Part shown: positions 1 through 64,000 of the stretch, piece by piece
Layout of the letters: every line of letters starts with the position of its first letter
Numbering within the stretch: the stretch's first letter is position 1
From: Vermamoeba vermiformis
Lineage: Eukaryota
Assembly: GCA_045837725.1 (NCBI GenBank)
Contig: JBEWZL010000232.1
Span: 186,001-250,000 of the forward strand
Direction of reading: 5' to 3'
Length of the DNA: 64,000 nucleotides
The notes under the pieces: generated by a model
Databases searched by the model: none
Told to the model about the DNA's origin: nothing
Seen by the model: the letters and a program-made list of their open reading frames with translations, nothing else
Translations under genes and position numbers: made by a program

Positions 1-3000
1 ATTGTTAATTTAAACCTACGGCGTACTTATAATTAATTCCTAATTTTTTAAAGGTAAAATTCAGGTGTACGACAGAAACAATGATTCTCCGTTGTTATTT
101 GAGTTCAATACAAGGAACTCGACGATTTACAGCCTACAGTACATGAATGAGAACGGATAGTACGTTATTTTACTGACAAAACGCTCAGCATTGACATTTC
201 TTCAGTGTTTTAACAATCGAAAAAGAACGCGAGCAATCAGCAATTAATGTGATTCGAATTTACACTAACTGGAGAGATCTGCCACAACAATATGGTACGT
301 TTAAAAGATCAACGTACGTGTCAGTTAATCGTCGAATTTTTGTAGACTTGGTCGATGCTACATCATCCATGACACCTGTCAAATCAGGAATGTCGTTGAA
401 AGAAGTACAAAATATTGCACCTGAGGTATGACAAACAATTGAATGGTTGAATATGGACTAATGACTGACAGCGTCACAAACTTCTTGTGTACACATTACC
501 ACTTCCGAGTTCAGTGCAAACAATGTCAGTTTGTCCTGTCAGCAGTTACATTGCCGCGTGCACGGATAAAGTGATATCGATATATTCAGCAAAGGCGAAT
601 AGTCCGATAGAATGGGTCTTGGACATAAAGGCCGATGAAGTCAAAAAGGTCGTGTTGTATGATAGATATTTAGGTAAGTATACGAAGCTTCAAATATTAC
701 ACGATACGATCTAATCGATGATTTTAGCGTATTACACCGAGAAAGAGGTGTTTGCATTGAAATTGAAGATTGAAAAAGTTAACGACAAACAGCCATCAGA
801 TTTCACAGATTTGTGATGGCAAAAGAGATCGCTCAGCCTCAAGCACGAGATAGTGATACTATGCATAGTGTCGCATTTAAAAATATTGAAATAGCGTCGA
901 GGAAGTTAACGCTGTCTCGTGCAAACAGTCAAACATTTAGTGCTGACGACAAGTCTGGTCAAAAGTATTCTTATTACGAAGAGGACGAGCAGTACATTGA
1001 GTGCGTGTTTGATGACTCACAAATCATTCCGTGGGTCAACATTAACGTCCCTAGTCTGGCACAAGTCAATGCCGCAACATTTGCAAGCATCAACACGCCC
1101 AAAGAGATCTTAGGGCCTATCAAAGACGTTCATATTGTGACAGTCAACGTAGAAGATAATTTCAGGCTACGATCCTCGTCTGTGATGTATTACAAGTACG
1201 TAGTATATTTTGCAACCCAACGAGTATTAACAAAGAGTATAGACGGTTGGCACAAAACGAATCGATTCAGCAGATCTGTTTGGTACCTGAATATGCTGAT
1301 CAAGCTGGCGCTAAGAACAAGTTGAGTGGCATGCGCTTGTTAGTGTCCACGACGCGTCAAGTGAGTACATTTATATCTTAATACGGCACATGATTAACGA
1401 CCGATTAGGGAGTGCTGTTCGATATTTCCAACAACACGCACCACATTATCACGTTCAACTACAGTGACGACATTATTGACTGTGTGGCCTCACCAATGTT
1501 CTTGTACTCGATCACTGATACTGGTACGACAATACCATGTTATTTCGGTGTTGTTTATACATTTACGTAGGGCTTGAAATCTTCGCCATGCGTGCCACGC
1601 GAAGTAGTTTTGACGACAACTCGATGCCAACAACTAAGCCGTGCATCATCGGCATTCAACCTTTCAATGGCCTCAAGACACTCGTAGTCGAAAAAGACAC
1701 GCTCGTATTGATGTGCTTGTAAGTGCTTTATTACTTGACATCCGTACCTCCATTAACCAACCATTATTCAGAATCTCCGAGGCTGCTCTGCTACGAAAAA
1801 TGTCGCAAAAGATTGACGTGAAGGGAATGACCAAATCACCGTCAAAGAAAGAAGATGTCATGGGCTGGAACATTTACACATTGAAGCACACCACGACCGC
1901 TGACATTTTCAACCAAATTTCACGCAAGGCAGAGACTTCGCGCGACAATCAAACCGTCGAATATCAATTGTTGCTCGAAGCACATGCCCTCGTGTCATCA
2001 GCGCTGAGTTATTCGCAAGACAAACAAGCGGAGAGTGAACAACAGCCTTTGACAACTCTGCTGAAGTATTGCAATGGTTTGCTGGCTGGTGTAAGTACAC
2101 TATTTTAAAGTTCATTATTTGCAAATGGCTCATTTGTTGTAGTACTGTCTTCGCACGGACAACTACAGCAATGCCACATCACTGTTCTTCCAATCAGAAG
2201 TGCGTCCTCTTGACGTGTGCAATCAATTCGTCGAGAAGATCAAAACAGGGGTGAGTGAAGAGAGCAGCACGAGCAGCAAAAAGAAGTTCGATGACCCCAT
2301 TATGAGTCTGCACACCGCTTTCGATCAGTACCTCAATTCAGCCCTGTTTTCTCACGACGGTGTAAGTATTGGTAATTTTGTAATATTAAACCGGTGCTAA
2401 TGATTGAACAGACCTTTGAATTCAATGAAGAAGACGCGTTTATGGCAAATTTGATATTGGATCATTATTGTCGCTTCAATCCGTTCAAACTCGGCAAAGT
2501 TATTTTGGAGTCATCGCTGAACTACTACAACAAAGAAGTAGCGATCAATTACCTCGAAAAGGCTGAGGTGCGTCTTTTGTGCCGTACTATTTGTGTACTA
2601 AACTAACTTTCGACTTTGTTTAGCAAGACAAAAATCTCGCGGAGATCTCATTATGGGAGATGAAAATAGCGCTGGTAGTGTTGTATTTGGCGTGTGACTA
2701 CCGAGACAAGTAAGAATAGGAAAAATACGTGTATTATTACCGACGACTAATCACTCACTAGGGCATTGACACTGCTCAACAAAATCCCTCAAAACTTGTT
2801 GGTCTATTATTGCTCGCAAAATCCCAAGCTCTTGGATGGTAATACTTAACGCACGTAATATAGTCGCCTTATTAATGTTTTCCATAGCTGGTGAGCACAC
2901 ATTAGGCAAGGCACTGCGCGAGTGTGCCCCGTGGACGTTGTTAGAGATCTTAGTTCGTGTAGACTACAAACAGTACGAGTTTTGGTAATGTAACGCGTGC

Positions 3001-4643
3001 GAGTGCTTTAATTACTAACTCTTATTAAGGATGCCGAGTCGTAAGCCTGTGCGTCAGAACAGATTCTCTATGACATTAGGACTGTTAGCAAATACATCAC
3101 ATTTAGAACAACTCGAACAACAGTTGCAAGAGCTCAGCGAACAACGACAGTTGTTGCAAAAACAATTGGAGGCTCAAAAAGATCAATCACAACAGTTGCA
3201 AGACCTTAATGAACAGATCGCGCAACTGAAACAAATGCAAAAACAACAAGAAGAGCAGATCCAACATTACAAAACTGAAGTGTTGAACGAGGACAGCAAG
3301 GCAGCGCAAAACAATGTCGCGGAGTTAGTTCAAACACCGAGCAAGTCATCGTTGTTCGCGCTGAGTCCCTTGACCAAGAAACGATTGAGCAACGAATTGC
3401 GCTTCAAAAATGAGAGCAGGTACGCGAGCTACAATATTATATAATAGTGTGACTAACGTGCCTTAGAATCCTATCAATGTGCTACCTCGAGGCACTGTTG
3501 ATTGAAAAGAGCAAGCAGTACGCACAATCACCCTCGAAAGAACTCGAACGAGACATTGAAGTGCTGTTCACGCGCCTGTCAAAAGTGTACTACGAGATAC
3601 TGCTCTTGACTGACGTGGAAGAGATTGAGGATTTGTACCATCAAATCTGCAGCGTGGCGTCAGATCAAGAGATTGACTCGACACAAGGCAAGAAACTATC
3701 GTTCGAGTACATTTGGAAGTACTTCCACGTGCATTGCTTCAACGCCTTCCCGAGGCACAAGTGGCTCGAACAATTGCCGCCGTTGAGCGAGACTTTGAAC
3801 CAGCCCATGCAAGCCCTGCAGACACCAGACAGCTCTGCGAACAACTCACCGACTGCCTCGATGAAAAACATTGAAATGTCGCTCGGGCTCACTGAACAGC
3901 AGCTCAAAGCGGATCATTTCTATTTAAGGAAATTCCAAACGATCCTGAGCAGCGATATTCCGCGCAACAATGAAGAGGTGATGTCGCTGATTGATTCGGA
4001 GTACCAGCTGAAGGACTATTTGTTGTTCTCACTGCGCATCTTGTGCTTGCCTCGCGTTAACCAGTACGTGCCCTAGCATCTTATGATACGCTTACTAACT
4101 TATTATCAGGCTACCTGAGGGCGTTAATTCATTGATTAAGAGCACACCACACGTTATCATTGACTATTTGAAGCACTATTGTCAGAAGGTACGTGCTCGC
4201 GTCGTTTTTGAACTTCATTTTGCTAAATAGTATGCGAAACAGAAAGAAGATTGGGCGATCGTGCTAAATACCTTGTGGCAAGCAGCTGTTAATTTAGAGT
4301 CTAAGATGGTCAATGAAGCACCGTCCACTGCGGTAAGTTCCTATCAGTTTTGGTTGAAGATCCGATTTAATATGAGCAACAGGACGAAGAACTAATCAAC
4401 CAGTACACGATTATTCTTAATCATACTGCGAAGCAATTATCTCCAGATGAATTTTTAGCCTTGTTGCCCGTGGATGTAAGTTATTTTTAGCTTTTTTGGA
4501 TCCGAAGCGAAACTAATGCTATGACGCAGGGTGATCTTAAATTCTTCTTGCCATTCATCGAGACAAACTTCAGACTGTACAAATCCAACAAATTGTTGAA
4601 TAGAATTCAAAAACAAGCGCTGAAAGAGCAAGAGGAACAATAG
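1..4643 (+). CDS. HPS3: HPS3-like BLOC-2 subunit, multi-exon, 5' end probably outside the window
   Basis: Exon peptides IRIYTNWR and VYTLPLPSSVQTMSVCPVSSYIAACTDKVISIY, plus C-terminal FLALLPVD/GDLKFFLPFIE, resemble recalled HPS3 motifs (LRAYVNWR; IEMPL..ISCCPV..VGCTNK; LLPEDG..FFLPY). Many GT-AG introns; stop TAG at 4641-4643. Confidence 0.72.
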
Positions 4644-4771
4644 ATCTTGCTTCAATTCAATAAAATTGTACATAAACTGCCTAATTTAAATATTACATAG
4701 TCATGTCGCATTATTTATTTACAAGGAATAATTAACAGAAGCATATTAAATGAAAGTGGATCGCGATCACC

Positions 4772-5318
4772 TCATCCTTCAGCCTTATTCATCATATCAT
4801 CAGTTTCAAAAGCTTTTCTTGCAGCTTTCAATTCTTCGTTCATTTGTAACAGTTCAATAGCACGAGCATATTTCTTGCGGTCCTTTCTAATTAAAAACAC
4901 CAGATCTTCAGTTTGTAATTTGCCTTTTTTACCAATTGTAATGGCGCGCGTAGTCTATCCAATGAATATTAATATGAATATGTAATGGTGTATTATTTAA
5001 TACTTACCATCTCATATATGAAGTCCAGAACCATGTCTTCGAGCAGTTCGACACTCGCGTCATAAGGATTTGATACATCACTTATAAAAATTAGTAAATA
5101 TATGTACGATTACAAATAATATTAATATTTACTAATATGTTGCTGTTTGCAAATTATTAAAAAAATTCTTACCCAAATCCGTACATCATGGCCATCACTA
5201 ACAATGAAAACAATACTATTAATATTAACGAAAATATTTAATAATTATAACGATACGTACGTTCTTTTTTGAACGTTCCTTTCTTTTTCACTAATCCACC
5301 GTTTGCTGTCTTCTCCAT
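4772..5318 (-). CDS. TAF13: TFIID subunit TAF13 (histone fold), 4 short exons
   Basis: Manual splice gives MEKTANGGLVKKKGTFKKELMAMMYGFGDVSNPYDASVELLEDMVLDFIYEM..KLQTEDLVFLIRKDRKKYARAIELLQMNEELKAARKAF, matching the TAF13 signature MMYGFGD / LIRKD.KK.AR..ELL.MNEELK.ARKAF. Missed by the ORF track. Confidence 0.92.
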
Positions 5319-5476
5319 TTTCCTAGTGCTTATAGTACATATAATATTACAATGCTATTCTATTTATCAAATTTAAAATGATTCACACGAGGCGTGTTCT
5401 GGAGGAAAGAAACGAAAGAAAAATAAAATCTTTTGAAATGTCTCAGAAGAATTAATCACCTTTTACCAACACAACG

Positions 5477-7186
5477 ATGAGCACAAATAATACTAGCGTA
5501 TCCACATCGCGACGAAGAGCGCGTAGCAGAAGTGCTCCTGCATCTGATCGACCGGCGAAGAGACAAAAAACCACCCATGACGTCTCTCAGCTTTATAATC
5601 AAGGTTTAGAAAGCTTTTTGAAGACACCTACAATGCTATCATCGGCACTAGGAGCAATGGTTGATATAGGGTCAGTATTAACTGATTTCATTATTGAAAA
5701 TCAAGTTTGAATTGACATTTAGACCTTCAAAAAATCCTCCAAAATTTTTAAACAGTAATTATAAGGTGCTTTTAAATAATAATTAAAAGATACGCGACAA
5801 TATCTCGCTCATGAATTTCCTGAAAATTTTAATGATTTGTTTTGCAGATCTCAATTAATGCGACAGTTGCAAGCACAGCTCCTTCAGCCCAATGCTACCA
5901 CGATGAAGAAAATGAAAAGGATGAGTGCGCCAAAGACCTCCAATAAGAATAAAGAACGAAACACGAACAAAAAGCCAACCATCGTTATCGATCTGGATGA
6001 GGAGGCAACGGATGAGGTTCAAGTCATACACTCTAAGCAATCCAAATTATCGATAACATATGATGATGATTTTGAGCGACCAACGCTCACTAGAACCGGA
6101 TCTTCAAAGAGTAAAAGTACCGCTGCTTCAGACAAGCCAGGAATGAACCGAACAAACTCGCGCATGAGATCATCTATTATTGAAGACAATAGAATGGTCG
6201 TGGACGAAGATGAAGACACGGAACAGAACTACAGCCAGTTGTCAAATTCAGCCGGTCTGCTGTTGCTGCACTCAAGCCAGAAGAGCAATAAGAGCAATAA
6301 TAACAATACTAATAAGGACGCTAATGCAGCGAATAAATCGCGCAAGAACAGAAAAGAGTTGTCGAGTGACAATTATCCGTCGGATATGGAATTCAGTTCG
6401 CAAGACAAACGCAGTCGAATGGACTTTAGAAACAGTGCTAGCTCGATATTTGTGCTGCATCCGCAAATGGAAAATCAGTTGAAAGAGGCAGAGGCTGTGT
6501 TCGGTGACAAATTAGTGAAAATTGACACGACGACAAAGTACGGCCAATGACTTATCTTAATTACTATAATTGACTAATAACATCATAGGGGTGCCTTCCC
6601 TTGGAACAAATTCAATCCTCGTTACGGCAATGGCGGCATTACTGTATGTACTTGGATCTGTTTAAATGAGTAATCCTAACCCCGATTGTTTTTGACAGAT
6701 CCCTTTCCTTGGTGGAGCTCAATCAATGTCCGTGCAAGGCATATATGAGGGCATGAAAGTCACGGCAGATTCAGGCATTGACACTTCGAAGTTTAAAGAA
6801 CAAAGTGGCAAAGGACTGCAGCGCAAAGGTGAAGTGTTGGGCTGGCAAAAGGTACGTGCTAAATACAGCAACTCGTTCATGAAACGTGCCTTAATACTCT
6901 TGCCCAGGGCCACAACGAAGAGGTCTTGTTCAGTGAAGGCGATGCATTGTGGTATTACTATATTATTCCGTACAAACAGCTGCTGGACGAAGTGCTCAAT
7001 CATGAAGTGGTGGCCTTACAAAGCCTCTTAAAAGAGAAAAAGAAGCTTATTATTCTCGACACTGAAAGAAATTTTGATATTGATAACCTGCGGAAGCCTT
7101 TAAGTCACGGCTACTTGCTCAAATGTTATTTGGAGGGCAATTATCCTTCTCGATCCGACATCAACCTGGAAGACATGTACGAATAA
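5477..7186 (+). CDS. Protein with long disordered N-terminus and C-terminal DUF6939-like (probable NADAR-fold) domain
   Basis: Spliced C-terminus IDTTTK-GAFPWNKFNPRYGNGGIT-IPFLGGAQSMSVQGIYEGMKV...LIILDTERNFDIDNLRKPLSHGYLLKCYLEG resembles recalled bacterial DUF6939 (LSPFYPHGGIPVPF..SVEGIWQGLKVF...LLDY.TN.D....KPLSHA.L.K.Y.EG). N-terminus has NLS-like RPAKRQK and SIM-like IVIDLDEE. Confidence 0.62.
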
Positions 7187-7481
7187 ACTAACCCGAACCA
7201 CTTTCACCTTGCTTTTTTTGTACTCAATATTCAATAAGACCTCCTTGTTGCTGTTAAGTCCGTAAATTTAAATTTGGCGGCAAACGAGTTTTATTTCATT
7301 TGTTCGTATTGCACGCGTCAACATCACGACGTTCATAGTTTATTGATTATTAATATATCAATAAGAGAAAACTCTTCATAATAGAACCATCGGTTGGTCA
7401 AGTGTTATTTGTAACGGCTCTTGATTGATCGTTCAAACACAAGATTCGAGTTTTCAATATTATATTTATCAACCGATAATT

Positions 7482-10400
7482 ATGGAGGCGGATGATATAG
7501 CCGTTATATTGGAAAATCTATCTTCTCCAGGCAAGATTACTCAAACAACGAAAATTAATTACAAAATACTCCATCTACTCTTCCTAACGGAGAATTTTTG
7601 CTCCTAATAGCCCATTATTTGTTTAATTGCATAGTAATAATTTTCGCTTGTATTTTCTTTAGATAGCAAACAACGCCAACCAGCTATTGCGGATTTTATC
7701 AAATATGTAAACGATGAAGACAAATCACTGAAGGTAATCACAAATAATTCATGCAATTAATTTCAGCATTTTTTAACAAACAAATTTCGTATTAATTATG
7801 ATCCGAGTTGAAAACTGATCTCTTGGATCCGTATTTCATGAATTGTTGATTAACCACGCGTATTATATCAGCCCGAAGAAATTCACCAATCCGTTGCTGC
7901 CCTTGCCATTAGCATTAAGGACAATAATATGAAGATTTGCCAAGCTGCCATGGGTGCCGTGGAGACTCTCGTACGTAGAATCTTCTTATCGCGTTGTTAC
8001 GAAATTGAATGAGCGATGGAATATTTGATATTGCCTTAATATGACGAGAATGCAGCGTGACATCTCGCGACTGAACACGAATTCGATTCGCGACATTGAC
8101 TAACAGAATCTTTGGTGTTCAGGTGGCTTATTTGACGCGCACGAACACCGCTGCGTCAGTGAACACAATGACCGAGCTCGTGGAGCCAATTGCTGAACGA
8201 TTAGGCGACTCGAGTGTCAAGTCACACGTGCGCATGATTGCTCATGACGTGTTGTTGTCGCTGATGGTCGTGTTGACACCCGTGAAGACCTTGACGCACT
8301 TGAAAGAGTACTTTGTGCACAAGAACCACCGCGTCAGAGAGATGGTATGTGTCATTCATTCAATTAATAAGCACGTGCTAATGCGTATTCAGATGATGCA
8401 ATTGGTCCACAAAACAATCGAAAAGTTCGGCAAGAATGAAGTTCGTCCTGACGAGTGGATCGATCACGTGATTGCAGACTTAGAGGACTCGCAGAATTCG
8501 GTTCGTGAAGCCGCTCTGAAAGCCATCGAGGGCATTTACAAGTACGTCAATTAGACACCCTTCAAAATGATCCGTATTTATTTATTATTGTGCAAATAGA
8601 CTCGATCACTCGTTGCGTGCCCTGTTGGAAACTAAAAATATCAGCAAGCTTCATTACGATTTGGTGCGTGCAAAATTAGATGCGGTGGATGGCATCAAAC
8701 AGGCGCAAGTTGCATCGCCTCGCTCCACACTTACCAGCTCCAGAGTAAGTGTTGTCAAGTTGTGCTTATTATTAATTTTATCTCTAACGTCAATTTAGGG
8801 CTCCAAACATTTGTCAATGGAAATCAAACCAATTCGCATTTCAAACGAGGCAGAATTACAACGAGAAATTGAATCGATGAAAACTATTTTTGGCGTTGTT
8901 GACGAGTGGGAACAACGCGTGGATAATTTAAAGAAACTGCAACAAATGGCGCAAATGGGATTGCATCAGTCATTCCCGAATTTTATCAATTATTTGAAAG
9001 ATTTGCAAGATTCATTGAGCGCACAGGTAAAAAATAATCGATTAACACATTGATATTGTGCTAAACTAACGAACAATATGTCATAGATTGGTGATTTGCG
9101 TTCATCAGTAGTGAAAGAAGCGTGCCTTACATTGTCAGTCCTCGCCACTAACCTCGGCGAGTCGTTCAATTCATTCGTGGAATTTTTCTTCCCGAGTCTG
9201 TTGAAGTTGACATTTGTCACCATTCAAGTCGTGTCTGAGGCTGGTGACTCGTGCATGAAAGTCATGTTGAAGCACACCAAGCCCAATATTGTCAATAAGA
9301 TCACATTTGAAGCTATGAAGAGCAAGCACAGCATTTCGAGATTAAGGTAAATTATTCCCTATGCATTTGTCTGCGGTGCTAATTTTGCATGTCAGATGCA
9401 ATGAATATATTCTACTGTTATTGAAGGACAAGCCAAAGAGCTATTTAGACAAATACGTTGAAGACATTGAACAAGCGGTCAAAAAGTGCGTGTCTGATGC
9501 CGACAAAGATGTGCGCGCGTGTGCTCGTGCGTGCTTCTGTTGGTTTGCTAAAACATGGCCGGACCGAGGAGACAAGTTGTTGAAAACATTCGACGGCACG
9601 ACGCAGAAGTACATTGCTGAAGAACAGTCGCGCGTGCTGTCCCAATCGAGTGACGAGCTGCGATCATCTGGCTCAACGACTCAGGCCTCGGGCTACAAAC
9701 GAGTGCCTGTGGGCAAAGAAAAGTAAGTCTTATAAAGGAAATTAGTGTGGAGCTAACCTGAATTAGAACTACTAGCAAGTCACAAGCCACTGTCACCGGC
9801 ATGACCAAGAGCGGTGCCATGCGCGTAGAAATGCCACCTAGCAAATCAAACCCGTCAATCTCAACAAGTGGTGAGACCCCTGCTATTATTCCCAAAGCCA
9901 CCACTGCTCAGCGTGTACCTGTGGCCGACAAGCCTTGTAAGTTTTGAATACGCGCATGCTAGTTGGTTGTTAACTCCAAATTAGGGAAGAAAAAACCGAC
10001 AGCCCAACCACCCAAGAGTGCTGCGCCACCAAACAAGTTGCAAAAATCCGACGGCAATGAGGCTGAGACAGCTGCACCGACCACAGCCGCAGAGCCCTTA
10101 GCGATGTCTGATGATCTGTTGATCTTCGACACGAACAGTTTTGCAGCACCTAGCAATACAAATCAGCCCAAACAAACTACTGCCCTTCGGATATCACAAC
10201 AAAAAGATGTTAACGAGGAACTTATCTCTGGCAATTTTGACGAGAAGTGGCAGCTCATTAACACGAATGCAGCCAACGCCCAGAACTGGTCCTTGCGTGT
10301 GGACGCATTTGCAGAGCTAAAGTCCATGTACGGCAGTGACACCTTCAACTCACACGTGCTCAACAACCCCGTGAAGAACGAGAAGTTGATCAAGCTGTAT

Positions 10401-12133
10401 TCCACGCACCTGTTTGACCCGCACTTCAAGGTCGTGAATCAGTGCCTCGACAGTTTAATCAAGCTCGTGTCTGGCCATCCAAAATACATTGAGAGCAATT
10501 GGGACAAAATCGCACCTCACTTGTTGAAGCTCCTCGGAGGTAAGCATACAACACGCATTATAACACATGTGCTAACGGCTACTAGGACAAATGACACTCC
10601 GTGATGACACGCGACAGCACATTCAGCAAGTCATCGACACACTCGTTGAAGTGTCAGGAGCAAACTCATCAAATATCTTTAACGCGACGAGCAAACTGTT
10701 GGACAGCAATGACAACAAGGTCAAGATGGGAGCCATGAAGTTCTTGGAGTTGTTCTCGAGTGTAGCTGACAAACAGAACCTGAGCACAGCTAGTAAGTGC
10801 ACAACGATTGCACGCATGCGCGATAATAACCTTCGATATAGATGTCAAACAAACCTTAAAGAAGATCTTGACGTGTGTTAAATGGGACAAGGCCTCAGAT
10901 ATGCGCAAAGCTGCTGTCGATAGTTTGATTGCCATTTATCCTGTCAATCCGAGCCAATTCAAGTCACAAATCTCTTCATTCAATAACGCACAACGCGAAG
11001 ACCTCGTAAAATTGTTGTTACCGAAGATTCCAACGCTATTAGAAGAGGAACCAGAAGAGAAAACTGAGGCACAAGACAAAGTCCCAGAGACCAATGAGGA
11101 CTTGACTTCTTCGGGAAATTTAATTACTTCACGAAAACAAGTCGAAAACGGTCTTGAAGAGCTGTCCCCGACCTGTGACTTTGATGTCAATTCGCCTAAC
11201 AAACTGCCCACAAGTGACGCGGAGACCAACAATGTTACTGTCAATGATAGCGCTGCTTCGAACGTACAAGAGACATCACAAGCTGAGAACGCTGAAGACA
11301 AGCAAGTCAACGGCGATGACACAAAGCACGAGCCCGAGACCAATCACGTTGAAGTTGTAGAACCATCGAGCATACCCTCGTCAAACGAGATTTTGAACAA
11401 CTCGAATGTGCCTGCTAACAACAACGTGAAGCACATGGACGAAGAGGACTTGGAGATTGACCTGACTGCTGCTAGAGAGGCACTTGAGAAGCCCAAAGTG
11501 GACTTGTCCTCGCTAGTGCAGCTACTAGAATCGAGCTCTGCTGTAGAGCGAGGCAATGGCTTTGCAGCACTAATTGACTATGTCATTGATGACGAGGTAA
11601 GCCTAACACACATTAATTCTGCATAACACTAACATATACTATAGCACGATCGACCCCGACAACAAGCAGCAGTTGAGGCCTTGCAAAACACGGTCAAGTC
11701 ACGTGATGATCTGCATCAAGAATTTGCAGTGACAATTGCAGACATGCTCACTGCTCGCAAGCAATTCGACGCCTCGTCGCCAATCTACACTTGTCTGCCG
11801 ATCTTGGCCACGTCAAATACACTGCGAGAACGTGTGACCAAGGACAATGCCGCACCTCTGGGTGTGTTCCAAGCCCTGCTAGTGCACATGTCAGCACAAG
11901 AGATCATCGATAACGTCATGTCAGGCCTTTGGTTTGAGACACTGATGAAAGCGTTTGAAAATGGAGAGCCAGCTGTGCGCAAGACCACCGTCTTCTGCTT
12001 TGTGGAGATATCTGTCAAGCTTGAACCAAGCAAGTACAAGAGCTATTTCTCATCGAAGAATGCCAGCCACATCAAACTGCACAAATTGGTCGATGTTTAC
12101 GTCACTGCCAAGACTAATAATGGCGCTAAATGA
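7482..12133 (+). CDS. CLASP: CLIP-associating protein (CLASP), TOG/HEAT-repeat microtubule regulator
   Basis: TOG2 motifs WEQRVDNLKKLQ, DLRSSVVKEACLTL, CVSDADKDVRACARACF; TOG3 NWSLRVDAF..DPHFKVV; C-terminal PAVRKTTVFCFVEI...KLVDVYV. Confidence 0.88.
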
Positions 12134-12489
12134 CAATTAGTCGAGGGAGAGTCAATGCATCGAGATCTGGAAATGATCACGAACCCGCCCTGCTGTAATA
12201 TTATCTAGGTATATATATGACTGTTCTATGTATTTTATCTATTTATTATTATTGTAATTCTCCCTCGAAGTTGTTCAAAATAACACTTAGTTAAACTTGT
12301 AAATACTCATAATAAAGACCGCACTAAACTCTAAGTAGCTTTATCGTTGTGAGGAATTGCACGGAGGTGCAACGATTTGTACCAAATGGTAAACGAGATT
12401 GCAATCTCGGCAAAAAAAGCTAAATTTACTTCTTTCAGACCGTGCCGTTAAAATTATTCAAGTCTTTATCAATCAAACTACCACGAAAG

Positions 12490-13430
12490 ATGGCAGATGA
12501 CAAATCGGTACGTCCGACGTAAAGAAAACGACAGTTAACGAATTTACTGTTATTCAATTTAAATTCGGTTCGGAAAAGTGCTAAAATTAATTCAACAATT
12601 ATCAGATGCTGGAAGCTCACAAATACGGCCGAGAAAAATTGCTAGGTCTTTTTCCACGCAACAAAAATTTGCTGGAGGAGCTCTCTGTGAATATTGCGCC
12701 AAGCCAATTTATGATCGACTTTGGCAATGCTCAAAATTTTATGATGATGGGCTACTCTAGACACCCCAAGGCGAAGAAGATTAACAACAATTACTTCAAT
12801 TTACTCACCATACCGGACGGATGTGCAGGAGCGTTGTACGGGTATGGTGGAGGTCCCTCGCCTTACAGCGTGATGACCACTGTCATTGGAGATAAAGTCG
12901 CGTGGCCAAAAGTTAAAAATTTAGCAGATGGATCGGACATCCCGATCTCAACAGCTGAAGAGCTTGCGGAAGCACACGAAGGAATCATTAATCAGCTTGA
13001 TGAAAGTATTCAAAACGCAACTACCGCTGAGGACATTAAGAAGGCAGTTGACATCACTTATGACAACTTCAATGTGCTTTACAAGTTTTTAACGGATGTG
13101 GATGAGGCGTTCAAAGACTCACCTACCAGGAAGGCCAAAGAGACTTTACAACAAGGTGTCGAGGAGGTCAACAGACTGCTTGGCGAGGCTGAGCAAAAAC
13201 TGTATGAAGTGCGCGTGTTGGCCATGAAGATGTCTGCGGGGCGCGACGCTCCTGACCAGCCTGACGAACCTGACTACGACATACCTGACTTTGAGTCTCA
13301 ATACGAAGAAAAACGTCAACGCGAACTAGAAGCACAAAAGAACTTCGATCCTATTCGCAAGGTGTTTGCTCCTGCCGGCTTCACACCTGAGGGCTTTGGC
13401 AATCCATTAGAGAACTACGATGATTTTTAA
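12490..13430 (+). CDS. Hypothetical protein (2 exons), helical/acidic C-terminus
   Basis: ATG at 12490 (MADDKS), GT-AG intron, then a 274-codon ORF; no recognised family. Confidence 0.6.
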
Positions 13431-13463
13431 TTAGATGTAGCTGTACAAATATAGACAATTGTA

Positions 13464-14366
13464 TTAGTAACCCAACGCCTCCTTGATGATCACAATGTGA
13501 ATTCTGCCGGGAGCAAAAGGATTGCCGTGGTGAATAGACACTGTGTGCAAGACCATTAGTTGCGTATTCAATAATAATATAGTAACTGCTGGTACGTACA
13601 AACAAAGTTGAGCATAGAGCCAGGGGCACCATAAGCCTTTCTAGCGCGGGCAGATTCGACAGGGAACACGTACTCCTTAGTGCGGCTGTAGAAACGCGGT
13701 CAGAATACACCATAGTATTGAGTTTGAGTACTGGAACTTACGCCACAGCGTCGTCGTGCGTGGGCACAATCTTGTTGGAGCCAGCGACGACAATGACGTT
13801 CTTGGCGGAGTGAGAGAAGCCACCGACACGTGATCCAGTCGCGTCAGCAATCACCTGCGAAATAAATCAACAACTGCGCGGTATTGAATGCATTAGCGGT
13901 GCTTACCAGTTCACCAGTCTCGCTGAGGCCAGACACACTGGACAAGAAGTAATCAGCGCTCATGGCGTGACGGCGAAGCTCAGCGGCCTTGGCTTGATCC
14001 TTCTCGGCCAAGATTTCAGCGTGCAAGTTCTTCCACTTGGTTTCAGTCTTGAGGACATCGAGGAATCCAACTTCGCTCTAATGATGTGTTAGATTGGCTA
14101 TAATAATGCGAAAAAATCTTCAACGGACTTACTAAAGTAGTAGATCCCGCGTTATATACCGAAGAACTTGCTGGGATGTGGTCCTTCAAGAAAGCAACGG
14201 CCTCGCTAGAAGTATTGAATACAGAGACCTTGTGACCCTTGGCTTCAAGAGATTTCTTAGTCCTTTCAATTTGGTCGTCAGATGCAGGGCGCAAGTACTT
14301 TTGAGGCAACTTGAGGAGATCGGGCTCAGCTTGTTGAAGTTCGGAAATTGGGAATAAACCAGACAT
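13464..14366 (-). CDS. LUD-domain protein (LutC/YkgG-like, lactate utilisation domain)
   Basis: Spliced: NAGSTTL..GFLDVL...ADYFLSSVSGLSETGELVIADATGSRVGG..SAKNVIVVAGSNKIVPT...GRIHIVIIKEALGY*, typical of LUD/DUF1121 proteins. Confidence 0.85.
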
Positions 14367-14423
14367 GTTGCTTTGTTATCTAATTGACTAACCTTGATAA
14401 ATGAAACTCGATTCATCATACCA

Positions 14424-14516
14424 TTTTATAGCTGCAGTACTCCGTTCAAATGTGAGCCCGGAAATTTCCACGGACTCACTTGTTCGAGAAGGTGGAAGAA
14501 GTTTGCTGAAGGTTCC
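14424..14516 (-). promoter_or_regulatory. TATA box plus heat-shock element array upstream of the LUD gene
   Basis: TATAAAA on the minus strand at 14430-14424; gGAAa-tTTCc at 14460-14469; seven in-register pentamers gTTCg aGAAg gTGGa aGAAg tTTGc tGAAg gTTCc at 14482-14516 (5 of 7 perfect nGAAn/nTTCn). Confidence 0.65.
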
Positions 14517-14860
14517 TACCGCGGAATCACAAGAAGCTCTGTTCCATATTTAGAAACGAACGGTAGATTTACTGAACCGCGCTTCTGAGCCATTAGTCAG
14601 AAGGTACGAGTCACCGACAACTCCGCCGTGGATGTAGCGAAAGTTTTAACTTACTGCTAATATCAATCTAATTGTATTGATACGTACGTGGTAATAACAG
14701 CGTTGATCATGATTCAATTGCCATCAGATTGTGCATCCACGCAACCGGAAGTCCGTCTGCTTTGTTTCTTAAACTTGTGCTCTCGACGCTGCAAGTAGTA
14801 CAATACGAGTATTCTAATAGGACTATGAAGCATCTGATAGTTAGCGGAAAAACGGGAGTT

Positions 14861-16219
14861 TTATAGGGCCTTCTCCTTTCGTCGGACTTTACCAACGACA
14901 TAATAATAGTACTTCAAGAACACGACAGTCGCTGCGCGCAACACACCTCCGAAGCAGATCTGCAACAGAATTTCAGTGAACGAACCAGGCGACATCCCGC
15001 CCACTGTCAGCTTCAAGAGCCCACCTTGCAGCCCTGTGCTGATCATGTAAGTGTAGTTGTCGACGGCATTCATGATGCTCCTGTGAGGTACGAGTGTTAT
15101 AATCGCGAATTAATACGAAATGAATTGATTAGTAGTCGTACGTGGCAACAGATTCGGGCGAGGTTGGTGGATCGGACAACAATTTGGTTTCTTCGGGCTT
15201 AATTCGGTTCTCCTGCAAATACATTCGAATAAATACGCGCCGATGCGAGCATTCAAATATGCTTTTACCTCGGCGTACATCGGAGTGTCTACATCCGCGG
15301 GGATAGCAAGCTGGAAGAAAATATTGAACGGTCTGTATTCAATGTCAAGACCGTCCACGAGACCCTTCAACGCATATTTAGTCGGAGTATAGGGTGAGTA
15401 GCCAGGGAAGCCAGTAATGCTCAACAAAGAACCGACCACAACAACGCTGGATCGAGGTCAGTACATGGGCTTAGACTGCATTATAGAATATGATTGACCG
15501 TACCGCCCTCTCTTCTGAGATCTCATATAAGGAAGTACAGCTAAAATCGAGTACACAACGCCCAAATAATTGATCTCCATCAAACGCTTAAAGTATTTCG
15601 GATCCACCTTCAAATACGCGATTAAATAAGCGTTCGCATGCGCGTATTTTAGTGTTATCTATTACCTCGTCAAATCGCTCGGGTCTAGTCTCACCAGCAC
15701 AGGCAATGAGCAGATCCATTTTGCCGTTATTTCTTGCAACGGCGTCATCAATTGTTTTCTTAACAGCTTCGATATCTGATACGTCTGTCGATAGGGCTAA
15801 TATTTTTTGATCCTAGTTGTACAATCAGTCAATTTGTATATTGAATATCAAAAATATCGATAAATGCTGAAAAATCAATTAGATGCGCTCAAACAACACT
15901 TTTATTCTCGCCAATGCATATACTTAGAGAATAATTCATGGCGCGAATATTAAAATTATTAAGTGCAGTTACTTACGCCATTGACACGCGCAGATTCGAG
16001 CGTTTTAAGTGCAGCCTTGAGCTTGTCCATATTGCGCGCTAGAATGGTGACATGAGCACCGCGCTTGACTGCCATCAGAGCAGCACACAAACCAATGCCC
16101 GACGAGCCTCCTGTAATGACTACATGAGATGTGGCCCAGTTGATCTTGTGTGGCTTAGTGCTCATCAGCCATGCGTGCACTAATAGCAGTGCAATGATAC
16201 CGAGTATAATGTACAACAT
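14861..16219 (-). CDS. KDSR: 3-ketodihydrosphingosine reductase (KDSR/TSC10, SDR family)
   Basis: N-terminal TM helix, HVVITGGSSGIG, YSPYTPTKYALKGL (YxxxK), PADVDTP, and C-terminal hydrophobic helix after GGMSP. Confidence 0.85.
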
Positions 16220-16345
16220 TATGATTATCAGTGGCTCTTGTGGTGCAATGAGATCGGCGGCAAAAATAATAGTCAAAATTATTGAAAGGAAAGAGCACTT
16301 AGAGTCAGACTTTTATTGTAGTATAATAATATTATCGGTAGCACA

Positions 16346-17516
16346 ATGTCAGCAGAACAGCGCAGGCTTAAAGTTGCTGAAGAATGGGAAAGGGCGATCG
16401 ATGTTGCAAAGTTGAATAAAACGTAAGCACCGTATAAATTGGAAAATATACTATTAAAATCATATTATTGCATCAAATAATGTTCGTAAACTTGTTAAAG
16501 AACAGAACAAGAGTCATCCGGCCTTCAAATTTTTTATTATCTTATTTTAATTAATTAAAATGTCATATACTAATGATAATATAATTAGTACGATGAATAA
16601 TATTATTATGGATTATTTAATCGTTTCTGGACACAAAGAAGCAGCAGAAAAATTTGCGCGCGAATCTGGAACTGAACGTAAGCATTAGAAATGCCTTTTG
16701 AACGCACCGAAGCATTTACTAATATAATCATTAATTTTATAGCCAAGATTGATTTATCATCCCTTGACGAACGAATGGCGATCCGATCAGCCATTGAACA
16801 AGGCAATATTGATGCGAGCATTGAGATGTTGAACGATCTCGATGCGGAGATATTAGACACCAATGACGAACTGTATTTCCACTTGCAATTGCAAAAGCTC
16901 GTTGAATTGTAAGTCTGCATGGTTTTTAATTTTTCGGATCCAGCTGACTTTATGTGTCCAGAATTAGCCAAGGTCAAATTATGGGGGCACTGCAGTTTGC
17001 ACAACAAGAGCTGGCCGCAAGGGGACGACAAAATGTACGTTGTAATCTTATTATCTATTTAAACAATTGTGTGACTGATGTGACAACTAGCCCGTGTACC
17101 TCGCTGAACTGGAGCGTGTCATGTCAGTGCTGGCCTTTGAAGACAAGTCACTGCTGCCTGAACAAGAGCTCGTTGATGGCTCGCGTCGCATGAACACTGC
17201 GAGTGAAGTCAATGCCGCGATATTGCAGTCACAGAACTTAAACAAAGGTAGGGGCTTGGTGATCGACAGTGCTTGTGCAACAATTTACACTTTGATATCG
17301 TCAGATCCCAAGTTGATGTACTTGCTCAAACTGTTGCTGTGGAGTGAACGACAAATGGACAAGAAGAAAATCAAGTACCCCAAGATCAACATCGAGACAC
17401 TGCTGCATGGCAATGCTGCTGACTCGAACGCGCATGATCAAGTTATGCAGACCATCGATCACTTGATGGCACAACTTCGCGACGAAGAATTGATGGATCT
17501 ATCGCAAGATAAGTAG
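16346..17516 (+). CDS. GID8: GID8/TWA1 CTLH-complex subunit (LisH-CTLH-CRA)
   Basis: MNNIIMDYLIVSGHKEAAEKFARESG (LisH); RMAIRSAIEQGNI..LYFHLQLQKLVEL (CTLH); ELERVMSVLAF..TASEVNAAIL..LLKLLLW (CRA). Confidence 0.92.
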
Positions 17517-17645
17517 ACACAACTCTTCATTTGTAAATAGGACCGCACTCTTGATGTAAATTTTCATGTGAATAATTAAATTGAATTTTTGGCTTTATTA
17601 TTTTACAAGATTATTTAGCCGCTATAGTTACACGTTGAAATGAGC

Positions 17646-18874
17646 TTAGTTTCTGTAGGTGACGCCGTACAGCGCTTGTTTGACTTGTTGTCGCTGCGAG
17701 TCATTGAGGTGCACGGGGTACGATACATTGAAGTTGATGATCAAGTCACCGCGCTCGCTTGGATTCTTTGAGCTGGGGAATCCTTCTCTCGGCACAACTT
17801 TAGTGAACTGAGGGTGCACGACCTCTCGGATGGGCACTTGAACTCTGCGGCCATCGAGTGTCGGGATGTTCAATTGACAGCCACCGAGTGCCTGTGACAA
17901 TGTGATGTCCGCGGTGTACAACAAGTTGTTGCCCTCGCGACGGAAGTAAGGATGTTGAGTCTCTTCAATCACAAACACGACGTCACGGGCAGGGCCGTTA
18001 GGTGTCTCATCGCCTTCTTCAGCGAATGTGTATTTGGTGCCGGGTTTGATGCCGGGCTTGATCTGGATCTCGAACGTCTTGTCCACAGGCACACTCTTGC
18101 CAGTCTGGTCTACTAAGTGCTTCTTGACTTTCATGTGCTTCACACAGCCGTTGAAGAGCTCTTCGAGCGAGCAGGGCACTTTGTACTTCATTGATGGAGG
18201 TCTGGCGGGACCTCTGTTGAACGAGCCAAATCCACCAAAGCCAGATCCAGAGCCGCTGCGAGCAGAACTGAAGTTATAGTCCATTGGATCTTCATCGCTG
18301 TCAAAACCGCCAAAATTGGATGAACCAAATGTTGAGCCAAATCCACTAAAGCCTGATCCACTAGTTCCGCTAGTACGGCCAAACGTGCCAAATGGATCTC
18401 GTGAACCAAATATCTTCTCAAAGAGTTCTCGAGGATCTGATGGGGCGTAGTAGTAAGTTCGTGAACCGCCACCGGGCATGCCACCAAATCCTCCGAAATT
18501 GCCCGCTGCAGCTTGATCCGGGTCAATTCCAGCCTTCAAACCTTCCTCTCCATATTTATCGTATATCTTTCTCTTCTTCTCATCAGTTAAAACTTCGTAA
18601 GCCTCAGCGACGGCCTAGAAAAGGTGGTTAGATCGCGAATCTTGAAATTTTCATAAACAATCAAACTTACCTTAAATTTTTCTTCCGCTTCTTTCTTATT
18701 GTTAATATTACGATCAGGATGATACTTCAAAGCAGCTTTCTTGTAAGCTTTCTGTTTAAGCACAACGGTTAGTTATTGTTAAAAATTTACAATTCTTTGA
18801 GCAGATCTTACCTTGATCTCTTCTTGTGTGGCAGTTTTTGCAACTCCCAATACTTCGTAAAAGTCTTTACCCAT
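17646..18874 (-). CDS. Class B J-domain co-chaperone (DNAJB/Sis1-type Hsp40)
   Basis: MGKDFYEVLGV..AALKYHPDRN (HPD motif), G/F-rich linker, C-terminal domain CSLEELFNG..IKPG.K.GTK.TF.EEGD..ITLSQALGG; no zinc finger. Confidence 0.93.
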
Positions 18875-19086
18875 GATGTGTGGCTTCTAAACTGGAGGAG
18901 AAAGCTTTGGAGGGGTTTTATGCCTTCGCTGCTCCAGAAATTCTCGCGAAAACTCAGTGAAAATTTGCTGAAAACTGACGGAAACAACACCGGGTCACGC
19001 GTTCATGACTCCATTCGCACAACTCCGAGAAACTCATGCGAATATCTTTTATCATAAATCCTAACTATCTAACACGGATGGTAAAG

Positions 19087-22000
19087 TTACAGAATATACA
19101 TAGAAATGGCAACAACAGCTGCTACAAGCAAGTCGACTGGTGTATGCATAGCTGCTGAAACCATGGAACCTTGTTGAACGGGTGCACTAACAGGAAGAGC
19201 AGAGACATAAGGGGCGATATCTGTCAATCGGAGTTTAGTCGGATATTTTTATCATGGTTCTTGAAAGCAACTTACCTCCAGTGAATTGATAAGTGAGCGG
19301 ACCAATCAAATTCCAATAATTGATTGATACATAGAACTGCACGGTCGTATTTTTCGCAGCGAGCGAGTACCACGAAGGCACGGGACAAGTGATCGTGGTG
19401 TTGTCAATCAATGTCGCGGGAGTGACGCGTTCATTGCTGTCACCGAACACGCACACCAAGCAGTCAGGGCTCGTGGTGTAAGTGGTCTCGGGGTTGCAGC
19501 CAGTGAACTGCTCGAAGCCTGAGCCTTTGACAGTGATCTTGTTGCCGCCGTCCAATGAACCGCTAGCAGGGGTGACATTGAGAGCACGGACATTGTTCGC
19601 TGTGCAGAGTGTTAGAACGAACATTAAAGTCATTGTTATCCCTTACAATAGACCCTGATAGTAGCCTGGCCCATGTAGACCACATTGTCACTCGACACCG
19701 AGATGTTGAAGGGCTGCGTTGAGTTCATTTGAGGAGTGGTGCATACAGCGAATTCACTCCACTGATTGACCACCAATCGACCTCTGTAGGGCATATCGGC
19801 GTTGATGCGACACCACACCTCATCGGTGACGGTGTTGAAACCAGAAGTGCTCCAAAACACATCGCTGCCGTTCTGTGGCACGGCTGCGGGATAAGGACCG
19901 CGCAACACATGCACTGGTCTGCCTGGGTTTGAAGTAGGGGCCTTGACTGGTCCGTGGGGAGCCCGTACAGGGGCTGTAACAGGGGAGTGGACAGGAGCTG
20001 CAACAGGAGCTCTAACGGGCGCGGAGACTGGTGCAGTGACTGGTGCACGAACAGGAGCGGCAACAGGAGGGGTGACAGGTGGAGTGGTTGGAGGAGTGAC
20101 AGGGGGAGTGACAGGGGGAGTGACAGGGGGAGTGACAGGTGCAGCGGTGGGAGTGAAGTCAGGCAGTGGTGTGGCTGGTCCTTGAGTACCACAGAACATG
20201 CCCGAGGCCAAGCCAGTAGCCGTGAGCGCTTGCACCAATGAGGCACAGTCGGATGAAGTGACAACTTGACCACTCAACGCGCCAGTCACGGGATCGCGCA
20301 GATTGACATTGTTGCTCGAGAGTTCTTGACACGCTTTGATCAAGAAGTCTGCGTGCTGCGCGAAGGTACTGGTGGGCACGTGTTTGGCGAGACCACGGAT
20401 GTAGATGTGGAAGGCTTTGACCAGTCCAACACCTGTCACTGTCCGGCCGTTCAGTGAACCGCCGTCCACGAACAGTGCGTAGTTTTGATTTGGAACGCCG
20501 GAGTTGGTGTGGACACCTCCACTGTCAATTGTGCCGCAAAACATGTAGCTGTCGTCCACTGAGGCAGGATTAAAGAAACAGTTCGGGTTGTACATGTCAC
20601 GAATTCCTGCAATGTTTGTCAATCACTGTTTGACACGTGTCATCAATTACTGCTCGTACGTACCAAGCGTTTGACCGCCAGAGTTGCGCGAAGAGAGCAC
20701 ATTAGTGACTTGATCGCCAATGATCCAGCGTCTGTTGTTATCGGGTATGTAACAGGCACGTGATGTTCTGGGTGGAAAGGCCGTGGGTAGATTCATGAAC
20801 TGTTGAATGGACTCGCCGATAATGTCAGCATAGCCCTCGTTCAATGCACCGCTTTGATATTGATACTGCAAGTTAGCCAAGCCTGAGACATACCCCTGTA
20901 AATGACACGTGTCAATCAACGGTGTCACAAAGTCACCATCCACTTACATGACCCCACTCGTGTGCCACTACGTCAATGCCATTGCCGAGACCAGGGCAGT
21001 AGTACGACGCACCATATGGCGGAATGAATGCAGCGTTAGGGCACTGCCAGCCACCCATGGCCCCGGAGAGAGTGTTGGTGTACATTTTGAACGAGGCACC
21101 GTGCAAGTCCCACGAGTCATAGCCTCCGACATTGTTCATCGCCGTGTACAGCTGACCCGACGCGGCCACGAGTGTGTCGACCTCAGCATTGCCAGTGGTG
21201 CCCTGGCCCTCGCTGTAGATCCACGTTTTGGAGCCGTAGTCGGTCACGTAGCGACTGAGCGCGTTGTGCACGCCAGAGAAGTCATCAATCACTGCACCGC
21301 TGTGTGCGTCCACGAACACGTGATGCACGTCCAAGTGTTCAATGCAGACAGTGGTCACGTGGTAAGTCACGTGATTGGTGCCTGCCTTGCCCTGCGTGAG
21401 GCCTGTGCGGTACACCACGAGCTCGATCTGACTCGCCTCGTATGTCCTAATTAGGCAAGCGATTAGATACGCGCAATCACATGGACTTGATACTCACATG
21501 TTGCTATTGAGTGAAGCACGTGCAATGTCTTTAGCCTCCTCTCGCGTGAGTGTTGGCACCACATCCAAGTGCAGATCAGGAATGATAGTGCTCGTCACTG
21601 ACAAGACTGCATTCTGTTCGTTGAAGGTCACGCGAAGTGCAGTGCCATAGACTTTCAGACCCTTGTAGACCTATGCAACCGTATCAATATTAACTCTAGC
21701 ATACCAAATTAGAAGCCACACGTACCTGATGAAAACTCAGTTGAAAGCGACCGGGGATCTGGAAGTCGTTCGTCTTGTCCATGAATACAAGCTCTTCGTC
21801 CATATTCCCCACGCCCAATTGAGGAGTTCGTTGTAGAAATTCGCGCAAAGAATCGAGCGGGTCAAGTACCGGATCTAGCGCAGCAATTATTAGTAAATGA
21901 AGAATTGTCAGTTGATTAATAGCGTACCTAGTGCTCGCTTCTGGAGCTCACTTTCATCGACGATTACCATATACGCTGTTCCTGTAGCAGGATTTATGCG

Positions 22001-22177
22001 ACTTTCAGCATTGCCAAATCCGCTCTCAAGAAATCGGTTCACGCGAGAAGGATCTGTCGAAAAAACAATTAGAAAATCTTCGGCTTCATGAGTCATACTA
22101 CCTTGGGCGTATGATGATTGCCAGCAGCATGTTACAACTAAAAACAAGGCTAAAACAATGGCAGATCTGTGCTTCAT
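19087..22177 (-). CDS. Secreted thermolysin-family (M4) metalloprotease with propeptide, Pro/Thr linker, IPT/TIG domain and probable GPI signal
   Basis: Signal peptide; FTP/PepSY-like propeptide (VFVDAHSGAVI); NAA motif; DVVAHEWGH; GALNEGYADI; GGVHTNSGVPN; IPT (VTPASGSLDGGNKITVKGSGF); hydrophobic tail VDLLVAAVVAISMYIL*. Confidence 0.88.
20065..20140. repeat. 12-bp coding minisatellite (PPVT linker repeats)
   Basis: AGGGGGAGTGAC x3 at 20101-20136 with degenerate flanking units; encodes the PPVT/APV linker of the M4 protease. Confidence 0.85.
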
Positions 22178-22618
22178 CTTGAGTTGATGCCAATGTGAAT
22201 AATAAATGAACTGAATGTGCGGTCATTTTAATTTATATCCGACGCGATGACCATATTAGGGTATTGTCGGTTACGCCTGATTCGCGCGTGCATTTGTAAT
22301 TAACCGTCAATTTAATATGAAAAATTGTACTAATTAGTACACTAGGGCGTATCTTATTAAATACCCGTGTAACTACAGTCCACAAATCTGAATTTAAGGA
22401 TATAACAAGATTTGGGAGTTGATACGCGTATATATGTGAATATACTCAGTATCTTAGTAATTTAGATTTTGTAAATTGAGTGGATCCAAATCGGATTTAG
22501 TAAGTTGGTGAATTAGAGTTGATATTGCCATATTGATTGACGGTTTTCATGTTATCGCAGTAATATCGCTATTTATTACAAGAATTGAAACAGAGTTACC
22601 TGGTGTCAGATCCAGTGC

Positions 22619-23927
22619 TCATTTCGTTCGTTGTTTTTTCGCCTTTCGTTTGGCAGATTTGCTCTTGCGCTCGGTACCATCATTATATAACTCTACTATG
22701 CTCGTTGGCTGCGGTGTTGTGCTCTTCGAAGCCTCTTCTAACTTCTTATTTTCGTTATCGTAATTAAAGAAGAAAAATCCGTTATTGTTTGCGGCTGGTT
22801 TTGTTTCTGAAATCTTTTTCTTATCATTTTGTTGCTTGTTGTTCGCTGTCTTAGTATTCTTAGTATCATTTTTCGAAGTTGAACTCAGATCCTCTTTGGA
22901 TTCCATTTCACTTCGTTTTCTTTTCTTATTCTTCTTTGATTTTTTACTCTCCTTAGCATCGGTATTATTATCAGCTGGCTTATTATTCTCAGTTTTCTGC
23001 TGCACTTTGTCACCAGTTTGAACAATCTTTTCGTTCAATACTAGAGGTCGATAATTTGATCCATAAGGCTTCTTATTCTCCTTAACCTGTTTCTTATTCG
23101 TATTACTATCATCACTGCTGTCTTCTTGACCGCGCTGTTTTGAGATGCGCAAAGTGTTGGAGCTGATCACTTGTTTTTCTTGTTCTTCGAGTCGAGCGAG
23201 TTTGCCAGTCATTGACGCTTTTAACTGACGTCCCTCGCATACTTTAATGAGTTCTTCTTCGCGAATATTCGATGAAAAATTGTCTGGCTCTCTATCAAAA
23301 ATAATTAATTTGGAATTAATTTTGCATCTGGCTTATGATTGCTTACTTTGATTTTACAAATACACCATATTTCTTTTCTGGTGTTACTTCAACTTTAGGT
23401 TGCTCGACATGCACGACTGATTTGCCCTGATTTGAAATCAGATTCGACGATCGCGATCTAAAATCAAAAGTGACTTACATCTTCAGTCGATTCAATCTTA
23501 AGCTTTTGTGCCGCTTTATTATAAATGTTATCCCACCAATTGAAGTCTCTGATTGCATAGCCTTCGCCTCCGAGCTAAAATAAAGATAAAAACAATTAAT
23601 TGCGATCGACATCCGAAATGCCCGCATAATTCCCATTAATTTTATCATTAATTTCCTGCAATAATTTACGATAATTTAAAGGCCACTAAATGATTACACT
23701 TACGCCCACTGTGTCGTCCTTTTTGTCGACTTTAATGAAATCTTTAATACCGTTCTCATTCTTGCCAAGACCTTTGCCCCTGTGCTCAATATGATTAGTA
23801 TTGTATTGGGATGTATTTAAATCTTTAAACGAATTATTTCAGATGCGATCCACAACGATCGAGATTTGACTTGCTTGCTCCAGCCGTATTTCTTTAGCCA
23901 CTCTTCTGTCTTGTATACACCACTCAT
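22619..23927 (-). CDS. GPATCH4: G-patch domain protein 4-like nucleolar protein
   Basis: WLKKYGWSKGKGLGKNENGI (G-patch, across a GC-AG intron), NWWDNIYNKAA, MTGKLARLEEQE, Lys-rich tail. Confidence 0.8.
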
Positions 23928-24048
23928 ATTAGCTACGGTGAATACTCTCCTTGTTTGCTCTCGAGCAGATCACAACGAAAATCATGCCGGAAGAAATTCG
24001 TTCAGACTTGTCCTAGCGAAAATATTACTTCCAATTATTTATCCAACA

Positions 24049-25303
24049 ATGCACCACATATCTATCGTTATTTTCTTAGCGTTGACATATTCTGTGCAAG
24101 CACAACGAATATTTGTCACAGCGTCTGGGCCTTCTAGCAATAATGCACTGGATTCGGTGCTCTATTCGGTCAATATGGCAAATGGAAAAGTAGAACCATT
24201 AGTCGAAGTATTTGTGCAGGTTAATTTGGGGTAACAATGCTTCAATCATTGACTCGAAATAATTTAGATTTGACAATTCTTTATTTTGCAGCGTGGTTAC
24301 TGACGGACTTGCTGCTTATGACCCCAACACAAAGACATATTATAGTAGCGATGGATTTTCGAATATTTATCGCGTCGATTTGAGTTCTAATGCACTTCAA
24401 AGTACGATCAACTTTGGCTTTCAAAATATCTCAAGGTAAGACTTATTCTGCTTGATTGTGGTTAACTCTAATCTCCTACCAGCATGAATTATGATAACAA
24501 CAACCAGGCGCTATTTGGTAAGTCATTCTAACACCATAAAATCGATTAATTTTGTTGGACGTCAGTCGGTGGCTATGGACTCGACAACGTGCCTTACATA
24601 ATTGCTATTCCTAACAATAAGGCTTCATATGCTAGTATTAGTAAGTCATTTATGCATTTAATCGCTTATTTTAACGTCACTCAACAGTCGCCAAGCTGCC
24701 ATCCAGTTACTTGTATTTGTTTGGTACTTCAGACAGCAGTTCACACTACTATTATGTCTCTGGACAAAATGTATCTGAGTTTTCATTCAATCCTAATACC
24801 AAGTTCTTCTTAAATAAGGCAAGTTACGCGGCTTAATTTATTCTAATTGAGGTACTTATTTATGTTTCAGATCCGCGTTAAGAATCCATCTGAAATCGAT
24901 GCAGTTCAAATATCATGTCAAAAGACATTACAAGTATTCCCTAATTATATCTTTTGGGACTCGAAACAAAGCCAGTTGTACGGCATCAGTCTCGTGTACC
25001 AGAGTAAGGCTAGCTTTCAACTCCAATAGCTATTAACACTATATAGATATGGGCTCGTCATCACTTAATGTGCACCCTCTCTCACTCGATGGCAATAACT
25101 GTCAATTTACACAGCTCAATTTTCCGCAACAAGATCCATTCGTGATGGCGTGGGCCTATGATGAGAATACGAGTTCTATTTATGTAGCGCTTAGTCTCAA
25201 CTCTGGAGGTGGCTCAATTTGCCAATTTAACGTCCAATCAGGCGCCTGGACTCCTTGTACAAATGTTAATTTGTCGATCCAAACCATTCGCGTCGTGTAC
25301 TGA
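24049..25303 (+). CDS. Secreted protein, probable beta-propeller
   Basis: Signal peptide MHHISIVIFLALTYSVQA; repeated blade-like motifs (AAYDPNTKTYY, FWDSKQSQLYG, WAYDENTSSIYV); several short introns. Confidence 0.6.
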
Positions 25304-25488
25304 AAATAACGTATTAAATGTATCATAATACCCATGTTCATACAATAGCATTGATTAATACCATTAACTTATCGTCAATGATTATTCTCGGAGTGACGTC
25401 ATCAAAATGCTCAAAGCCAAAAAATTCTTATTTTTATTTAATTTTACAACACGTCACCCCGATATAATTAATATAGTAGTATTATATC

Positions 25489-26502
25489 ATGCAGAACGAT
25501 TTACAAACGTGGTGGCAATCGCAGCCGTTCGTGACTAAGTATTTGTTCGCGGGATCAATGCTTGTCACTATCGCAGCTAATTTTGGACTAGTGCATTATG
25601 TATATTTATTATTGGACTTTAGCGCGATATTCAAACAATTTCAGGTATTTATCATTAAGCATAAAGGAATTATAACCCATTTTTGAAATATTTTTCTAAT
25701 TTTTGAAACTATTAGTTGTGGCGTTTGGTGACTGCCTTCTTATTCCACGGTCGATTGGGTCTCCCATTCTTAATGCGCATGATCTTTTTGTAAGTCACAC
25801 CAATCCGGATTCCATCTCAAGAAATTGTATCGTTAATTCTTCCGTATTTAGACTTCAATACGGCAAAATGTTAGAACAAGGAACTTTCTTCAATAGACGC
25901 GCCGATTATATTTTTATGTTAGCCTTTGGTGCAGTAGTATTATTGGTACGTCTCAATTATAGCTCGATCTGGCTTAAAATTAACATCAAATTGTATGTTA
26001 GTTACCTGCCTATTTCCTTGACTTGAGAATTCTCGGCATGTCGTTGATTATGATGATCATTGCTTATTGGGCACGCAAGAACCCCGACCTCGATGTCAGA
26101 TTCATGTTTGGCTTGCAGTTCAAAGCTGCTTACTTGCCCTGGGTGATGCTCGGCTTTGAGATCTTGTTGGGTAAGTAGTTGACGGCCACACTCCCGGCAC
26201 ACTGATGCTGACACTGGTGTTGACAGGTGGCTGGCCTCTGAGCGAGTTCTTGGGCATGGGAGCCTCGCACTTGTACTTCTATTTGACGGACATTTATCCC
26301 AACATCTCGGGACGTCGTTGGTTGCAGACTCCGCAGTTCTTGTACGCACCAATGAAATTGTGATTGGTCATTGTACTCACCGCGTTATTCTAGGTTGGAT
26401 CTGTTCCCCGATCAACAACCAGCCCGACAACAAAACAACCCCGCAGCCCCTCGCGCACGAGGTTACAACTGGGGCCAAGGCAATGTGCTTGGCGGTCAAT
26501 AA
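25489..26502 (+). CDS. DERL1: Derlin (ERAD rhomboid pseudoprotease)
   Basis: WWQSQPFVTKY, Q(L)WRLVT, LEQGTFFNRRADYIFML, FKAAYLPW, SHLYFYL, C-terminal SHP box WGQGNVLGG. Confidence 0.88.
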
Positions 26503-26633
26503 CTTCAATCAGACTGTGACACTGTCGAGCTAATGACACGTGTCAAACTGTGAATAGCACGCAAATAAACGAAAAATTTACAATTTAATTTCGTTTATTA
26601 TGTACTAATAAATATATTATAGAGGTCTTTACA

Positions 26634-29600
26634 CTAGCCTTTTTTCTGCAGACCGTGATTGGTCAAAAAATCAAAATTTTTGTTCTGCAGTATCGCAGTG
26701 AGCACGTGATGCGGCACCATCACTTTGAACGGCTTTTCAGTGGCTGGATCTTGATTGCGCTCGTTGATGAACACGGACTGACACTCGTGCAGCAGTGACT
26801 GCGTGAACATCATCATGGCCTTGAACAACACGCTCTCTACCAGCTTGTTGCTCTCGTCATCCACTTGCACGCCAATCTCCGCCAGCACTGCTCTGATCCA
26901 TGCAGCCTCGTTGTCATTCAACAGCGGTGTCGAGTGAATCATCTTGTCGGGCACGGGGACTGCGTGATGTGCGGGCACTGCGACGACACCAGGCATCGAG
27001 ACGGGCACTTTGACTGCACCAGGCGGCAGTGCAACGGCATTGGCTGTGCCGTGCGGTGTTTTGACCTGCACAATGTTGTTGGCGTGTATGGGCATGCCGC
27101 TGACATGTGCCACGGTATTGGGACTGATGGCGATGGGTTGTTGTTGTGGTCGTGCGTTGTTTGGACTAGGTGTAGTAGGGTTATTATTATTCGTAGTGGT
27201 GTTGGTATTTGGTGTTGTGGGTGTGTTAGTATTGACAGTGCTGGAAGTGGGGGTGTTGGTATTATTGACAGTGGTGTTGGGGGTAGTATTCACAGGTGTG
27301 CCGGGTGTGGCACTGGCAGTGGGGGCAGCCAATGAAGTCGCTGCACTGGGCTCAGAAGTGGCGGTCTTGTGCTCGTGGGACTGGCTCTCATCTGTCTTCT
27401 TCTCTTTGTCCTCTGAGGGCACTGCAGTGACAGGTACGATCTGCGCACCATCGCTAGCCACAATGATCGCATTCGATGGCACGACATTGCTATTCAATGC
27501 TTGCACGAGAACTGGTGGCTTGGGCGCGATGTTAGGCAATTGTCCGGCACTGGCAATCGGTCGCGGACCTGTGCTGGGCTGTGAGGGCTTGGCTGGCACA
27601 GCAACCACGTGTTGATTCTTGAGCATGAGCGCATTCTGCTGCTGCTGCGTGAGCGGTGAAGTAATGTACACAAGTTGACGTTGTTGATTGGCTCCCGTAG
27701 TGACGACTACATGGCCTGTCTTGGGCTGTGCAATAGGAGCTAGTAGTCGCGGTGGTGGCACGAGTGTGAGTGGTGGCAATGGCGCACTGCTGCGTGCTTG
27801 AAGTTCAGCAAAGGACGAGAGATTGGCGAGCAGCAACATCTTCTTCCTCTCACCGCAACGACGCTCTAGTTCATCGAATTGGTCGACAGGGAAGTGAGCA
27901 CAGCCGCAGAACTGACAGAACACAATCTTCTTGGCCAATGTCTTCTTGGTGGCCTTGCGCAGCTTCATTTGCTCGTATTGAATCAACTGCTGCTGATACA
28001 TCTCATCGTAGCTGCCTTGTGCCTTGCAGCCAGGTGTCAGACCTTGTTCGCGCAGAAAACTTGCAATTCGTTTTGTGGTCCATTCAGTCTGATGCAAATT
28101 CAGTTCTTCTTCGAGTCTGATGCGCAGTCGTCGAGCGCGTTGCCACTCACTAGACTTCCTCTTGCCTAAACTCCACGAGTTCCATTGCTCTGCATTCTTA
28201 GCACACGAGAACGGTAGTTTCCCGCTCTTTTCTTCTGACACGAGAGGGAATCGCAATTCAGCTTCAATTTTCAAGAACGAGCCCACGTCATTGTCCGTGA
28301 TCTTCTGTCGCTTCCTTCGACCCTCGTCAGTGTCATCTTCGAGGCGCCGTTTGTGTCCAGTGAGTGAATAGTGCTCTGAAGTGAAGGTGTTCTCGCTGTT
28401 GGACTCTTGTTCTAATTTGTCACAGAACTCGGGGTCTAATTCAATCACCACCTCCTGTTCACAGCCCATCTTCTGCAGGCCAATAGTCTCAAAGTCGAGT
28501 TTGATTGGATGAATCACATTGGTCGGCTGAGTCTTGCCGTCAGCCCAATAGATTTGCACGCGGACTGGTGCTGGGCTCTTTGCGCGTCTTGTGATTTGAA
28601 ATGGTGCCGCGCGCACTTCAACAATGTCATCGGGCCCGTACATGGTAGGGTGCAAGAAGAAGCGCACTTTTTGAACAAATTTGCTGATGTCACTAGTCTC
28701 CTTGTGTCCGCGCACGTAAATCATCCATTTGTGTGTTTGTCCATCTGCACCAATGTTTTCTACCGCAACAATTAACATTATACTATCGCCATATGGCCAC
28801 GCAATGCATACCTGGTGCAAGGGCCTTGGAAGTGTTGCCAACGATCACCTTGCGGGCATAAGGCTTCTGATCACCGTCTTCAGTGTCGCTGCTGCTGCGG
28901 GCATCGCGTTCAAAAAATGATTCAGCTCGTCGCTCACCGAGGAATACAACACCTGATGAAGGTGAACCGGGCTCGTATTCAGTCTTTTTCTTATTCACAA
29001 AGTACGAGAGGGGCTTACTTAGTCGTGATGGATCTTCTGGCGGCACTTCTGATTCGTCCTGCACATCACATTGTTATGCCTTGTCGTGCTATATGTTTAT
29101 ATTCCTAGGACTACATACCACAGGTACTCCGCAATGAATGGTCGCATCTTCGTAAGAGGAGAATTTGAGGCGATGCATGATACGACAGTGATTGACAAAG
29201 CCGAGCTGTGTTGCGAAGTCCACTCGCTTGCACACAGGACACACCAGTCTAGTGCCGCGTGATTAGTATAGTCATAATAAGTAATAATTGAACGTGGACC
29301 AGTCACGTACTTGACAAAGGTGCCATCTGGGTTGCGCGCGTAAAGATTGCCAATGTTAGTTCTGTTCTTGTTCCTCTTTTTCTTCTTCTTTCCACCCATG
29401 TCATTATTAATCTCGTACAATAGTGTTGCATCATATATGCCTGGCGAAGATAGAACATGAGATTAGTGAGCAAACAATTGGATCCTTAACGCTTTATCGA
29501 TGCAATTGTCTTTTGAATGTTGTCAGATATCTGTGAATGGTATATACTTACGTCCTGACCAAGACTTTTGTAATCGCTTCCAGATCGCCTCAACGTCCTT

Positions 29601-30457
29601 CATTCGTTTCTCGATCTGCTCTAATTCATTCGATTTGAACTTGGTTTCGTTTTCAAATTCCTGTACTAATACATTTCTCATCTTTTCGATGTTCTCCGCA
29701 TCTGTCGGACAATCAGTAATCAATAATCAGAATAGCAGCAAATTGCCGCGCGATCCGCCGAGAAGTTATCGATAAGAAAAATTATATCTTGCATATATAT
29801 AAATATATTATTTGATCTAGAATTAATTTGTTCGAAGCTAAATAACGCAAGATTATGAAATTAATAAAAATAATTGTGATTATCGATTATTCAATTCTTA
29901 GCAAATAAGACGAATAATAACGTACCTCTAGGAATAAATACGCCCGTTTTTTTATGCTCGTCATCAAGGAATGACTCGTCTTCGACAACATTCATTGAAC
30001 TGGACAGATCTTGAGTCATATCATGTTGGCTGAGATCCATATGCGCCAGCCATTCAAACTCCGAATGGTGTTCATATAAAAAGTCATGAGAGCCTAAATT
30101 GTGACCTCCTTCGCCTTGACCTTGGCCCTCATCGGATCCATCATTCGCACGATCAACTCCGTCCTCAGTCTGCATATCATCCTCGTCATCTTCGTCAAAG
30201 CCTTCGTCCTCGTCATCTTCTTCTTCCTCGTCAAAGTCGTCATAGAACTCGTCCTCTTCGAAGTTATGGAGCCCGAGGCCTTCACCGTCTAACTCGACGC
30301 CGCTAAACAACAGCTCCTCTTGCAACAAGGGCCGTGTATCTAGTGCATAATTGTCATGGTGGTCGTGGTGATCATGGTGGTCTAAATGAGTTGTAAATGA
30401 GTCCAAGGGCGCTGTAAAGCCGTGATCGTGATCGGGATCGTCGTGTACACTCGTCAT
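26634..30457 (-). CDS. YEATS2: YEATS2-like ATAC subunit with an Ahc1-type zinc finger
   Basis: YEATS domain KVIVGNTSK..THKWMIYVRG..KVRFFLHP; YEATS2 motif WSLGKRKSSEWQRA; C-terminal histone-fold-like VPHHVLTAI...FDFLTN; internal exon CPVCKRVDFATQLGFVNHCRIMH. Confidence 0.82.
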
Positions 30458-30808
30458 GTCATAAACAATAGTTGCACGGGTTGATAATTATTTTGGTGTA
30501 TTACAATAACAAATAATGCAGCTGGGGATAGTGCTGGTGCTGTAAAATATTTTAGTGGTGGATCGAGCCCTCTTTATCTCGATTTGATGCTTGTGAGAGC
30601 ATGTAGGATCAAACAGCTAATAAGCTGCTATATAAATAAATAAATAGACCACTGAGCTCCGAAAGAGATGTGTGTCGATCCTTTCAGCGGGCAAAAAGGA
30701 AATAATTTGCTGACGAGTTTTGATTTTGTTTTTGGCAACACGAACATCAAAAGCACATAAACAACTTCGTTGTTTTTCTCTTATTTGCACAAACACCTGT
30801 TACCCACA

Positions 30809-31109
30809 ATGTCGTCCAGATCGAGATTCGCGGATGTGCTGCAACGAAACACTTCTCGCCTCTTGGCTTTTGCTGCCTTTGGTTTTATCGGCTATACTGC
30901 AGCATTGATTGTCGGCAACAAAGTCATTTTCCCCGTCGAAAAGAAGAAAGTTGTAAGTTTTCATGAAAGCGATCCACTTTACTGCAGTCCAAAAAATATT
31001 AATAATTATTTAGGACCCCTCTACCGTACAAGCAGCCCCTGGAGTTGAATTAAAGAAAGAAATTGAATCGCTAGAAATTCCAGAACCCATTCCAAAGAAC
31101 AAAAAATAA
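30809..31109 (+). CDS. Small single-TM protein, possibly a COX14-like mitochondrial assembly factor
   Basis: 2 exons, ~80 aa, MSSRSRFADVLQRNTSRLLAFAAFGFIGYTAALIVG..; the family assignment is tentative. Confidence 0.45.
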
Positions 31110-31446
31110 GAGAGCTTAATTTTATTATCAATATTCATAGAGCATTATATCGTGCCACGTTCTTGAAATATTAAGTAATGTATATAAACTCCCAACAACT
31201 TATTTCAAGTACGGAGTTGTCAAATGAATTCACGCGACACCTGCCTTCATTCTCAATGCGCTTATGTGCGCAAGATAATTGCACTTATAATACTTGCTAT
31301 TAGGTGAGCAGCGAATAGAGCAATAATATTATTTATTCTCAGAGATAATGACGTAAAACATATTAACAAAATGCTCGTTGTGTCTGGCTGTCTATTTTAA
31401 CACGAGTGACAACGAGCACATGAGACGAATGCACTGACAGAGCACA

Positions 31447-32717
31447 TTAAGGGAATGGGCTGTTGCGACCCTTTTGCTTGGGAGGCTTGCTCTTGCCACC
31501 AGCACCACCGCGCTTCTTGCGACCGTCATCGAGCATGTCGCCACCTTCGTATTGCGTGTCCATGGCATCAGCGTCCATGGCAACCTTCAAGTTGGCCTTG
31601 GTCTCTTCAATTTGCTTCTCAAAGGCCTCGCGTAATCGCTTGGCGTTGTCTTGTTGGGTCTTGGCCCATGAGATCTTCTCTTCAATAGTCTTCATCAACT
31701 GTTCTGAGCTGTTGGACCTATCATACAACACCGCGCGTTAGTATTTCGACGCATTAGGATAGCTGTTTGTGTGCAACAGATGACCACTCGTATTTAAAAG
31801 AGGACATGTCTTAAGTGACACTTACCAGTTCGCGAGAGTGGTCAACAAGTTGTCAATTTGACCAGGTCGGAGATCTCGACCAATGGCGTGTTCGACCTAG
31901 TATGTAGTGCATTAGTCACTCTATTCACTACACGCCGATCTGATCCACTACACGACATACCTCCAATTGTCCTCGGCCTTGATCGAGACGGCCGATGATA
32001 ATACCTTGATATATACAGTCAATAATCAAATCTTCGAGTTCTCGCACGTTGCTAATATCGAGCTTTTCTTCCAAAGCTTTGTAAGAAATAATCTAAGCAA
32101 TGCTTGTTAGCGAGGTTACTCGGACGTACTTGTGGCTAATTATACGTACTCTGTTCTCAGCAGCCATAGAAACAATAGACAATTGCTTTAATTTTGTGAG
32201 TTGTTGCTTGGTCAATTTGGGCAGTTTTGCTTCGTTGGCTAGGAAAAAAATAGAAATTAAATATTTATTGAAAAATTCATCATTTAACTATTATAATACC
32301 TTTGTAGTTAGTGTAAGTGCCATAAGCAAAAATATTGAGCAATTCAAAGTGTTGTTTAGCTTCCTCATCTCCTTTTTCGAGCTAAAAATAAAAATAACCA
32401 ATTAATAAATAGTAGAGGCGATGAAAAGAAATTTAAAATGCATTAATTATTATTTGAACTTATTTCGAGCGAATTAATCAATTATTATAGATACAGGTCT
32501 TTACTCAAAATTGATTCAGAAATCCTTTAAAAATTTAACTACTTACTTGCTTGACACCTTCCAACTCCAAAATTTCACCAAAAACAAATACGTTAGGTGA
32601 GCTAAGAACTTGCTTAACAAAACCAGCAACAGCCTTGCTGTCTTTCAGATTCTTGCCCATAGTCAAGAACTGTTGAAGGTGAACACCACCGTCAGTAATT
32701 TCATTGACAGACGCCAT
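31447..32717 (-). CDS. COPS7: COP9 signalosome subunit 7
   Basis: LQQFL..VLSSPNVFVFGEIL, LLNIFAYGTY.DY, KLKQLSIVSMA, NVRELEDLIIDC.YQGII, GRDLRP. Confidence 0.92.
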
Positions 32718-33159
32718 ATTGACCTTTGTGTATTGTCTTGGTTGTTCAACTACTCCAATAAGCCCAAAAAAGTCTTTGTATTTTTTTTGCTCACGAATCT
32801 GACCGAAGAATTTTGACTTGTGCATGTTCTTATTTCTATCAATCCAGTACCCAATAACACAATACGCGATGCAATCAGGATAACTGTTGGCGATAAAGGC
32901 ATGACGTGGGCAGAGTCAGATAACGTAATTCATCAAAATATTAGGTGATTGAAATAATAATGCAGTAATATTAAGGACCTCAATTTATTATTGTTTATTA
33001 AATTAAAAGTAGTTATTATTATTTAAATGTCGGCTTGCAGTTAAGTAGTCAGTTCACAAGATATCTCACGACTCAGCTCGAAGAATAATTCCGTATTAAG
33101 TACTATTCAGTTTTCGAGTCGTTCAATTTTAATTCAGCGGAACAAGAAACACACAACAC

Positions 33160-34694
33160 ATGAAGTTCCTCAAAGTCCTGTTCATACTGGCTCTGCTCTT
33201 ATCAGCTGCTATTGCTGGTGATGATCACGAGGAGGGTGATGGTCCCTCCTCAGAGGATAACGACAACGAACAAGAACACGACTGTCATGTTGATCCCTGC
33301 TCTTTGCCTGCACCTCCTGGCTGTGTCTACGATAGTTGTGAAGTTCGAGAGCACTCCTGCACGGCAATCTATTATGATGACGAAGATAATGAGGTGTGCC
33401 AAAGAAATAGAACTCAGGATGGTAAGATTGAACTCGATCTGGCCACATTATTAACGCTGTATTAGCCTGTCCTGCTTACGGCTGCGATATGTATTGCCCT
33501 TATGGATTCAAACGAGATGATAATGGCTGCCCGATGTGCGAGTGCAATGGTGCGGAATAATTTTGGATGAATAATCCCAGATCCATTAACTGTTCCTCCG
33601 TTAGAGCGTCGAAGCTGCAATCAGGCATGCACTCGAGTAGAGTGTGCAGATAATGAGCGCCCTGTCATCTTACCCGGCGACTGCTGCCCTACTTGTGTGC
33701 CTTCGTGTGACAACGTCTATTGCACGCAAGGTAATTGTCTTCCCTTCCATGTCTGTTCATGCGCTAACTGCCTATAGTCGCTTGTGCTGACAACCAAATT
33801 ACATTCTTCTCGCCCAATGACTGTTGTCCGACCTGCGTGAATGCCACTGACTGCAATCTGGTTGATTGTCCGCAAGAAGTTGACTGTGAAGACCACGAGA
33901 TGGAAGTGCAAGCTGGCTGCTGCTCTGTCTGCATGCCACGCGTCGACTGTGAAGATGTTGAGTGTCCTCCTATTGAGTGCGCTGAGGGACAACACAAGCG
34001 AATGCGTGACGAGCACTGCTGTCCAGTCTGTGTCGACACACGTGACTGCCACAAGGACGCTGCGAATGCTACGGCCTGTCCAGACCTCAACTGCGCTGAG
34101 GGCGAGACATTGGTGCAAGGCGAAGACGACTGCTGTCCGCGCTGTGTGTCCGAGAATGCATGCAACAGCGTGCTGTGTCCTGCCTTCACCGGCTACTGTC
34201 TGGACGATGACGACTATCACGTCAAGAAGAATGGCACTTGCTGCTCGTATTGTCCTGGCACTGTCTGCAGGGACACAGTGACGACACGCTGCGACAGTTT
34301 TGATCGTCCAGTCTGCGCACCTGGCTGGTACAGAGGAGACAACTGCACTGAGCCTGTGCCCGAGTCTGAGCGCGTGTCCATTCAAGTTGAAATCACTGTC
34401 AATGGGCTCTCGCTGACTGCTGAGGACATCAAGTTCTTCATCGCCAACAAACTGAACATTGACGCCATGTACATTGGTGTGGACATGACCGCGAACAACA
34501 CCTTTGTGATCACCATTTCCTGGGCTGTGGATGCTCCTCCCGCGGGCATGGACCAAGCAGCGATTGAACAGGCTGTATCTCAAGCGATCGCGACCAATCC
34601 TAACTTTGTCACTGCGACCAAGAAGGAGAGCACATCCGCGGCTGCGCACGTGGCTGCAGGATCTGTCTTGCTCTTGGTCGCTCTTGTAATGTAA
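33160..34694 (+). CDS. Cys-rich surface protein with antistasin-like and VWC-like repeats, EGF-like module and GPI/TM tail
   Basis: Signal peptide; CDMYCPYGFKRDDNGCPMCEC (antistasin-like); several C..V.C...C.........CCP.C repeats; CAPGWYRGDNC; hydrophobic C-terminus. Confidence 0.75.
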
Positions 34695-34836
34695 AAATGT
34701 ACCTCCATAATATTTTCGAAAATTCTGACCATGCCTGCCGGTACGTTGCTAACCAGGACGTCCAGAGAAAAATTGGATCATTTTCTTTTTCTGTTCCTTA
34801 TCTCAGCCACAGCTCTCAGCTATTTGACCTATCATA

Positions 34837-37800
34837 ATGCTGAAGAGTAAATCGTTCGTTAAGATCACTCGCAAGAACAAAGTGGTTAAAGTCGTGCGCG
34901 AGCACTACCTGCGCGACGATGTTTGGTGCGGATCTGATCAGTGCTCGGAGTGTCAGAATCCAACTCCGAAGTTAACCTCTTCGATGGATTATCTGATATT
35001 AGATACCAACGCTATATTACATCAAAAAGATTTAATTCAAAACTCGAAGATCAAGAACGTGATCATCCTTCAGACTGTTCTGGAAGAAGTACGAAATCAC
35101 AGCTTCCAGTTGTATAATACTATTCGAGAAATTGCTCAAGACGATTCTAGGCACTTTTACGTGTTCTCCAACGAGTTCCACAGGTAAACGAAAAGGGATC
35201 CAGATCAGATTAATTTTTAAAAATTCTCAAACAATTTAAAATATTTAATTAACTACGCCAATGCTCCAAAACTGCATTTTATTGACTCCTTCTAATATTA
35301 GAGGAACTTACATCGAACGAGCAAGCCGTGAATCTCCGAACGATCGCAATGACAGAGGTAAGTTTTTGACACCCATAATAAATTTTATATTGATCTTGTA
35401 CTGCAGCTATTCGTGTCGCAGCCAAGTGGTTCACTGAACACCTTGCAGATCAAGACGTAAAAGTTTTGCTGCTGACAAACGACCAAGACAACCTGGCCAA
35501 GGCGTTGAAAGAAAAAATTAACGCCAAGACCGGTAAGCGCTGGTGCTGTACTATACAAGTACAATAATAAGCAATGTCTACATGATGGTTCTACACGAGA
35601 TTTCAGAAAGGATCTCGCTTTTCTGAGCGGATCCACTTGCTGTTGAGAAACAAAAACTGAACATAGACATTTGCTTATATTTTTTTTAAAATACTCCGCC
35701 TTAACTAATCAGTACACTAACTCATTGCTGTAAATAGTGGAGGAGTACATCCGATCGCTGAACGATCCAGAGCTCACCGACATTTTAGCCTTGTCTTCCA
35801 ATGCTAAATTGAACACCAAGGAAGAAATGCCATCAGTGTACCCCGAGGTATAATTAGCAATCCCTATTCACGCGTACAATTCGATTAACTTTGAGCAGCA
35901 TCTGTCCCCCGAAGAAGTTGAAGAGGGACTGCGCAAAAAGAAGCTCTATCAGGGCCCTATGCGTCAGAACTTGGACAACTGGCTCGAGGCCAATGTACCT
36001 GTTGACGGCCTCGACGAAGATGTGCTGATTCGCGGTCGAATGCACATGAACAGAGCCTTTGACGGTGATGTCGTTGTCGTAGAACTGTTGCCACGTGATC
36101 AATGGCGCCGTGCATCAAAGTTGTACGTGGACGCTGAAGAGCCCGACGTCGAGCACGTGTTGAAGTGCGACAGCGTGGATGTAGAGAGCGAGCACAACAA
36201 GACTCCAACCAAGAACAAGGCTGATCGCACGAATGAGCCTCGACCGACGGGCCGTGTTGTGGCCATTATCAGACGTAACTGGAAGACTTATTGCGGCACC
36301 ATCGAACCGATGACAGGTGTCAAAAGCGACAGTTATCTCTTCACTGCTACAGACCCTCGTGTACCGCGCGTGTTGCTCCGTACACTTCAAGGCCCTACAC
36401 TGCTTGACAAGCGTATTGTAGTCTCAGTCGATGACTGGCTCTTCAATGAGCCTTATCCACGCGGTCACTTCGTGCGCACGCTAGACGGCACAGTTGGCAC
36501 CATTGCCACCGAGAGCGAGGCCTTGTTGCTGCAACACAACGTCTCTTTTGCACCGTTCAGTGAACCAGTGCGCGCCTGTCTGCCTCACAACTGGAAAGTC
36601 ACACCACTGGACCTGGAAGAGCGATTGGATCTGCGCACAACTCACCGTGTGTTCTCTATTGATCCACCTGGCTGCACAGATATTGACGACGCCCTGCACG
36701 CACATCCCTTGCCCAATGGCAACTTCTCCGTTGGTGTACACATTGCTGACGTGTCACACTTCATCAAAGAAGGCACTGCCCTCGATCGTGAAGCACAGGC
36801 ACGAGGCACAAGTGTGTATCTCACCAACAAGCGCATTGACATGGTGCCGCGCGAACTCGGTGAAGACGTGTGCTCGTTGAACTGTCAAGTCGATCGATTT
36901 GCCTTCAGCGTCATTTGGGAGATGACGCCTGAAGCTGAGATTAAAGACACATTGTTCGCCAAGACAATCATCAAGTCCGTGCACTCATTCTCGTACGAAG
37001 AGGCCCAAAAGCGAATGGACAATAAAGAACTACACGATGAGGTCACACTGGACATTCGCCGCTTGAACAGTTTGGCACGAATTCTGCGCAAACGACGTAT
37101 GGACAATGGTGCGCTGACCCTCTCCTCGCCCGAAGTGAAGTTCAAGCGCGACGAAGAGAATGAGAACCCCGTTGATGTGGAGATGTATCAGTTGCGTGAA
37201 ACAAATGCACTCGTTGAAGAGTTCATGTTGTTGGCCAACATTGAGGTCGCCAAACAAATCGCCAAGATGTTCCCAGCCTTTGCCCTGTTGCGTCGTCACC
37301 CCAGCCCCCGTCCCAGCAACTTTGACTTCTTGAAGCGCGCTGTTGGCCGCTTTGGCTTTGATCTCGATGTCACCACTTCAAAGAGCTTAGCTGATTCGCT
37401 GGACCACATCGACCGTACCGAAGACCCTTACTTCAACACACTAGTGCGCATTCTCACTACTCGCTGCATGACTCCTGCACGCTACTTTGCCTCTGGTTCA
37501 GTCACACCCAAAGAGTTCCACCACTACGGTCTAGCTGTGCCTATCTACACGCACTTCACGTCACCGATTCGCCGCTACGCTGACGTTATTGTTCATCGCT
37601 TGTTAGCTGCCAGCATTGGTATTGCACCGCTGACACCCAAGCTCAATCAGCGCAGCATCCAAAAAATCTGTGACGGAATCAATCGCAAGAATCGCATGGC
37701 TGAATTAGCTTCACGCGAATCAACCCGTTTGTTCACGCACATCTTCTTGAAGGACCGAACTATCACCGAACAAGCCTATGTCACTGGTGTCAAACAAAAC

Positions 37801-38181
37801 GGTTTCAGCGTCATTGTTCCAAGATACGGCATTGAAGGCAAGGTCTACATCGGCTCAGTGAAAGATGCAGCGAAGAAATTCAGCTTTGATGAAGCAGAAC
37901 AAGTGCTGCAATCTCTTGACGGCAAGACGCGTATCACCGTGTTCGATAAGGTCACAGTTCAAATTCGCGTGGATTACTCGAAGAAACACTTGCCCAAGAT
38001 TATCTACCGATGCATGGAACCTAAACTGCACGAGCCATTCCCTGAGCAGAGCGGTGCCAGTGCTACAACTGAGACTCCTAGCAAAACCAACAGTCCGGCC
38101 CCAAGCACTAATGTTACCCCGGCCAAGAGAAAGTCAGAGAGCGCCACGCCAACACAAAATAAGAAGCACAAAAACAAATAA
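34837..38181 (+). CDS. DIS3: Exosome catalytic subunit DIS3/RRP44 (PIN + RNB)
   Basis: KVVREHYLRDD; PIN LILDTNAIL; ESPNDRNDRAIR; RNB IDPPGCTDIDDAL, LVEEFMLLAN, YTHFTSPIRRYADV. Confidence 0.96.
35568..35677 (+). ncRNA. Intronic box C/D snoRNA in DIS3 intron 35533-35737
   Basis: Terminal stem TAAGCAATGTCTA (35568-35580) / TAGACATTTGCTTA (35664-35677); box C ATGATGG at 35582; box D CTGA at 35657-35660; GTTCTACACGAGATTTC (35588-35604) is antisense to an LSU rRNA segment recalled as GAAAUCUCGUGURGAAC; host intron is unusually long (205 nt). Confidence 0.72.
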
Positions 38182-38337
38182 GCCCTTCCAATGTAATTAT
38201 TGTAAATATCAACATAAAACACTTCGCGAAAGATAACTGTCGCTTGATTATTTTACAAGTAATGCAGGTAAACTCCTGCGTTACATTTATTTAGGAATGG
38301 TTCCGCATACAATACATAAAAAGCTTAATCAAGTTCC

Positions 38338-40796
38338 TCACATGTTTAAGCCTGTGATGTGCCTGTCATAATCACGAATAAAATCGTCGTCTCGGCGTTC
38401 AACTCTCGCTCGTTTAGGCGGATGGCTTGATTCCGAAGACGGGGACAAAGGACGCTTTCGTCGTGGTCGCGATCCATCAGTAGTGCCTGTGTGTGAGGTG
38501 TGACTCGATTCTTCGTCTGATTTGTCGTGTAGATATGAATAACTTGGCTCTTCTTCGTCTGGTACGATATTGTCTTGCCACAACTCCGGCGGCAATCGTC
38601 GTCCCAGTTCAGGATGGGCTGTGTAACTTTGATATAACCGTGAAACTAAGAACTCATCTTCTTTCATGTGTGTGTTGTAATGAGGCGAGCTCGGATCTGG
38701 TTTCTCCCATCGAATGCGCTCTTTCAGCTCTGATTTAAAGTGTCGCAGTGCGTAGGTCATGTCGCTAATGTCTTCTTCATCACTCGAGTAACTGCTGCTT
38801 TCTGAATCCTCTTCAGCATGCGGCATCGTGGCTAGATCACTGGACTGACGATTGCATTGCGAACTGTCCTCGCACGAGACGGGCAATTGGGGCACAGGAG
38901 CACTGAGCAGCACGGGGGAGTTACTATTTACAGATTGTGAGTCAGTGTCTGCGCTCTCGTGTTTCCACAAGGCTCGTGATTGTTCGAATGTCGCTTGGAA
39001 GGACTTGAGGGCCTCGGCTCGGTCAATTGAAGCCATGCTCTCAATGCGCAACAGATCTGCGTCGAGAGAAGTATCCACAGCATGAGAGCGGGACTTGTCA
39101 GAAGTAGGACTGGACTCGAGTGATGTTTTAATCAGCAAAATGTCGTCATCATCTTCCATTGAGGCAGAGTCCAAGTGGAAACTTTCATTCAATGCAATTG
39201 CTGGGCTCGGCAAATGTACCTTTGCTTCAGCTGCTTGTTTGGCCTCTTCTCTTGCTTGGTGTGCATCTTCGCGTTGTTGTTTGCGTGCTTTCTTCGCACG
39301 ATGATCTGCTTCGTACTGCTTCCACTCGTCTTCAGGACTCAGTTCAGGCAATATCCTGAAAGTAGGTGTGAAAATTTCTTTTGGTGTCTTGTCAACAGAT
39401 CTCCTCAGACTGGACACGCGGCCAGGCAATATAACATTATCAACATCGTATTCTCTGTCTCGCGGTCGTGAAGGTGTAGATCTTCGAATATTGTTTCTTG
39501 GATCTGATTTGGTTAATTTCTTGCGTGCTGCGGACTCTGCTGAGTTCTTCAACCCCTTATTGGCACTATTATTAGCGCGGGGACCATCTGTAGTGCAACA
39601 TTCGGTTAATCATCAAATAAAAGACTATGACAAATATTAAATAACGTACTAGGAGTAGACATGGCCAAGTCCTTGCGTCCTCTCGGAGCAGTGCGCGGAG
39701 GACTCATTGGATAGCCTTGCTTGCCACGGGGACGAGCAGGACCTGTTTGTGGTGCAGTCAACGAGGGCACATTCGCCAAGCTCGGAACGAAGAGTGGGTG
39801 GAACTGTTTGTTGCTGGCTTGCACTGCGGGCGTCAATTTGACTATCTTCACGCGCTTGTTGATGCGCAGACCTGCAGTACGTGCACACTCCGTGCCAAGA
39901 TCCGCTGGAATGATCTCTTTTTCCACTTGAATATTGTGCAGCAGATTGTCGCACATTTGAATTTGTTTGTGCAACTCTGCTATTTGCAAGTTGAGCCAAG
40001 TCCAACGCCAGGCAATGTCTTTCTTGCCTCGTCTATATTTATTTCCGGCACTTTTGATCAAAAAAAGAAAATCGTTAATGAAAGAAACATAACAACGGAA
40101 ATGCAAAAGCTAGCAAATTAATGATATTACAGATGCGCAAAAAGGAATAAATAGATTTCAGAAAAAAGACGTAAAAAGAAACTTTCCGCATCGAAAAATT
40201 CAGTAAGTTTTCTATACTCACAAGGCATCTTCTTCGCCTTCATCGTCTGTCTTTTCGTCATCAACTTCTGTAGTATTGTACTGGCCATAGTTGGATGAAT
40301 AAGCCCGCGCATCCTTCCGCATTTCAAGATTTCCGAAGTTTGATTCAGTATCTTTTGCTGCGGCCTCTTCGAATATTGTCTGAAAATTGTTCATTCCAAG
40401 ATTAACGCCATTGTCTTCCGGCATGAACGGTTGTAAATCTGGATGCGCTATTTTGGGATTTATGGACGTCATCTTCTCGTTGTTATGATTATATAACGCT
40501 AGGTCGGGTAAGTTTGTAGGACTATTATCGTGGGAATTAATCTCGCTGCTATTGGTGTAATGGTGGGAGCTAGATTCGTTTAAAAGTTCCGAGGTTGTAA
40601 GCTGGATGTTGTCTCCCGAATATTGCGAAACAGTAAATCCATTCATAGAATTTGAGAATAATCCATGACTGTCATTTGCTTCGTACTTCGAAAGGAAAGG
40701 ACCTCTGTCATCGAAGTTTAAAAAATCCAAATCGTGAGCTCCTCCTGCATCCATGAGACCAGCTTGACCTTGCATATAAGAATGGACGTCATTCAT
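38338..40796 (-). CDS. KANSL1: KANSL1/NSL1-like PEHE-domain protein
   Basis: IAWRWTWLNLQIAEL, WIN-like ECARTA, HPLF, YDVDNVILP, KEIFTPTFR, PEHE EDISDMTYALRHFKSELKERIRW, in KANSL1 motif order. Confidence 0.8.
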
Positions 40797-41059
40797 TCGG
40801 AATGGTTGAAATTATTTTCTGTTTGTTCAGAAAACTACTGCTGAAGCCGTATCATCCAAATCGCGAAACCGCAATAAATAATATAGAACTGTTTAAAACA
40901 AAAATTAGTACGGCGCTCAAGTACTTAAAGTTATATTATTGCTTACAAGAACAGAGCAACGACGAAAAGGCGTAAATTCCGTGAGTTGCTCAAAGACGTG
41001 GTGTTGGTCAATTTTTGGTCAGCAAATTTCTGTTGATGAATTTGACAGGCAAAACTGGG

Positions 41060-41460
41060 CGTGGATCGAGGCCTCGCTTCTTTCGGTCCCCCATTCGATC
41101 CATTAATTGTGTCTATTATTCAGATACAAAGTTATGATGCCGTGAGCTTTTTCGTCTACAAAGGGTCGATCCTGGTGCCCGTTCCCTTGCGTAGTTATTT
41201 TCTAATAAAAAATTGTGTCGTCTGCTGAGCCCTTTCACACAATGTGCACTTCTGGTGCATCGTTGCACATTATTGTTATTTATCAGGCCACAGACAGGTT
41301 ATTTTATCGAGGTGGGAAGGATCCAGTCCGTCAGCGAGCCTGGCACCGTGACACGCAATTGTTCACGGATTGTTAGGAGGTGAGCCCATGTTGAGGCGTT
41401 CAATTTGTTGCATATGTGCGGGTGTGAATAGTGTTGGTGTTGCGTGTGTTGTGCTGCGCT
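41060..41460. ncRNA. Candidate structured non-coding RNA(s) between KANSL1 and the glycoside hydrolase gene
   Basis: Several inverted-repeat hairpins in a GC-elevated segment with no convincing ORF (see findings); strand and class unresolved. Confidence 0.35.
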
Positions 41461-41941
41461 GGCAAAATACAATAATGACGGAAAGACAGAGCGCTTCAGT
41501 TTTGTTCGTGAGGTCCCGTTCTTGACCATTTTAGCGTTACAATTATCGGCATGTATTGAGAATAGTAGTGTTGCATCCTCGTTCCGCTCGAGCGCATTAA
41601 ACTATAACTTACCTCAAGGCAACGTCCTTGCGAGGCACAAATCTGTCCTTCTCTCTAATATTATTTTAACTATTAATGAGTGTAAACGCGCTGTAAAATG
41701 CTCGAAGACGCGGTTGTATACATTCGCATACTTGCAGGTTCAGGCGTCGAGGTTATCAATTCCAAGTGTTTAATGAAGGTTACATCGATTGAAGAAACTT
41801 GGTTGTAATTAACTGATTACTGATTGGTTGTGGATCAAGATTTCCTTCCTGTCAACGTTTTTACGAACAAATTGCTTTGTAAACAACGGTTCAACACCAC
41901 AACCGCGGCATTTATTGCTTATGCAACTAATGATGCTCACG

Positions 41942-43837
41942 ATGAAGTTATACAATAAGAGTATTATTTGCTTGTTGGTTGTAGCGGCATTGGTTAATAA
42001 CTGCCAGGCGTTAGTACAAGTGACTGACAGAACGCTTCTCGTCGATGGAACACCCTTTTTGATGAAAGGCGTGGCTTATAATCCGATCCCTATTGGCTTG
42101 AGTAAGTTTTACATCCGTTTTATATTGAAATACACCAAAATCGCGCTTCTTGTGCATCCTATTATATTCCATTCGTATTTTTACATATTGTCGTAATCGA
42201 GAGTATCAAGGCGATAATGAAATTTTAAGAGATACCGCGTTTTTTCAGATTCACTTTTCTAATTCATTGCGCAGCTCCCGATCAGAAGAACGATTACTAC
42301 ACTAGTAGTGCAGTAGATGTAGCGGTATGGCAGCGCGACGTCCAGATTTTGAAGAATATGGGTGCCAATACTGTACGGCTCTACGGATGGAATAATTCTC
42401 TCAACCACACTCAGTTCTTGGACGCGCTGCTTCAGAATGGCATTAGAGTTGTGTTGCAGTATTGGTTTCCTTCTTCAAACGACATTTCAGATGCCCAGAC
42501 GCGCGCAAACTTGATTAGCGGGTTCACTTCGATGGTGAACAACTACAAGTATCATCCCGCCATCATTATGTGGCTATTCGGTATGATATGAACCCTCAAA
42601 ATTTGATGATTCTGCGCCGCGGCGAATCTTTTTTTAAATTAATTTTAAAATGACATTTCCTTTTTAGGAAACGAGCTCAACGCTCCGTGGAACTATCAGA
42701 GCAAGCTCTGTAAGTAATGACAATCAATAGTAACGATTATTAATCGCCTCTCAGCGGATCTTTTCACCCTGCTCGATGCTGCGACACAAGCGGCGCATCA
42801 AGCGGAAGGTGCTAATTATCGGCCAGTCAGCAGTCCTTTTGCAGACATCAATTTGTACTCGCATATTCAACAATATAATAATCCGCAGATCGATGTTTGG
42901 ACAGTGCAAATCTATCGGTAAGTGTCGCGACATCCTTTCGTAGTCATCATATCATGCTAGCGGCAAGACATTTGGAAATTTGTTTCAATTCTTCAAGAAC
43001 AACGCCACTGCCAAGCCCATGTTCATCACGGAGTTCGGCATTGATGCGTACGACAACAACCAACAAGCGGAGAATCAAGCGGTGCACAGCGAGTACGTGA
43101 CAGCGCTGTGGAATGAAATAGTTGCAAACACTGATGCCTGCTCTGGCGGCTGTGTCTTTGCGTACACGGATGAATGGTACGGCACTGGCTAAGTACTGAC
43201 GATGGTCTAATGTGATTGACAGGTGGAAGGGGCGCGATGGTCAACAACCGAGTGGCTGTCCAGATCCAGACGCTGGGTATCACAGCAACTGTGGCGGCAG
43301 TGCTGGAGCATGTAAGTGGCATCAATAGTATATTGCTGGCAGTGACATTAACCGCGCCTAGTCCCCGACCAGTTCGGCAATGAGGAGTGGTTTGGACTGT
43401 ACTCCATCGCCAAGAGTCCCAATGCCAATGAACCAAACATTTTGACACCTCGCGCGGCAGCTACAGCGTTGAGTCAGCTGTGGCAAGTCAATGTCCCCCT
43501 CGCTCCTGTTGCTTGTAAGTGACTTGATATTAATACTATTAGCTGTGATAACTCACCGCGATTGTCAGTCACACCTCGTCCGCCCAGCACCACGCCCTCA
43601 GCCCCGTCCTTGACACCCTCGTCCTTGACACCCTCGTCGCAGGACTCGATCATTACCCCTGCCAGCACTTCACTCGACGGTGGCGCTATTGCAGGCATTG
43701 TGATTGGTGTGTTGGTTGGCACGGCAGGCATCATCATGCTGGTGCTCTACCTGATCCCCCAGACACGTGCTCGCGCCTATCCTTGGACCAGCAAGTCCAC
43801 CACGGTCAATGTCAGCAATGTGCTCAGCAATGCTTAA
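41942..43837 (+). CDS. Membrane-anchored clan GH-A glycoside hydrolase (GH2/GH72/GH158-like TIM barrel)
   Basis: Signal peptide; KGVAYNP, RDVQILKNMGANTVRLY, acid/base GNE, nucleophile ITEFG, YTDEWWK, NEEWFG; S/T/P linker; TM helix GAIAGIVIGVLVGTAGIIMLVLYL. Confidence 0.8.
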
Positions 43838-43996
43838 AGACTGTTCTCTACTGTTGTAAATTAGCTGTTTATTCATTGCGCGGCACTGTCTGTTCACCAT
43901 TTGATTGATGTCTCTCTCTCGCTGATGAGTTCTGCGCGCTCAGTGCTGACTGTCACGTGTCCGTCACGACACAACATTGCTCTGCTGCAAGTCCGC

Positions 43997-45347
43997 TTAA
44001 ATGCCGTACATGTCGCGCGTGTTGTTGCGAATGGTCTTCAACACATTGTCCAAGGTGTCACCTTTGAGCTCTGCAATCTTCTGCGCAATGAGTGGAATGT
44101 GCCCGCTGTGACTGACGCCTTTGAGTGGATGAGGGGCCATGTAGGGCGCATCAGTCTCCAACAGAATGCGGTTCAATGGTATCTGTTTCACGGCCTCGCA
44201 CACATCTGCGGCATTGTTGAATGTAATTGCGCCTGTGAAGCCAAAGTACATATTAGGAAATGCCTCGATCAATCGCTTGGCGTGCAGTGCGCTGTCAGTG
44301 AAGCAGTGCAGATGTATCTTGTGCTGCGCGGGCATGTAGTCCTTGAGAATCGTGTACGTGTCCTCTGCGGCACTGCGACTGTGCACCACGAGGGGTTTGT
44401 CGAGCTCCACCGCTTTGAGTATCTACCGCCAATCAGCAATCGAGGTATATGCGCGGTATACCGAGCTAAAAATAGCTTACCTGCGCGATGAATACTTTGC
44501 GCTGCACTTCAGGCTCACTGTGATTGTAGTGATAATCGAGTCCTGTCTCGCCCCACGCCACTGCCTTGGTGTGCTACGGTGCGTCAGTGGCACAGTTCTA
44601 TGAATACACTGCCATGCACTCACCTTCAAACACTCCACGATGCGCTCTTCAATGGAGGCTGTGTAGTACTTGGCGTTGTGCGGGTGAATGCCGAACACTG
44701 TGTGACATCTTAGTTGAGCTCTATTTGACACGTGTCAATCACTTACCGCCCCAGATGTTTTCCTCGGCAAGCAATTCTCTAAATTTAGTAATGTCAATAA
44801 ATAGGTGCAATGCAATGCTGTCAACTTACTGCCACATGCCAAGACTCGGTGACAGAGCTGCTGCGTCACTGAGAACAGATGAGTCAGAGCCACTACAACG
44901 GACCAATCACGTACCAGAACACTGAAATACAGCCCTCAAAGTTGGCTGGAAATTTCTCTGATTGACGGAGCTTGGTGAAGAGTGATTTGTTGTCTTTAAT
45001 GCGCAGCTTTTGAAATACGTATTCGAGGTGGCAATGCGTGTCTATATATAGCTCTTTTGAGCTCACTGTTGGTTCATTTGCTGTTTGAGTGCAGTTGCGG
45101 GCAATGTGACCTTCCTGCAGAATATTTTGTAATTAATTTCTTATTTTATTCGAGAATTAGTCTTTATCAGCAGGCAGACGTTTTGCGATATGTAGTGTTA
45201 TTATATTATTTTTGCCTCAATCCACACCTTGCCACACTGATAACACGTCGGTCCTTGAGATCTGGTGTTATTATTGCTTCTTGTGTTGTTGTTATTTCTG
45301 TACCCTCCTCGTGAGTTACCTCTGCTGTAGTTGTTATTGCGCGACAT
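43997..45347 (-). CDS. TatD-family nuclease (TATDN2-like) with N-terminal RG/N-rich segment and CCHC zinc knuckle
   Basis: IDTHCH, NFEGCISVF, GIHPH, GETGLDY, VVHSR, HLHCF, LLETDAPY; spliced CYQCGK|EGHIARNC. Confidence 0.88.
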
Positions 45348-45521
45348 AATTGCACCGTTGTGGTGTCGATGTTTGGTAAATAAGTGAGAATGGTCGCCAG
45401 GCGTTAATCAATCTCAGATTATCTAATCCCTGAAATTTCCAATCACGTGACGGGCAATGCGCTACGCAACAAGAATGGTACGAACTACTTTATTACAAGG
45501 ACGAGTCAGACATATTTACAC

Positions 45522-48500
45522 TTATTGTTCAAACTGTGCCATGGTACGCTCCACGCGCTCCTCTTGCTTCCTCTTGACGCGCTGTCGCCAAGCGCCGAAT
45601 TTGACGGTGAAGTCGCGCAGACTGATCTTGAGTGCTGCCGCGCACGAGGTGAGATCGTCCATCGACAGCTTGCTGCTCTTGCCTTCTAGAATTGCGCGCA
45701 GCAGACTCATGTCCGTTACAATGCGGCGCAGTTCACCTGTTGACACGTGTCAATACGAGTACTCGACAGCAATCCACGTGACTTACCTCTGAAGAATTGC
45801 GTGCCACCAATCGAGTGTGCGACAGCATAGTCACCCACGACACAAATGTTCATGATCACGTGACGACACTGCCAGGGAGGTGAGTTCAGTGAAACAGTGC
45901 CAAATAAGGCAATACTTACGAGGTAGATGTACTGCACGGCATTCGCGAGTGACTCGCAGTCGTCAATGTTAGCATCAGCTTGACGCGCAATGTGCTTCAT
46001 CTTGGACACGACTGCTTGCTTCAAGCGCACGTCCTTCACATTGCGCTCCTTCTCGTGCATCACGTACATGGAGTAGAAGCTGGCTGCGGTCAGTACACAC
46101 GCACTTGCACGGCAGTTACAGTTACGTACCTCATGTTGTTCTCGAACTGTTGCAGCAAGTTCTCGCGCTCATTCTTGCCCTTGATCTTGTACGTGCACGA
46201 GTAGTGTGAGGGGTGCCAGCCTGCGAGACAGATCCAGCAGAACTGGTACTTGCACGCACTGCAGCTCATGTGATTGCACCCACCGTTCTTCTCGATGGGA
46301 TTGCCGCACTTGGGACAGTCCTTGGTGTACGAGAGCAGCCACTGCAGTGTCTTCATCTCGCGATCAGCTTCAGGGTCGTGCTTGTCGTGTATCTGCTTGA
46401 ACCACTTGAGCTCGTTGCACGTCGAGGGCCAGTGACCTTCGCCCATGCACTGGAAGCACCACACACTGCCGCACTTGCAGAAGATCATGCCTGGCGCGGG
46501 GTGAGCACAGGTAATAAGGGCCCTAACGAGACTTACGTTCACGACCAGGCGCGAGCACGGCAAAGTTGCAGCCAGCGGCAGGACACCACTTGATGTTGGG
46601 ATTGCGCTCGACGAATGATTTGGTCACAAAGCGCACGTACTTGTTGTAGAGCTGCTCGTTGGCGAGACTGGCGAGCAACACTGGATCTATGATGTACTTG
46701 CACTTGTAGGCTGGACACGTGATGTCGTCTGAGGCACCTAATGACACGTGTCAACAACGGGTGTGTGCGATGGCAAGGTGCCAATTACCTTCGTTGATCT
46801 TGAGACTGAGATAGTTGTTGAAGCAGTCGAGACAGTAGAAGTGACGGCACTGCAGTCCGCACATGTGATCGAGCGGGTACTCCTCCAAGCAGCCAGGACA
46901 CTCCATGCTCTGCTCGTAGTACTGACTGTCCTCGCTGCCACTGCTGTCCTGCATCACTCCCACTTCGGCGAACAGCGCGGCCAAGCGACCATTCACTGCA
47001 GCCTCGCGGTAATCGGCGACGAGTTTGTCTGAGGTGAGTTAGTTCTAGTGTCAGTGTATATAGATATGCACGTACTCGAGTCCCATTGATAGTGCGTCAA
47101 CAGCACGCGCAGCACAGCTGTACTGGGCGCAGAGTACTCCGCGAGACACTCCGCGGCACGTTGCAGAGCGAGTGTGCGGTAGTTGAGAATGTCGTGCGAG
47201 TCCAGCACTGAATAGCTCGGCTTGTGCGTCAGTATGTGGCGCATGCTGTCTGCGTAGTCCTTGTTCAGCTCCTCGCGGTCATCGTTGCGACTCGTGGCTG
47301 CATCGTAGCGCACTGAGGGCGCGGTGCACAAGAACTCTTCGGCCACTGCAATCAGACGCGCAATCATCGCACTGCCACGCAAGGTGCGCGCAGTCTGCAC
47401 GAGCAGGTGTTTGAGTCGCTGCAGGGTGCTGTCGCGCAGCTGTGATTCGAGCGAGTCCGTGCGCAAGAGCAGTCGTGGCAAGCGCGCAGGATAGGCCGGC
47501 ACGAGCACGAGAATGAGCTGGAGGTGCAGGGGACGCGGGAAGAGGTGTGCATCCGCGCTGTTCTCGTCGGCTGGGTCTTGCAGTCGCGCGCTGAGCACGA
47601 ACGGCAGCGAGGTGGACTGCTTCAACTTGCCCTCGACGAAATAGCTCTGCAGACTGGCGAGCTCGTCGCGCTGTGCAGTGAGGTACTGCGTGAGGGGCGT
47701 GGCGACACTGACACTGCTCTCATCGAGCTCGGTGTCTTCAGGCACGGGTGTCATGTCATCTTCGACATTGACCTCGTGCAGACCTGCTTTCTCTTGCTTC
47801 AACCGCTCCTCTTCTTGGCGCACCTTGTCGTCAGTCACCACGAGATTGGTGCCCATCATCTTGTGTCGCAGCACGGCCAGTTCTTTCTCGCGGCGCAACA
47901 TGTGAATCAGTTGGCGCAGCTGTGGGGCACGACGCACGGCACGCACTTTGATGGGCTCGTCAGTGGTCCTGTCTGACGTGCGCACGCGGTGCATGAATGT
48001 CGCCAGTGCCGCGCTGTCGTACTCTTTGGTCGGCTCAACACGGCGCGGCAAGGGCTGCACGGGTGGTGCAGTGGTGACGAGTCGGTTGTAGTCGGGCTTG
48101 GACTTGGGCACTGCAATAGGTTCGCGCCACTCTGCTTGCAACATGCGCGCAATCTCCTCGTCCGCGAGCTCTTGATACAGCTTGTGCAGCAGATTGGGTC
48201 CTTGCTCGACTGGTCGCGAGGGCTGTTGTTGTTCAGGGGCCACGAACCAGCCGTCAATCTCCTCCATCATGTGATCGTCCCAGTCGGCGAGGTCATTCGG
48301 ATCTGTGCAGTCAATCAGTGCCGTTCATCACCGCGATATGCGTGGCACTATCGAGTACTCACCGAAGCTGCCCGTGCTGTCAATCTCGTCGTCACTCACT
48401 GCATCGCCCTCGTCCTCGTCCTCGCTCTCACTGTCGCTGGGCAGGGGTTCAATGCCCGGGACTGCAGTGCCCGCATCAGGGTCCTCGAGCAGCAGCAGAA

Positions 48501-49064
48501 TGCACTTGTCGACATCACCATTCACTTGCGCGAGCTTGAGCAAGATGAGCTCGTCACTCGCATCGGGGATCATTTCTTTCACTCGCGGCACTTTGCGCTT
48601 CAGTGCGGCACTGCTGGGCTTCTTTTTCTTCCCTTCCCTCACCTCAGCGTCGGTCTTGGCGTCAGTCGCAGCACCAGACTCATGGCCACTAGTCTGATCT
48701 GCATCTGTCGCGTGTGTAGTCGTCACTTGCGGCTCTGCGGCACGCACTGGTTCTGAGGCACGTGTCACGGGCTCGGGTGTGGGTAGTGGCACTAGTGGTT
48801 CAACAGGGGTCTCGAGTACATATTGCATGGCCACATCGAAGTTCAATTTTGATTTTTTGACGGCGTCCATGATGACTTGCAGCGAATGGTTGGGAAAGAT
48901 CTCGTTCAACTGCAAGATCTGCAACAGGGCGAAGTGAGAAATTTATAATAATTTAGAATTATCAGCGCTATATCAAGCGGAAATTCCAATAGTAATTAAT
49001 TAGAACATATATCACGTACCATTGATTCATACAGCTTTTGCTTTCTCTTTCGTTCGGCATCCAT
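45522..49064 (-). CDS. RBR E3 ubiquitin ligase: CUE-CUE-UIM-RWD-RING1-IBR-RING2-Ariadne-like
   Basis: RING2 CPKCGNPIEKNGGCNHMSC..C.YQFCWIC; IBR KWCPAAGC..CKCG..WCFQC...H; RING1 CPGC..CRHFYCLDC; RWD (ELASLQSYF..YPARLP); CUE-like LNEIFP and VKEMIP segments. Confidence 0.85.
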
Positions 49065-49392
49065 CTTGAGCCGTTAGTCTCTGCAATTCTAAAGTACGGT
49101 GTGTAAGGCTTAGTACGATAAATATTATTGCTGACTATAATCGTGCACGGTAACTAACACGATCAGTTGTGGGTGCTCAAGAAGGTAAAAAATAAATACT
49201 GGTTGTGGTGCAGTCTTGCAACCAAACACGTTCTCAACTAATTCTGCTACCACATTGAGAATAGAGCACATTTCGTATTCGTATAGTGCTAAGATGTGCA
49301 TATACGCGTATGTATCCACAAAGACCGAGAATTCTGGATGTACAACAAGCGCCAGCTTTATAATAACAAACAAGTGAAATGCACGAAACTAC

Positions 49393-50233
49393 TTAGTTCT
49401 CGCCATTGATAGCATCGAGCAAATCGCCGCTCTCAGCTAACTGTTTAACAATGTCAAATCCACCAACCAACTTGCCCTTGACGTAGAGTTGTGGATAAGT
49501 AGGCCAGTTCGAGTACTCCTTCAGTCCATTGCGCACGGACTCGTCTGAAAGAATGTTGAAGTGACCGAATTCAATGTTGCTGTCCTTGAGTATCTTGCAG
49601 AATTTGGCTGAGAAACCGCATTGAGGTGCATCCGGTGAACCCTTGATGAATGCCATGACTGGAGCTTGATTGATCAGTGCCGCCAGACGTGCGTGCAATT
49701 GTTCTTTGCTCGACTCGCTCTTCGGGGCCGGTGCTTGAGCAACACCCGTGGTGACAGCACTCTGCGCGAAGGGCGCTAACTTCTTGACAACTTCAGGGGG
49801 ATTGCTGCCCTTGACACTCTCCGTCACTTCACCTTGCTTGAGGAATAGCACGGTGGGCACTGACTCGACTTTGTACTTCTCAGTCACATCGTCTACTTCT
49901 TCGGCTTCAACCTGTGGAGGAAAAATGAATAATTATTTTTAAAATTGAGAATTGTTTGAAATTGTGTCAATATATATTCTCAATATTCATGGGTACTTTT
50001 TTAAATTAAATATTTACAAATTCTCAGTAAAGAAATAAGTTATAAATGGGATCTGCGGATCGCTTGCTTACAGTGCCAAATTTAATATTGGAATATTGAG
50101 AGGCCAATTGGCCAAGAACTGTGTTCATTTGCTTTGAAGGTTCTGACCAGGCTGCCCAAAAGCTAAGAACTGCCAAGCCTTGCCAGTCTTGAGATTTGAG
50201 TTGAGCCAAGGAGGTAACGGCGGTTACAGACAT
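49393..50233 (-). CDS. GLRX3: Monothiol glutaredoxin Grx3/4 (PICOT), Trx + Grx
   Basis: FWAAWSEPS Trx-like domain; PQCGFS; LKEYSNWPTYPQLYVKGKLVGGFDI. Confidence 0.95.
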
Positions 50234-50504
50234 TGTTATGTGTTGCTGTTATATATTAATGCAAGTAAAATGACTGGACCGACTGCGGAGGCGAGTTTGC
50301 CAAAAACTGAAAACCAGAAAGTTCGAATTGGCAGCCGGAAAATAAACAGGATGACTGACAGTACTTAATAGACGCAATTCTAACTCTCCATTGGATGTTA
50401 TACGAGAAGGGTTCGCCATACGGATGAGTTTCTTTGGTCGCGTACTGGCTTCAGACTATCAAAACAAAAAAAAATTTGTACGCACCATTACCAACAACTC
50501 ACTC

Positions 50505-51260
50505 ATGTCGCAACCACAAGACAACACTACGGGCTTGTTCAAGCATATTTCTTTAAAAGCTCCTGCCAAACCTAAGCTCTCTAATCTGCCGGTATTTCAA
50601 TTGAAGCCTTCATTGACAACCGCGAAGCAGTCCTTTTTATTGTAAGTCCTATTTACTAAGCCGTATGGTACTCATTAGCTTGTATTTTTCAGACCGAAAA
50701 TAGGATTTAATAAGGCTGCCGAGAAAGCATCGTCAGAGCCGATTATTGCGGTAGATGAGGCTCGATCGGAAGCTCCACTGGAACCCCCGAAAACCAACGA
50801 CGCTGAACCATCGAGAAAGAGATCGCTTGAGCCTCCATTTGAGCTTCCTGTCTCGAAGCGAGCCAAAATTCTTGAAGACGCCATTTTTGAGATGGATCAG
50901 GTTGAGCCATTGTCAGTCGAGAGCGTCGAGACTAGTTTCGTAAGTTAGTTCGTTTCTTTGTGGCATATTAAATATTTTAGTTGCAAGAAAAGCAAGCGAG
51001 CGATATGGAGATAGCGCAGTACCAAGACTACTTTGTTGAGAAGAATAACGAGTACGAAAAGACGTTAGACACCATCAACAAAGAGCTTGAAGACATGTCC
51101 GAGGGGCTCAAAGAGCTCGCAGGTATGTTGTTTCAACGCTAGTCTATGCCAACTAACGCGCTCATGGCTAGTTCGACTGCTTACCACCAACAACGAGTTG
51201 CTCACGTACAACAATCCAATCTTCTTCGGACTCAATCCGCACTTGGAGAAGGAAGAGTAA
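50505..51260 (+). CDS. Hypothetical protein, 4 exons, C-terminal coiled coil
   Basis: ATG at 50505; GT-AG introns join open exons ending ..NPHLEKEE* at 51260; no recognised family. Confidence 0.55.
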
Positions 51261-51280
51261 TCTGCCTCGAGTAGCCGTTC

Positions 51281-53603
51281 TTAACGGAACCAATCCCAGA
51301 TTGAACCTTTTGTTAACTTTTCTGTCTCTGGAAGAATAGAACTCGCGTGATGCTTCAAAAACTCTTGTTTCAATTCCTCTAATCGGCGCGCTCGTTCTCT
51401 TTCGCGATCGCGTTGCATTGACTCTTCAATTTGTTCCTGTGTGACTGGTCGAGACTTGAGCAGTTGATTGAAGTCTTCTTCCAACGATGAGTCCAAATCA
51501 TCAATGTGCAGAATGTTGTTGTTGTCATTGTCGAGAATGTAATTGTACGTCATCGTCTTCGGGCTCAGTGCAAAGTTTCCGCTGAACCGAGAGGACGCAC
51601 CGCGCGGTGACTCTTTGCGACCGAACATTGGCTCTTGGCTCAATCCTCGGCCCTTTGCGTACTCTTCGAGGTGATTGGTCATGAGCTGCCACGAACCGCA
51701 GCTTGCTTCGTCTGAAAGTCTATTAGTCCCGTGCTACATACGCCATCAGAGAACATTACCATCTTGTACTATGACACGTTCTTCAGAGATATCGTCAAAA
51801 TCATCCGCCAACAGATCTTCGTTCTCGTGCGAGTACGACAAGTTGATGTCGTCAATACTGCGCTGTCGCTTGTGACGTTTGGACTTGATTGTCACACCAT
51901 TCTCTGCAGGTGCAGCGGGCGCACTGTGTTGGCTGTTGAGACGCTTGCGAATGGAATGTACGGAGAAGTCCTGTGTCTTGATGTAGCCGAGGATGAAGAA
52001 GCAGAAGAAAAAGATGTCTTCTTTGCGACTCTGACGGTCCACGAGTTGATGTCTGCACGTATAATGAGTATTGCACGCACTCGTAATATCAATTATCATA
52101 CCTGAACAAGAGCCAGTCATAGCCAATAGTCAAATACAACATCTCTTTTGCAGATAATGATTTGTGGACTTCACCATCAGCCCACAGCGACAGGCGCAGC
52201 AATGAAATGAACATTGGCGTGCGGTCCCAGCCACTGATACAGTGCACTAACAGGCCACCAGAGGCACTGTCGCAAAGAATGTGCAGCATGAACAGGAGAT
52301 AGTTCTTGGTCAATGTCACGAGGTCCCACAGCTTGTAGTTCTCCCAATCAGCCATCACGAGCTTTTCAAAGCGCTCGTCTAGCCGCAGACTCGCTGGATC
52401 ACTGATTTGATGCCAATCAAAGCGCAGTTTCAACGCTGAGGTGTGTTAGTTGAGCAATATGAGAGTTAGATTTAAGTACCTGAGGCAGGGTCTTTGGCAT
52501 TGAAGTCGCGGAAGAATTCTACACCAGGGTACGGAATGGCAGACACCTTAAATGCTTCGTATCGGCCGTGACTGTCGTTCTTCTCCGAGGAACACACCGC
52601 CACGCCGTACTTCTTCTTGGCATTCTCCACCATCAGATCGCAAATGTGACTCACGCACAGTCGTTGCAACAGTTCTACGTCATACGCTCGACACCGACCC
52701 ATGGTCGATTTGTCTTCAAAATCACGTGCTTGCGTGCGCGGAGTTTTGGGAGTGATGTCCGAGACCTCACTGGGCTTGGCGGTGTAAAAGCTGTCCACGA
52801 CTGACACTGATTGGCATTGCGGTCTTTGATGGAGTTGGTCGTTGTTTGCAACATCATTTCGAGCTTCTGCGACAAGGTGGATGAACGACAGATGTTCTTG
52901 CTGCGCACATCAAATCAGCAACTACAATCACGTGCAAGAGTATTAGCGCTACTCACCCATTGAAGAGTATGACTGGCATCGGGAAGCGAGTTCTGACGCG
53001 TGAAAATCGAGCGAGCCAGAACAGTTCTTTGAGCACTGAGGCATCGTTCACACGCGCTGCAAGGGTGTTAGTTAGTGACACTGCAACAACACTCGATGAC
53101 TAGTGCGTACTGATCGCTGACAGTGTGGCGTCAGGTGAAGTGCGATCTCCGGCCAGCACGTAGAGATCGAGCGGATAAGTGCCGCAGAACTCTCCGTTGT
53201 GATTGGTGATTATATCCACGTGATAATCCTTCTTCAACAGCTCGTAACAAGTGCTGTGTATTATTTTGACCTGTACGTGCATGTTAGAATGTAATGATTA
53301 AAATTGACTCGTGCTTCTAGATTGACTTTTCGACAAAGTATCAACAGTCAAACGAGATTAATTAAAATAACGATACTGTAGTCAATATATAGTAACTCTT
53401 GTTATTTAAATAATATGGCAGTTCAAATTATTGCCAACAAGTTTTAAATTTGTAAAAATTAATCTATTTCAAGGTCTTAGACTCACCCGCTCGTCCTCGC
53501 GATTCCATTTGGTGGTAGTAAAGTCCTTATATTTACAGAAGAAATCGAGGAGGCCTTCAATTTTGCTGTCCCAATCAATTGCTTGCTTTTTGTTGATCTC
53601 CAT
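51281..53603 (-). CDS. MTMR14: Myotubularin-related protein 14 (PI3P phosphatase)
   Basis: ARFSRVRTRFP.PV, DLMVENAKKKYG..VCSSEK, PYPGVEFF, catalytic HCISGWDRT, YDWLLF.H. Confidence 0.94.
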
Positions 53604-54068
53604 CTAACTTGCAAGACAACCAACAAGCATTAATAACTAAGCAGGCCAAATATATAATATAAATAACAAATAGATAAGAGTGGATACACAGGAATCACTC
53701 GGCTGCTGTGGTTTGCGGTTGTTCGCTTTGACACAACTATTGCAACAGATCACGCAAAATATCGTCAGCCAATTCACCCATATTTAAATTTCTTGTATCT
53801 AATGTATTGTTAAGTTGGATTATGAGTTCTTTAAAGTGCCTGCGGGTTAGAAGGGTCAGAGGTATAGAGTTGGATTCATTAATGAATCTGCGTGAGTGTA
53901 TTATTTACAATCAATATTTATTGCCAAGAGCGCAATAAATACAACAATAATGTGGCATTGCTGTATTCAATAATTATTGATGATTTGGTGATATTTTCAA
54001 TTATTTTTGATTTTTAAAAATTCTGGATACCGCTTGTTTGTAACTGAATAATATCCAATAATTGTTTC

Positions 54069-54360
54069 TTATTCGCCCTCAATCTTGTTCTTGCCAAGAG
54101 CCAAGCTTGTGATACCCCAAGCCCAGAGCAAAGAGCCAGCAGCAGCGGTGCCCATCAAAGCGTAGTAGACGGTCTTATCGCGTCCAAAGAGCATGTGAAC
54201 AGGTCTCACTGGCGACAAGGGGGTGTGCAAGCTCTAATAGACAAATCTCTGTTAATACGCGACCTCAACTGCACGAGGGATCTAATATCAGAAAATCGCA
54301 TTCACGTACGTTGATGGTCTTTTGTCGCTTGAAGAAGTTTTGAATGCCAGAGTCAGCCAT
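54069..54360 (-). CDS. Cytochrome c oxidase subunit VIIa-like, 2 exons
   Basis: ~71 aa NFFKRQKTIN..PVHMLFGRDKTVYYALMGTAAAGSLLWAWGITSLALGKNK, matching the COX7a pattern (QK..., L.G..D, one TM helix). Missed by the ORF track. Confidence 0.65.
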
Positions 54361-54463
54361 GACTAGTGGTGTATATGATCAGTATTAATAATGATTGTAG
54401 GGCTGGGCTGGACAGAAAAAAAGACAGGGCAAATTTCCTCCCTGTATGTTCAACACGCGCGCA

Positions 54464-57400
54464 ATGGAAGAGCAGAAGAGCGACACTACGAACAGTTCCA
54501 ATAACAATAATAACAATGTGCAGAGTACTGTCGATGAGTTCGTGAAGAAGCAGAATGAGCTGATCGAGCTTGAAAAACAGGAAGAAGTCGAGAAGATCGA
54601 GCGTCTCCTCGACAGCTTGCCTCGCGCAGTACGTAGTAATTCAACGTTAATTATATCCTCAATATTGCGTGCATCATTGTCGCCACTTGAGAGCTAAAGT
54701 AGTTCGACTAGGAGCTGGAAAAGCGCGGCCTGGCCCTGCTAAACCACGAGATTACTGAGACCGCCACTGGTCTGTACGGACGCGTGCTGGTACGTGCATT
54801 GATGCTACTCGACCCTCGTGTACTCACCGCTGTCACGCACCCAGGTGACACTCGAACCTAAAAATAGAGCCGTGCAGCAACAGAGCGATACTAATAAGGC
54901 AACCAAATTCTCCGCGGGAGATATTGTGGGACTGCGCGCGGTGATCACTGACCCCGGCGCTGATGGACTGCCAAATATAGAGCGCGGTGTTGTGTCGCGT
55001 GTTGCTAAAAATAGAATTCAAATCGCACTGAATCAACCGCCCAATGAGACACTCTCCTCCACGTGGGACGTGGTTCAACTGACCAATCAGGTGACGTTCA
55101 AGCGCATGTCACGTGCACTCGACACCCTGGCGCAGTACACAGGCCCCGCACTGGGCACGGTGCAAGTGCTGCTCGGACAACGTGCCCCCGAAGTCAAGTC
55201 CTTGCCCGTGACTGCTGTGCCCGGACTCAATCCGCCGCAGTGCGAGGCCATTGCATTTGCCCTGGGCGAGGGACCGCTGACCCTGATCGAAGGGCCGCCC
55301 GGCACTGGCAAGACCACCACAGTCGCAGCGCTGATTGGTCAGGCCGTGCGTGCAGGACTGCGCGTGCTCGCGACAGCGCCGAGCAATGTGGCCGTCGACA
55401 ACTTGATCGAGAAGTTGGTGGCACTGCCGGGCCCGAAGATCAGCTTGGTGCGACTCGGACACCCTGCGCGACTGTTGGCGAGTGCCGTGGACTACTCACT
55501 CGATGCCGTGTATCAAGCGTCCAATGTGCGCGAGGTGTGCGAGGACGTGCGCCAAGAGATGGAGCAAGTGCGCGAGGAGATCAAGAGCAGTCGCGGCAGT
55601 GCGCGCAAGGGCAAGTGGGAGCAGTGGCGTGGTCTGCAACGCGAGCTGAAGCAGCGTCAAGTGAATGGTCTGACTGCCCTCGTGCACAGCTGTCAAGTCG
55701 TGCTCGCCACGTGCACCGGTGCCGCAGACAAGCTGTTGACACGCGTGCCAGACTTTGACTTGGTGGTGATCGACGAGGCAGGCCAGGCCCTCAAGCCGCT
55801 CAGTCTCATTCCCATGCTGCGCGGCAAGAAGACCGTGCTGGTCGGTGATCACAATCAACTGCCCCCCACCGTGATGAGCAAGCAGGCTGAGAGTCAAGGG
55901 CTGAGCGAGACATTTTTCGCGGAATTGATCAAACGACACGGCGCGCAGATCAGTCGCATGTTGGTGATTCAGTACCGCATGCACGAGAAGATTATGCAGT
56001 GGTCGTCGCGTGAGTTCTATGACCGTCGCCTCGTCGCTGGTAAGATCACGTGATTTGATTCACTGAACGCGCTTTCATGTGCTATTTTTAGATCCCAGTG
56101 TCGCGCAACGAGTCCTCGCAGATCTGCCGCTAGTGACAGCCAATGAGAACACGACAGCACCGCTGCTATTTATAGACACGAACGGCTGTGGATTGTGGGA
56201 ACTTGAAGGTCCGGACGGGGACTCGAAGGCCAATGAAGGCGAGGTGGATGTCGTGCACGAATGGGTGCAAAGACTGATCGCGAGTGGTCTGACTGCCGAT
56301 CAGATCTCTGTCATCAGTCCCTATTTGCATCACGTCAATCTCCTGCGCGGAAAATTAGCCCCGAAATATCCGAGCATGGAGATCAACACCGTGGACAGCT
56401 TTCAAGGCCGCGAGAAAGAGGCTGTCGTGATCAGCATGGTGCGGTGCAATCGCAACAAAGAGGTACGTGCATCTCGGTGCTGTCACGTGATTGGTCAGTG
56501 CTAAATATAGCTGCGGTAGGTCGGATTCTTGAAAGATTATCGTCGCCTCAACGTGGCAGTGACACGTGCGCGCAGACAGTGCACGCTGATCGGTGACAGC
56601 GAGACACTGAACAGCGATGCATTGTTGCAAAGACTGGTCAGTTATTTCAGTGAACAGGGCGAGCATTGGAGTGCGCAGGAATTCTTGCCAGACGTGCGGT
56701 TCTACAGCGCACCACCGCCTAAGAAGAACGCTAATAACAACACCAAGAAGAAGAAAAACAAGAAGAAACCCGCCGCCAAGGCACAGAACGAGAGCAAGCC
56801 GAGTGCTAATAATAGCACAGCCAACAGCACTAACAGCAATGCTAAAAATAGCAACAGTGAAGCAAAGAACACTGCCGTCAGCAACACTAGCAGTGCCAGT
56901 CACGTGCCAGAGCGTACCCAACCTGTCGCGCAAGATGTCAATGTGACACCTGTCACCGCTACGGCAGTCCCCGAAGTGACACCTGTCGCTGAAGAAATGC
57001 CCAGTGACGACGAGACGGAGGCCAGTGCTACCACGAACAGCACGGCAAACACTGCTGCAAAGAAGAAGAAAAAGAAAAAGAAGCCTGCCAACAAACCAGC
57101 GAGCACGAACACTGCCGCGAAGAAAGACAAACTGACCAATGAGAAAGAGTCCTTCGCGAACCTGACGGACGATGAAGTGCTGGAACAGGCACTCAAGTAC
57201 AAGAATGTCTGTCACTACCCGCAGTGCGACAAGAGCGTGGCAATTGTGGGCTCGGTGTGCGACCACTGCCACTTCAAGTACTGCTATGTAAGCACCTGTT
57301 CACCTGTACGCAGCACGCTAATCCCCCGCACAGACGCACTTCCACTACGAGACACACGGCTGTGGCGCGGCAGCACGCGAATCAGCGCGCAAAGAGTGGC

Positions 57401-57579
57401 TGAATCAGCAGAGCAACAAAAGCAAGCCCAAGTCCAAAGAGTGGCAGGCTGATTACGTGCGGAACAAACTGCACAAGAAGGTAAGTCGCTGTTTGACACG
57501 TGTCATGTGCTAATCGATCGCGTGACAGTTGGAAGAACAGAAAGCAGCGCGCACCAAGCAGCCCAAAGCCAAGAAATAA
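54464..57579 (+). CDS. IGHMBP2: IGHMBP2/Hcs1 Upf1-like SF1 helicase with C-terminal AN1 zinc finger
   Basis: GPPGTGKT, APSNVAVDN, IDEAGQ, GDHNQLPP, QYRMH, TVDSFQGREKE, RRLNVAVTRAR; AN1-type finger C..C....C..C...YC..H...HGC. Confidence 0.93.
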
Positions 57580-57678
57580 CACTCGCGCACTGACCTATCC
57601 ACCATTGTACATAGCTGTCCACACTACAGCACTGTAATAAACACGGCTTATTCACAACAGTTTATTAGTATTTACGTC

Positions 57679-60600
57679 TTATTTGCGCTTGGTCATGCGC
57701 TTCGTCTTGGCCTTGGTGAGCGGATCATTCACCCGCGCTGCAGCACGACGCAGCTTGGCAGGGGTCTCGCTGACCACGGCCTCCGCGCCCTCGTCTTTCT
57801 TGCTCGCTTTGCGCTTGGACAACTTTTGAATGTTGTACTGGGGCTTGGGTGTCTGCTGCAGACGACTCGAGCGACGAATTGTTCCGCCCAAGGACTCACG
57901 TGTGCGCGGCTCTTCGTCGCTGTGCTCGTCGTGCGATGCGAGTGACTGATTGACACTTTGATTGACACTGTCACTCTTGTCCTCGCGACTGACCAGCGAC
58001 TGATTGACACTTTGATTGACACTTGTCTCTTCGGCACTCTCGTCGTCTGGTGGCACGCTGGCACTTTGTTCTTCGCGCGAGTGGTGCGGACTGGACCTGT
58101 CTTTGCTGACACGTGACTGACTGGCACTCGGCTCCTCGCCCTGATCGACATTCATGTTCACGTGCTCGTTCTCAGGCACGTGCTCTTCAGTGACAGCAGG
58201 GCCGGTGAATTGTTCCACAAAGTCGAAGGTCGAAGTGACAGGCGGAATATCTTCCATGTCACTGATTGGCACCTCGGAGATGTGTTCCGTGTCAGGGACG
58301 TTATGTGACTCGGTGTCCTGCACCACACTGGTGGCACGTGGCACGTAGTTGTCAATCCACGCTTCATTCTCATCAAAGTGCTGTTCATCGTGATCGATCT
58401 CATCGGCTTCGACCACGTGCTCGGACAGGTCGTGTTTTGACACTTTGCTTGACACGTCCTCGTCACTGGACAGCTCTTCGATTGGCGCGTCATTGATCAC
58501 GTGATCACTCTCTTCGCTCAACACCTCGTCTGACACGTGATCTGACACGTGATCTTCTTGCATGTCCACGTCATTGCTGTCACTCTGCTCACTTGATTCA
58601 CTGAACAGCGATGATTCACTGCTCAGCTTCGCGTTGTTATTTTTAGTTACAGGTGTCACGTGCTCGCTTTCGTCCTCTGAATCGAGATCTACGACCACTG
58701 TTGCAGGTGCTGGTTTGACATCTTCCATGCGACGCAGTGTCTGTTGCAGTGTCGTGCTCGCTTGTTGCAGCGGAGATTGTGGTGGAGATTGCGGACGCAC
58801 TGATTAGGCAATTAGGAGCGGAATAACGGTGGCGGAATATTTACCTTGTTTAAACGGAGTTCTTTGCTTCAATTCGCTGTCACGTGGTGACTCCTCGGCA
58901 TTTTTGATACCATAATTGGAAGTGACAGGTGTCACGGGGGTGTCAGCAGGTGCAGTCAACAGACCAATCAGGGACTGACGACGCGAGGGACCACCGAGTG
59001 ACATGCGCGAGGATTTGACACCTGTCAATGACATGCGCGGACCACCTGTCAATCGCACTGCTGTCGGAGCTAACAGCGCGAGTGACTTGCGCGGTCTGAT
59101 GGGGCTGTTCACTGAACCAGCGGTCACGTGACTGACGTGACTCGGTCGCTTGAAAGTTGAAGGCGAGGCAGTGACGCTGTCGCTCGGCGTGTTGAACAGT
59201 CGCGGCACGTGACGTTTGACAGCTGATTTGGGTGTCTCGGGCAGGGTTGCTGGCACTTTGACAGGTGCCACGGTGACAGCTGTCAATGCGCGTCGTTGAA
59301 CAGCAGGCAATGTGAGGAGATAGTTCTCGACCAGGGCACTCTGATTGGGATCAGTCACGTGCTTCTTCAGCAGCTCGTGGTGGCACTGCACGGCGTCACT
59401 GACACGACCGCGCTGCAAGTAATACACGAGCAAGAACTGCGCATCACGTGGCTGCGGTGATCGTTGCAAGAATTCTACGAGATACTTGTCCTCGAGGGTG
59501 TCAAGTGGCAGTTCGAAGAGCACATCGAGCTTGTTGTGCGCGTGACAGTATTGGTACAGGTGGTACAGCAGTGTCTCCAACAGCACGGGATCGTACGACC
59601 CTTCGCGTGTGGTGCGACTGATGGCACGCTGATGGACCGGTCAGTGCCATTACCATATTAGGACATGAGTACTTACCACGGCATTGAATGCTTGGTGCAG
59701 CAGATTGTTGTAGAGCAGCACGTCAATGTAGGTGATGACGTCATCAGTGCCCGTGATCTGATCACGTGACTGGTGACCAATCAGCAAGTGCGACTGCAAG
59801 TAGTTGTTCGCAGTGATCACGCGCAGTGCCAGTGCGTACTGCTCGTAGTCGTGCAGCGTCTTCACGATCAGGCGCGTCCACTGCTCCAGCTCGATTTTAG
59901 CGCCGTGCCGCGTGCCACCTGTCAGCAGCGCGACTGCTTCAGTGAACTGATGCGTGTCAAGCAGCCACAGCGCGCGAGTGAGCAGTTGATAGTCCTGATC
60001 GATCATGAAGCTCTGCGCGCAGTCCTCGATCAGGGCCGGACTGAGCTGCAAGTCGTGCAGCAAGTAGAGCAGCACACAGCGCTTCTTCACGATCAGATCT
60101 GCGTGCGTGCGTTGAAACACGTCGACCAGGGCTGACAGACTGCTCGGGGGATAGCTGCTCACGTGATCGGACTCCAGCGAGGATGTCGCGGTCATCGACT
60201 CCCACAGCAGATCTATAAATAGCTTCGTGCCATCACCGTGATCGGTCTGTTGTTCCGTTGACAGATTGACACGTGTCATGTTTTTAATTGTCCAAAAATG
60301 GCGATAATGTCGTTGCTGTCTATCTTTGCGGCGCTGTTTGATCTGCCCATCGAGATTGACCAATGAGGTGCGCACTGACGGATCTACCAGGGCATGTGAC
60401 ACGCACCACAGCACAATCTCGAGAGTCTGGCTGGTCGAGAACATGTCACGTGACTTGTCGTTCAGCAGCTCCATGTGTTCGGCACTGATGTCGCGGCGCG
60501 AGGCGAGTGATTGCAAGAGTGCCAGCAGATCTATAATTAGCACAAACCAGCGCGACATGTCTTCGTGCTGTCGCTCGTGTGACTTGTCATCGGTGTGCAG

Positions 60601-62557
60601 CGGTGTCTTGAGTGCAGTGACAGCTGTCAACGTGTCAATCAACGCCACGTGCTCGGTGACAGTACTTACTGGTCTGTTCGATGCGCGCGACTAATTTGGC
60701 ATAAGCACGTGACAGCCAATCAAAGATGATCTTCGTGTTGGTCAGTGTGTACTCGTGATCCATGCTGCGGTGTGTGATGTCTAAATATGGCATGGTCAGT
60801 CACGCATGTACTAATAAGGCAATATCGATCGCCGTACAGTCCGCGAGCACCGCGAGGAGATTGTGTTCGAGCAACATGTCCCAGTAGTTCATCAGCCGCG
60901 TCACTTCGTCCTCACTGCGCGCACACAGGCCCTGGTCGCACGCCCACGTGTAGAATTGACCAAAATTGGTAAGTCCGCCTGCTCCGCGCTGCGCTATTTT
61001 TGTCAACAATTGTTCCGCGTGCGACTGATAGCTCAAAATGGACACCGCGCGTGGAGTGAGCACGTGGAGTGCACAGCTGAGTGCCACACCGTGCGAGTCA
61101 GGCACGTGATCGAGTGTCACGTGACGACGGAATTCACGCACTGTCATTGGATTGACCCAACATGCCTAAATATGGGAATTAGATGACACGTGTCACACCG
61201 CACTCGACTCACCAATCCCGACAGCTGATCACGTGACTGAGGTGCATCTATTTTTAGCGGATAGCTCTTGAACAGTGCGGGCTGTGCGAGGCCAGTGGAC
61301 TGCCAGTCAAACAGCTCCACGTGACGCGTGATCTGCCACTCAAAGTCGCGCAGGGGCAGTGTCTCCCACACGAACATCACTTGGGGCCGATCACTGCCCT
61401 GGTCGAGGGTCTGCATGCCAATCACGTGACTGTACTTGTTGTTGCTGCCCACGAGCACGCGCTGAAATTCACACTCGAGTCTGGTGTCCTGATCACGTGA
61501 CAGGTGATACAGTGCAATGTTGCTGGAGGACTCGTGATGACATGTTGACGTGTGACAGCTGCCACGTGTCACCCAGAGCCACTCTTCCGTGCCAAGGCGT
61601 TGCACAGCGAGTGCGGTGACTGGTGGCTTGGTGTACTGATCGGTGGTGGTCGCGGACTTGATTTGTTCTGTGAACGGCTGGTTAGTGCCACGTGTCACGC
61701 TAGAGTGCTACAAATAGTACCGTGCAGATCCGAGGCGAGTTGACACGTGAACTGCGTGAGGGACCAGAGCTGCACGCAGCCAAAGCTGAAGCCGACGAGC
61801 ACGCCGTGCTGACTCTCTACCAGGGCTGTGACTGACACACTGCTGCGCTTCAACAGCGTCACTTGATCACGTGAGGTCGGGTACTGCACGTGCTCGCCAG
61901 TCACTGCACTTGCATTCACCACCAGCACGGGCAGGGTGTTGGGTGGCACGGTGCCATCGTACTCGACTGCAGTCACGTGATGGACTTGCATGCGCGCGTG
62001 AGGCACGTGTCGGGCGAGATCAGTGAGCAGCACGTGACCGCCCAATGTACCGAGCAGCAGCGGCAGTGTGAAGTGTGGTGGCACTGTGCCACGCAGCACG
62101 AGGAGCGCGGTGATCACGTGATTGAACTGCACCTGCGTCACCACACTGCCCGTGCGCACATCGATCAGGTACAGTGTGCTGTGTGTGTGCGAGTCTGGCA
62201 CGCGCGCACTAACGAGCAAGTATTTGCGGTGCTGGATGTGCACTTCAGCGGTGGTGTTGATCTCCTGTTGTGCGAGGTGAGGACTAGAGCTGTGGGATTT
62301 TTAATAATTACCATTAATTCATCGTCATCATTCTTGAACGATATTAAGTGTGTTCGCTTGAATATAGACAGATTGAAAATTTGTAGATAATTTTTGGAGC
62401 AAATCCAGGCAATGGTGCCGTCCTGCGCGAATGAGCCACGCAATAACTCCTGTCCCCTCTGCTGCTTATTATTGACTACGGAGGCATCGAATCCAATTGC
62501 TGGATAGAGCTCATGGTGCGCTATGCTCGGTGTTGCAAAAGAAGATCCGATCTGCAT
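57679..62557 (-). CDS. AHCTF1: Nucleoporin ELYS/MEL-28 (beta-propeller + helical ELYS domain + disordered basic tail)
   Basis: YPPSSLSAL, VLLYLLHDL, LTRALWLLD, LFELPLDTLEDKYLVEFL, FLLVYYLQRGR; N-terminal propeller (LVGFSFGCVQLW); tail RRSSRL. Confidence 0.85.
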
Positions 62558-62789
62558 TGATTGATAGTGTAATTTAACGCTGCTATCTACAACATGCAGT
62601 TATATAGGTAATATAAATATATACACTAGTGCTCAATCATACAACTGAGCAACACTAAATCAACAACAAAGAAAAAGGCGCGACTTTTTTTCGCGTGTGT
62701 CAGATCTGAGAATCGATCAACCACAGTGACGTCATCGAGTCAATGGGGCTATATACAGTCGCATTTATTCTATGTACATCCGTATCGCA

Positions 62790-63490
62790 TCACTCGCTGT
62801 CAGAGCCGTAGCCGAGCAGCGCACTGAGTCCAGATCCACTCGTCTCGCTCTCCGCACTCACTGCTGCACCGCTCTGCTCTTCAATCTTGCTGCGCTTGGC
62901 TGCAGGTAGGGGTGAGTCATCATCATCGTTATTGTCCTCATCACGCTCCTTGCGCTTGTCCCCACTGTGCTCCGTCTTGGGCCGCACTCGCAGCACAGGC
63001 TTGGTGTCCTTGCTCTTATTGTTCTTATTCTTGGGCTTGGCGACGAGTGTGAGCACACTGGCAGTGTCGGGCTGATAGTGGAGCGACTGCACTTGTTGTT
63101 GAAAGGCTGCGGTCTCGCGGTCCACTTGCTTGGCGATCTGCTTCTGTTTGCGCTGCAGTTCAATGAAGAACATGTACTCCTCTTCGCTGATGGCACTCGG
63201 TCCTCCTGCGGGGGGGGCGGTGAGTGGATGTGGCGTGGATCAACCGCACACAATTATCACTGGACACATAACTGTGTAGCTTATAATATATATATACAGC
63301 ACTACGTACCAGCAGTGACGCGCTCAGTGTCGAATTGGATCTGCTTCTCTTTGTTGTCTTTGAGGCGTTCATACAAACTCTTGCCGTCCTCTGCGAAGCG
63401 TGGGGGCTCGGGATTGCTCGCCTCATCGCGCCGATTATTATTGCTATTATATGAGGGCTTGCTAGTGCTGCCTTCTGACACGAACTGCAT
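62790..63490 (-). CDS. PSME3IP1: FAM192A/PSME3IP1 (Fyv6-like) nuclear protein
   Basis: MQFVSEG..KSLYERLKDNKEK, EEEYMFF, C-terminal LLGYGSDSE. Confidence 0.7.
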
Positions 63491-63640
63491 TGCTGTAGAT
63501 GTGTTCGGTGCGAATGAGAAATGACAATAACACTTTGCAACCAGTCGATTGAGCACCACGCACGGTGCCATGTGCTCGCAGTAGATTTGTACTATATATA
63601 TACCTCATATAACGCCAAATACGACATGACCAACTGAGTC

Positions 63641-64000
63641 ATGTACACATCCAGCCCACGCGTGTTATTATTATTGGCGAGTCTATGCGCGCTGTGCATC
63701 ACGCATGGCACATGTATATATTTATCGCGCGATATAGACCTCGCTGCAGCACCATTTGTCGATCTATTCACGTTTGGTTTTCAACAAGGCGGTGGGATCG
63801 AGCTGCGTCTCATCATCAAAGAACTACAACTCTATAACAATACTCCTATTTATTTTTATATATGCGAACACGACAAGTTCACTGCGGTATGTATTCGACG
63901 CGATCGCAAATAATTGAAATTGAATAATAATTTATTTTCAATTTTAAAATATTGTAATTAAACGCAACGACCATTAACTCAGTTATATGAAGATATCCGA
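63641..64000 (+). CDS. GPR107/108/TMEM87-type (lung seven-TM) protein, N-terminal part only
   Basis: Signal peptide followed by the TFGFQQGGGIEL motif; runs off the window end. Confidence 0.5.

What the first reader, a model, noticed from the sequence alone, without database searches (positions are those of the whole stretch)
20631..61195. Recurrent 12-bp palindrome TGACACGTGTCA, mostly inside tiny introns
Nine exact copies: 20631, 20903, 26534, 44726, 45741, 46742, 57494, 60267, 61184 (far below one expected by chance in 64 kb). Seven lie in short introns, three of them just upstream of the 3' splice site (20903, 45741, 46742); one is between convergent genes and one is coding. Spacer variants occur in exons: TGACAGCTGTCA (59274, 60618) and TGACACCTGTCA/TGACAGGTGTCA (370, 36311, 56944, 58923, 59016). 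Known: TGACAnnTGTCA is the TGIF/PKNOX/MEIS (TALE homeodomain) dimer site; the CG-spacer form also contains an E-box. Alternatives are an intronic splicing element (hairpin, or TGAC branch point) or a footprint of an intron-generating element.
Basis: partly seen in the sequence, partly recalled or inferred. Interest (0 to 1): 0.75.

Follow-up and report, generated by a model that had tools for sequence, protein, structure and literature searches.

The report
Transcription-factor palindrome filling amoeba gene bodies
In this amoeba a 12-letter DNA palindrome shaped like a homeodomain protein's binding site occurs thousands of times inside genes, is almost absent near gene starts and is densest around what look like the centromeres, a pattern that recalls bacterial self-spreading motifs more than ordinary gene switches.

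Summary
In detail: 9 copies in the window (7 intronic, 1 between convergent genes, 1 coding) and 2793 in the 43.3-Mb genome against 4 for the reversed control. It is not a splice signal or transposon footprint: position in introns is scattered and flanks are unrelated. In an 867-kb sample 49 of 65 copies are intronic, but the rule is distance from gene starts: 0 in 71 kb of intron within 600 nt of an ATG, 47 in 100 kb beyond. It also enters coding DNA (9 vs 0.4 after synonymous shuffling). E-box, MEF2, CArG and CCAAT-type words behave alike. All but the CArG-type word are denser in one GC-rich zone per contig, centred on a ~600-bp non-coding element found at one locus in 40 of 40 scored contigs (candidate centromere, 4 kb beyond the window). 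Geometry and flanks match a TALE-homeodomain dimer site, and the genome encodes such proteins. Best reading: a DNA site that accumulates wherever tolerated through a small per-site advantage, most likely a conversion or repair bias towards protein-bound alleles; selection for gene-body or pericentromeric chromatin function is the close rival. Binding, mechanism and centromere identity are inferred, not shown.

The parts
20631..20642 (.). exact palindrome, middle of predicted intron 20607-20663 (- strand M4 peptidase gene)
   Evidence: intron predicted
20903..20914 (.). exact palindrome, 7 nt before the 3' splice site of predicted intron 20896-20947; overlaps the likely branch point
   Evidence: intron predicted
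26534..26545 (.). exact palindrome in the gap between two convergent genes, 32 nt after a stop codon
44726..44737 (.). exact palindrome, 9 nt after the donor of intron 44698-44746 (TatD gene)
   Evidence: read joint 44699-44830 with exon between, 8 reads
45741..45752 (.). exact palindrome, 4 nt before the 3' splice site of intron 45737-45786 (IBR-domain ligase gene)
   Evidence: joint in 4 of 4 runs
46742..46753 (.). exact palindrome, 4 nt before the 3' splice site of intron 46738-46788 (same gene)
   Evidence: joint in 4 of 4 runs
57494..57505 (.). exact palindrome in predicted last intron 57481-57528 (+ strand SMUBP-2-like helicase gene)
   Evidence: intron predicted
60267..60278 (.). exact palindrome in coding sequence of the ELYS gene
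   Evidence: ungapped contig piece 60007-60450
61184..61195 (.). exact palindrome in predicted intron 61166-61212 (ELYS gene)
   Evidence: intron predicted
370..381 (.). CC/GG-spacer variant, coding, 225 nt from an ATG
9208..9219 (.).
36311..36322 (.). CC/GG-spacer variant, coding (DIS3/Rrp44 gene)
56944..56955 (.). CC/GG-spacer variant, coding
58923..58934 (.). CC/GG-spacer variant, coding
   Evidence: contig piece 58845-59373
59016..59027 (.). CC/GG-spacer variant, coding
   Evidence: contig piece 58845-59373
59274..59285 (.). GC-spacer variant, coding
   Evidence: contig piece 58845-59373
60618..60629 (.). GC-spacer variant straddling the predicted 3' splice site of intron 60624-60669
42001..64000 (.). 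left flank of the GC-rich, word-dense zone of contig C232 (GC3 mostly 0.6-0.7); its centre, a non-coding element, lies about 4 kb beyond the window's right end

Best explanation
The palindrome is a DNA-level site for a dimer of a TALE homeodomain protein (PKNOX/MEIS/TGIF type): two TGACA half-sites head to head with a 2-bp spacer. Copies arise one by one through point mutation (shown: flanks unrelated). Each site has a small, position-independent advantage over its non-site allele (inferred; about 6-7 natural-log units of enrichment for the perfect word, about 3 for one-mismatch words), so the word fills any DNA that tolerates it: distal introns, convergent 3' gaps, and codons when the protein allows (shown). 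It is kept out of the first 600-800 nt after a start codon (shown), probably because a bound factor there disturbs the promoter (inferred). Other factor-type words accumulate in the same places, and they and GC content rise together around one element per contig (shown). So the most economical cause is a bias in gene conversion or repair that favours the protein-bound allele, running alongside a GC bias and strongest near the presumed centromere (inferred, untested).
For: Spacer 2 only: 66 sites vs at most 8 for spacers 0-11 in 464 kb. The CC/GG form, which lacks the E-box core of the main form, is the commonest one-mismatch neighbour in introns and is 17 vs 0.7 in shuffled CDS. Flanks favour A/T as in the TGIF1 crystal oligonucleotide. 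Ten TALE homeodomain matches, 5 with the NARRR recognition helix in frame; L070 is closest to PKNOX1, TGIF2LX, TGIF1 and MEIS. 39 perfect copies in distal intron interiors vs 0.003-0.11 expected; one-mismatch 18 vs 0.1-1.0. 7 of 9 peptide contexts compatible in the commoner frame, and 2 of 4 in the other, use the exact codons. No strand bias of the 8-letter sub-words in introns (69/66, 64/67). 121 of 161 long genes have no copy and counts are over- not under-dispersed (chi2/df 1.7). MEF2-type 49 vs 6.8, E-box 10-mer 40 vs 6.5, CArG-type 89 vs 37 in CDS vs shuffles. Distal introns with the palindrome: 12 of 119 within 35 kb of the element, 17 of 778 beyond 70 kb; distal GC3 0.64-0.69 vs 0.46-0.54. 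Two Spo11-family matches.
Against: No binding data. The dominant spacer (CG, 2793 of 4268) is not the GC spacer of the TGIF1 site. No biased-conversion mechanism of this kind was found in print. Factor binding that opens chromatin would be expected to erode, not spread, sites through recombination (recalled). Centromere regions of yeasts are GC-poor and crossover-poor (recalled), so a conversion peak there is unexpected. Per gene, the exact palindrome does not correlate significantly with distal GC3 (rho 0.09, p 0.26, 163 genes), and the GC-rich left end of C3 has no copy in its first 60 kb. The CArG-type word and two other words are not clearly denser near the element. Per-base density is higher in short than in long distal introns (120 vs 38 per 100 kb), which a purely position-blind force does not predict. 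No GC-matched or multivariable test of the positional effects was obtained.
Confidence: 0.42

Rival explanations
1. Same TALE-type site, but kept by ordinary weak selection for a chromatin role in gene bodies: a bound repressor or barrier that suppresses cryptic and antisense initiation far from promoters, or that helps load or hold cohesin at convergent gene ends and around centromeres.
For: The distribution (absent near starts; 33 in 44.6 kb of distal intron in convergent genes vs 11 in 40.5 kb in tandem genes; 6 in 22 kb of convergent gaps, 1 in 63 kb tandem, 0 in 38 kb divergent; peak around the element) resembles cohesin distribution in yeast (recalled). TGIF1 is a repressor (abstract passage). 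HIP1 was argued to be kept by selection for chromosome structure (abstract).
Against: Three quarters of long genes lack the exact word and copies clump. Words of factors that usually activate (E-box, CCAAT types) follow the same pattern. Sites in coding DNA would not be needed where introns are plentiful, yet permissive codons are nearly saturated. Host genes share no evident function. No clear nucleosome-scale periodicity.
Confidence: 0.33
2. The binder is a bHLH or bZIP protein reading the central E-box/G-box with extended flanks.
For: The main form holds the E-box core; five bHLH matches in the genome; other E-box words are over-represented.
Against: Forms without the core are enriched; in distal introns nearly all of the 106 nine-letter half-words come from full palindromes; half-sites also occur as direct repeats. 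bZIP genes were not searched.
Confidence: 0.1
3. An RNA-level intronic splicing element (branch point or hairpin).
For: 49 of 65 copies intronic; 9 of 49 end 4-7 nt before the 3' splice site, where their TGAC can serve as branch point, vs 4.3 expected.
Against: The other 40 are scattered from 3 nt after the donor to hundreds of nt inside; 0 of 341 first introns; coding and intergenic copies; the hairpin is weak (-2.1 kcal/mol) and its mean stem pairing probability is below 0.5 in 18 of 31 short introns.
Confidence: 0.05
4. HIP1-like product of methylation-directed repair at the central CpG.
For: Sharp perfect-match spectrum; seven C5-methyltransferase domain matches at about four loci; such a model exists for cyanobacteria (abstract).
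Against: CpG-free forms and CpG-free companion words are as strongly enriched in coding DNA.
Confidence: 0.05
5. Footprint or remnant of a transposon or intron-generating element.
For: High copy number, mostly in introns.
Against: Best flank identity among 65 sites is 29 of 60, within the random range 27-33; no consistent target duplication or extended arms; two motif introns are spliced at the same place in a lineage whose reads are mostly 90-95% alike.
Confidence: 0.02

Closest known systems
TGIF1 / PKNOX2 / MEIS homodimer site (TALE homeodomains)
   Same: Two TGACA half-sites head to head, 12 bp, A/T flanks; TGIF1 was crystallised as two monomers on such a 16-mer (PMC6158717, passages); PKNOX2's strongest dimer is head-to-head with a 2-base overlap of a seven-letter seed (PMC5934673, passages).
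   Different: CG spacer dominates; sites avoid promoter-proximal DNA instead of sitting in regulatory regions; thousands of near-perfect copies, some in coding sequence; binding untested.
Cyanobacterial HIP1
   Same: Highly iterated palindrome, far over-represented within and between reading frames, with no gene-level function evident (abstracts of PMC5861425 and PMC4390886).
   Different: Eukaryote; 12 bp and shaped like a transcription-factor dimer site; one of several words; excluded near gene starts; no cognate methyltransferase shown.
Pasteurellaceae/Neisseriaceae DNA uptake sequences
   Same: Arise by point mutation, accumulate by molecular drive until gene function limits them, under-represented in constrained coding DNA (PMC7811141, passages).
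   Different: No uptake step is known here; the bias would have to act in conversion or repair between chromosome copies.
Budding-yeast CDEI/Cbf1 site and short inverted-repeat regional centromeres of some yeasts (recalled, no call)
   Same: An E-box word of the CDEI type is about tenfold denser around a single, often inverted-pair, element per contig.
   Different: Here the words are spread over tens of kb of genes and are absent from the C232 element itself; the zone is GC-rich rather than GC-poor.

Membership tests
TALE homeodomain dimer site (TGIF/MEIS/PKNOX) | two TGACA half-sites head to head with a 2-bp spacer | tested here: met
   66 at spacer 2 vs at most 8 at spacers 0-11; 4268 vs control 33
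TALE homeodomain dimer site (TGIF/MEIS/PKNOX) | spacer of C/G bases tolerated, E-box core not required | tested here: met
   91 of 98 sample sites have a C/G spacer; CC/GG form 17 vs 0.7 in CDS
TALE homeodomain dimer site (TGIF/MEIS/PKNOX) | same preferred spacer as the TGIF1 site | tested here: not met
   CG is 2793 of 4268; TGIF1's canonical oligonucleotide has GC
TALE homeodomain dimer site (TGIF/MEIS/PKNOX) | cognate protein with TGACA-type recognition helix and basic N-terminal arm in the genome | tested here: met
TALE homeodomain dimer site (TGIF/MEIS/PKNOX) | bound by that protein in vitro or in vivo | not testable with these tools
   needs SELEX, DAP-seq or CUT&RUN
promoter cis-element of a regulon | enriched near gene starts of functionally related genes | tested here: not met
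   3 of 63 copies within 600 nt of an ATG, in 45% of the DNA; absent from top promoter words; hosts unrelated
HIP1 / uptake-sequence type iterated motif | over-represented tens- to hundreds-fold, inside and outside reading frames | tested here: met
HIP1 / uptake-sequence type iterated motif | arises by point mutation, flanks unrelated | tested here: met
HIP1 / uptake-sequence type iterated motif | cognate methyltransferase or uptake machinery | tested here: inconclusive
   C5-methyltransferase domains present, specificity unknown; CpG-free forms enriched
HIP1 / uptake-sequence type iterated motif | sites conserved between related genomes | not testable with these tools
   no relative's genomic DNA found; relatives seen only as proteins
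branch point / intronic splicing element | fixed distance from the 3' splice site and confined to introns | tested here: not met
   9 of 49 at 4-7 nt; 16 of 65 outside introns
Introner / DNA-transposon footprint | shared flanks, target duplications, lineage-specific introns | tested here: not met
   lineage specificity checked for only 2 introns
centromere (for the element at the zone centre) | one locus per chromosome | tested here: inconclusive
   one locus in 40 of 40 scored contigs, but 39 of 79 candidates were not scored and contigs are not shown to be whole chromosomes
centromere (for the element at the zone centre) | CENP-A occupancy / kinetochore | not testable with these tools
   needs ChIP or Hi-C

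The most novel reading that the evidence does not exclude
This amoeba has a eukaryotic molecular drive for transcription-factor sites: alleles bound by its own DNA-binding proteins (TALE, bHLH, MADS and others) win in gene conversion or repair. A catalogue of binding sites has thus been written through introns and into proteins, strongest in GC-rich zones around short, sequence-conserved centromeres, one on each of about 79 small chromosomes.
Probability: 0.3. Interest if true: 0.92.

Novelty: new variant of a known kind. Interest (0 to 1): 0.76.

Why it matters
It would be a eukaryotic counterpart of HIP1 and uptake sequences, made of transcription-factor sites. It bears on the open question of whether factor binding shapes codon and amino-acid choice, here with 4- to 26-fold effects for the strongest words and a clear spatial rule. 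It lets the binding specificities of an amoebozoan's factors be read from its genome. It also yields precise candidate centromeres in a group where they are not mapped (the Acanthamoeba Hi-C paper states that positions are still needed; passages), and GC peaks where yeasts have troughs. Whether drive or selection is the cause, both become testable with strain resequencing and one ChIP experiment.

Tried and rejected
Search for a close relative's orthologous DNA: metagenome scan gave best 39-52% protein identity, no close relative among 80 loci kept of 528; viral-contig scan gave 3 single matches, not examined further. So conservation of sites was not tested. An independent-half-site model (C preferred 4:1) fitted pooled counts but failed once introns and exons were separated (49:5 in introns). 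Nucleosome-scale periodicity of word spacing: no clear peak. Hairpin: inconsistent. Transposon footprint: rejected. Sequence differences could not be polarised and only 40 of 720 rows were shown, none at a motif, so they say nothing on drive; read depth was not used to rank genes. No RNA holder was on record among indexed runs; raw reads of the same species label were laid instead. A link between the element and rDNA: only a 78-bp 18S fragment beside the C3 copy. Two look-ups of earlier findings returned nothing. Paper searches without a relevant hit: (two Ebola papers in the listing, not read). Not obtained: a GC-matched and multivariable test of the positional effects, a test of distance to a neighbouring gene's start, and a computed expectation for the number of compatible peptides; these stay open.
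Full report
Observation. The nine copies are at the stated places; chance expectation in the window is 0.01-0.16. The genome G000 (43.3 Mb, 309 contigs; window = C232:186001-250000) holds 2793 copies against 4 for the reversed control, and 4268 with any 2-base spacer against 33. The 18S gene has an insertion of about 500 nt and a stretch I recall as the Vermamoeba vermiformis primer site, so the organism is probably that amoeba (recalled, no database match). The published draft-genome paper has no occurrence of 'motif' or 'centromer' in its main text (PMC7125106, passages; supplements not seen).

Gene models. I trained a gene finder on 867 kb (2% of the genome): C3:1-560000, C232:166001-270000 and 21 pieces of up to 10 kb. 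By eye it recovers 14 of the 15 joints listed (48 more joints were not shown); all class counts below rest on these predictions. The sample over-represents two GC-rich zones. Of 65 copies 49 are intronic, 9 coding, 7 intergenic: 27.7, 1.6 and 5.4 per 100 kb.

Not a splice signal, not a footprint. Copies start from 3 nt after the donor to hundreds of nt inside; 9 of 49 end 4-7 nt before the acceptor (4.3 expected), where they can double as branch point. Motif introns have normal length (median 57 vs 58). Hairpin pairing is inconsistent. Flanks of 65 sites are no more alike than random, with no target duplication.

The real rule is distance from gene starts. 0 of 341 first introns carry it, against 46 of 1676 later ones, and no motif intron begins within 569 nt of its ATG. 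Introns within 600 nt of any ATG: 0 in 71 kb; beyond: 47 in 100 kb (hand estimate p about 1e-11). Composition cannot explain this, since the Markov expectation even in distal introns is at most 0.11. Convergent gaps hold 6 in 22 kb, tandem 1 in 63 kb, divergent 0 in 38 kb; distal introns of convergent genes 33 in 44.6 kb, tandem 11 in 40.5 kb. It is the top de novo word of distal introns (106 vs 0.6) and absent from the top promoter words.

It enters coding DNA. One frame is barred by a stop codon on both strands, which explains much of the intron excess. Against synonymous shuffles the palindrome is 9 vs 0.4 and the CC/GG form 17 vs 0.7. Where the protein allows it, 7 of 9 contexts in one frame and 2 of 4 in the other use the exact codons; for the CC/GG form 10 of 14, 6 of 10, 1 of 4 and 0 of 1. 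A hand estimate from amino-acid frequencies gives about 2-3 such peptides by chance, which suggests that the word has also changed proteins; this was not computed formally, and only one coding copy is backed by RNA.

It is one of a set. E-box, MEF2, CArG, CCAAT-type and unnamed words (family names recalled) are 1.4- to 12-fold over-represented in CDS, the top 8-letter words on both strands about equally, and most are thinner near ATGs; a Myb-type word is not (150 vs 180).

One hot zone per contig. C3:415-480 kb and C232:228-270 kb are GC-rich, and per 100 kb hold the E-box word 197 vs 21, the CC/GG form 12 vs 0.9 and the exact palindrome 15.9 vs 5.9; the CArG-type word rises little (30 vs 22) and two words not at all. 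Both zones are centred on a shared non-coding element. Its ~600-bp core matches one locus in each of 40 contigs, often as an inverted pair; 79 candidates were found and 40 scored. 43.3 Mb divided by 79 is about 550 kb, near the size of the large contigs seen (inference). Four rare words mapped genome-wide lie within 40 kb of the element in 28 of 30, 39 of 43 (two E-box words), 32 of 51 (CC/GG form) and 15 of 23 (flanked exact palindrome) cases; hits on contigs without a known element were dropped (27 of 57, 57 of 100 listed, 49 of 100 listed, 33 of 56). Near the element GC3 reaches 0.64-0.69, poly-A runs are lost, histidine rises from 2.1 to 3.3%, and 12 of 119 distal introns carry the palindrome vs 17 of 778 on the arms. 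The window's right third is in such a zone; its 140 copies per Mb compare with 64 genome-wide. The centromere reading is inference; no telomeric repeat was seen at the start of C3.

Identity of the binder. Only the 2-base spacer is enriched; every position is nearly invariant (at most 5 per neighbour vs 98, both strands counted); flanks prefer A/T. This matches the site on which two TGIF1 homeodomains were crystallised and the PKNOX2 head-to-head dimer. The genome has ten TALE matches, including PBX-like (my reading) and PKNOX/MEIS-like proteins, with relatives at 83-92% identity in public data. Five bHLH matches keep an E-box binder possible.

Mechanism. Shown: DNA-level symmetry, point origin, filling of tolerant positions, exclusion near starts, co-variation with other words and, by zone, with GC. 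Inferred: a per-site advantage of a few units of scaled strength. Drive is slightly favoured because most long genes lack the word, copies clump, activator-type words behave alike and codons are saturated. Selection for a repressor, barrier or cohesin-related role is nearly as good, because the map mirrors recalled cohesin maps. Against drive: no significant per-gene correlation with GC3, a GC-rich contig end without copies, and higher density in short introns.

Novelty. The site type is known; this distribution was not found in the searches made (open-licence papers and preprints only). It works like HIP1 or uptake sequences without being shown to belong to either. Verdict: real, genome-wide, not about splicing; new variant of a known kind; interest 0.76.

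Noticed in passing
L057:4131-4723 (G000:C232:254131-254723), about 4 kb right of the window; C3:445.8-446.9 kb: Non-coding ~600-bp element with GC-rich ends; the gap holding it is CpG-poor (o/e 0.51). One locus in 40 of 40 scored contigs (79 candidates), 79-92% identical, often an inverted pair, at the centre of each GC-rich zone: candidate centromere or domesticated small transposon.
   Followed up: partly
G000:C3:415-480 kb and C232:228-270 kb: GC-rich zones appear rich in conserved housekeeping genes (judged by eye from predicted proteins) and have fewer predicted distal introns (1.7 vs 3.8 per kb CDS) and few poly-A runs.
   Followed up: partly
L011 near 6960-7080 (G000:C3:446962-447063): A 78-bp fragment 99% identical to the start of the 18S rRNA gene lies beside the element.
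   Followed up: no
L172 (G000:C11:679063-681372): 18S rRNA gene with an insertion of about 500 nt, probably a group I intron (class recalled).
   Followed up: no
G000:C309:33071-34564 and 55063-56556: Two small-subunit rRNA matches in inverted orientation on one contig, possibly organellar or an assembly overlap.
   Followed up: no
L072/L079 (G000:C263:146.9-150 kb): Two TALE homeobox genes about 1 kb apart in divergent orientation; L072 holds three palindrome-type sites.
   Followed up: no
L076 (G000:C184:374.6-377.7 kb): Predicted TALE homeodomain protein with a cysteine-rich C-terminus that looks like PHD fingers (label recalled, not scanned).
   Followed up: no
window:42201-62200: Run X21, labelled as the same species, is mostly 90-95% alike to the window, and proteins at 83-92% identity exist in public data: the species label seems to cover deeply diverged lineages.
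   Followed up: no
window:50932-51184: A 253-nt joint of the - strand gene downstream of its predicted stop, lying across exons of the + strand neighbour: overlapping 3' ends with a UTR intron.
   Followed up: no
sample-wide: An AGATC-centred word is over-represented in promoters, proximal and distal introns and CDS, and is not raised near the element; promoters have their own small set of words.
   Followed up: partly

Follow-up and report, generated by a model that had tools for sequence, protein, structure and literature searches.

The window analysed here, a 64,000-nt stretch of Vermamoeba vermiformis DNA, carries on its minus strand the gene for the nuclear-pore protein ELYS, identified by a Pfam match (PF13934, 2.1e-24) at 59653-60690. 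Its coding region (57682-62558, minus strand) comprises seven exons (62312-62558, 61721-62264, 61213-61667, 60812-61165, 59677-60623, 58845-59628 and 57682-58799) and a segment at 60670-60811 that has no exon assignment; the introns at 58800-58844 and 59629-59676 are RNA joints, and the remaining, predicted introns were placed by a search for GT..AG pairs that join the frame and by where RNA contigs end. Within this gene body lies an E-box island (57897-62120, minus strand) with 39 exact copies of CACGTG and about 60 of TGACA/TGTCA. Of these E-boxes, 35 fall in resolved exons, three in predicted introns and one in the segment without exon assignment. Their density is 8.5 per kb (39 in 4,583 nt, about one per 115 bases) against 0.72 per kb elsewhere, and against 2.0 per kb in the 13 other 1-kb bins with a GC content of at least 0.5, a concentration with a Poisson probability of 4e-28. 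The AT-richer 5' part of the gene (62265-62600, minus strand; exon 1 and intron 1) contains neither E-box nor TGNCA, and the first 100 codons have zero of each, as the initial annotation of this DNA had noted for AT-rich gene starts. Overall, the window holds 82 exact E-boxes, nearly all of them intragenic, and its AT-rich intergenic and promoter DNA is almost empty of them; motif islands range in size from 0.4 to 4.3 kb.

The same annotation had described the gene bodies between 43900 and 62250 as generally dense in consensus sites of several unrelated transcription factor families. In this region (18,351 nt), word counts were compared with the means of 200 Markov simulations each of order 1, 2 and 3. 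CACGTG occurs 59 times (10.8, 12.3 and 32 expected at the three orders), TGACANNTGTCA 11 times (0.1, 0.1 and 0.2; 17 copies in the whole window), CTAWWWWTAG 13 times (0.1, 0.1 and 0.2), CCW6GG five times (0.2, 0.4 and 0.6), TGATTGACA six times (0.3, 0.5 and 0.7) and CACGTGAC 26 times (1.6, 1.9 and 5.8), and CCAATCA is likewise enriched (18 versus 2.5-8.3). In addition, CCAATCACGTGAC is found in the window at 45439 and 61418 and, in reverse-complement form, at 21366 and 56482. The CRE, which had been counted among the enriched words, is present as a single palindromic copy of GATGACGTCATC at 59734-59745, but its class shows no excess, with TGACGTCA occurring once in the region (0.3-0.8 expected) and three times in the whole window.

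Two further nulls, a protein-preserving synonymous shuffle and a codon shuffle (500 shuffles), were applied to ELYS, IGHMBP2, the RBR ligase and seven other long exons. The ELYS exons hold 35 E-boxes against 16.3+-2.4 (synonymous) and 4.8+-2.1 (codon), 52 copies of TGACA|TGTCA against 22 and 15, and 12 copies of TCACGTGA against 2.1 and 0.2, and none of the 500 shuffles attains any of these three counts. They also have three CTA(W)4TAG against 0.0, and the gene has 38 CACGTGA (11.3 in the synonymous shuffle) and 42 GATC (27.9). When 6- and 7-mers were ranked without bias by their enrichment over the synonymous shuffle, the top words gave an identical vocabulary. The IGHMBP2 gene body (54848-57525, plus strand), whose closest protein match has 45% identity, is moderately loaded, with eight E-boxes and seven CTAWWWWTAG (at 54858, 55005, 56082, 56166, 56501, 56806 and 56842); five CTAW4TAG lie in its exons (0.1 expected from shuffles), and GATC occurs 17 times against 11.3. 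The RBR exons are not loaded, with one E-box against 0.4 (synonymous) and 1.2 (codon) and no other word enriched. In the seven other long exons the sole excess is a mild one of TGACA (41 versus 25), and the TGACA peak in the M4 peptidase gene is in part a tandem repeat in a linker. Thus, the excess is real but gene-specific and concentrated in ELYS, where 39 of the region's 59 E-boxes lie, and weaker versions of its word cluster occur in IGHMBP2 and in short introns of TatD, RBR and M4. The earlier claim of a dense excess stands strongly for ELYS and moderately for IGHMBP2, whereas it fails for the RBR exons and the CRE, and a general loading of gene bodies is not borne out. The accompanying argument that composition or codon bias is insufficient survives, since the excess in ELYS and IGHMBP2 persists under codon-preserving nulls and longer words exceed the Markov nulls.

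An artefact of composition, codon usage, amino-acid content or local duplication is a very remote explanation. A Markov model of order 4 does reproduce the bare CACGTG (53 expected versus 59 observed in 43900-62250), and a few sites, like part of the M4 peak, stem from tandem duplication. However, longer words remain far above every Markov order tested, the synonymous and codon shuffles fall short, and the ELYS sequence of the window recurs, with about 99% identity, in three independent runs (X5, X6 and X7). Reads differ from the window at 816 places, and the 40 of these that were listed all lie in TatD. Tandem repeats were rejected as the cause, as only three 12-nt duplications (57947-57969, 58001-58024 and 58529-58555, minus strand), which copy TGATTGACAC or TGACACGTGA, touch motifs. 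The repeat families of ELYS are motif composites of 14-24 nt in which only the motif cores are common, and an introner or other dispersed repeat family was rejected because nothing is shared beyond these cores. Generic palindrome formation was also discarded: ELYS has 111, 41, 14 and 6 palindromes of 6, 8, 10 and 12 nt versus 115, 35, 9.4 and 3.3 at order 3, CACGTG makes up 39 of the 111 six-base palindromes, and the excess is confined to words centred on CACGTG and CAGCTG. Protection from methylation decay of the CpG-island kind is unlikely, with CG at or above expectation (by our own arithmetic) in AT-rich bins too. Finally, a tract of GC-biased gene conversion (gBGC) was rejected because the RBR exons, which have the highest GC3 of the window (0.72-0.75), have no E-box excess and the AT-rich CTA(W)4TAG is enriched.

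The main words are CACGTG with TCACGTGA or GTCACGTGAC flanks, TGACA(SS)TGTCA, TTGACA words, CTA(W)4TAG and TGGCA. We take the CACGTG core to be the E-box of bHLH-zip proteins (USF/TFE/Cbf1 type), GTCACGTGAC to be the CLEAR word of TFEB and CTA(W)4TAG to be a MADS-box site of the MEF2 type. The flank feature of bHLH-zip E-boxes (T at -1 and A at +1, as in TCACGTGA) is found in ELYS, where half-sites have T at -1 in 50% and G or A at -2 in 86% of cases; these values come from a symmetrised matrix, and the sense-strand counts (TCACG 31, CGTGA 25) agree with palindromic flanks. The MEF2-type word exceeds both composition nulls (13 versus 0.1-0.4 in the region) and codon nulls. One preprint (10.1101/706473) uses TGACAGCTGTCA and TGATTGACAG as the seed words of Hth and Hth-Exd dimer sites. 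Both of these TALE-homeodomain seed words are present in the window, the former in two copies and the latter in one exact copy at 43213, and this class of words is in excess, as TGACANNTGTCA shows (11 in the region versus 0.1-0.2). The palindromic shape and flanks of the words support the view that they are putative sites of dimeric DNA-binding proteins. The nine single-mismatch neighbours of CACGTG occur near expectation, with slight deficits of AACGTG (0 versus 1.6) and CACGTC (6 versus 9.2) and an excess of CACCTG (11 versus 5.9), a picture that gives no clear signature of an absorbing state. Spacing of the E-boxes shows no helical or nucleosomal period (Rayleigh p 0.25-0.76, 36 pair distances), and its histogram is flat to 300 nt.

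The E-boxes have left an imprint on the ELYS protein. They fall in all three codon phases (21/12/2), in agreement with the initial annotation, and the dipeptide HV occurs 22 times against 6.0 expected, compared with two VH. CACGTG encodes HV in 21 of these 22 cases, and [STPA]R[VADEG] tripeptides are written as xCA-CGT-Gxx in 12 of 19 cases against 1.75 expected (p ~1e-8). E-box pressure has altered the amino-acid sequence of ELYS (HV, SRD). Protein-level selection for HV was rejected as the cause, given which codons encode HV and given the E-boxes that lie in introns or in the two remaining phases. In all other ORFs, CACGTG encodes HV in 15 of 24 cases against an expected fraction of 0.34 (p=0.0035), a weak preference. 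Non-translational pressures on codon choice are the subject of a review (PMC8410138). When 14 non-palindromic words were compared between sense and antisense strands, 13 were symmetric (e.g. TGACA 53/58 and CCAAT 16/18), the exception being GTGACAG (6/19, p=0.01, uncorrected). Strand symmetry, palindromic flanks (TCACGTGA), the use of three codon phases and the copies in short introns together support a force that acts on double-stranded DNA, not on protein or RNA.

Introns carry copies too, as had been noted before: an E-box lies in at least nine of the 26 introns examined, and at least three of the 13 CTAWWWWTAG are in predicted introns. Among RNA-confirmed introns of the RBR ligase (minus strand), the one at 45737-45786 has GTCACGTGG starting at base +5 from the 5' splice site and TTGACACGTGTCA adjoining the 3' splice site, and the one at 46738-46788 ends in ...TTGACACGTGTCATTAG. 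Seven of the nine TGACACGTGTCA copies are in short introns. These include a predicted TatD intron (44700-44746, minus strand), where the word lies 9 nt past the 5' splice site and a joint of run X22 is nearby, the predicted 3' intron of IGHMBP2 (57476-57525, plus strand; GTAAGT..TGACACGTGTCA..CTAAT..CAG), a predicted ELYS intron (61166-61212, minus strand; GTGAGT..TGACACGTGTCA..CTAAT..TTTAG) and a pair of introns predicted in the M4 peptidase gene (20609-20947, minus strand), with one copy in each (20631 and 20903). This intronic placement, together with the coincidence of two CTAWWWWTAG with 3' splice sites of IGHMBP2 introns, could be read as a signal at the RNA level, such as splicing enhancers, branch-point mimics or structure in the transcript, and in three of the introns no branch-point-like YTRAY other than the TTGAC half of TGACACGTGTCA lies at a suitable distance from the 3' splice site. 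Nevertheless, we regard RNA-level signals as improbable: in four introns with the 12-mer, a separate CTAAT, CTAAG or TTGAC follows it before the 3' splice site; copies in exons could not act as branch points at all; and 13 of the 14 words show no strand preference. Moreover, folding gave no sign of RNA structure, with z-scores that average -0.32 over 30 ELYS windows of 150 nt against 0.08 to 0.52 in four other genes, and Rfam gave 0 matches. The short introns here resemble introner elements in sharing a sequence element, but only a word of 12-14 nt is common to them, at varying positions, and nothing can be aligned beyond the 12-mer at the nine TGACACGTGTCA loci; hence they are not copies of one element. 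Searches of the literature outside subscription journals and supplements turned up no account of CACGTG-loaded coding genes or of TGACACGTGTCA in introns, and no explanation for the ELYS island.

Comparison with relatives suggests that the words are both kept and renewed. A single metagenome scan gave one IGHMBP2 contig only, and in the IGHMBP2 alignment with the relative L001 (80% exonic identity), three of four aligned exonic E-boxes are kept against a fraction of 0.32 for all k-mers of equal length, as are two of three CTAW4TAG (0.19) and five of seven TGACA (0.39). Amino-acid differences affect 3 of 59 motif-overlapping codons and 95 of 615 other codons, and synonymous-site identity (33/45 versus 317/531, p=0.08) is suggestive only. 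In the same aligned exons, the window has 18 GATC and L001 seven. ELYS relatives were compared as proteins, where residues compatible with an E-box do not prove one. At 61887, 61563 and 61318, such residues occur only in the window, the relatives having HM/HM/HL, V/I and HL/HL, respectively, and the most distant relative shows two private HVs. The window-specific changes that create E-boxes, together with these private HVs, point to turnover of sites under continuing pressure. New sites have been fixed even at an amino-acid cost, and it is a fair description that "something that reads these words" drives this evolution.

Our tentative interpretation, which we hold plausible although far from secure, is that the ELYS gene body houses a heterotypic, tightly packed cluster of putative binding sites that a directional pressure keeps and extends. 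The words would most likely be read on double-stranded DNA by dimeric bHLH-zip, TALE-homeodomain and MADS-type proteins. Selection on site number may keep the ELYS cluster, with positions turning over as in homotypic enhancer clusters; sites would be placed in introns where this is cheap and, where large numbers are required, in ELYS codons under weak constraint. The gene body may in this way act as a platform for binding or titration within a gene. Homotypic enhancer clusters are known for many copies of a binding site and for site turnover. The ELYS cluster is like them in packing many copies into a few kb, with some positions conserved and others gained separately in each lineage, and differs in lying in a coding gene body, for which enhancer activity is not implied. 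Similarly, duons are transcription factor sites inside coding exons, described as scattered single sites. As with duons, a second, DNA-level code in coding DNA biases synonymous codon choice, but here a 4.6-kb gene has about 39 copies of one hexamer, its introns are loaded and amino acids are changed (HV, SRD). Several points count against this reading: intergenic and promoter DNA is almost without E-boxes, an unusual distribution for ordinary activator sites; specificity is extremely narrow, while clusters of transcription factor sites usually have weaker variants; the HV-as-CACGTG bias in other ORFs fits a genome-wide bias better than a locus-specific function; and no reason can be named for ELYS to need about 39 E-boxes. 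If the sites are bound and selected, ELYS would be an extreme case of overlapping codes, with a housekeeping gene turned into a large binding platform paid for in amino-acid changes, and a clean system for measuring the extent to which protein sequence is traded against DNA-level function. Whatever the cause, the locus is directly testable in that its words are exact, numerous and synonymously recodable.

One may argue instead for a non-adaptive drive, in which a fixation bias, through preferred transmission or repair of alleles with sites for several abundant dimeric proteins, would accumulate protein-binding words in transcribed DNA. Its strength would differ locally, for instance with recombination; where high enough, it would overrule weak protein constraint, produce islands such as ELYS and measurably alter protein composition (HV, SRD) without benefit to the organism, a reverse of the hotspot paradox. 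Possible routes are a conversion bias in heteroduplex DNA or shielding of bound DNA from a gene-body mutational process. We consider such a drive possible but doubtful, and give slight preference to selection on the density of sites. In favour of a drive, several unrelated word families are enriched jointly, the load is found in introns as well as exons, sites are created by amino-acid change where relatives agree on another residue, and the weak window-wide preference for CACGTG in HV codons would follow, as would intergenic DNA nearly without E-boxes and a free stretch of 100 codons at the start of ELYS. The window copy of IGHMBP2 is also GC-richer than that of L001 (194 versus 121 S/W sites, unpolarised), and the islands resemble recombination hotspots, whose width is comparable to their sizes. 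However, the RBR exons have top GC3 yet no E-box excess, the single-mismatch neighbours of CACGTG are not clearly depleted, and in classical hotspot theory recombination-initiating motifs are lost rather than gained, so that hotspot motifs are expected to erode and not to accumulate. Regional gBGC, exemplified by the half of the mouse Fxy gene that lies in the pseudoautosomal region, likewise has a sharp intragenic boundary, affects exons and introns and changes amino acids by a DNA-level force, but it raises GC regardless of words, whereas specific words, some of them AT-rich, are raised here and the RBR exons are spared. Very-short-patch repair in bacteria is a sequence-specific repair bias that shapes word frequencies. 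One palindromic word is over-represented in both cases, genome-wide in the bacterial system, but that system depletes single-mismatch neighbours, which here are near expectation, and is not gene-specific. A fixation bias, if at work, would amount to a new kind of molecular drive, with DNA-binding proteins moulding the very DNA that they recognise, and would bear on the reading of conserved or enriched exon motifs everywhere.

Alternatively, the words may be recognised not by transcription factors but by another DNA machinery, either a sequence-specific modification or restriction-like system or proteins of meiotic break placement or chromosome pairing, with the islands marking loci for it. This we judge rather unlikely. 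The exact specificity for one palindromic hexamer, whose variants are not enriched, speaks for it, as does the GATC excess in ELYS, in IGHMBP2 and relative to L001. In addition, the enriched CCAATCA is named in abstracts as a fission-yeast motif that activates meiotic hotspots from inside coding sequence (PMC6827382, PMC3534124). As at those hotspots, transcription factor words of unrelated families, CCAATCA among them, lie inside coding sequence and would share one effect, but CACGTG and the TGACA words are not among the motifs that these abstracts name. Moreover, the extended words closely match the consensus of transcription factor dimers, and several unrelated word classes, including the AT-rich CTA(W)4TAG, would need several systems.

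Measured against Markov models, the consensus words that the initial annotation had noticed in 43900-62250 are truly in excess. The E-box CACGTG occurs 59 times against 10.8 (order 1) or 12.3 (order 2) expected, TGACANNTGTCA 11 times against 0.1-0.2 at all orders up to 4, and CTAWWWWTAG 13 times against 0.1-0.4, followed by CCW6GG (5 vs 0.2-0.6), TGATTGACA (6 vs 0.3-1.5) and CACGTGAC (26 vs 1.6-12). The CRE TGACGTCA, previously counted among the loading words, has to be dropped, as it is not enriched in this region (1 vs 0.3-0.8). Across the whole window, the 12-mer TGACACGTGTCA is found nine times against 0.03 expected under order 3. The word excess is genuine, highly unusual and more restricted in extent than first described. 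The window itself is a GC mosaic (33-60%) with short GT..AG introns, mostly of 45-60 nt. The genes of the flagged region include TatD (PF01026, 1.5e-39), ELYS (PF13934, 2.1e-24), the gene initially named RBR ligase, whose Pfam match is an RWD domain, and IGHMBP2/SMUBP-2, a long plus-strand exon (54803-56053) with a top database match only 45% identical; the 'M4' gene, at 19.6-21.7 kb, is of the thermolysin-type peptidases. On the minus strand, 14 introns are confirmed by contigs and reads from RNA. Moreover, the ELYS sequence recurs at ~99% identity in contigs of three independent runs (X5, X6 and X7) and thus is not an assembly artefact; as an explanation of the words, artefact is barely credible.

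The main correction to the initial annotation, which had described the gene bodies of this region as loaded, is that the load is gene-specific. The ELYS body (4,583 nt) holds 39 of the window's 82 E-boxes, a density of 8.5/kb compared with 0.72/kb in the rest of the window and 2.0/kb in the 13 remaining 1-kb bins whose GC is 0.5 or higher. Two codon-level nulls were applied, with 500 shuffles each, one shuffling synonymous codons and so keeping the protein, the other shuffling whole codons. In the ELYS exons (4,437 nt), the E-box occurs 35 times against 16.3 (synonymous) and 4.8 (codon shuffle), TGACA|TGTCA 52 times against 22 and 15, TCACGTGA 12 times against 2.1 and 0.2, and CTAW4TAG three times against 0.0; none of these counts was equalled by any shuffle under either null, and the excess thus survives the codon-preserving comparison. 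The words are absent from the first 100 ELYS codons, as had been noticed. IGHMBP2 is moderately loaded (E-box 5 vs 1.4; CTAW4TAG 5 vs 0.1 under the shuffles). The RBR exons have the highest GC3 of the window, yet they bear no load whatever (E-box 1 vs 0.4 synonymous and 1.2 codon shuffle), and in seven other long exons TGACA alone is mildly over-represented (41 vs 25). The M4 gene, also described as loaded, owes part of its TGACA peak to a tandem GGAGTGACAGG-type repeat at 20085-20145, which codes for a Pro/Thr/Val-rich linker and inflates the local count.

Specificity for the word is very high, indeed razor-sharp. A generic excess of palindromes was rejected, since six-nt perfect palindromes in ELYS are at expectation as a class (111 vs 115 under order 3) while 39 of them are CACGTG; its nine single-mismatch neighbours are near their expected counts. 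When 6- and 7-mers are ranked without bias over the synonymous shuffle, the list is headed by CACGTGA, TGTCAA, GTGTCA, GTGCCA, GATCAC and ATTGACA. Repeats inside ELYS are mere 14-24-nt composites of word cores, tandem duplication accounts for a handful of sites, and E-box spacing has neither helical nor nucleosomal periodicity. Such sharpness, together with an excess of GATC (42 in ELYS vs 27.9 under the synonymous shuffle), speaks for a reader other than a transcription factor, namely a modification, restriction-like or recombination system, which we nevertheless regard as improbable.

The force acts on double-stranded DNA, as codon phases, peptide coding, strand symmetry, palindromic flanks and loaded introns indicate. 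As first reported, the words fall in different codon phases and in introns: E-boxes in ELYS exons use all three phases (21/12/2), and 9 of the 26 introns examined contain one, with a tenth probably at 56047, in an IGHMBP2 intron that by our own reading starts 11 nt further left. The dipeptide HV occurs 22 times in ELYS against 6.0 expected (VH, 2), and 21 of these 22 are coded by CACGTG. Similarly, 12 of 19 [STPA]R[VADEG] tripeptides are coded as xCA-CGT-Gxx (1.75 expected) and SRD occurs five times (0.56 expected), so codon choice is skewed towards CACGTG, and so is the order of amino acids. Across five genes, sense and antisense frequencies are equal for 13 of 14 words (TGACA 53/58, GTGAC 49/57, CCAAT 16/18), the sole asymmetric one being GTGACAG (6/19, p=0.01, uncorrected), and E-box flanks are palindromic, (G/A)TCACGTGA(C/T). 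A function of the words in RNA is very improbable given this action on double-stranded DNA, the ordinary folding energies of ELYS RNA (mean z -0.32 in 30 windows) and an Rfam search without a match.

The palindromic TGACACGTGTCA essentially belongs to introns: seven of the nine copies occupy short ones, in M4 (20631 and 20903), TatD (44726), RBR (45741 and 46742, both RNA-confirmed), IGHMBP2 (57494) and ELYS (61184); a single copy is exonic (60267), and the ninth, at 26534, stands outside this tally. These introns have nothing but the 12-mer in common and are therefore not introner copies. The 12-mer adjoins the 3' splice site or lies 9-17 nt downstream of the 5' splice site; its TTGAC half is the only plausible branch point in three introns, and the four others have a separate CTAAT, CTAAG or TTGAC between it and the 3' splice site.

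Relatives provide a view of site turnover. A 2,817-nt metagenome contig (L001) carries the orthologue of IGHMBP2; overall identity is 77%, and the 2,067 aligned exonic nt are 80% identical. L001 keeps 3/4 E-boxes, 2/3 CTAW4TAG and 5/7 TGACA sites, compared with 0.32, 0.19 and 0.39 for all k-mers of equal length; five TGACA sites are private to it and two to the window. Amino-acid differences affect 3/59 motif-overlapping codons and 95/615 others, and the higher synonymous identity within motifs (33/45 vs 317/531, p=0.08) is only suggestive. For ELYS exons 2-3, six sequences of relatives (98-55% identity) were compared as proteins, so compatibility with an E-box does not imply one in their DNA: of 12 exonic E-boxes, five fit what all relatives covering them have, two are compatible where alignable, two are common to some relatives only, and three need residues peculiar to the window lineage (61887, where relatives have HM, HM and HL; 61563, V and I; 61318, HL and HL). 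In the most distant relative, two HVs stand at positions that read NT and YP in the window. With these window-only residues and the distant relative's own HVs, the pattern looks like continuing directional pressure with turnover.

The words are exact or short-spacer palindromes whose flanks are symmetric, and there are composites (TGACAGCTGTCA and TGATTGACA, for example). These shapes fit dimer sites of bHLH-zip, TALE-homeodomain and MADS proteins; beyond GTCACGTGAC and the TALE seeds, the bHLH-zip and MADS assignments are presumed. TALE seed words are quoted in a preprint (10.1101/706473) and GTCACGTGAC is given as the TFEB CLEAR word. Judged by these shapes, ELYS may be read as a dense heterotypic cluster of candidate binding sites embedded in a coding gene. 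We tentatively favour selection on site number, which would keep this cluster and make the gene body an intragenic binding or titration platform, because strong gene specificity, cheap placement (introns, weakly constrained residues) and partial positional conservation fit it. The initial proposal, that a non-adaptive fixation bias holds the words in place, is possible though rather unlikely; in its favour, intergenic DNA nearly lacks E-boxes, the 5' end of ELYS is free of motifs, unrelated word families rise together, and HV is weakly biased towards coding by CACGTG throughout the window (15/24 vs 0.34 expected). The closest known kinds include homotypic binding-site clusters with turnover, regional gBGC and VSP-type word bias. 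Also close are transcription factor sites in exons, with other pressures on codons that do not stem from translation (PMC8410138), and fission-yeast motif-dependent hotspots, which work from within coding sequence (PMC6827382, PMC3534124). The ELYS case differs from exonic sites, homotypic clusters, these hotspots, regional gBGC and VSP-type bias in density, exactness, protein cost or gene specificity, and searches of the literature outside subscription journals and supplements found no account of a coding gene so loaded or of intronic TGACACGTGTCA.

Several minor observations remain. GATC occurs 18 times in the IGHMBP2 exons of the window (54401-56800) and 7 times in L001, with 12 window-only and 1 L001-only. 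In the helicase core, 100 nt (55780-55880) with none of the listed motifs differ from L001 at only ~5 sites, counting synonymous ones, whereas nearby protein stretches as conserved vary freely at third positions. Contigs of X5 and X6 match the window only over 61087-61120 (34 nt, a double E-box composite) and then diverge into sequence itself rich in CACGTGAC and TGACAGGTG, so there are apparently further loaded loci, either in this genome or in a related one. Within 10 kb, genes with and without the load take turns: those between the RBR ligase and IGHMBP2 (49900-54300), among them a glutaredoxin-like gene, have a higher AT content and few of the words, their AT-rich introns are long (160-253 nt, GC 0.26-0.43), and they reach greater depth in the RNA contig runs. 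RNA run X22 bears the species label of the source DNA runs, yet in 43900-49000 the majority of its reads differ from the window by 5-10%, and the label therefore seems to cover more than one lineage. Finally, an ORF on the plus strand (50981-51139) lies inside the RNA-confirmed minus-strand intron 50932-51184 (253 nt); its codon usage resembles that of coding sequence, an intron is predicted on the plus strand at 51123-51171, and the ORF may be an overlapping or nested gene.

Follow-up and report, generated by a model that had tools for sequence, protein, structure and literature searches.

The ELYS-like gene and its neighbors

A gene for an ELYS-like nucleoporin, assigned by Pfam and a gene model, occupies positions 57679–62557 on the minus strand of the window, that is, of the whole 64-kb stretch of amoebozoan DNA that was analyzed. 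The model rests on frame-consistent GT..AG introns of 45–57 nt each and comprises 1511 codons in eight exons (62312–62557, 61721–62264, 61213–61667, 60838–61165, 60670–60780, 59677–60623, 58845–59628 and 57679–58799). Exon 6 encodes the ELYS helical domain (Pfam PF13934; E = 2.1e-24, 87 bits, cut-off 28.8), and about 560 residues lie upstream of it, as in long-form ELYS; the N-terminal exons, where the beta-propeller of ELYS would be expected, gave no Pfam match. A HMMER protein search with the product returned 14 matches, one of them close, and full-length homologues named ELYS (Balamuthia) were among the protein matches, while a word-index search of longer proteins for ELYS relatives found no match. 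The intron at 58800–58844 is spliced out in a contig of run X5, which shows that the locus is transcribed and spliced. Raw RNA reads of X23 and X24, which bear the same species label and are 95–99% alike, gave no coverage of ELYS and are uninformative on its expression. Strain-level variation is present in public runs with word shares of 0.4–0.7. An Rfam scan of the whole window found no match.

The convergent neighbor is an IGHMBP2/SMUBP-2-like helicase gene (54400–57578, plus strand, start approximate), and an M4 (thermolysin-like) peptidase gene lies at 19240–21800 on the minus strand. The sequence-only reading had assigned about eight CACGTG copies each to the helicase gene and to the M4 interval 20370–21525, and about six to the first 15 kb; the counts are 8, 8 and 7. 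About three of the helicase copies fall in tiny introns (56047, 56484, 57497), and the M4 gene holds two intronic copies of TGACACGTGTCA (20631, 20903).

An array of CACGTG within the ELYS gene

Between 57897 and 62120, the ELYS gene carries an array of 39 exact CACGTG palindromes with a mean spacing of 111 nt, 36 of them coding and 3 intronic. The earlier estimate of about 39 was thus exact, and every position that it named holds the word. Its expectation of about one copy was too low, since local dinucleotide shuffles of this interval give 5.36±2.28 (maximum 13 in 1000), but the excess is still about seven-fold. The array is the strongest local 6-mer cluster in the window (Poisson p ~1e-24). 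It begins 437 nt past the ATG and stops 216 nt short of the stop codon, and neither the 5′ spacer (62558–62790) nor the 3′ spacer (57579–57678) contains a copy, so that each of the 39 is placed within the transcribed region, and the array does not have the promoter or enhancer placement usual for E-box sites.

The word also occurs in introns, as had been claimed. Three of the seven tiny ELYS introns, which total 343 nt, hold one copy each, a density equal to that of the exons: intron 2 (61668–61720, minus strand) at 61689; intron 3 (61166–61212, minus strand) at 61187, inside a 12-nt palindrome, TGACACGTGTCA, at 61184–61195; and intron 5 (60624–60669, minus strand) at 60646. The corresponding intron of L001, a metagenomic relative with 80% nucleotide identity, also contains CACGTG, with different flanks.

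Several simple origins for the array were considered and rejected. The spacing of sites is not regular (CV 0.78 vs 0.96 for random placement, P = 0.08). Only one tandem repeat, of 12 nt × 2.2 at 58529–58555, duplicates a site (58534, 58546); it encodes DHVSDHVS and accounts for about two of the sites. Palindromes in general are not enriched either, other palindromes occurring at 5.1 per kb, the same as elsewhere.

Exactness of the core and its flanks

All 18 one-mismatch words together number 50 at ELYS against the 39 perfect copies, a perfect-to-one-off ratio of 0.78 compared with 0.08–0.17 in background parts of the window. The one-mismatch variants (1–11 copies per class) are not enriched at ELYS, nor are other CANNTG words, and a C precedes ACGTG in 39 of 42 cases. 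The perfect core is therefore preferred over its variants, as it is at E-box/class-B bHLH-zipper sites.

The flanks are similarly patterned. When half-sites are folded together, T stands at −1 in 39/78 and G or A at −2 in 67/78, and the flanks are symmetric; on the sense strand, T(−1) is found in 21/39 sites and A(+1) in 18/39. T at −1 and A at +1 is the flank preference of the USF, TFE and Cbf1 types, and the ELYS sites share this feature of E-box/class-B bHLH-zipper sites. The suggestion that many sites are extended by R/Y flanks was borne out: TCACGTGA occurs at 12 of the 39 sites, full RTCACGTGAY at 10, and at least one RT/AY half at 24. The individual extended sites include a 14-nt palindrome, TGATCACGTGATCA (58494–58507), and an exonic TGACACGTGTCA (60267–60278) that is read Thr-Arg-Val and is identical in L001. 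The word GTCACGTGAC is also found at 59123, 60445 and 61116, and ATCACGTGAT at 62113. GTCACGTGAC is the CLEAR element, the 10-nt consensus of TFEB targets near the starts of lysosomal and autophagy genes. A CLEAR assignment was nevertheless rejected: the three perfect copies are within the coding sequence of a gene for a nucleoporin.

Reading frames, codon choice and protein composition

The word is read in differing frames, as had been noticed from the letters alone. Of the 36 coding sites, 21 are read as His-Val, 13 as xCA-CGT-Gxx and 2 in the third frame, in which TCACGTGA contains a stop. The recurrent peptides DHVSDHVS, SHVSHVT, HHVT and xSRDQ, reported before splicing had been modeled, are all present in the spliced translation. 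Histidine makes up 4.8% of ELYS, and His-Val pairs are 3.6 times as frequent as expected.

Protein sequence and codon usage do not account for these numbers. The 36 coding copies compare with 14.8±2.5 in synonymous shuffles and 4.5±2.0 in codon-order shuffles. The preferred codons of ELYS are CAC (89% of His) and GTG (65% of Val), and yet His-Val pairs are written CAC-GTG in 21 of 22 cases, above the rate of 0.58 that codon usage within the gene predicts (binomial 1e-4); synonymous choice in these pairs was a check that the sequence-only reading had proposed. In addition, 13 of 20 [STPA]-R-[DEVAG] triplets are spelled NCA-CGT-G (1.84 expected), and T is the last base of the codon before His-Val 13 times in 21 (5.2 expected). 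Because the coding sites exceed both kinds of shuffle, the His-Val and x-Arg-x codons are biased and the one-mismatch variants are unenriched, the CACGTG excess is one at the level of DNA.

Comparison with relatives

The ELYS gene of L001 carries an array of its own, with 18 CACGTG in 3.65 kb and a perfect-to-one-off ratio of 0.60. Fifteen of these 18 sites are common to ELYS of the window, against a baseline of 32% for conservation of any 6-mer (p = 1e-5); from the window side, 15 of 27 are shared (p = 0.01). Private sites number 12 in the window and 3 in L001 (p = 0.035). Intronic sites come and go between the two, with their number kept. Synonymous positions of His-Val are retained in 8 of 11 shared sites, where a fraction of 0.44 would be expected (p = 0.05); for Arg CGT the figure is 5 of 9, with a background of 0.55. 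Extra conservation of synonymous positions over background is thus not clearly present.

When more distant ELYS orthologues were aligned, as had also been proposed, none of the four showed a His-Val excess (observed/expected: Cavostelium 2/2.7, Balamuthia 3/1.8, Chromosphaera 1/1.1, chytrid 1/2.0). Only 1 of the 21 ELYS His-Val sites aligned to His-Val in any of them, in alignments of 28–33% identity that are unreliable outside the ELYS domain. The proposal that the DNA word drives amino-acid choice is thereby supported, having passed the two tests, on codon choice and on distant orthologues, that were set beforehand as able to refute it.

A proposed selected array and its alternatives

The favored explanation for the ELYS array is that its members are selected sites for a dimeric CACGTG-binding protein. 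It rests on the excess and exactness of the word, its symmetric flanks, its indifference to frame and to exon or intron, the codon bias and the array of L001. Both the protein and its function are inferred from the pattern of sites, and the probability of this reading is put at roughly 0.45. Selection would act on the double-stranded word CACGTG with preferred flanks RT-CACGTG-AY, and the reader might be a G-box bZIP or a bHLH-zipper resembling Cbf1, USF or TFE. In exons, the word would be fitted into whichever frame is open, CAC-GTG yielding His-Val and xCA-CGT-Gxx yielding Ser/Thr/Pro-Arg-Asp and similar peptides, whereas in introns it could be written freely. Such selection would have raised the His content of ELYS and its frequency of His-Val. 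The array may in turn act on the chromatin or transcription of the locus, for example by being highly occupied, by phasing nucleosomes, or as a barrier or tether. Against this reading, binding within a transcribed body should hinder elongation, and no other case of as many as 39 sites within a transcribed coding body is known to us. The doubtful extra conservation of synonymous positions in shared sites, the smaller shared fraction when counted from the window side, the differing flanks of exonic and intronic sites, and the want of an evident common function among the CACGTG-rich genes also weigh against it.

A bolder and doubtful extension is a gene-body mark, in which chosen genes of this protist lineage would be saturated, in exons and introns alike, with a palindrome of exact sequence to which a single abundant dimeric protein is recruited, selection for it overriding coding preferences. 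Such a mark might license, insulate or position the locus, and, if real, it would correspond, in a eukaryote and for particular genes, to the hyper-abundant words of bacteria.

The selected array has to be weighed against a neutral origin, in which sequence-specific mutation or biased conversion writes a functionless CACGTG into certain transcribed regions, for example by CpG-context transitions of CACGCG or CGCGTG to CACGTG. Four of the seven substitutional differences at window-private sites are indeed CACGCG in L001 and CACGTG here, a CpG-type C/T difference; CGCGTG/CACGCG forms, at 10 copies, one of the two most frequent one-off classes; the imbalance of private sites suggests a directional drift; and exon and intron densities vary jointly by gene. 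This origin is unlikely all the same. A mutational equilibrium would be expected to keep perfect sites far scarcer than their one-off precursors, but the perfect-to-one-off ratio is 0.78, compared with 0.08 in the background; mutation would also have to hit the flanking CpGs and pass over the central one; and no process is known that targets a palindrome of 6 to 10 nt in such a manner. Nor is CpG depleted, its observed/expected ratio being 1.04 in ELYS and 0.86–1.12 window-wide, and there is therefore no sign of methyl-CpG decay. A chromosomal architectural element (centromere-like, origin-like or a tether to the nuclear periphery) built of Cbf1/CDEI-like words, and overlapping ELYS and its neighbor by chance, is rather improbable. 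It would fit a density that declines over about 7 kb and two convergent genes (ELYS 9 per kb, the helicase 3 per kb), the lack of any CACGTG in the 1.9 kb beyond 62120, the identity of the half-site RTCACGTG to the yeast CDEI consensus, and a trait that is independent of gene function. It is harder to square with a locus that is transcribed and spliced in the X5 contig, and the smaller clusters within the same 64 kb (M4, 45–47 kb) would be too many for an element that occurs once per chromosome.

The word might instead act in RNA, where self-complementary UCACGUGA copies would drive folding, mRNA-mRNA pairing or the binding of a protein. The mature mRNA does carry 36 exonic copies of a self-complementary palindrome. 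Introns, however, hold sites at equal density, and unusual folding of the ELYS mRNA was rejected, minimum free energies being ordinary in four 750-nt coding segments (z of −0.2, +1.0, −0.8 and −1.2 vs dinucleotide shuffles); an RNA role is accordingly judged quite improbable. Finally, protein-level selection for His-Val and Ser-Arg-Asp peptides combined with codon bias would make the word a by-product. The use of preferred codons at His and Val agrees with this, as does the retention in L001 of 10 of 12 aligned His-Val pairs. It is largely refuted, and hardly credible, given that shuffles which preserve the protein fall far below the observed count, that introns and two unrelated reading frames contain the word, that codons adjoining it are biased too, and that distant orthologues lack the His-Val excess.

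Where DNA-level codes overlap coding sequence, their effects are mostly subtle. At ELYS, where CACGTG reaches about 7 times the expectation from composition and 2.4 times what the protein itself requires, the amino-acid make-up of an essential nucleoporin is visibly altered. If a binder exists, the gene would offer an unusually clean natural case in which to measure DNA-binding selection against protein sequence, and it may point to undescribed gene-body marking in amoebozoan genomes, which have barely been studied. If none exists, the array would point to a novel and highly sequence-specific mutational process.

Likeness to known systems

Homotypic E-box/G-box clusters of CACGTG are bound by Cbf1, Pho4, USF, TFE/MITF, Myc-Max or plant G-box bZIPs. 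Like the ELYS array, they have an exact palindromic core with T at −1 and A at +1, favor the perfect site, and turn over among relatives with the number of sites kept. They differ in size and place, comprising a few sites at a promoter or enhancer, where the 39 of ELYS are spread through 4.2 kb of exons and introns and shift its amino-acid composition. The CDEI element (RTCACRTG), to which Cbf1 binds at the point centromeres of budding yeast, shares the half-site consensus RTCACGTG; it is present in single copy in a 125-bp centromere, and nothing in the ELYS array points to centromere function.

Other words are written along genes. The bacterial DUS/USS, Chi and KOPS, which are uptake or polar words within coding DNA, are likewise DNA-level words read in several frames that leave recurrent peptides; unlike the palindromic, gene-specific CACGTG array, they are asymmetric and genome-wide and have known machinery. 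PATCs, the periodic A/T clusters of C. elegans germline genes, resemble the array as a gene-specific non-coding DNA signal that runs along gene bodies and marks a subset of genes, but they are periodic, AT-rich and found only in introns, whereas CACGTG is a GC-rich hexamer, exact in sequence, that prevails over coding sequence as well. A literature search over titles and abstract openings turned up a preprint on Cbf1/Pho4 (10.1101/2022.03.17.484790) and nothing that deals with CACGTG hyper-abundance inside genes or with the word in amoebae. As far as the title and abstract opening of its report go, HIP1 (GCGATCGC), a hyper-abundant palindrome of cyanobacteria (PMC5861425), is also short, exact, strongly over-represented, intragenic and without an agreed function; it is bacterial and genome-wide, in contrast to a word concentrated in a few eukaryotic genes within 64 kb, spliceosomal introns included.

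CACGTG elsewhere in the window

The window as a whole contains 82 copies of CACGTG, compared with 21.7±4.2 in dinucleotide shuffles (maximum 31 in 100). Outside 57897–62120 there are 43 vs about 20 expected, the latter being the whole-window shuffle mean scaled by length, for these 64 kb only. Density is very uneven from gene to gene, with smaller clusters in other genes (M4, 45–47 kb), and exon and intron densities co-vary among genes; no common function is evident among the CACGTG-rich genes (ELYS, helicase, M4 peptidase). Words containing CACGTG are the commonest 8-, 10- and 12-mers of the window outside ELYS. TGACACGTGTCA occurs nine times, mostly in introns, where 0.28 would be expected even with one mismatch allowed; a mobile element behind these copies was rejected, their flanks being unrelated. 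Intronic sites outside ELYS favor ACACGTGT and exonic sites favor TCACGTGA, and therefore two different readers or processes may act.

The CACGTG array of the ELYS-like gene

The excess of CACGTG in the ELYS-like nucleoporin gene is real and statistically overwhelming. A sequence-only reading had counted about 39 copies between positions 57897 and 62120 of the window, and every position that it listed is present, for a total of 39. Dinucleotide shuffling of that 4224-nt stretch gives 5.36±2.28 copies (maximum 13, n=1000), and in a scan of all 6-mers over 4-kb windows the array was the top-ranked local cluster (Poisson p ~1e-24), with about two of its sites attributable to tandem repeats. The 64-kb window as a whole carries 82 copies versus 21.7±4.2 in dinucleotide shuffles, none of 100 of which rose above 31.

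The host gene runs on the minus strand from 62557 to 57679, its eight exons (1511 codons) joined by frame-consistent GT..AG introns of 45–57 nt, with the ELYS domain (Pfam PF13934, E=2e-24) in the minus-strand frame at 59650–60690. Splicing of the intron at 58800–58844 was confirmed by its absence from one contig of X5, a putative RNA sequencing run. The best named homologs of ELYS are amoebozoan (Cavostelium, 33%, and Balamuthia), as is that of a DIS3-like exonuclease (Arcella, 52%), which lies farther off in the window, as do an M4 peptidase gene and others. The convergent neighbor of ELYS is an IGHMBP2-like helicase gene (about 54400–57578, plus strand), and about 100 nt (57579–57678) separate the two stop codons. 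Introns measure 44–60 nt window-wide and the genome is very compact; tubulinid genomes in print are described as compact, with a GC content of 42–48% (PMC10980511). DNA of the window was also found in soil, aquifer, water, and root sequencing runs. Together with the amoebozoan homologs, this suggests that the DNA comes from an amoebozoan with a free-living habit, probably a tubulinid.

The array begins 437 nt past the ATG and ends 216 nt ahead of the stop codon, and neither spacer flanking ELYS contains CACGTG. Three sites are intronic, in three of the seven introns, at a density (3 sites/343 nt) equal to that of the exons; the remaining 36 are coding and fall into all three frames, so that two earlier claims, of intronic copies and of different reading frames, are both borne out. 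CAC-GTG (His-Val) accounts for 21 coding sites, xCA-CGT-Gxx (Ser/Thr/Pro-Arg-Asp/Val/Ala/Gly/Glu) for 13, and xxC-ACG-TGx for two, this last frame being rare because TCACGTGA read in it gives a stop. With half-sites folded together, R occurs at -2 in 67/78 and T at -1 in 39/78; TCACGTGA makes up 12 of the 39 sites and the full RTCACGTGAY makes up 10. On the sense strand T(-1) (21 sites) and A(+1) (18 sites) are nearly equal, and thus the flank is symmetric, as expected for a double-stranded DNA site read by a dimer.

The 18 one-mismatch words of CACGTG sum to 50 copies in the array, a perfect to one-off ratio of 0.78, versus 0.08–0.17 in other parts of the window, 0.24 in the helicase gene, and 0.36 in the M4 gene. 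Near-misses should be plentiful around a relic in decay, or where mutation has reached a neutral equilibrium, and here they are scarce. Other CANNTG words, NACGTN words, and palindromes with a different center showed no enrichment, and CpG observed/expected is 1.04 in ELYS. Further words also exceed codon-aware nulls locally within ELYS, among them TGTCAA/TTGACA, CTGTCA/TGACAG, and GTGCCA(C) (57947–58024 and the gene body generally), an enrichment due in part to a 12-nt repeat encoding SVNQ. TGACAGCTGTCA occurs twice in the gene (59274, 60618) and TGATGACGTCATCA once (59733).

DNA word and protein sequence

The 36 coding sites far exceed both the 14.8±2.5 obtained under protein-preserving synonymous codon shuffles (maximum 23, n=2000) and the 4.5±2.0 obtained under codon-order shuffles. 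ELYS contains 4.8% His and 22 His-Val pairs (6.2 expected), and 21 of the 22 are written CAC-GTG, above the p=0.58 predicted by the gene's own codon usage (P=1e-4). NCA-CGT-G is used in 13 of 20 compatible x-Arg-x triplets (1.84 expected, P=1e-9), a T-ending codon stands ahead of His-Val in 13/21 cases (5.2 expected, P=3e-4), and Asp in that position is GAT in 5/5. Four long, distant ELYS orthologs show no His-Val excess, their counts matching expectation, and only one of the 21 His-Val sites aligns with His-Val in any of them, the alignments being poor beyond the ELYS domain. Considering the shuffle excess, the codon bias, and the ortholog counts together, it is the CACGTG word that drives codon choice and residue choice in ELYS, as had been proposed from the sequence alone. 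In another metagenome, a distantly related fragment with the ELYS domain (P0012/P0016) has 8.6% His and four His-Val pairs (1.1 expected), and this His-rich composition may reflect a similar word bias in another lineage.

Conservation and turnover in a relative

L001, a 3652-nt metagenome contig from a relative, aligns with window positions 61274–57662 at identities of 80% (nucleotide), 82% (amino acid), and 63% (four-fold sites), and carries 18 CACGTG at a perfect to one-off ratio of 0.60. Fifteen sites are common to L001 and the window, and against a 32% baseline conservation of any coding 6-mer this is significant for both the 18 sites of L001 (P=1e-5) and the 27 of the window in the overlap (P=0.01). 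His-Val sites are kept in 8/11 cases versus 0.44 expected (P=0.05), while CGT, kept in 5/9 sites, equals the Arg background; there may be a weak signal of constraint on synonymous positions inside the sites. Private sites number 12 in the window and three in L001 (P=0.035). Among seven substitutional differences, four are CACGCG in L001 and CACGTG in the window, and two change the amino acid (Asp/His, Ala/Val). Sites in introns shift as well: intron 3 has one in the window and none in L001, intron 4 none and two, respectively, and intron 5 one in each with differing flanks. The shared and shifting sites together indicate that the array predates the split from L001 and turns over with its number roughly kept.

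Possible origins of the array

The best fit, at a probability of roughly 45%, is that selection acts at the level of the double-stranded DNA and favors an exact site of the dimer type, which would make the array a set of putative binding sites; protein binding, the identity of the binder, and the role of the array are all conjectural. A specific mutational or conversion drive that writes CACGTG would suit the CACGCG/CACGTG pattern seen with L001, but is unlikely given the lack of both near-misses and CpG decay. Somewhat more doubtful is that the array serves as a chromosomal architectural element. Action at the RNA level is improbable, as folding energies are ordinary and the word is present in introns too. 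Least credible is selection on the encoded peptides themselves, which is largely refuted by the synonymous shuffles, the intronic and multi-frame sites, the codon bias, and the distant orthologs without a His-Val excess.

Class-B E-boxes and G-boxes have the same word and flanks as the array, and we know of no cluster that matches it in coding-body location, number (39), and effect on the protein. The closest analog in concept is HIP1 of cyanobacteria; the uptake and polar words of bacteria and, in C. elegans, the PATCs are further ones. A literature search at the level of listings and abstract openings found nothing on an intragenic CACGTG phenomenon.

CACGTG outside the array

The commonest 8-, 10-, and 12-mers outside the array are words holding CACGTG. 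A 12-nt perfect palindrome, TGACACGTGTCA, has nine exact copies in the 64 kb (20631, 20903, 26534, 44726, 45741, 46742, 57494, 60267, and 61184), where <0.3 matches would be expected even allowing one mismatch. Most lie in 45–57-nt introns, often 7–20 nt upstream of the 3′ splice site, with hosts including the M4 gene (two copies), the helicase gene, the loci at 44.7, 45.7, and 46.7 kb, and ELYS intron 3; the copy at 60267 is exonic. The TTGAC arm resembles a branch-point word. A mobile element as the source of the copies was ruled out because their flanks are unrelated.

A rough window-wide set of 69 candidate introns, in which some entries are spurious and some genuine introns are missing, holds 11 CACGTG, with none in its 23 members before 20 kb. 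Exon and intron densities covary from gene to gene, which points to CACGTG density as belonging to the transcription unit or domain rather than to the protein. The favored form is TCACGTGA at exonic sites and ACACGTGT at intronic ones. A composite, CCAATCACGTGA(C), in which a CCAAT box is fused with the palindrome, occurs four times (45439, 61418, 21368, and 56484), and CCAATCA/TGATTGG is frequent in 52–60 kb.

The thermolysin-type M4 peptidase gene (19240–21800, minus strand; Pfam PF02868) has spliceosomal introns and a eukaryotic context, carries eight CACGTG, and continues into a Pro/Val/Thr-rich repeat linker (about 19960–20170); it may be of bacterial origin by gene transfer. RNA reads from runs labeled as the same species (noted at 44001–49000) match at only 95–99% with many fixed differences, cover no more than a few conserved genes, and appear to represent another strain or a sister species.
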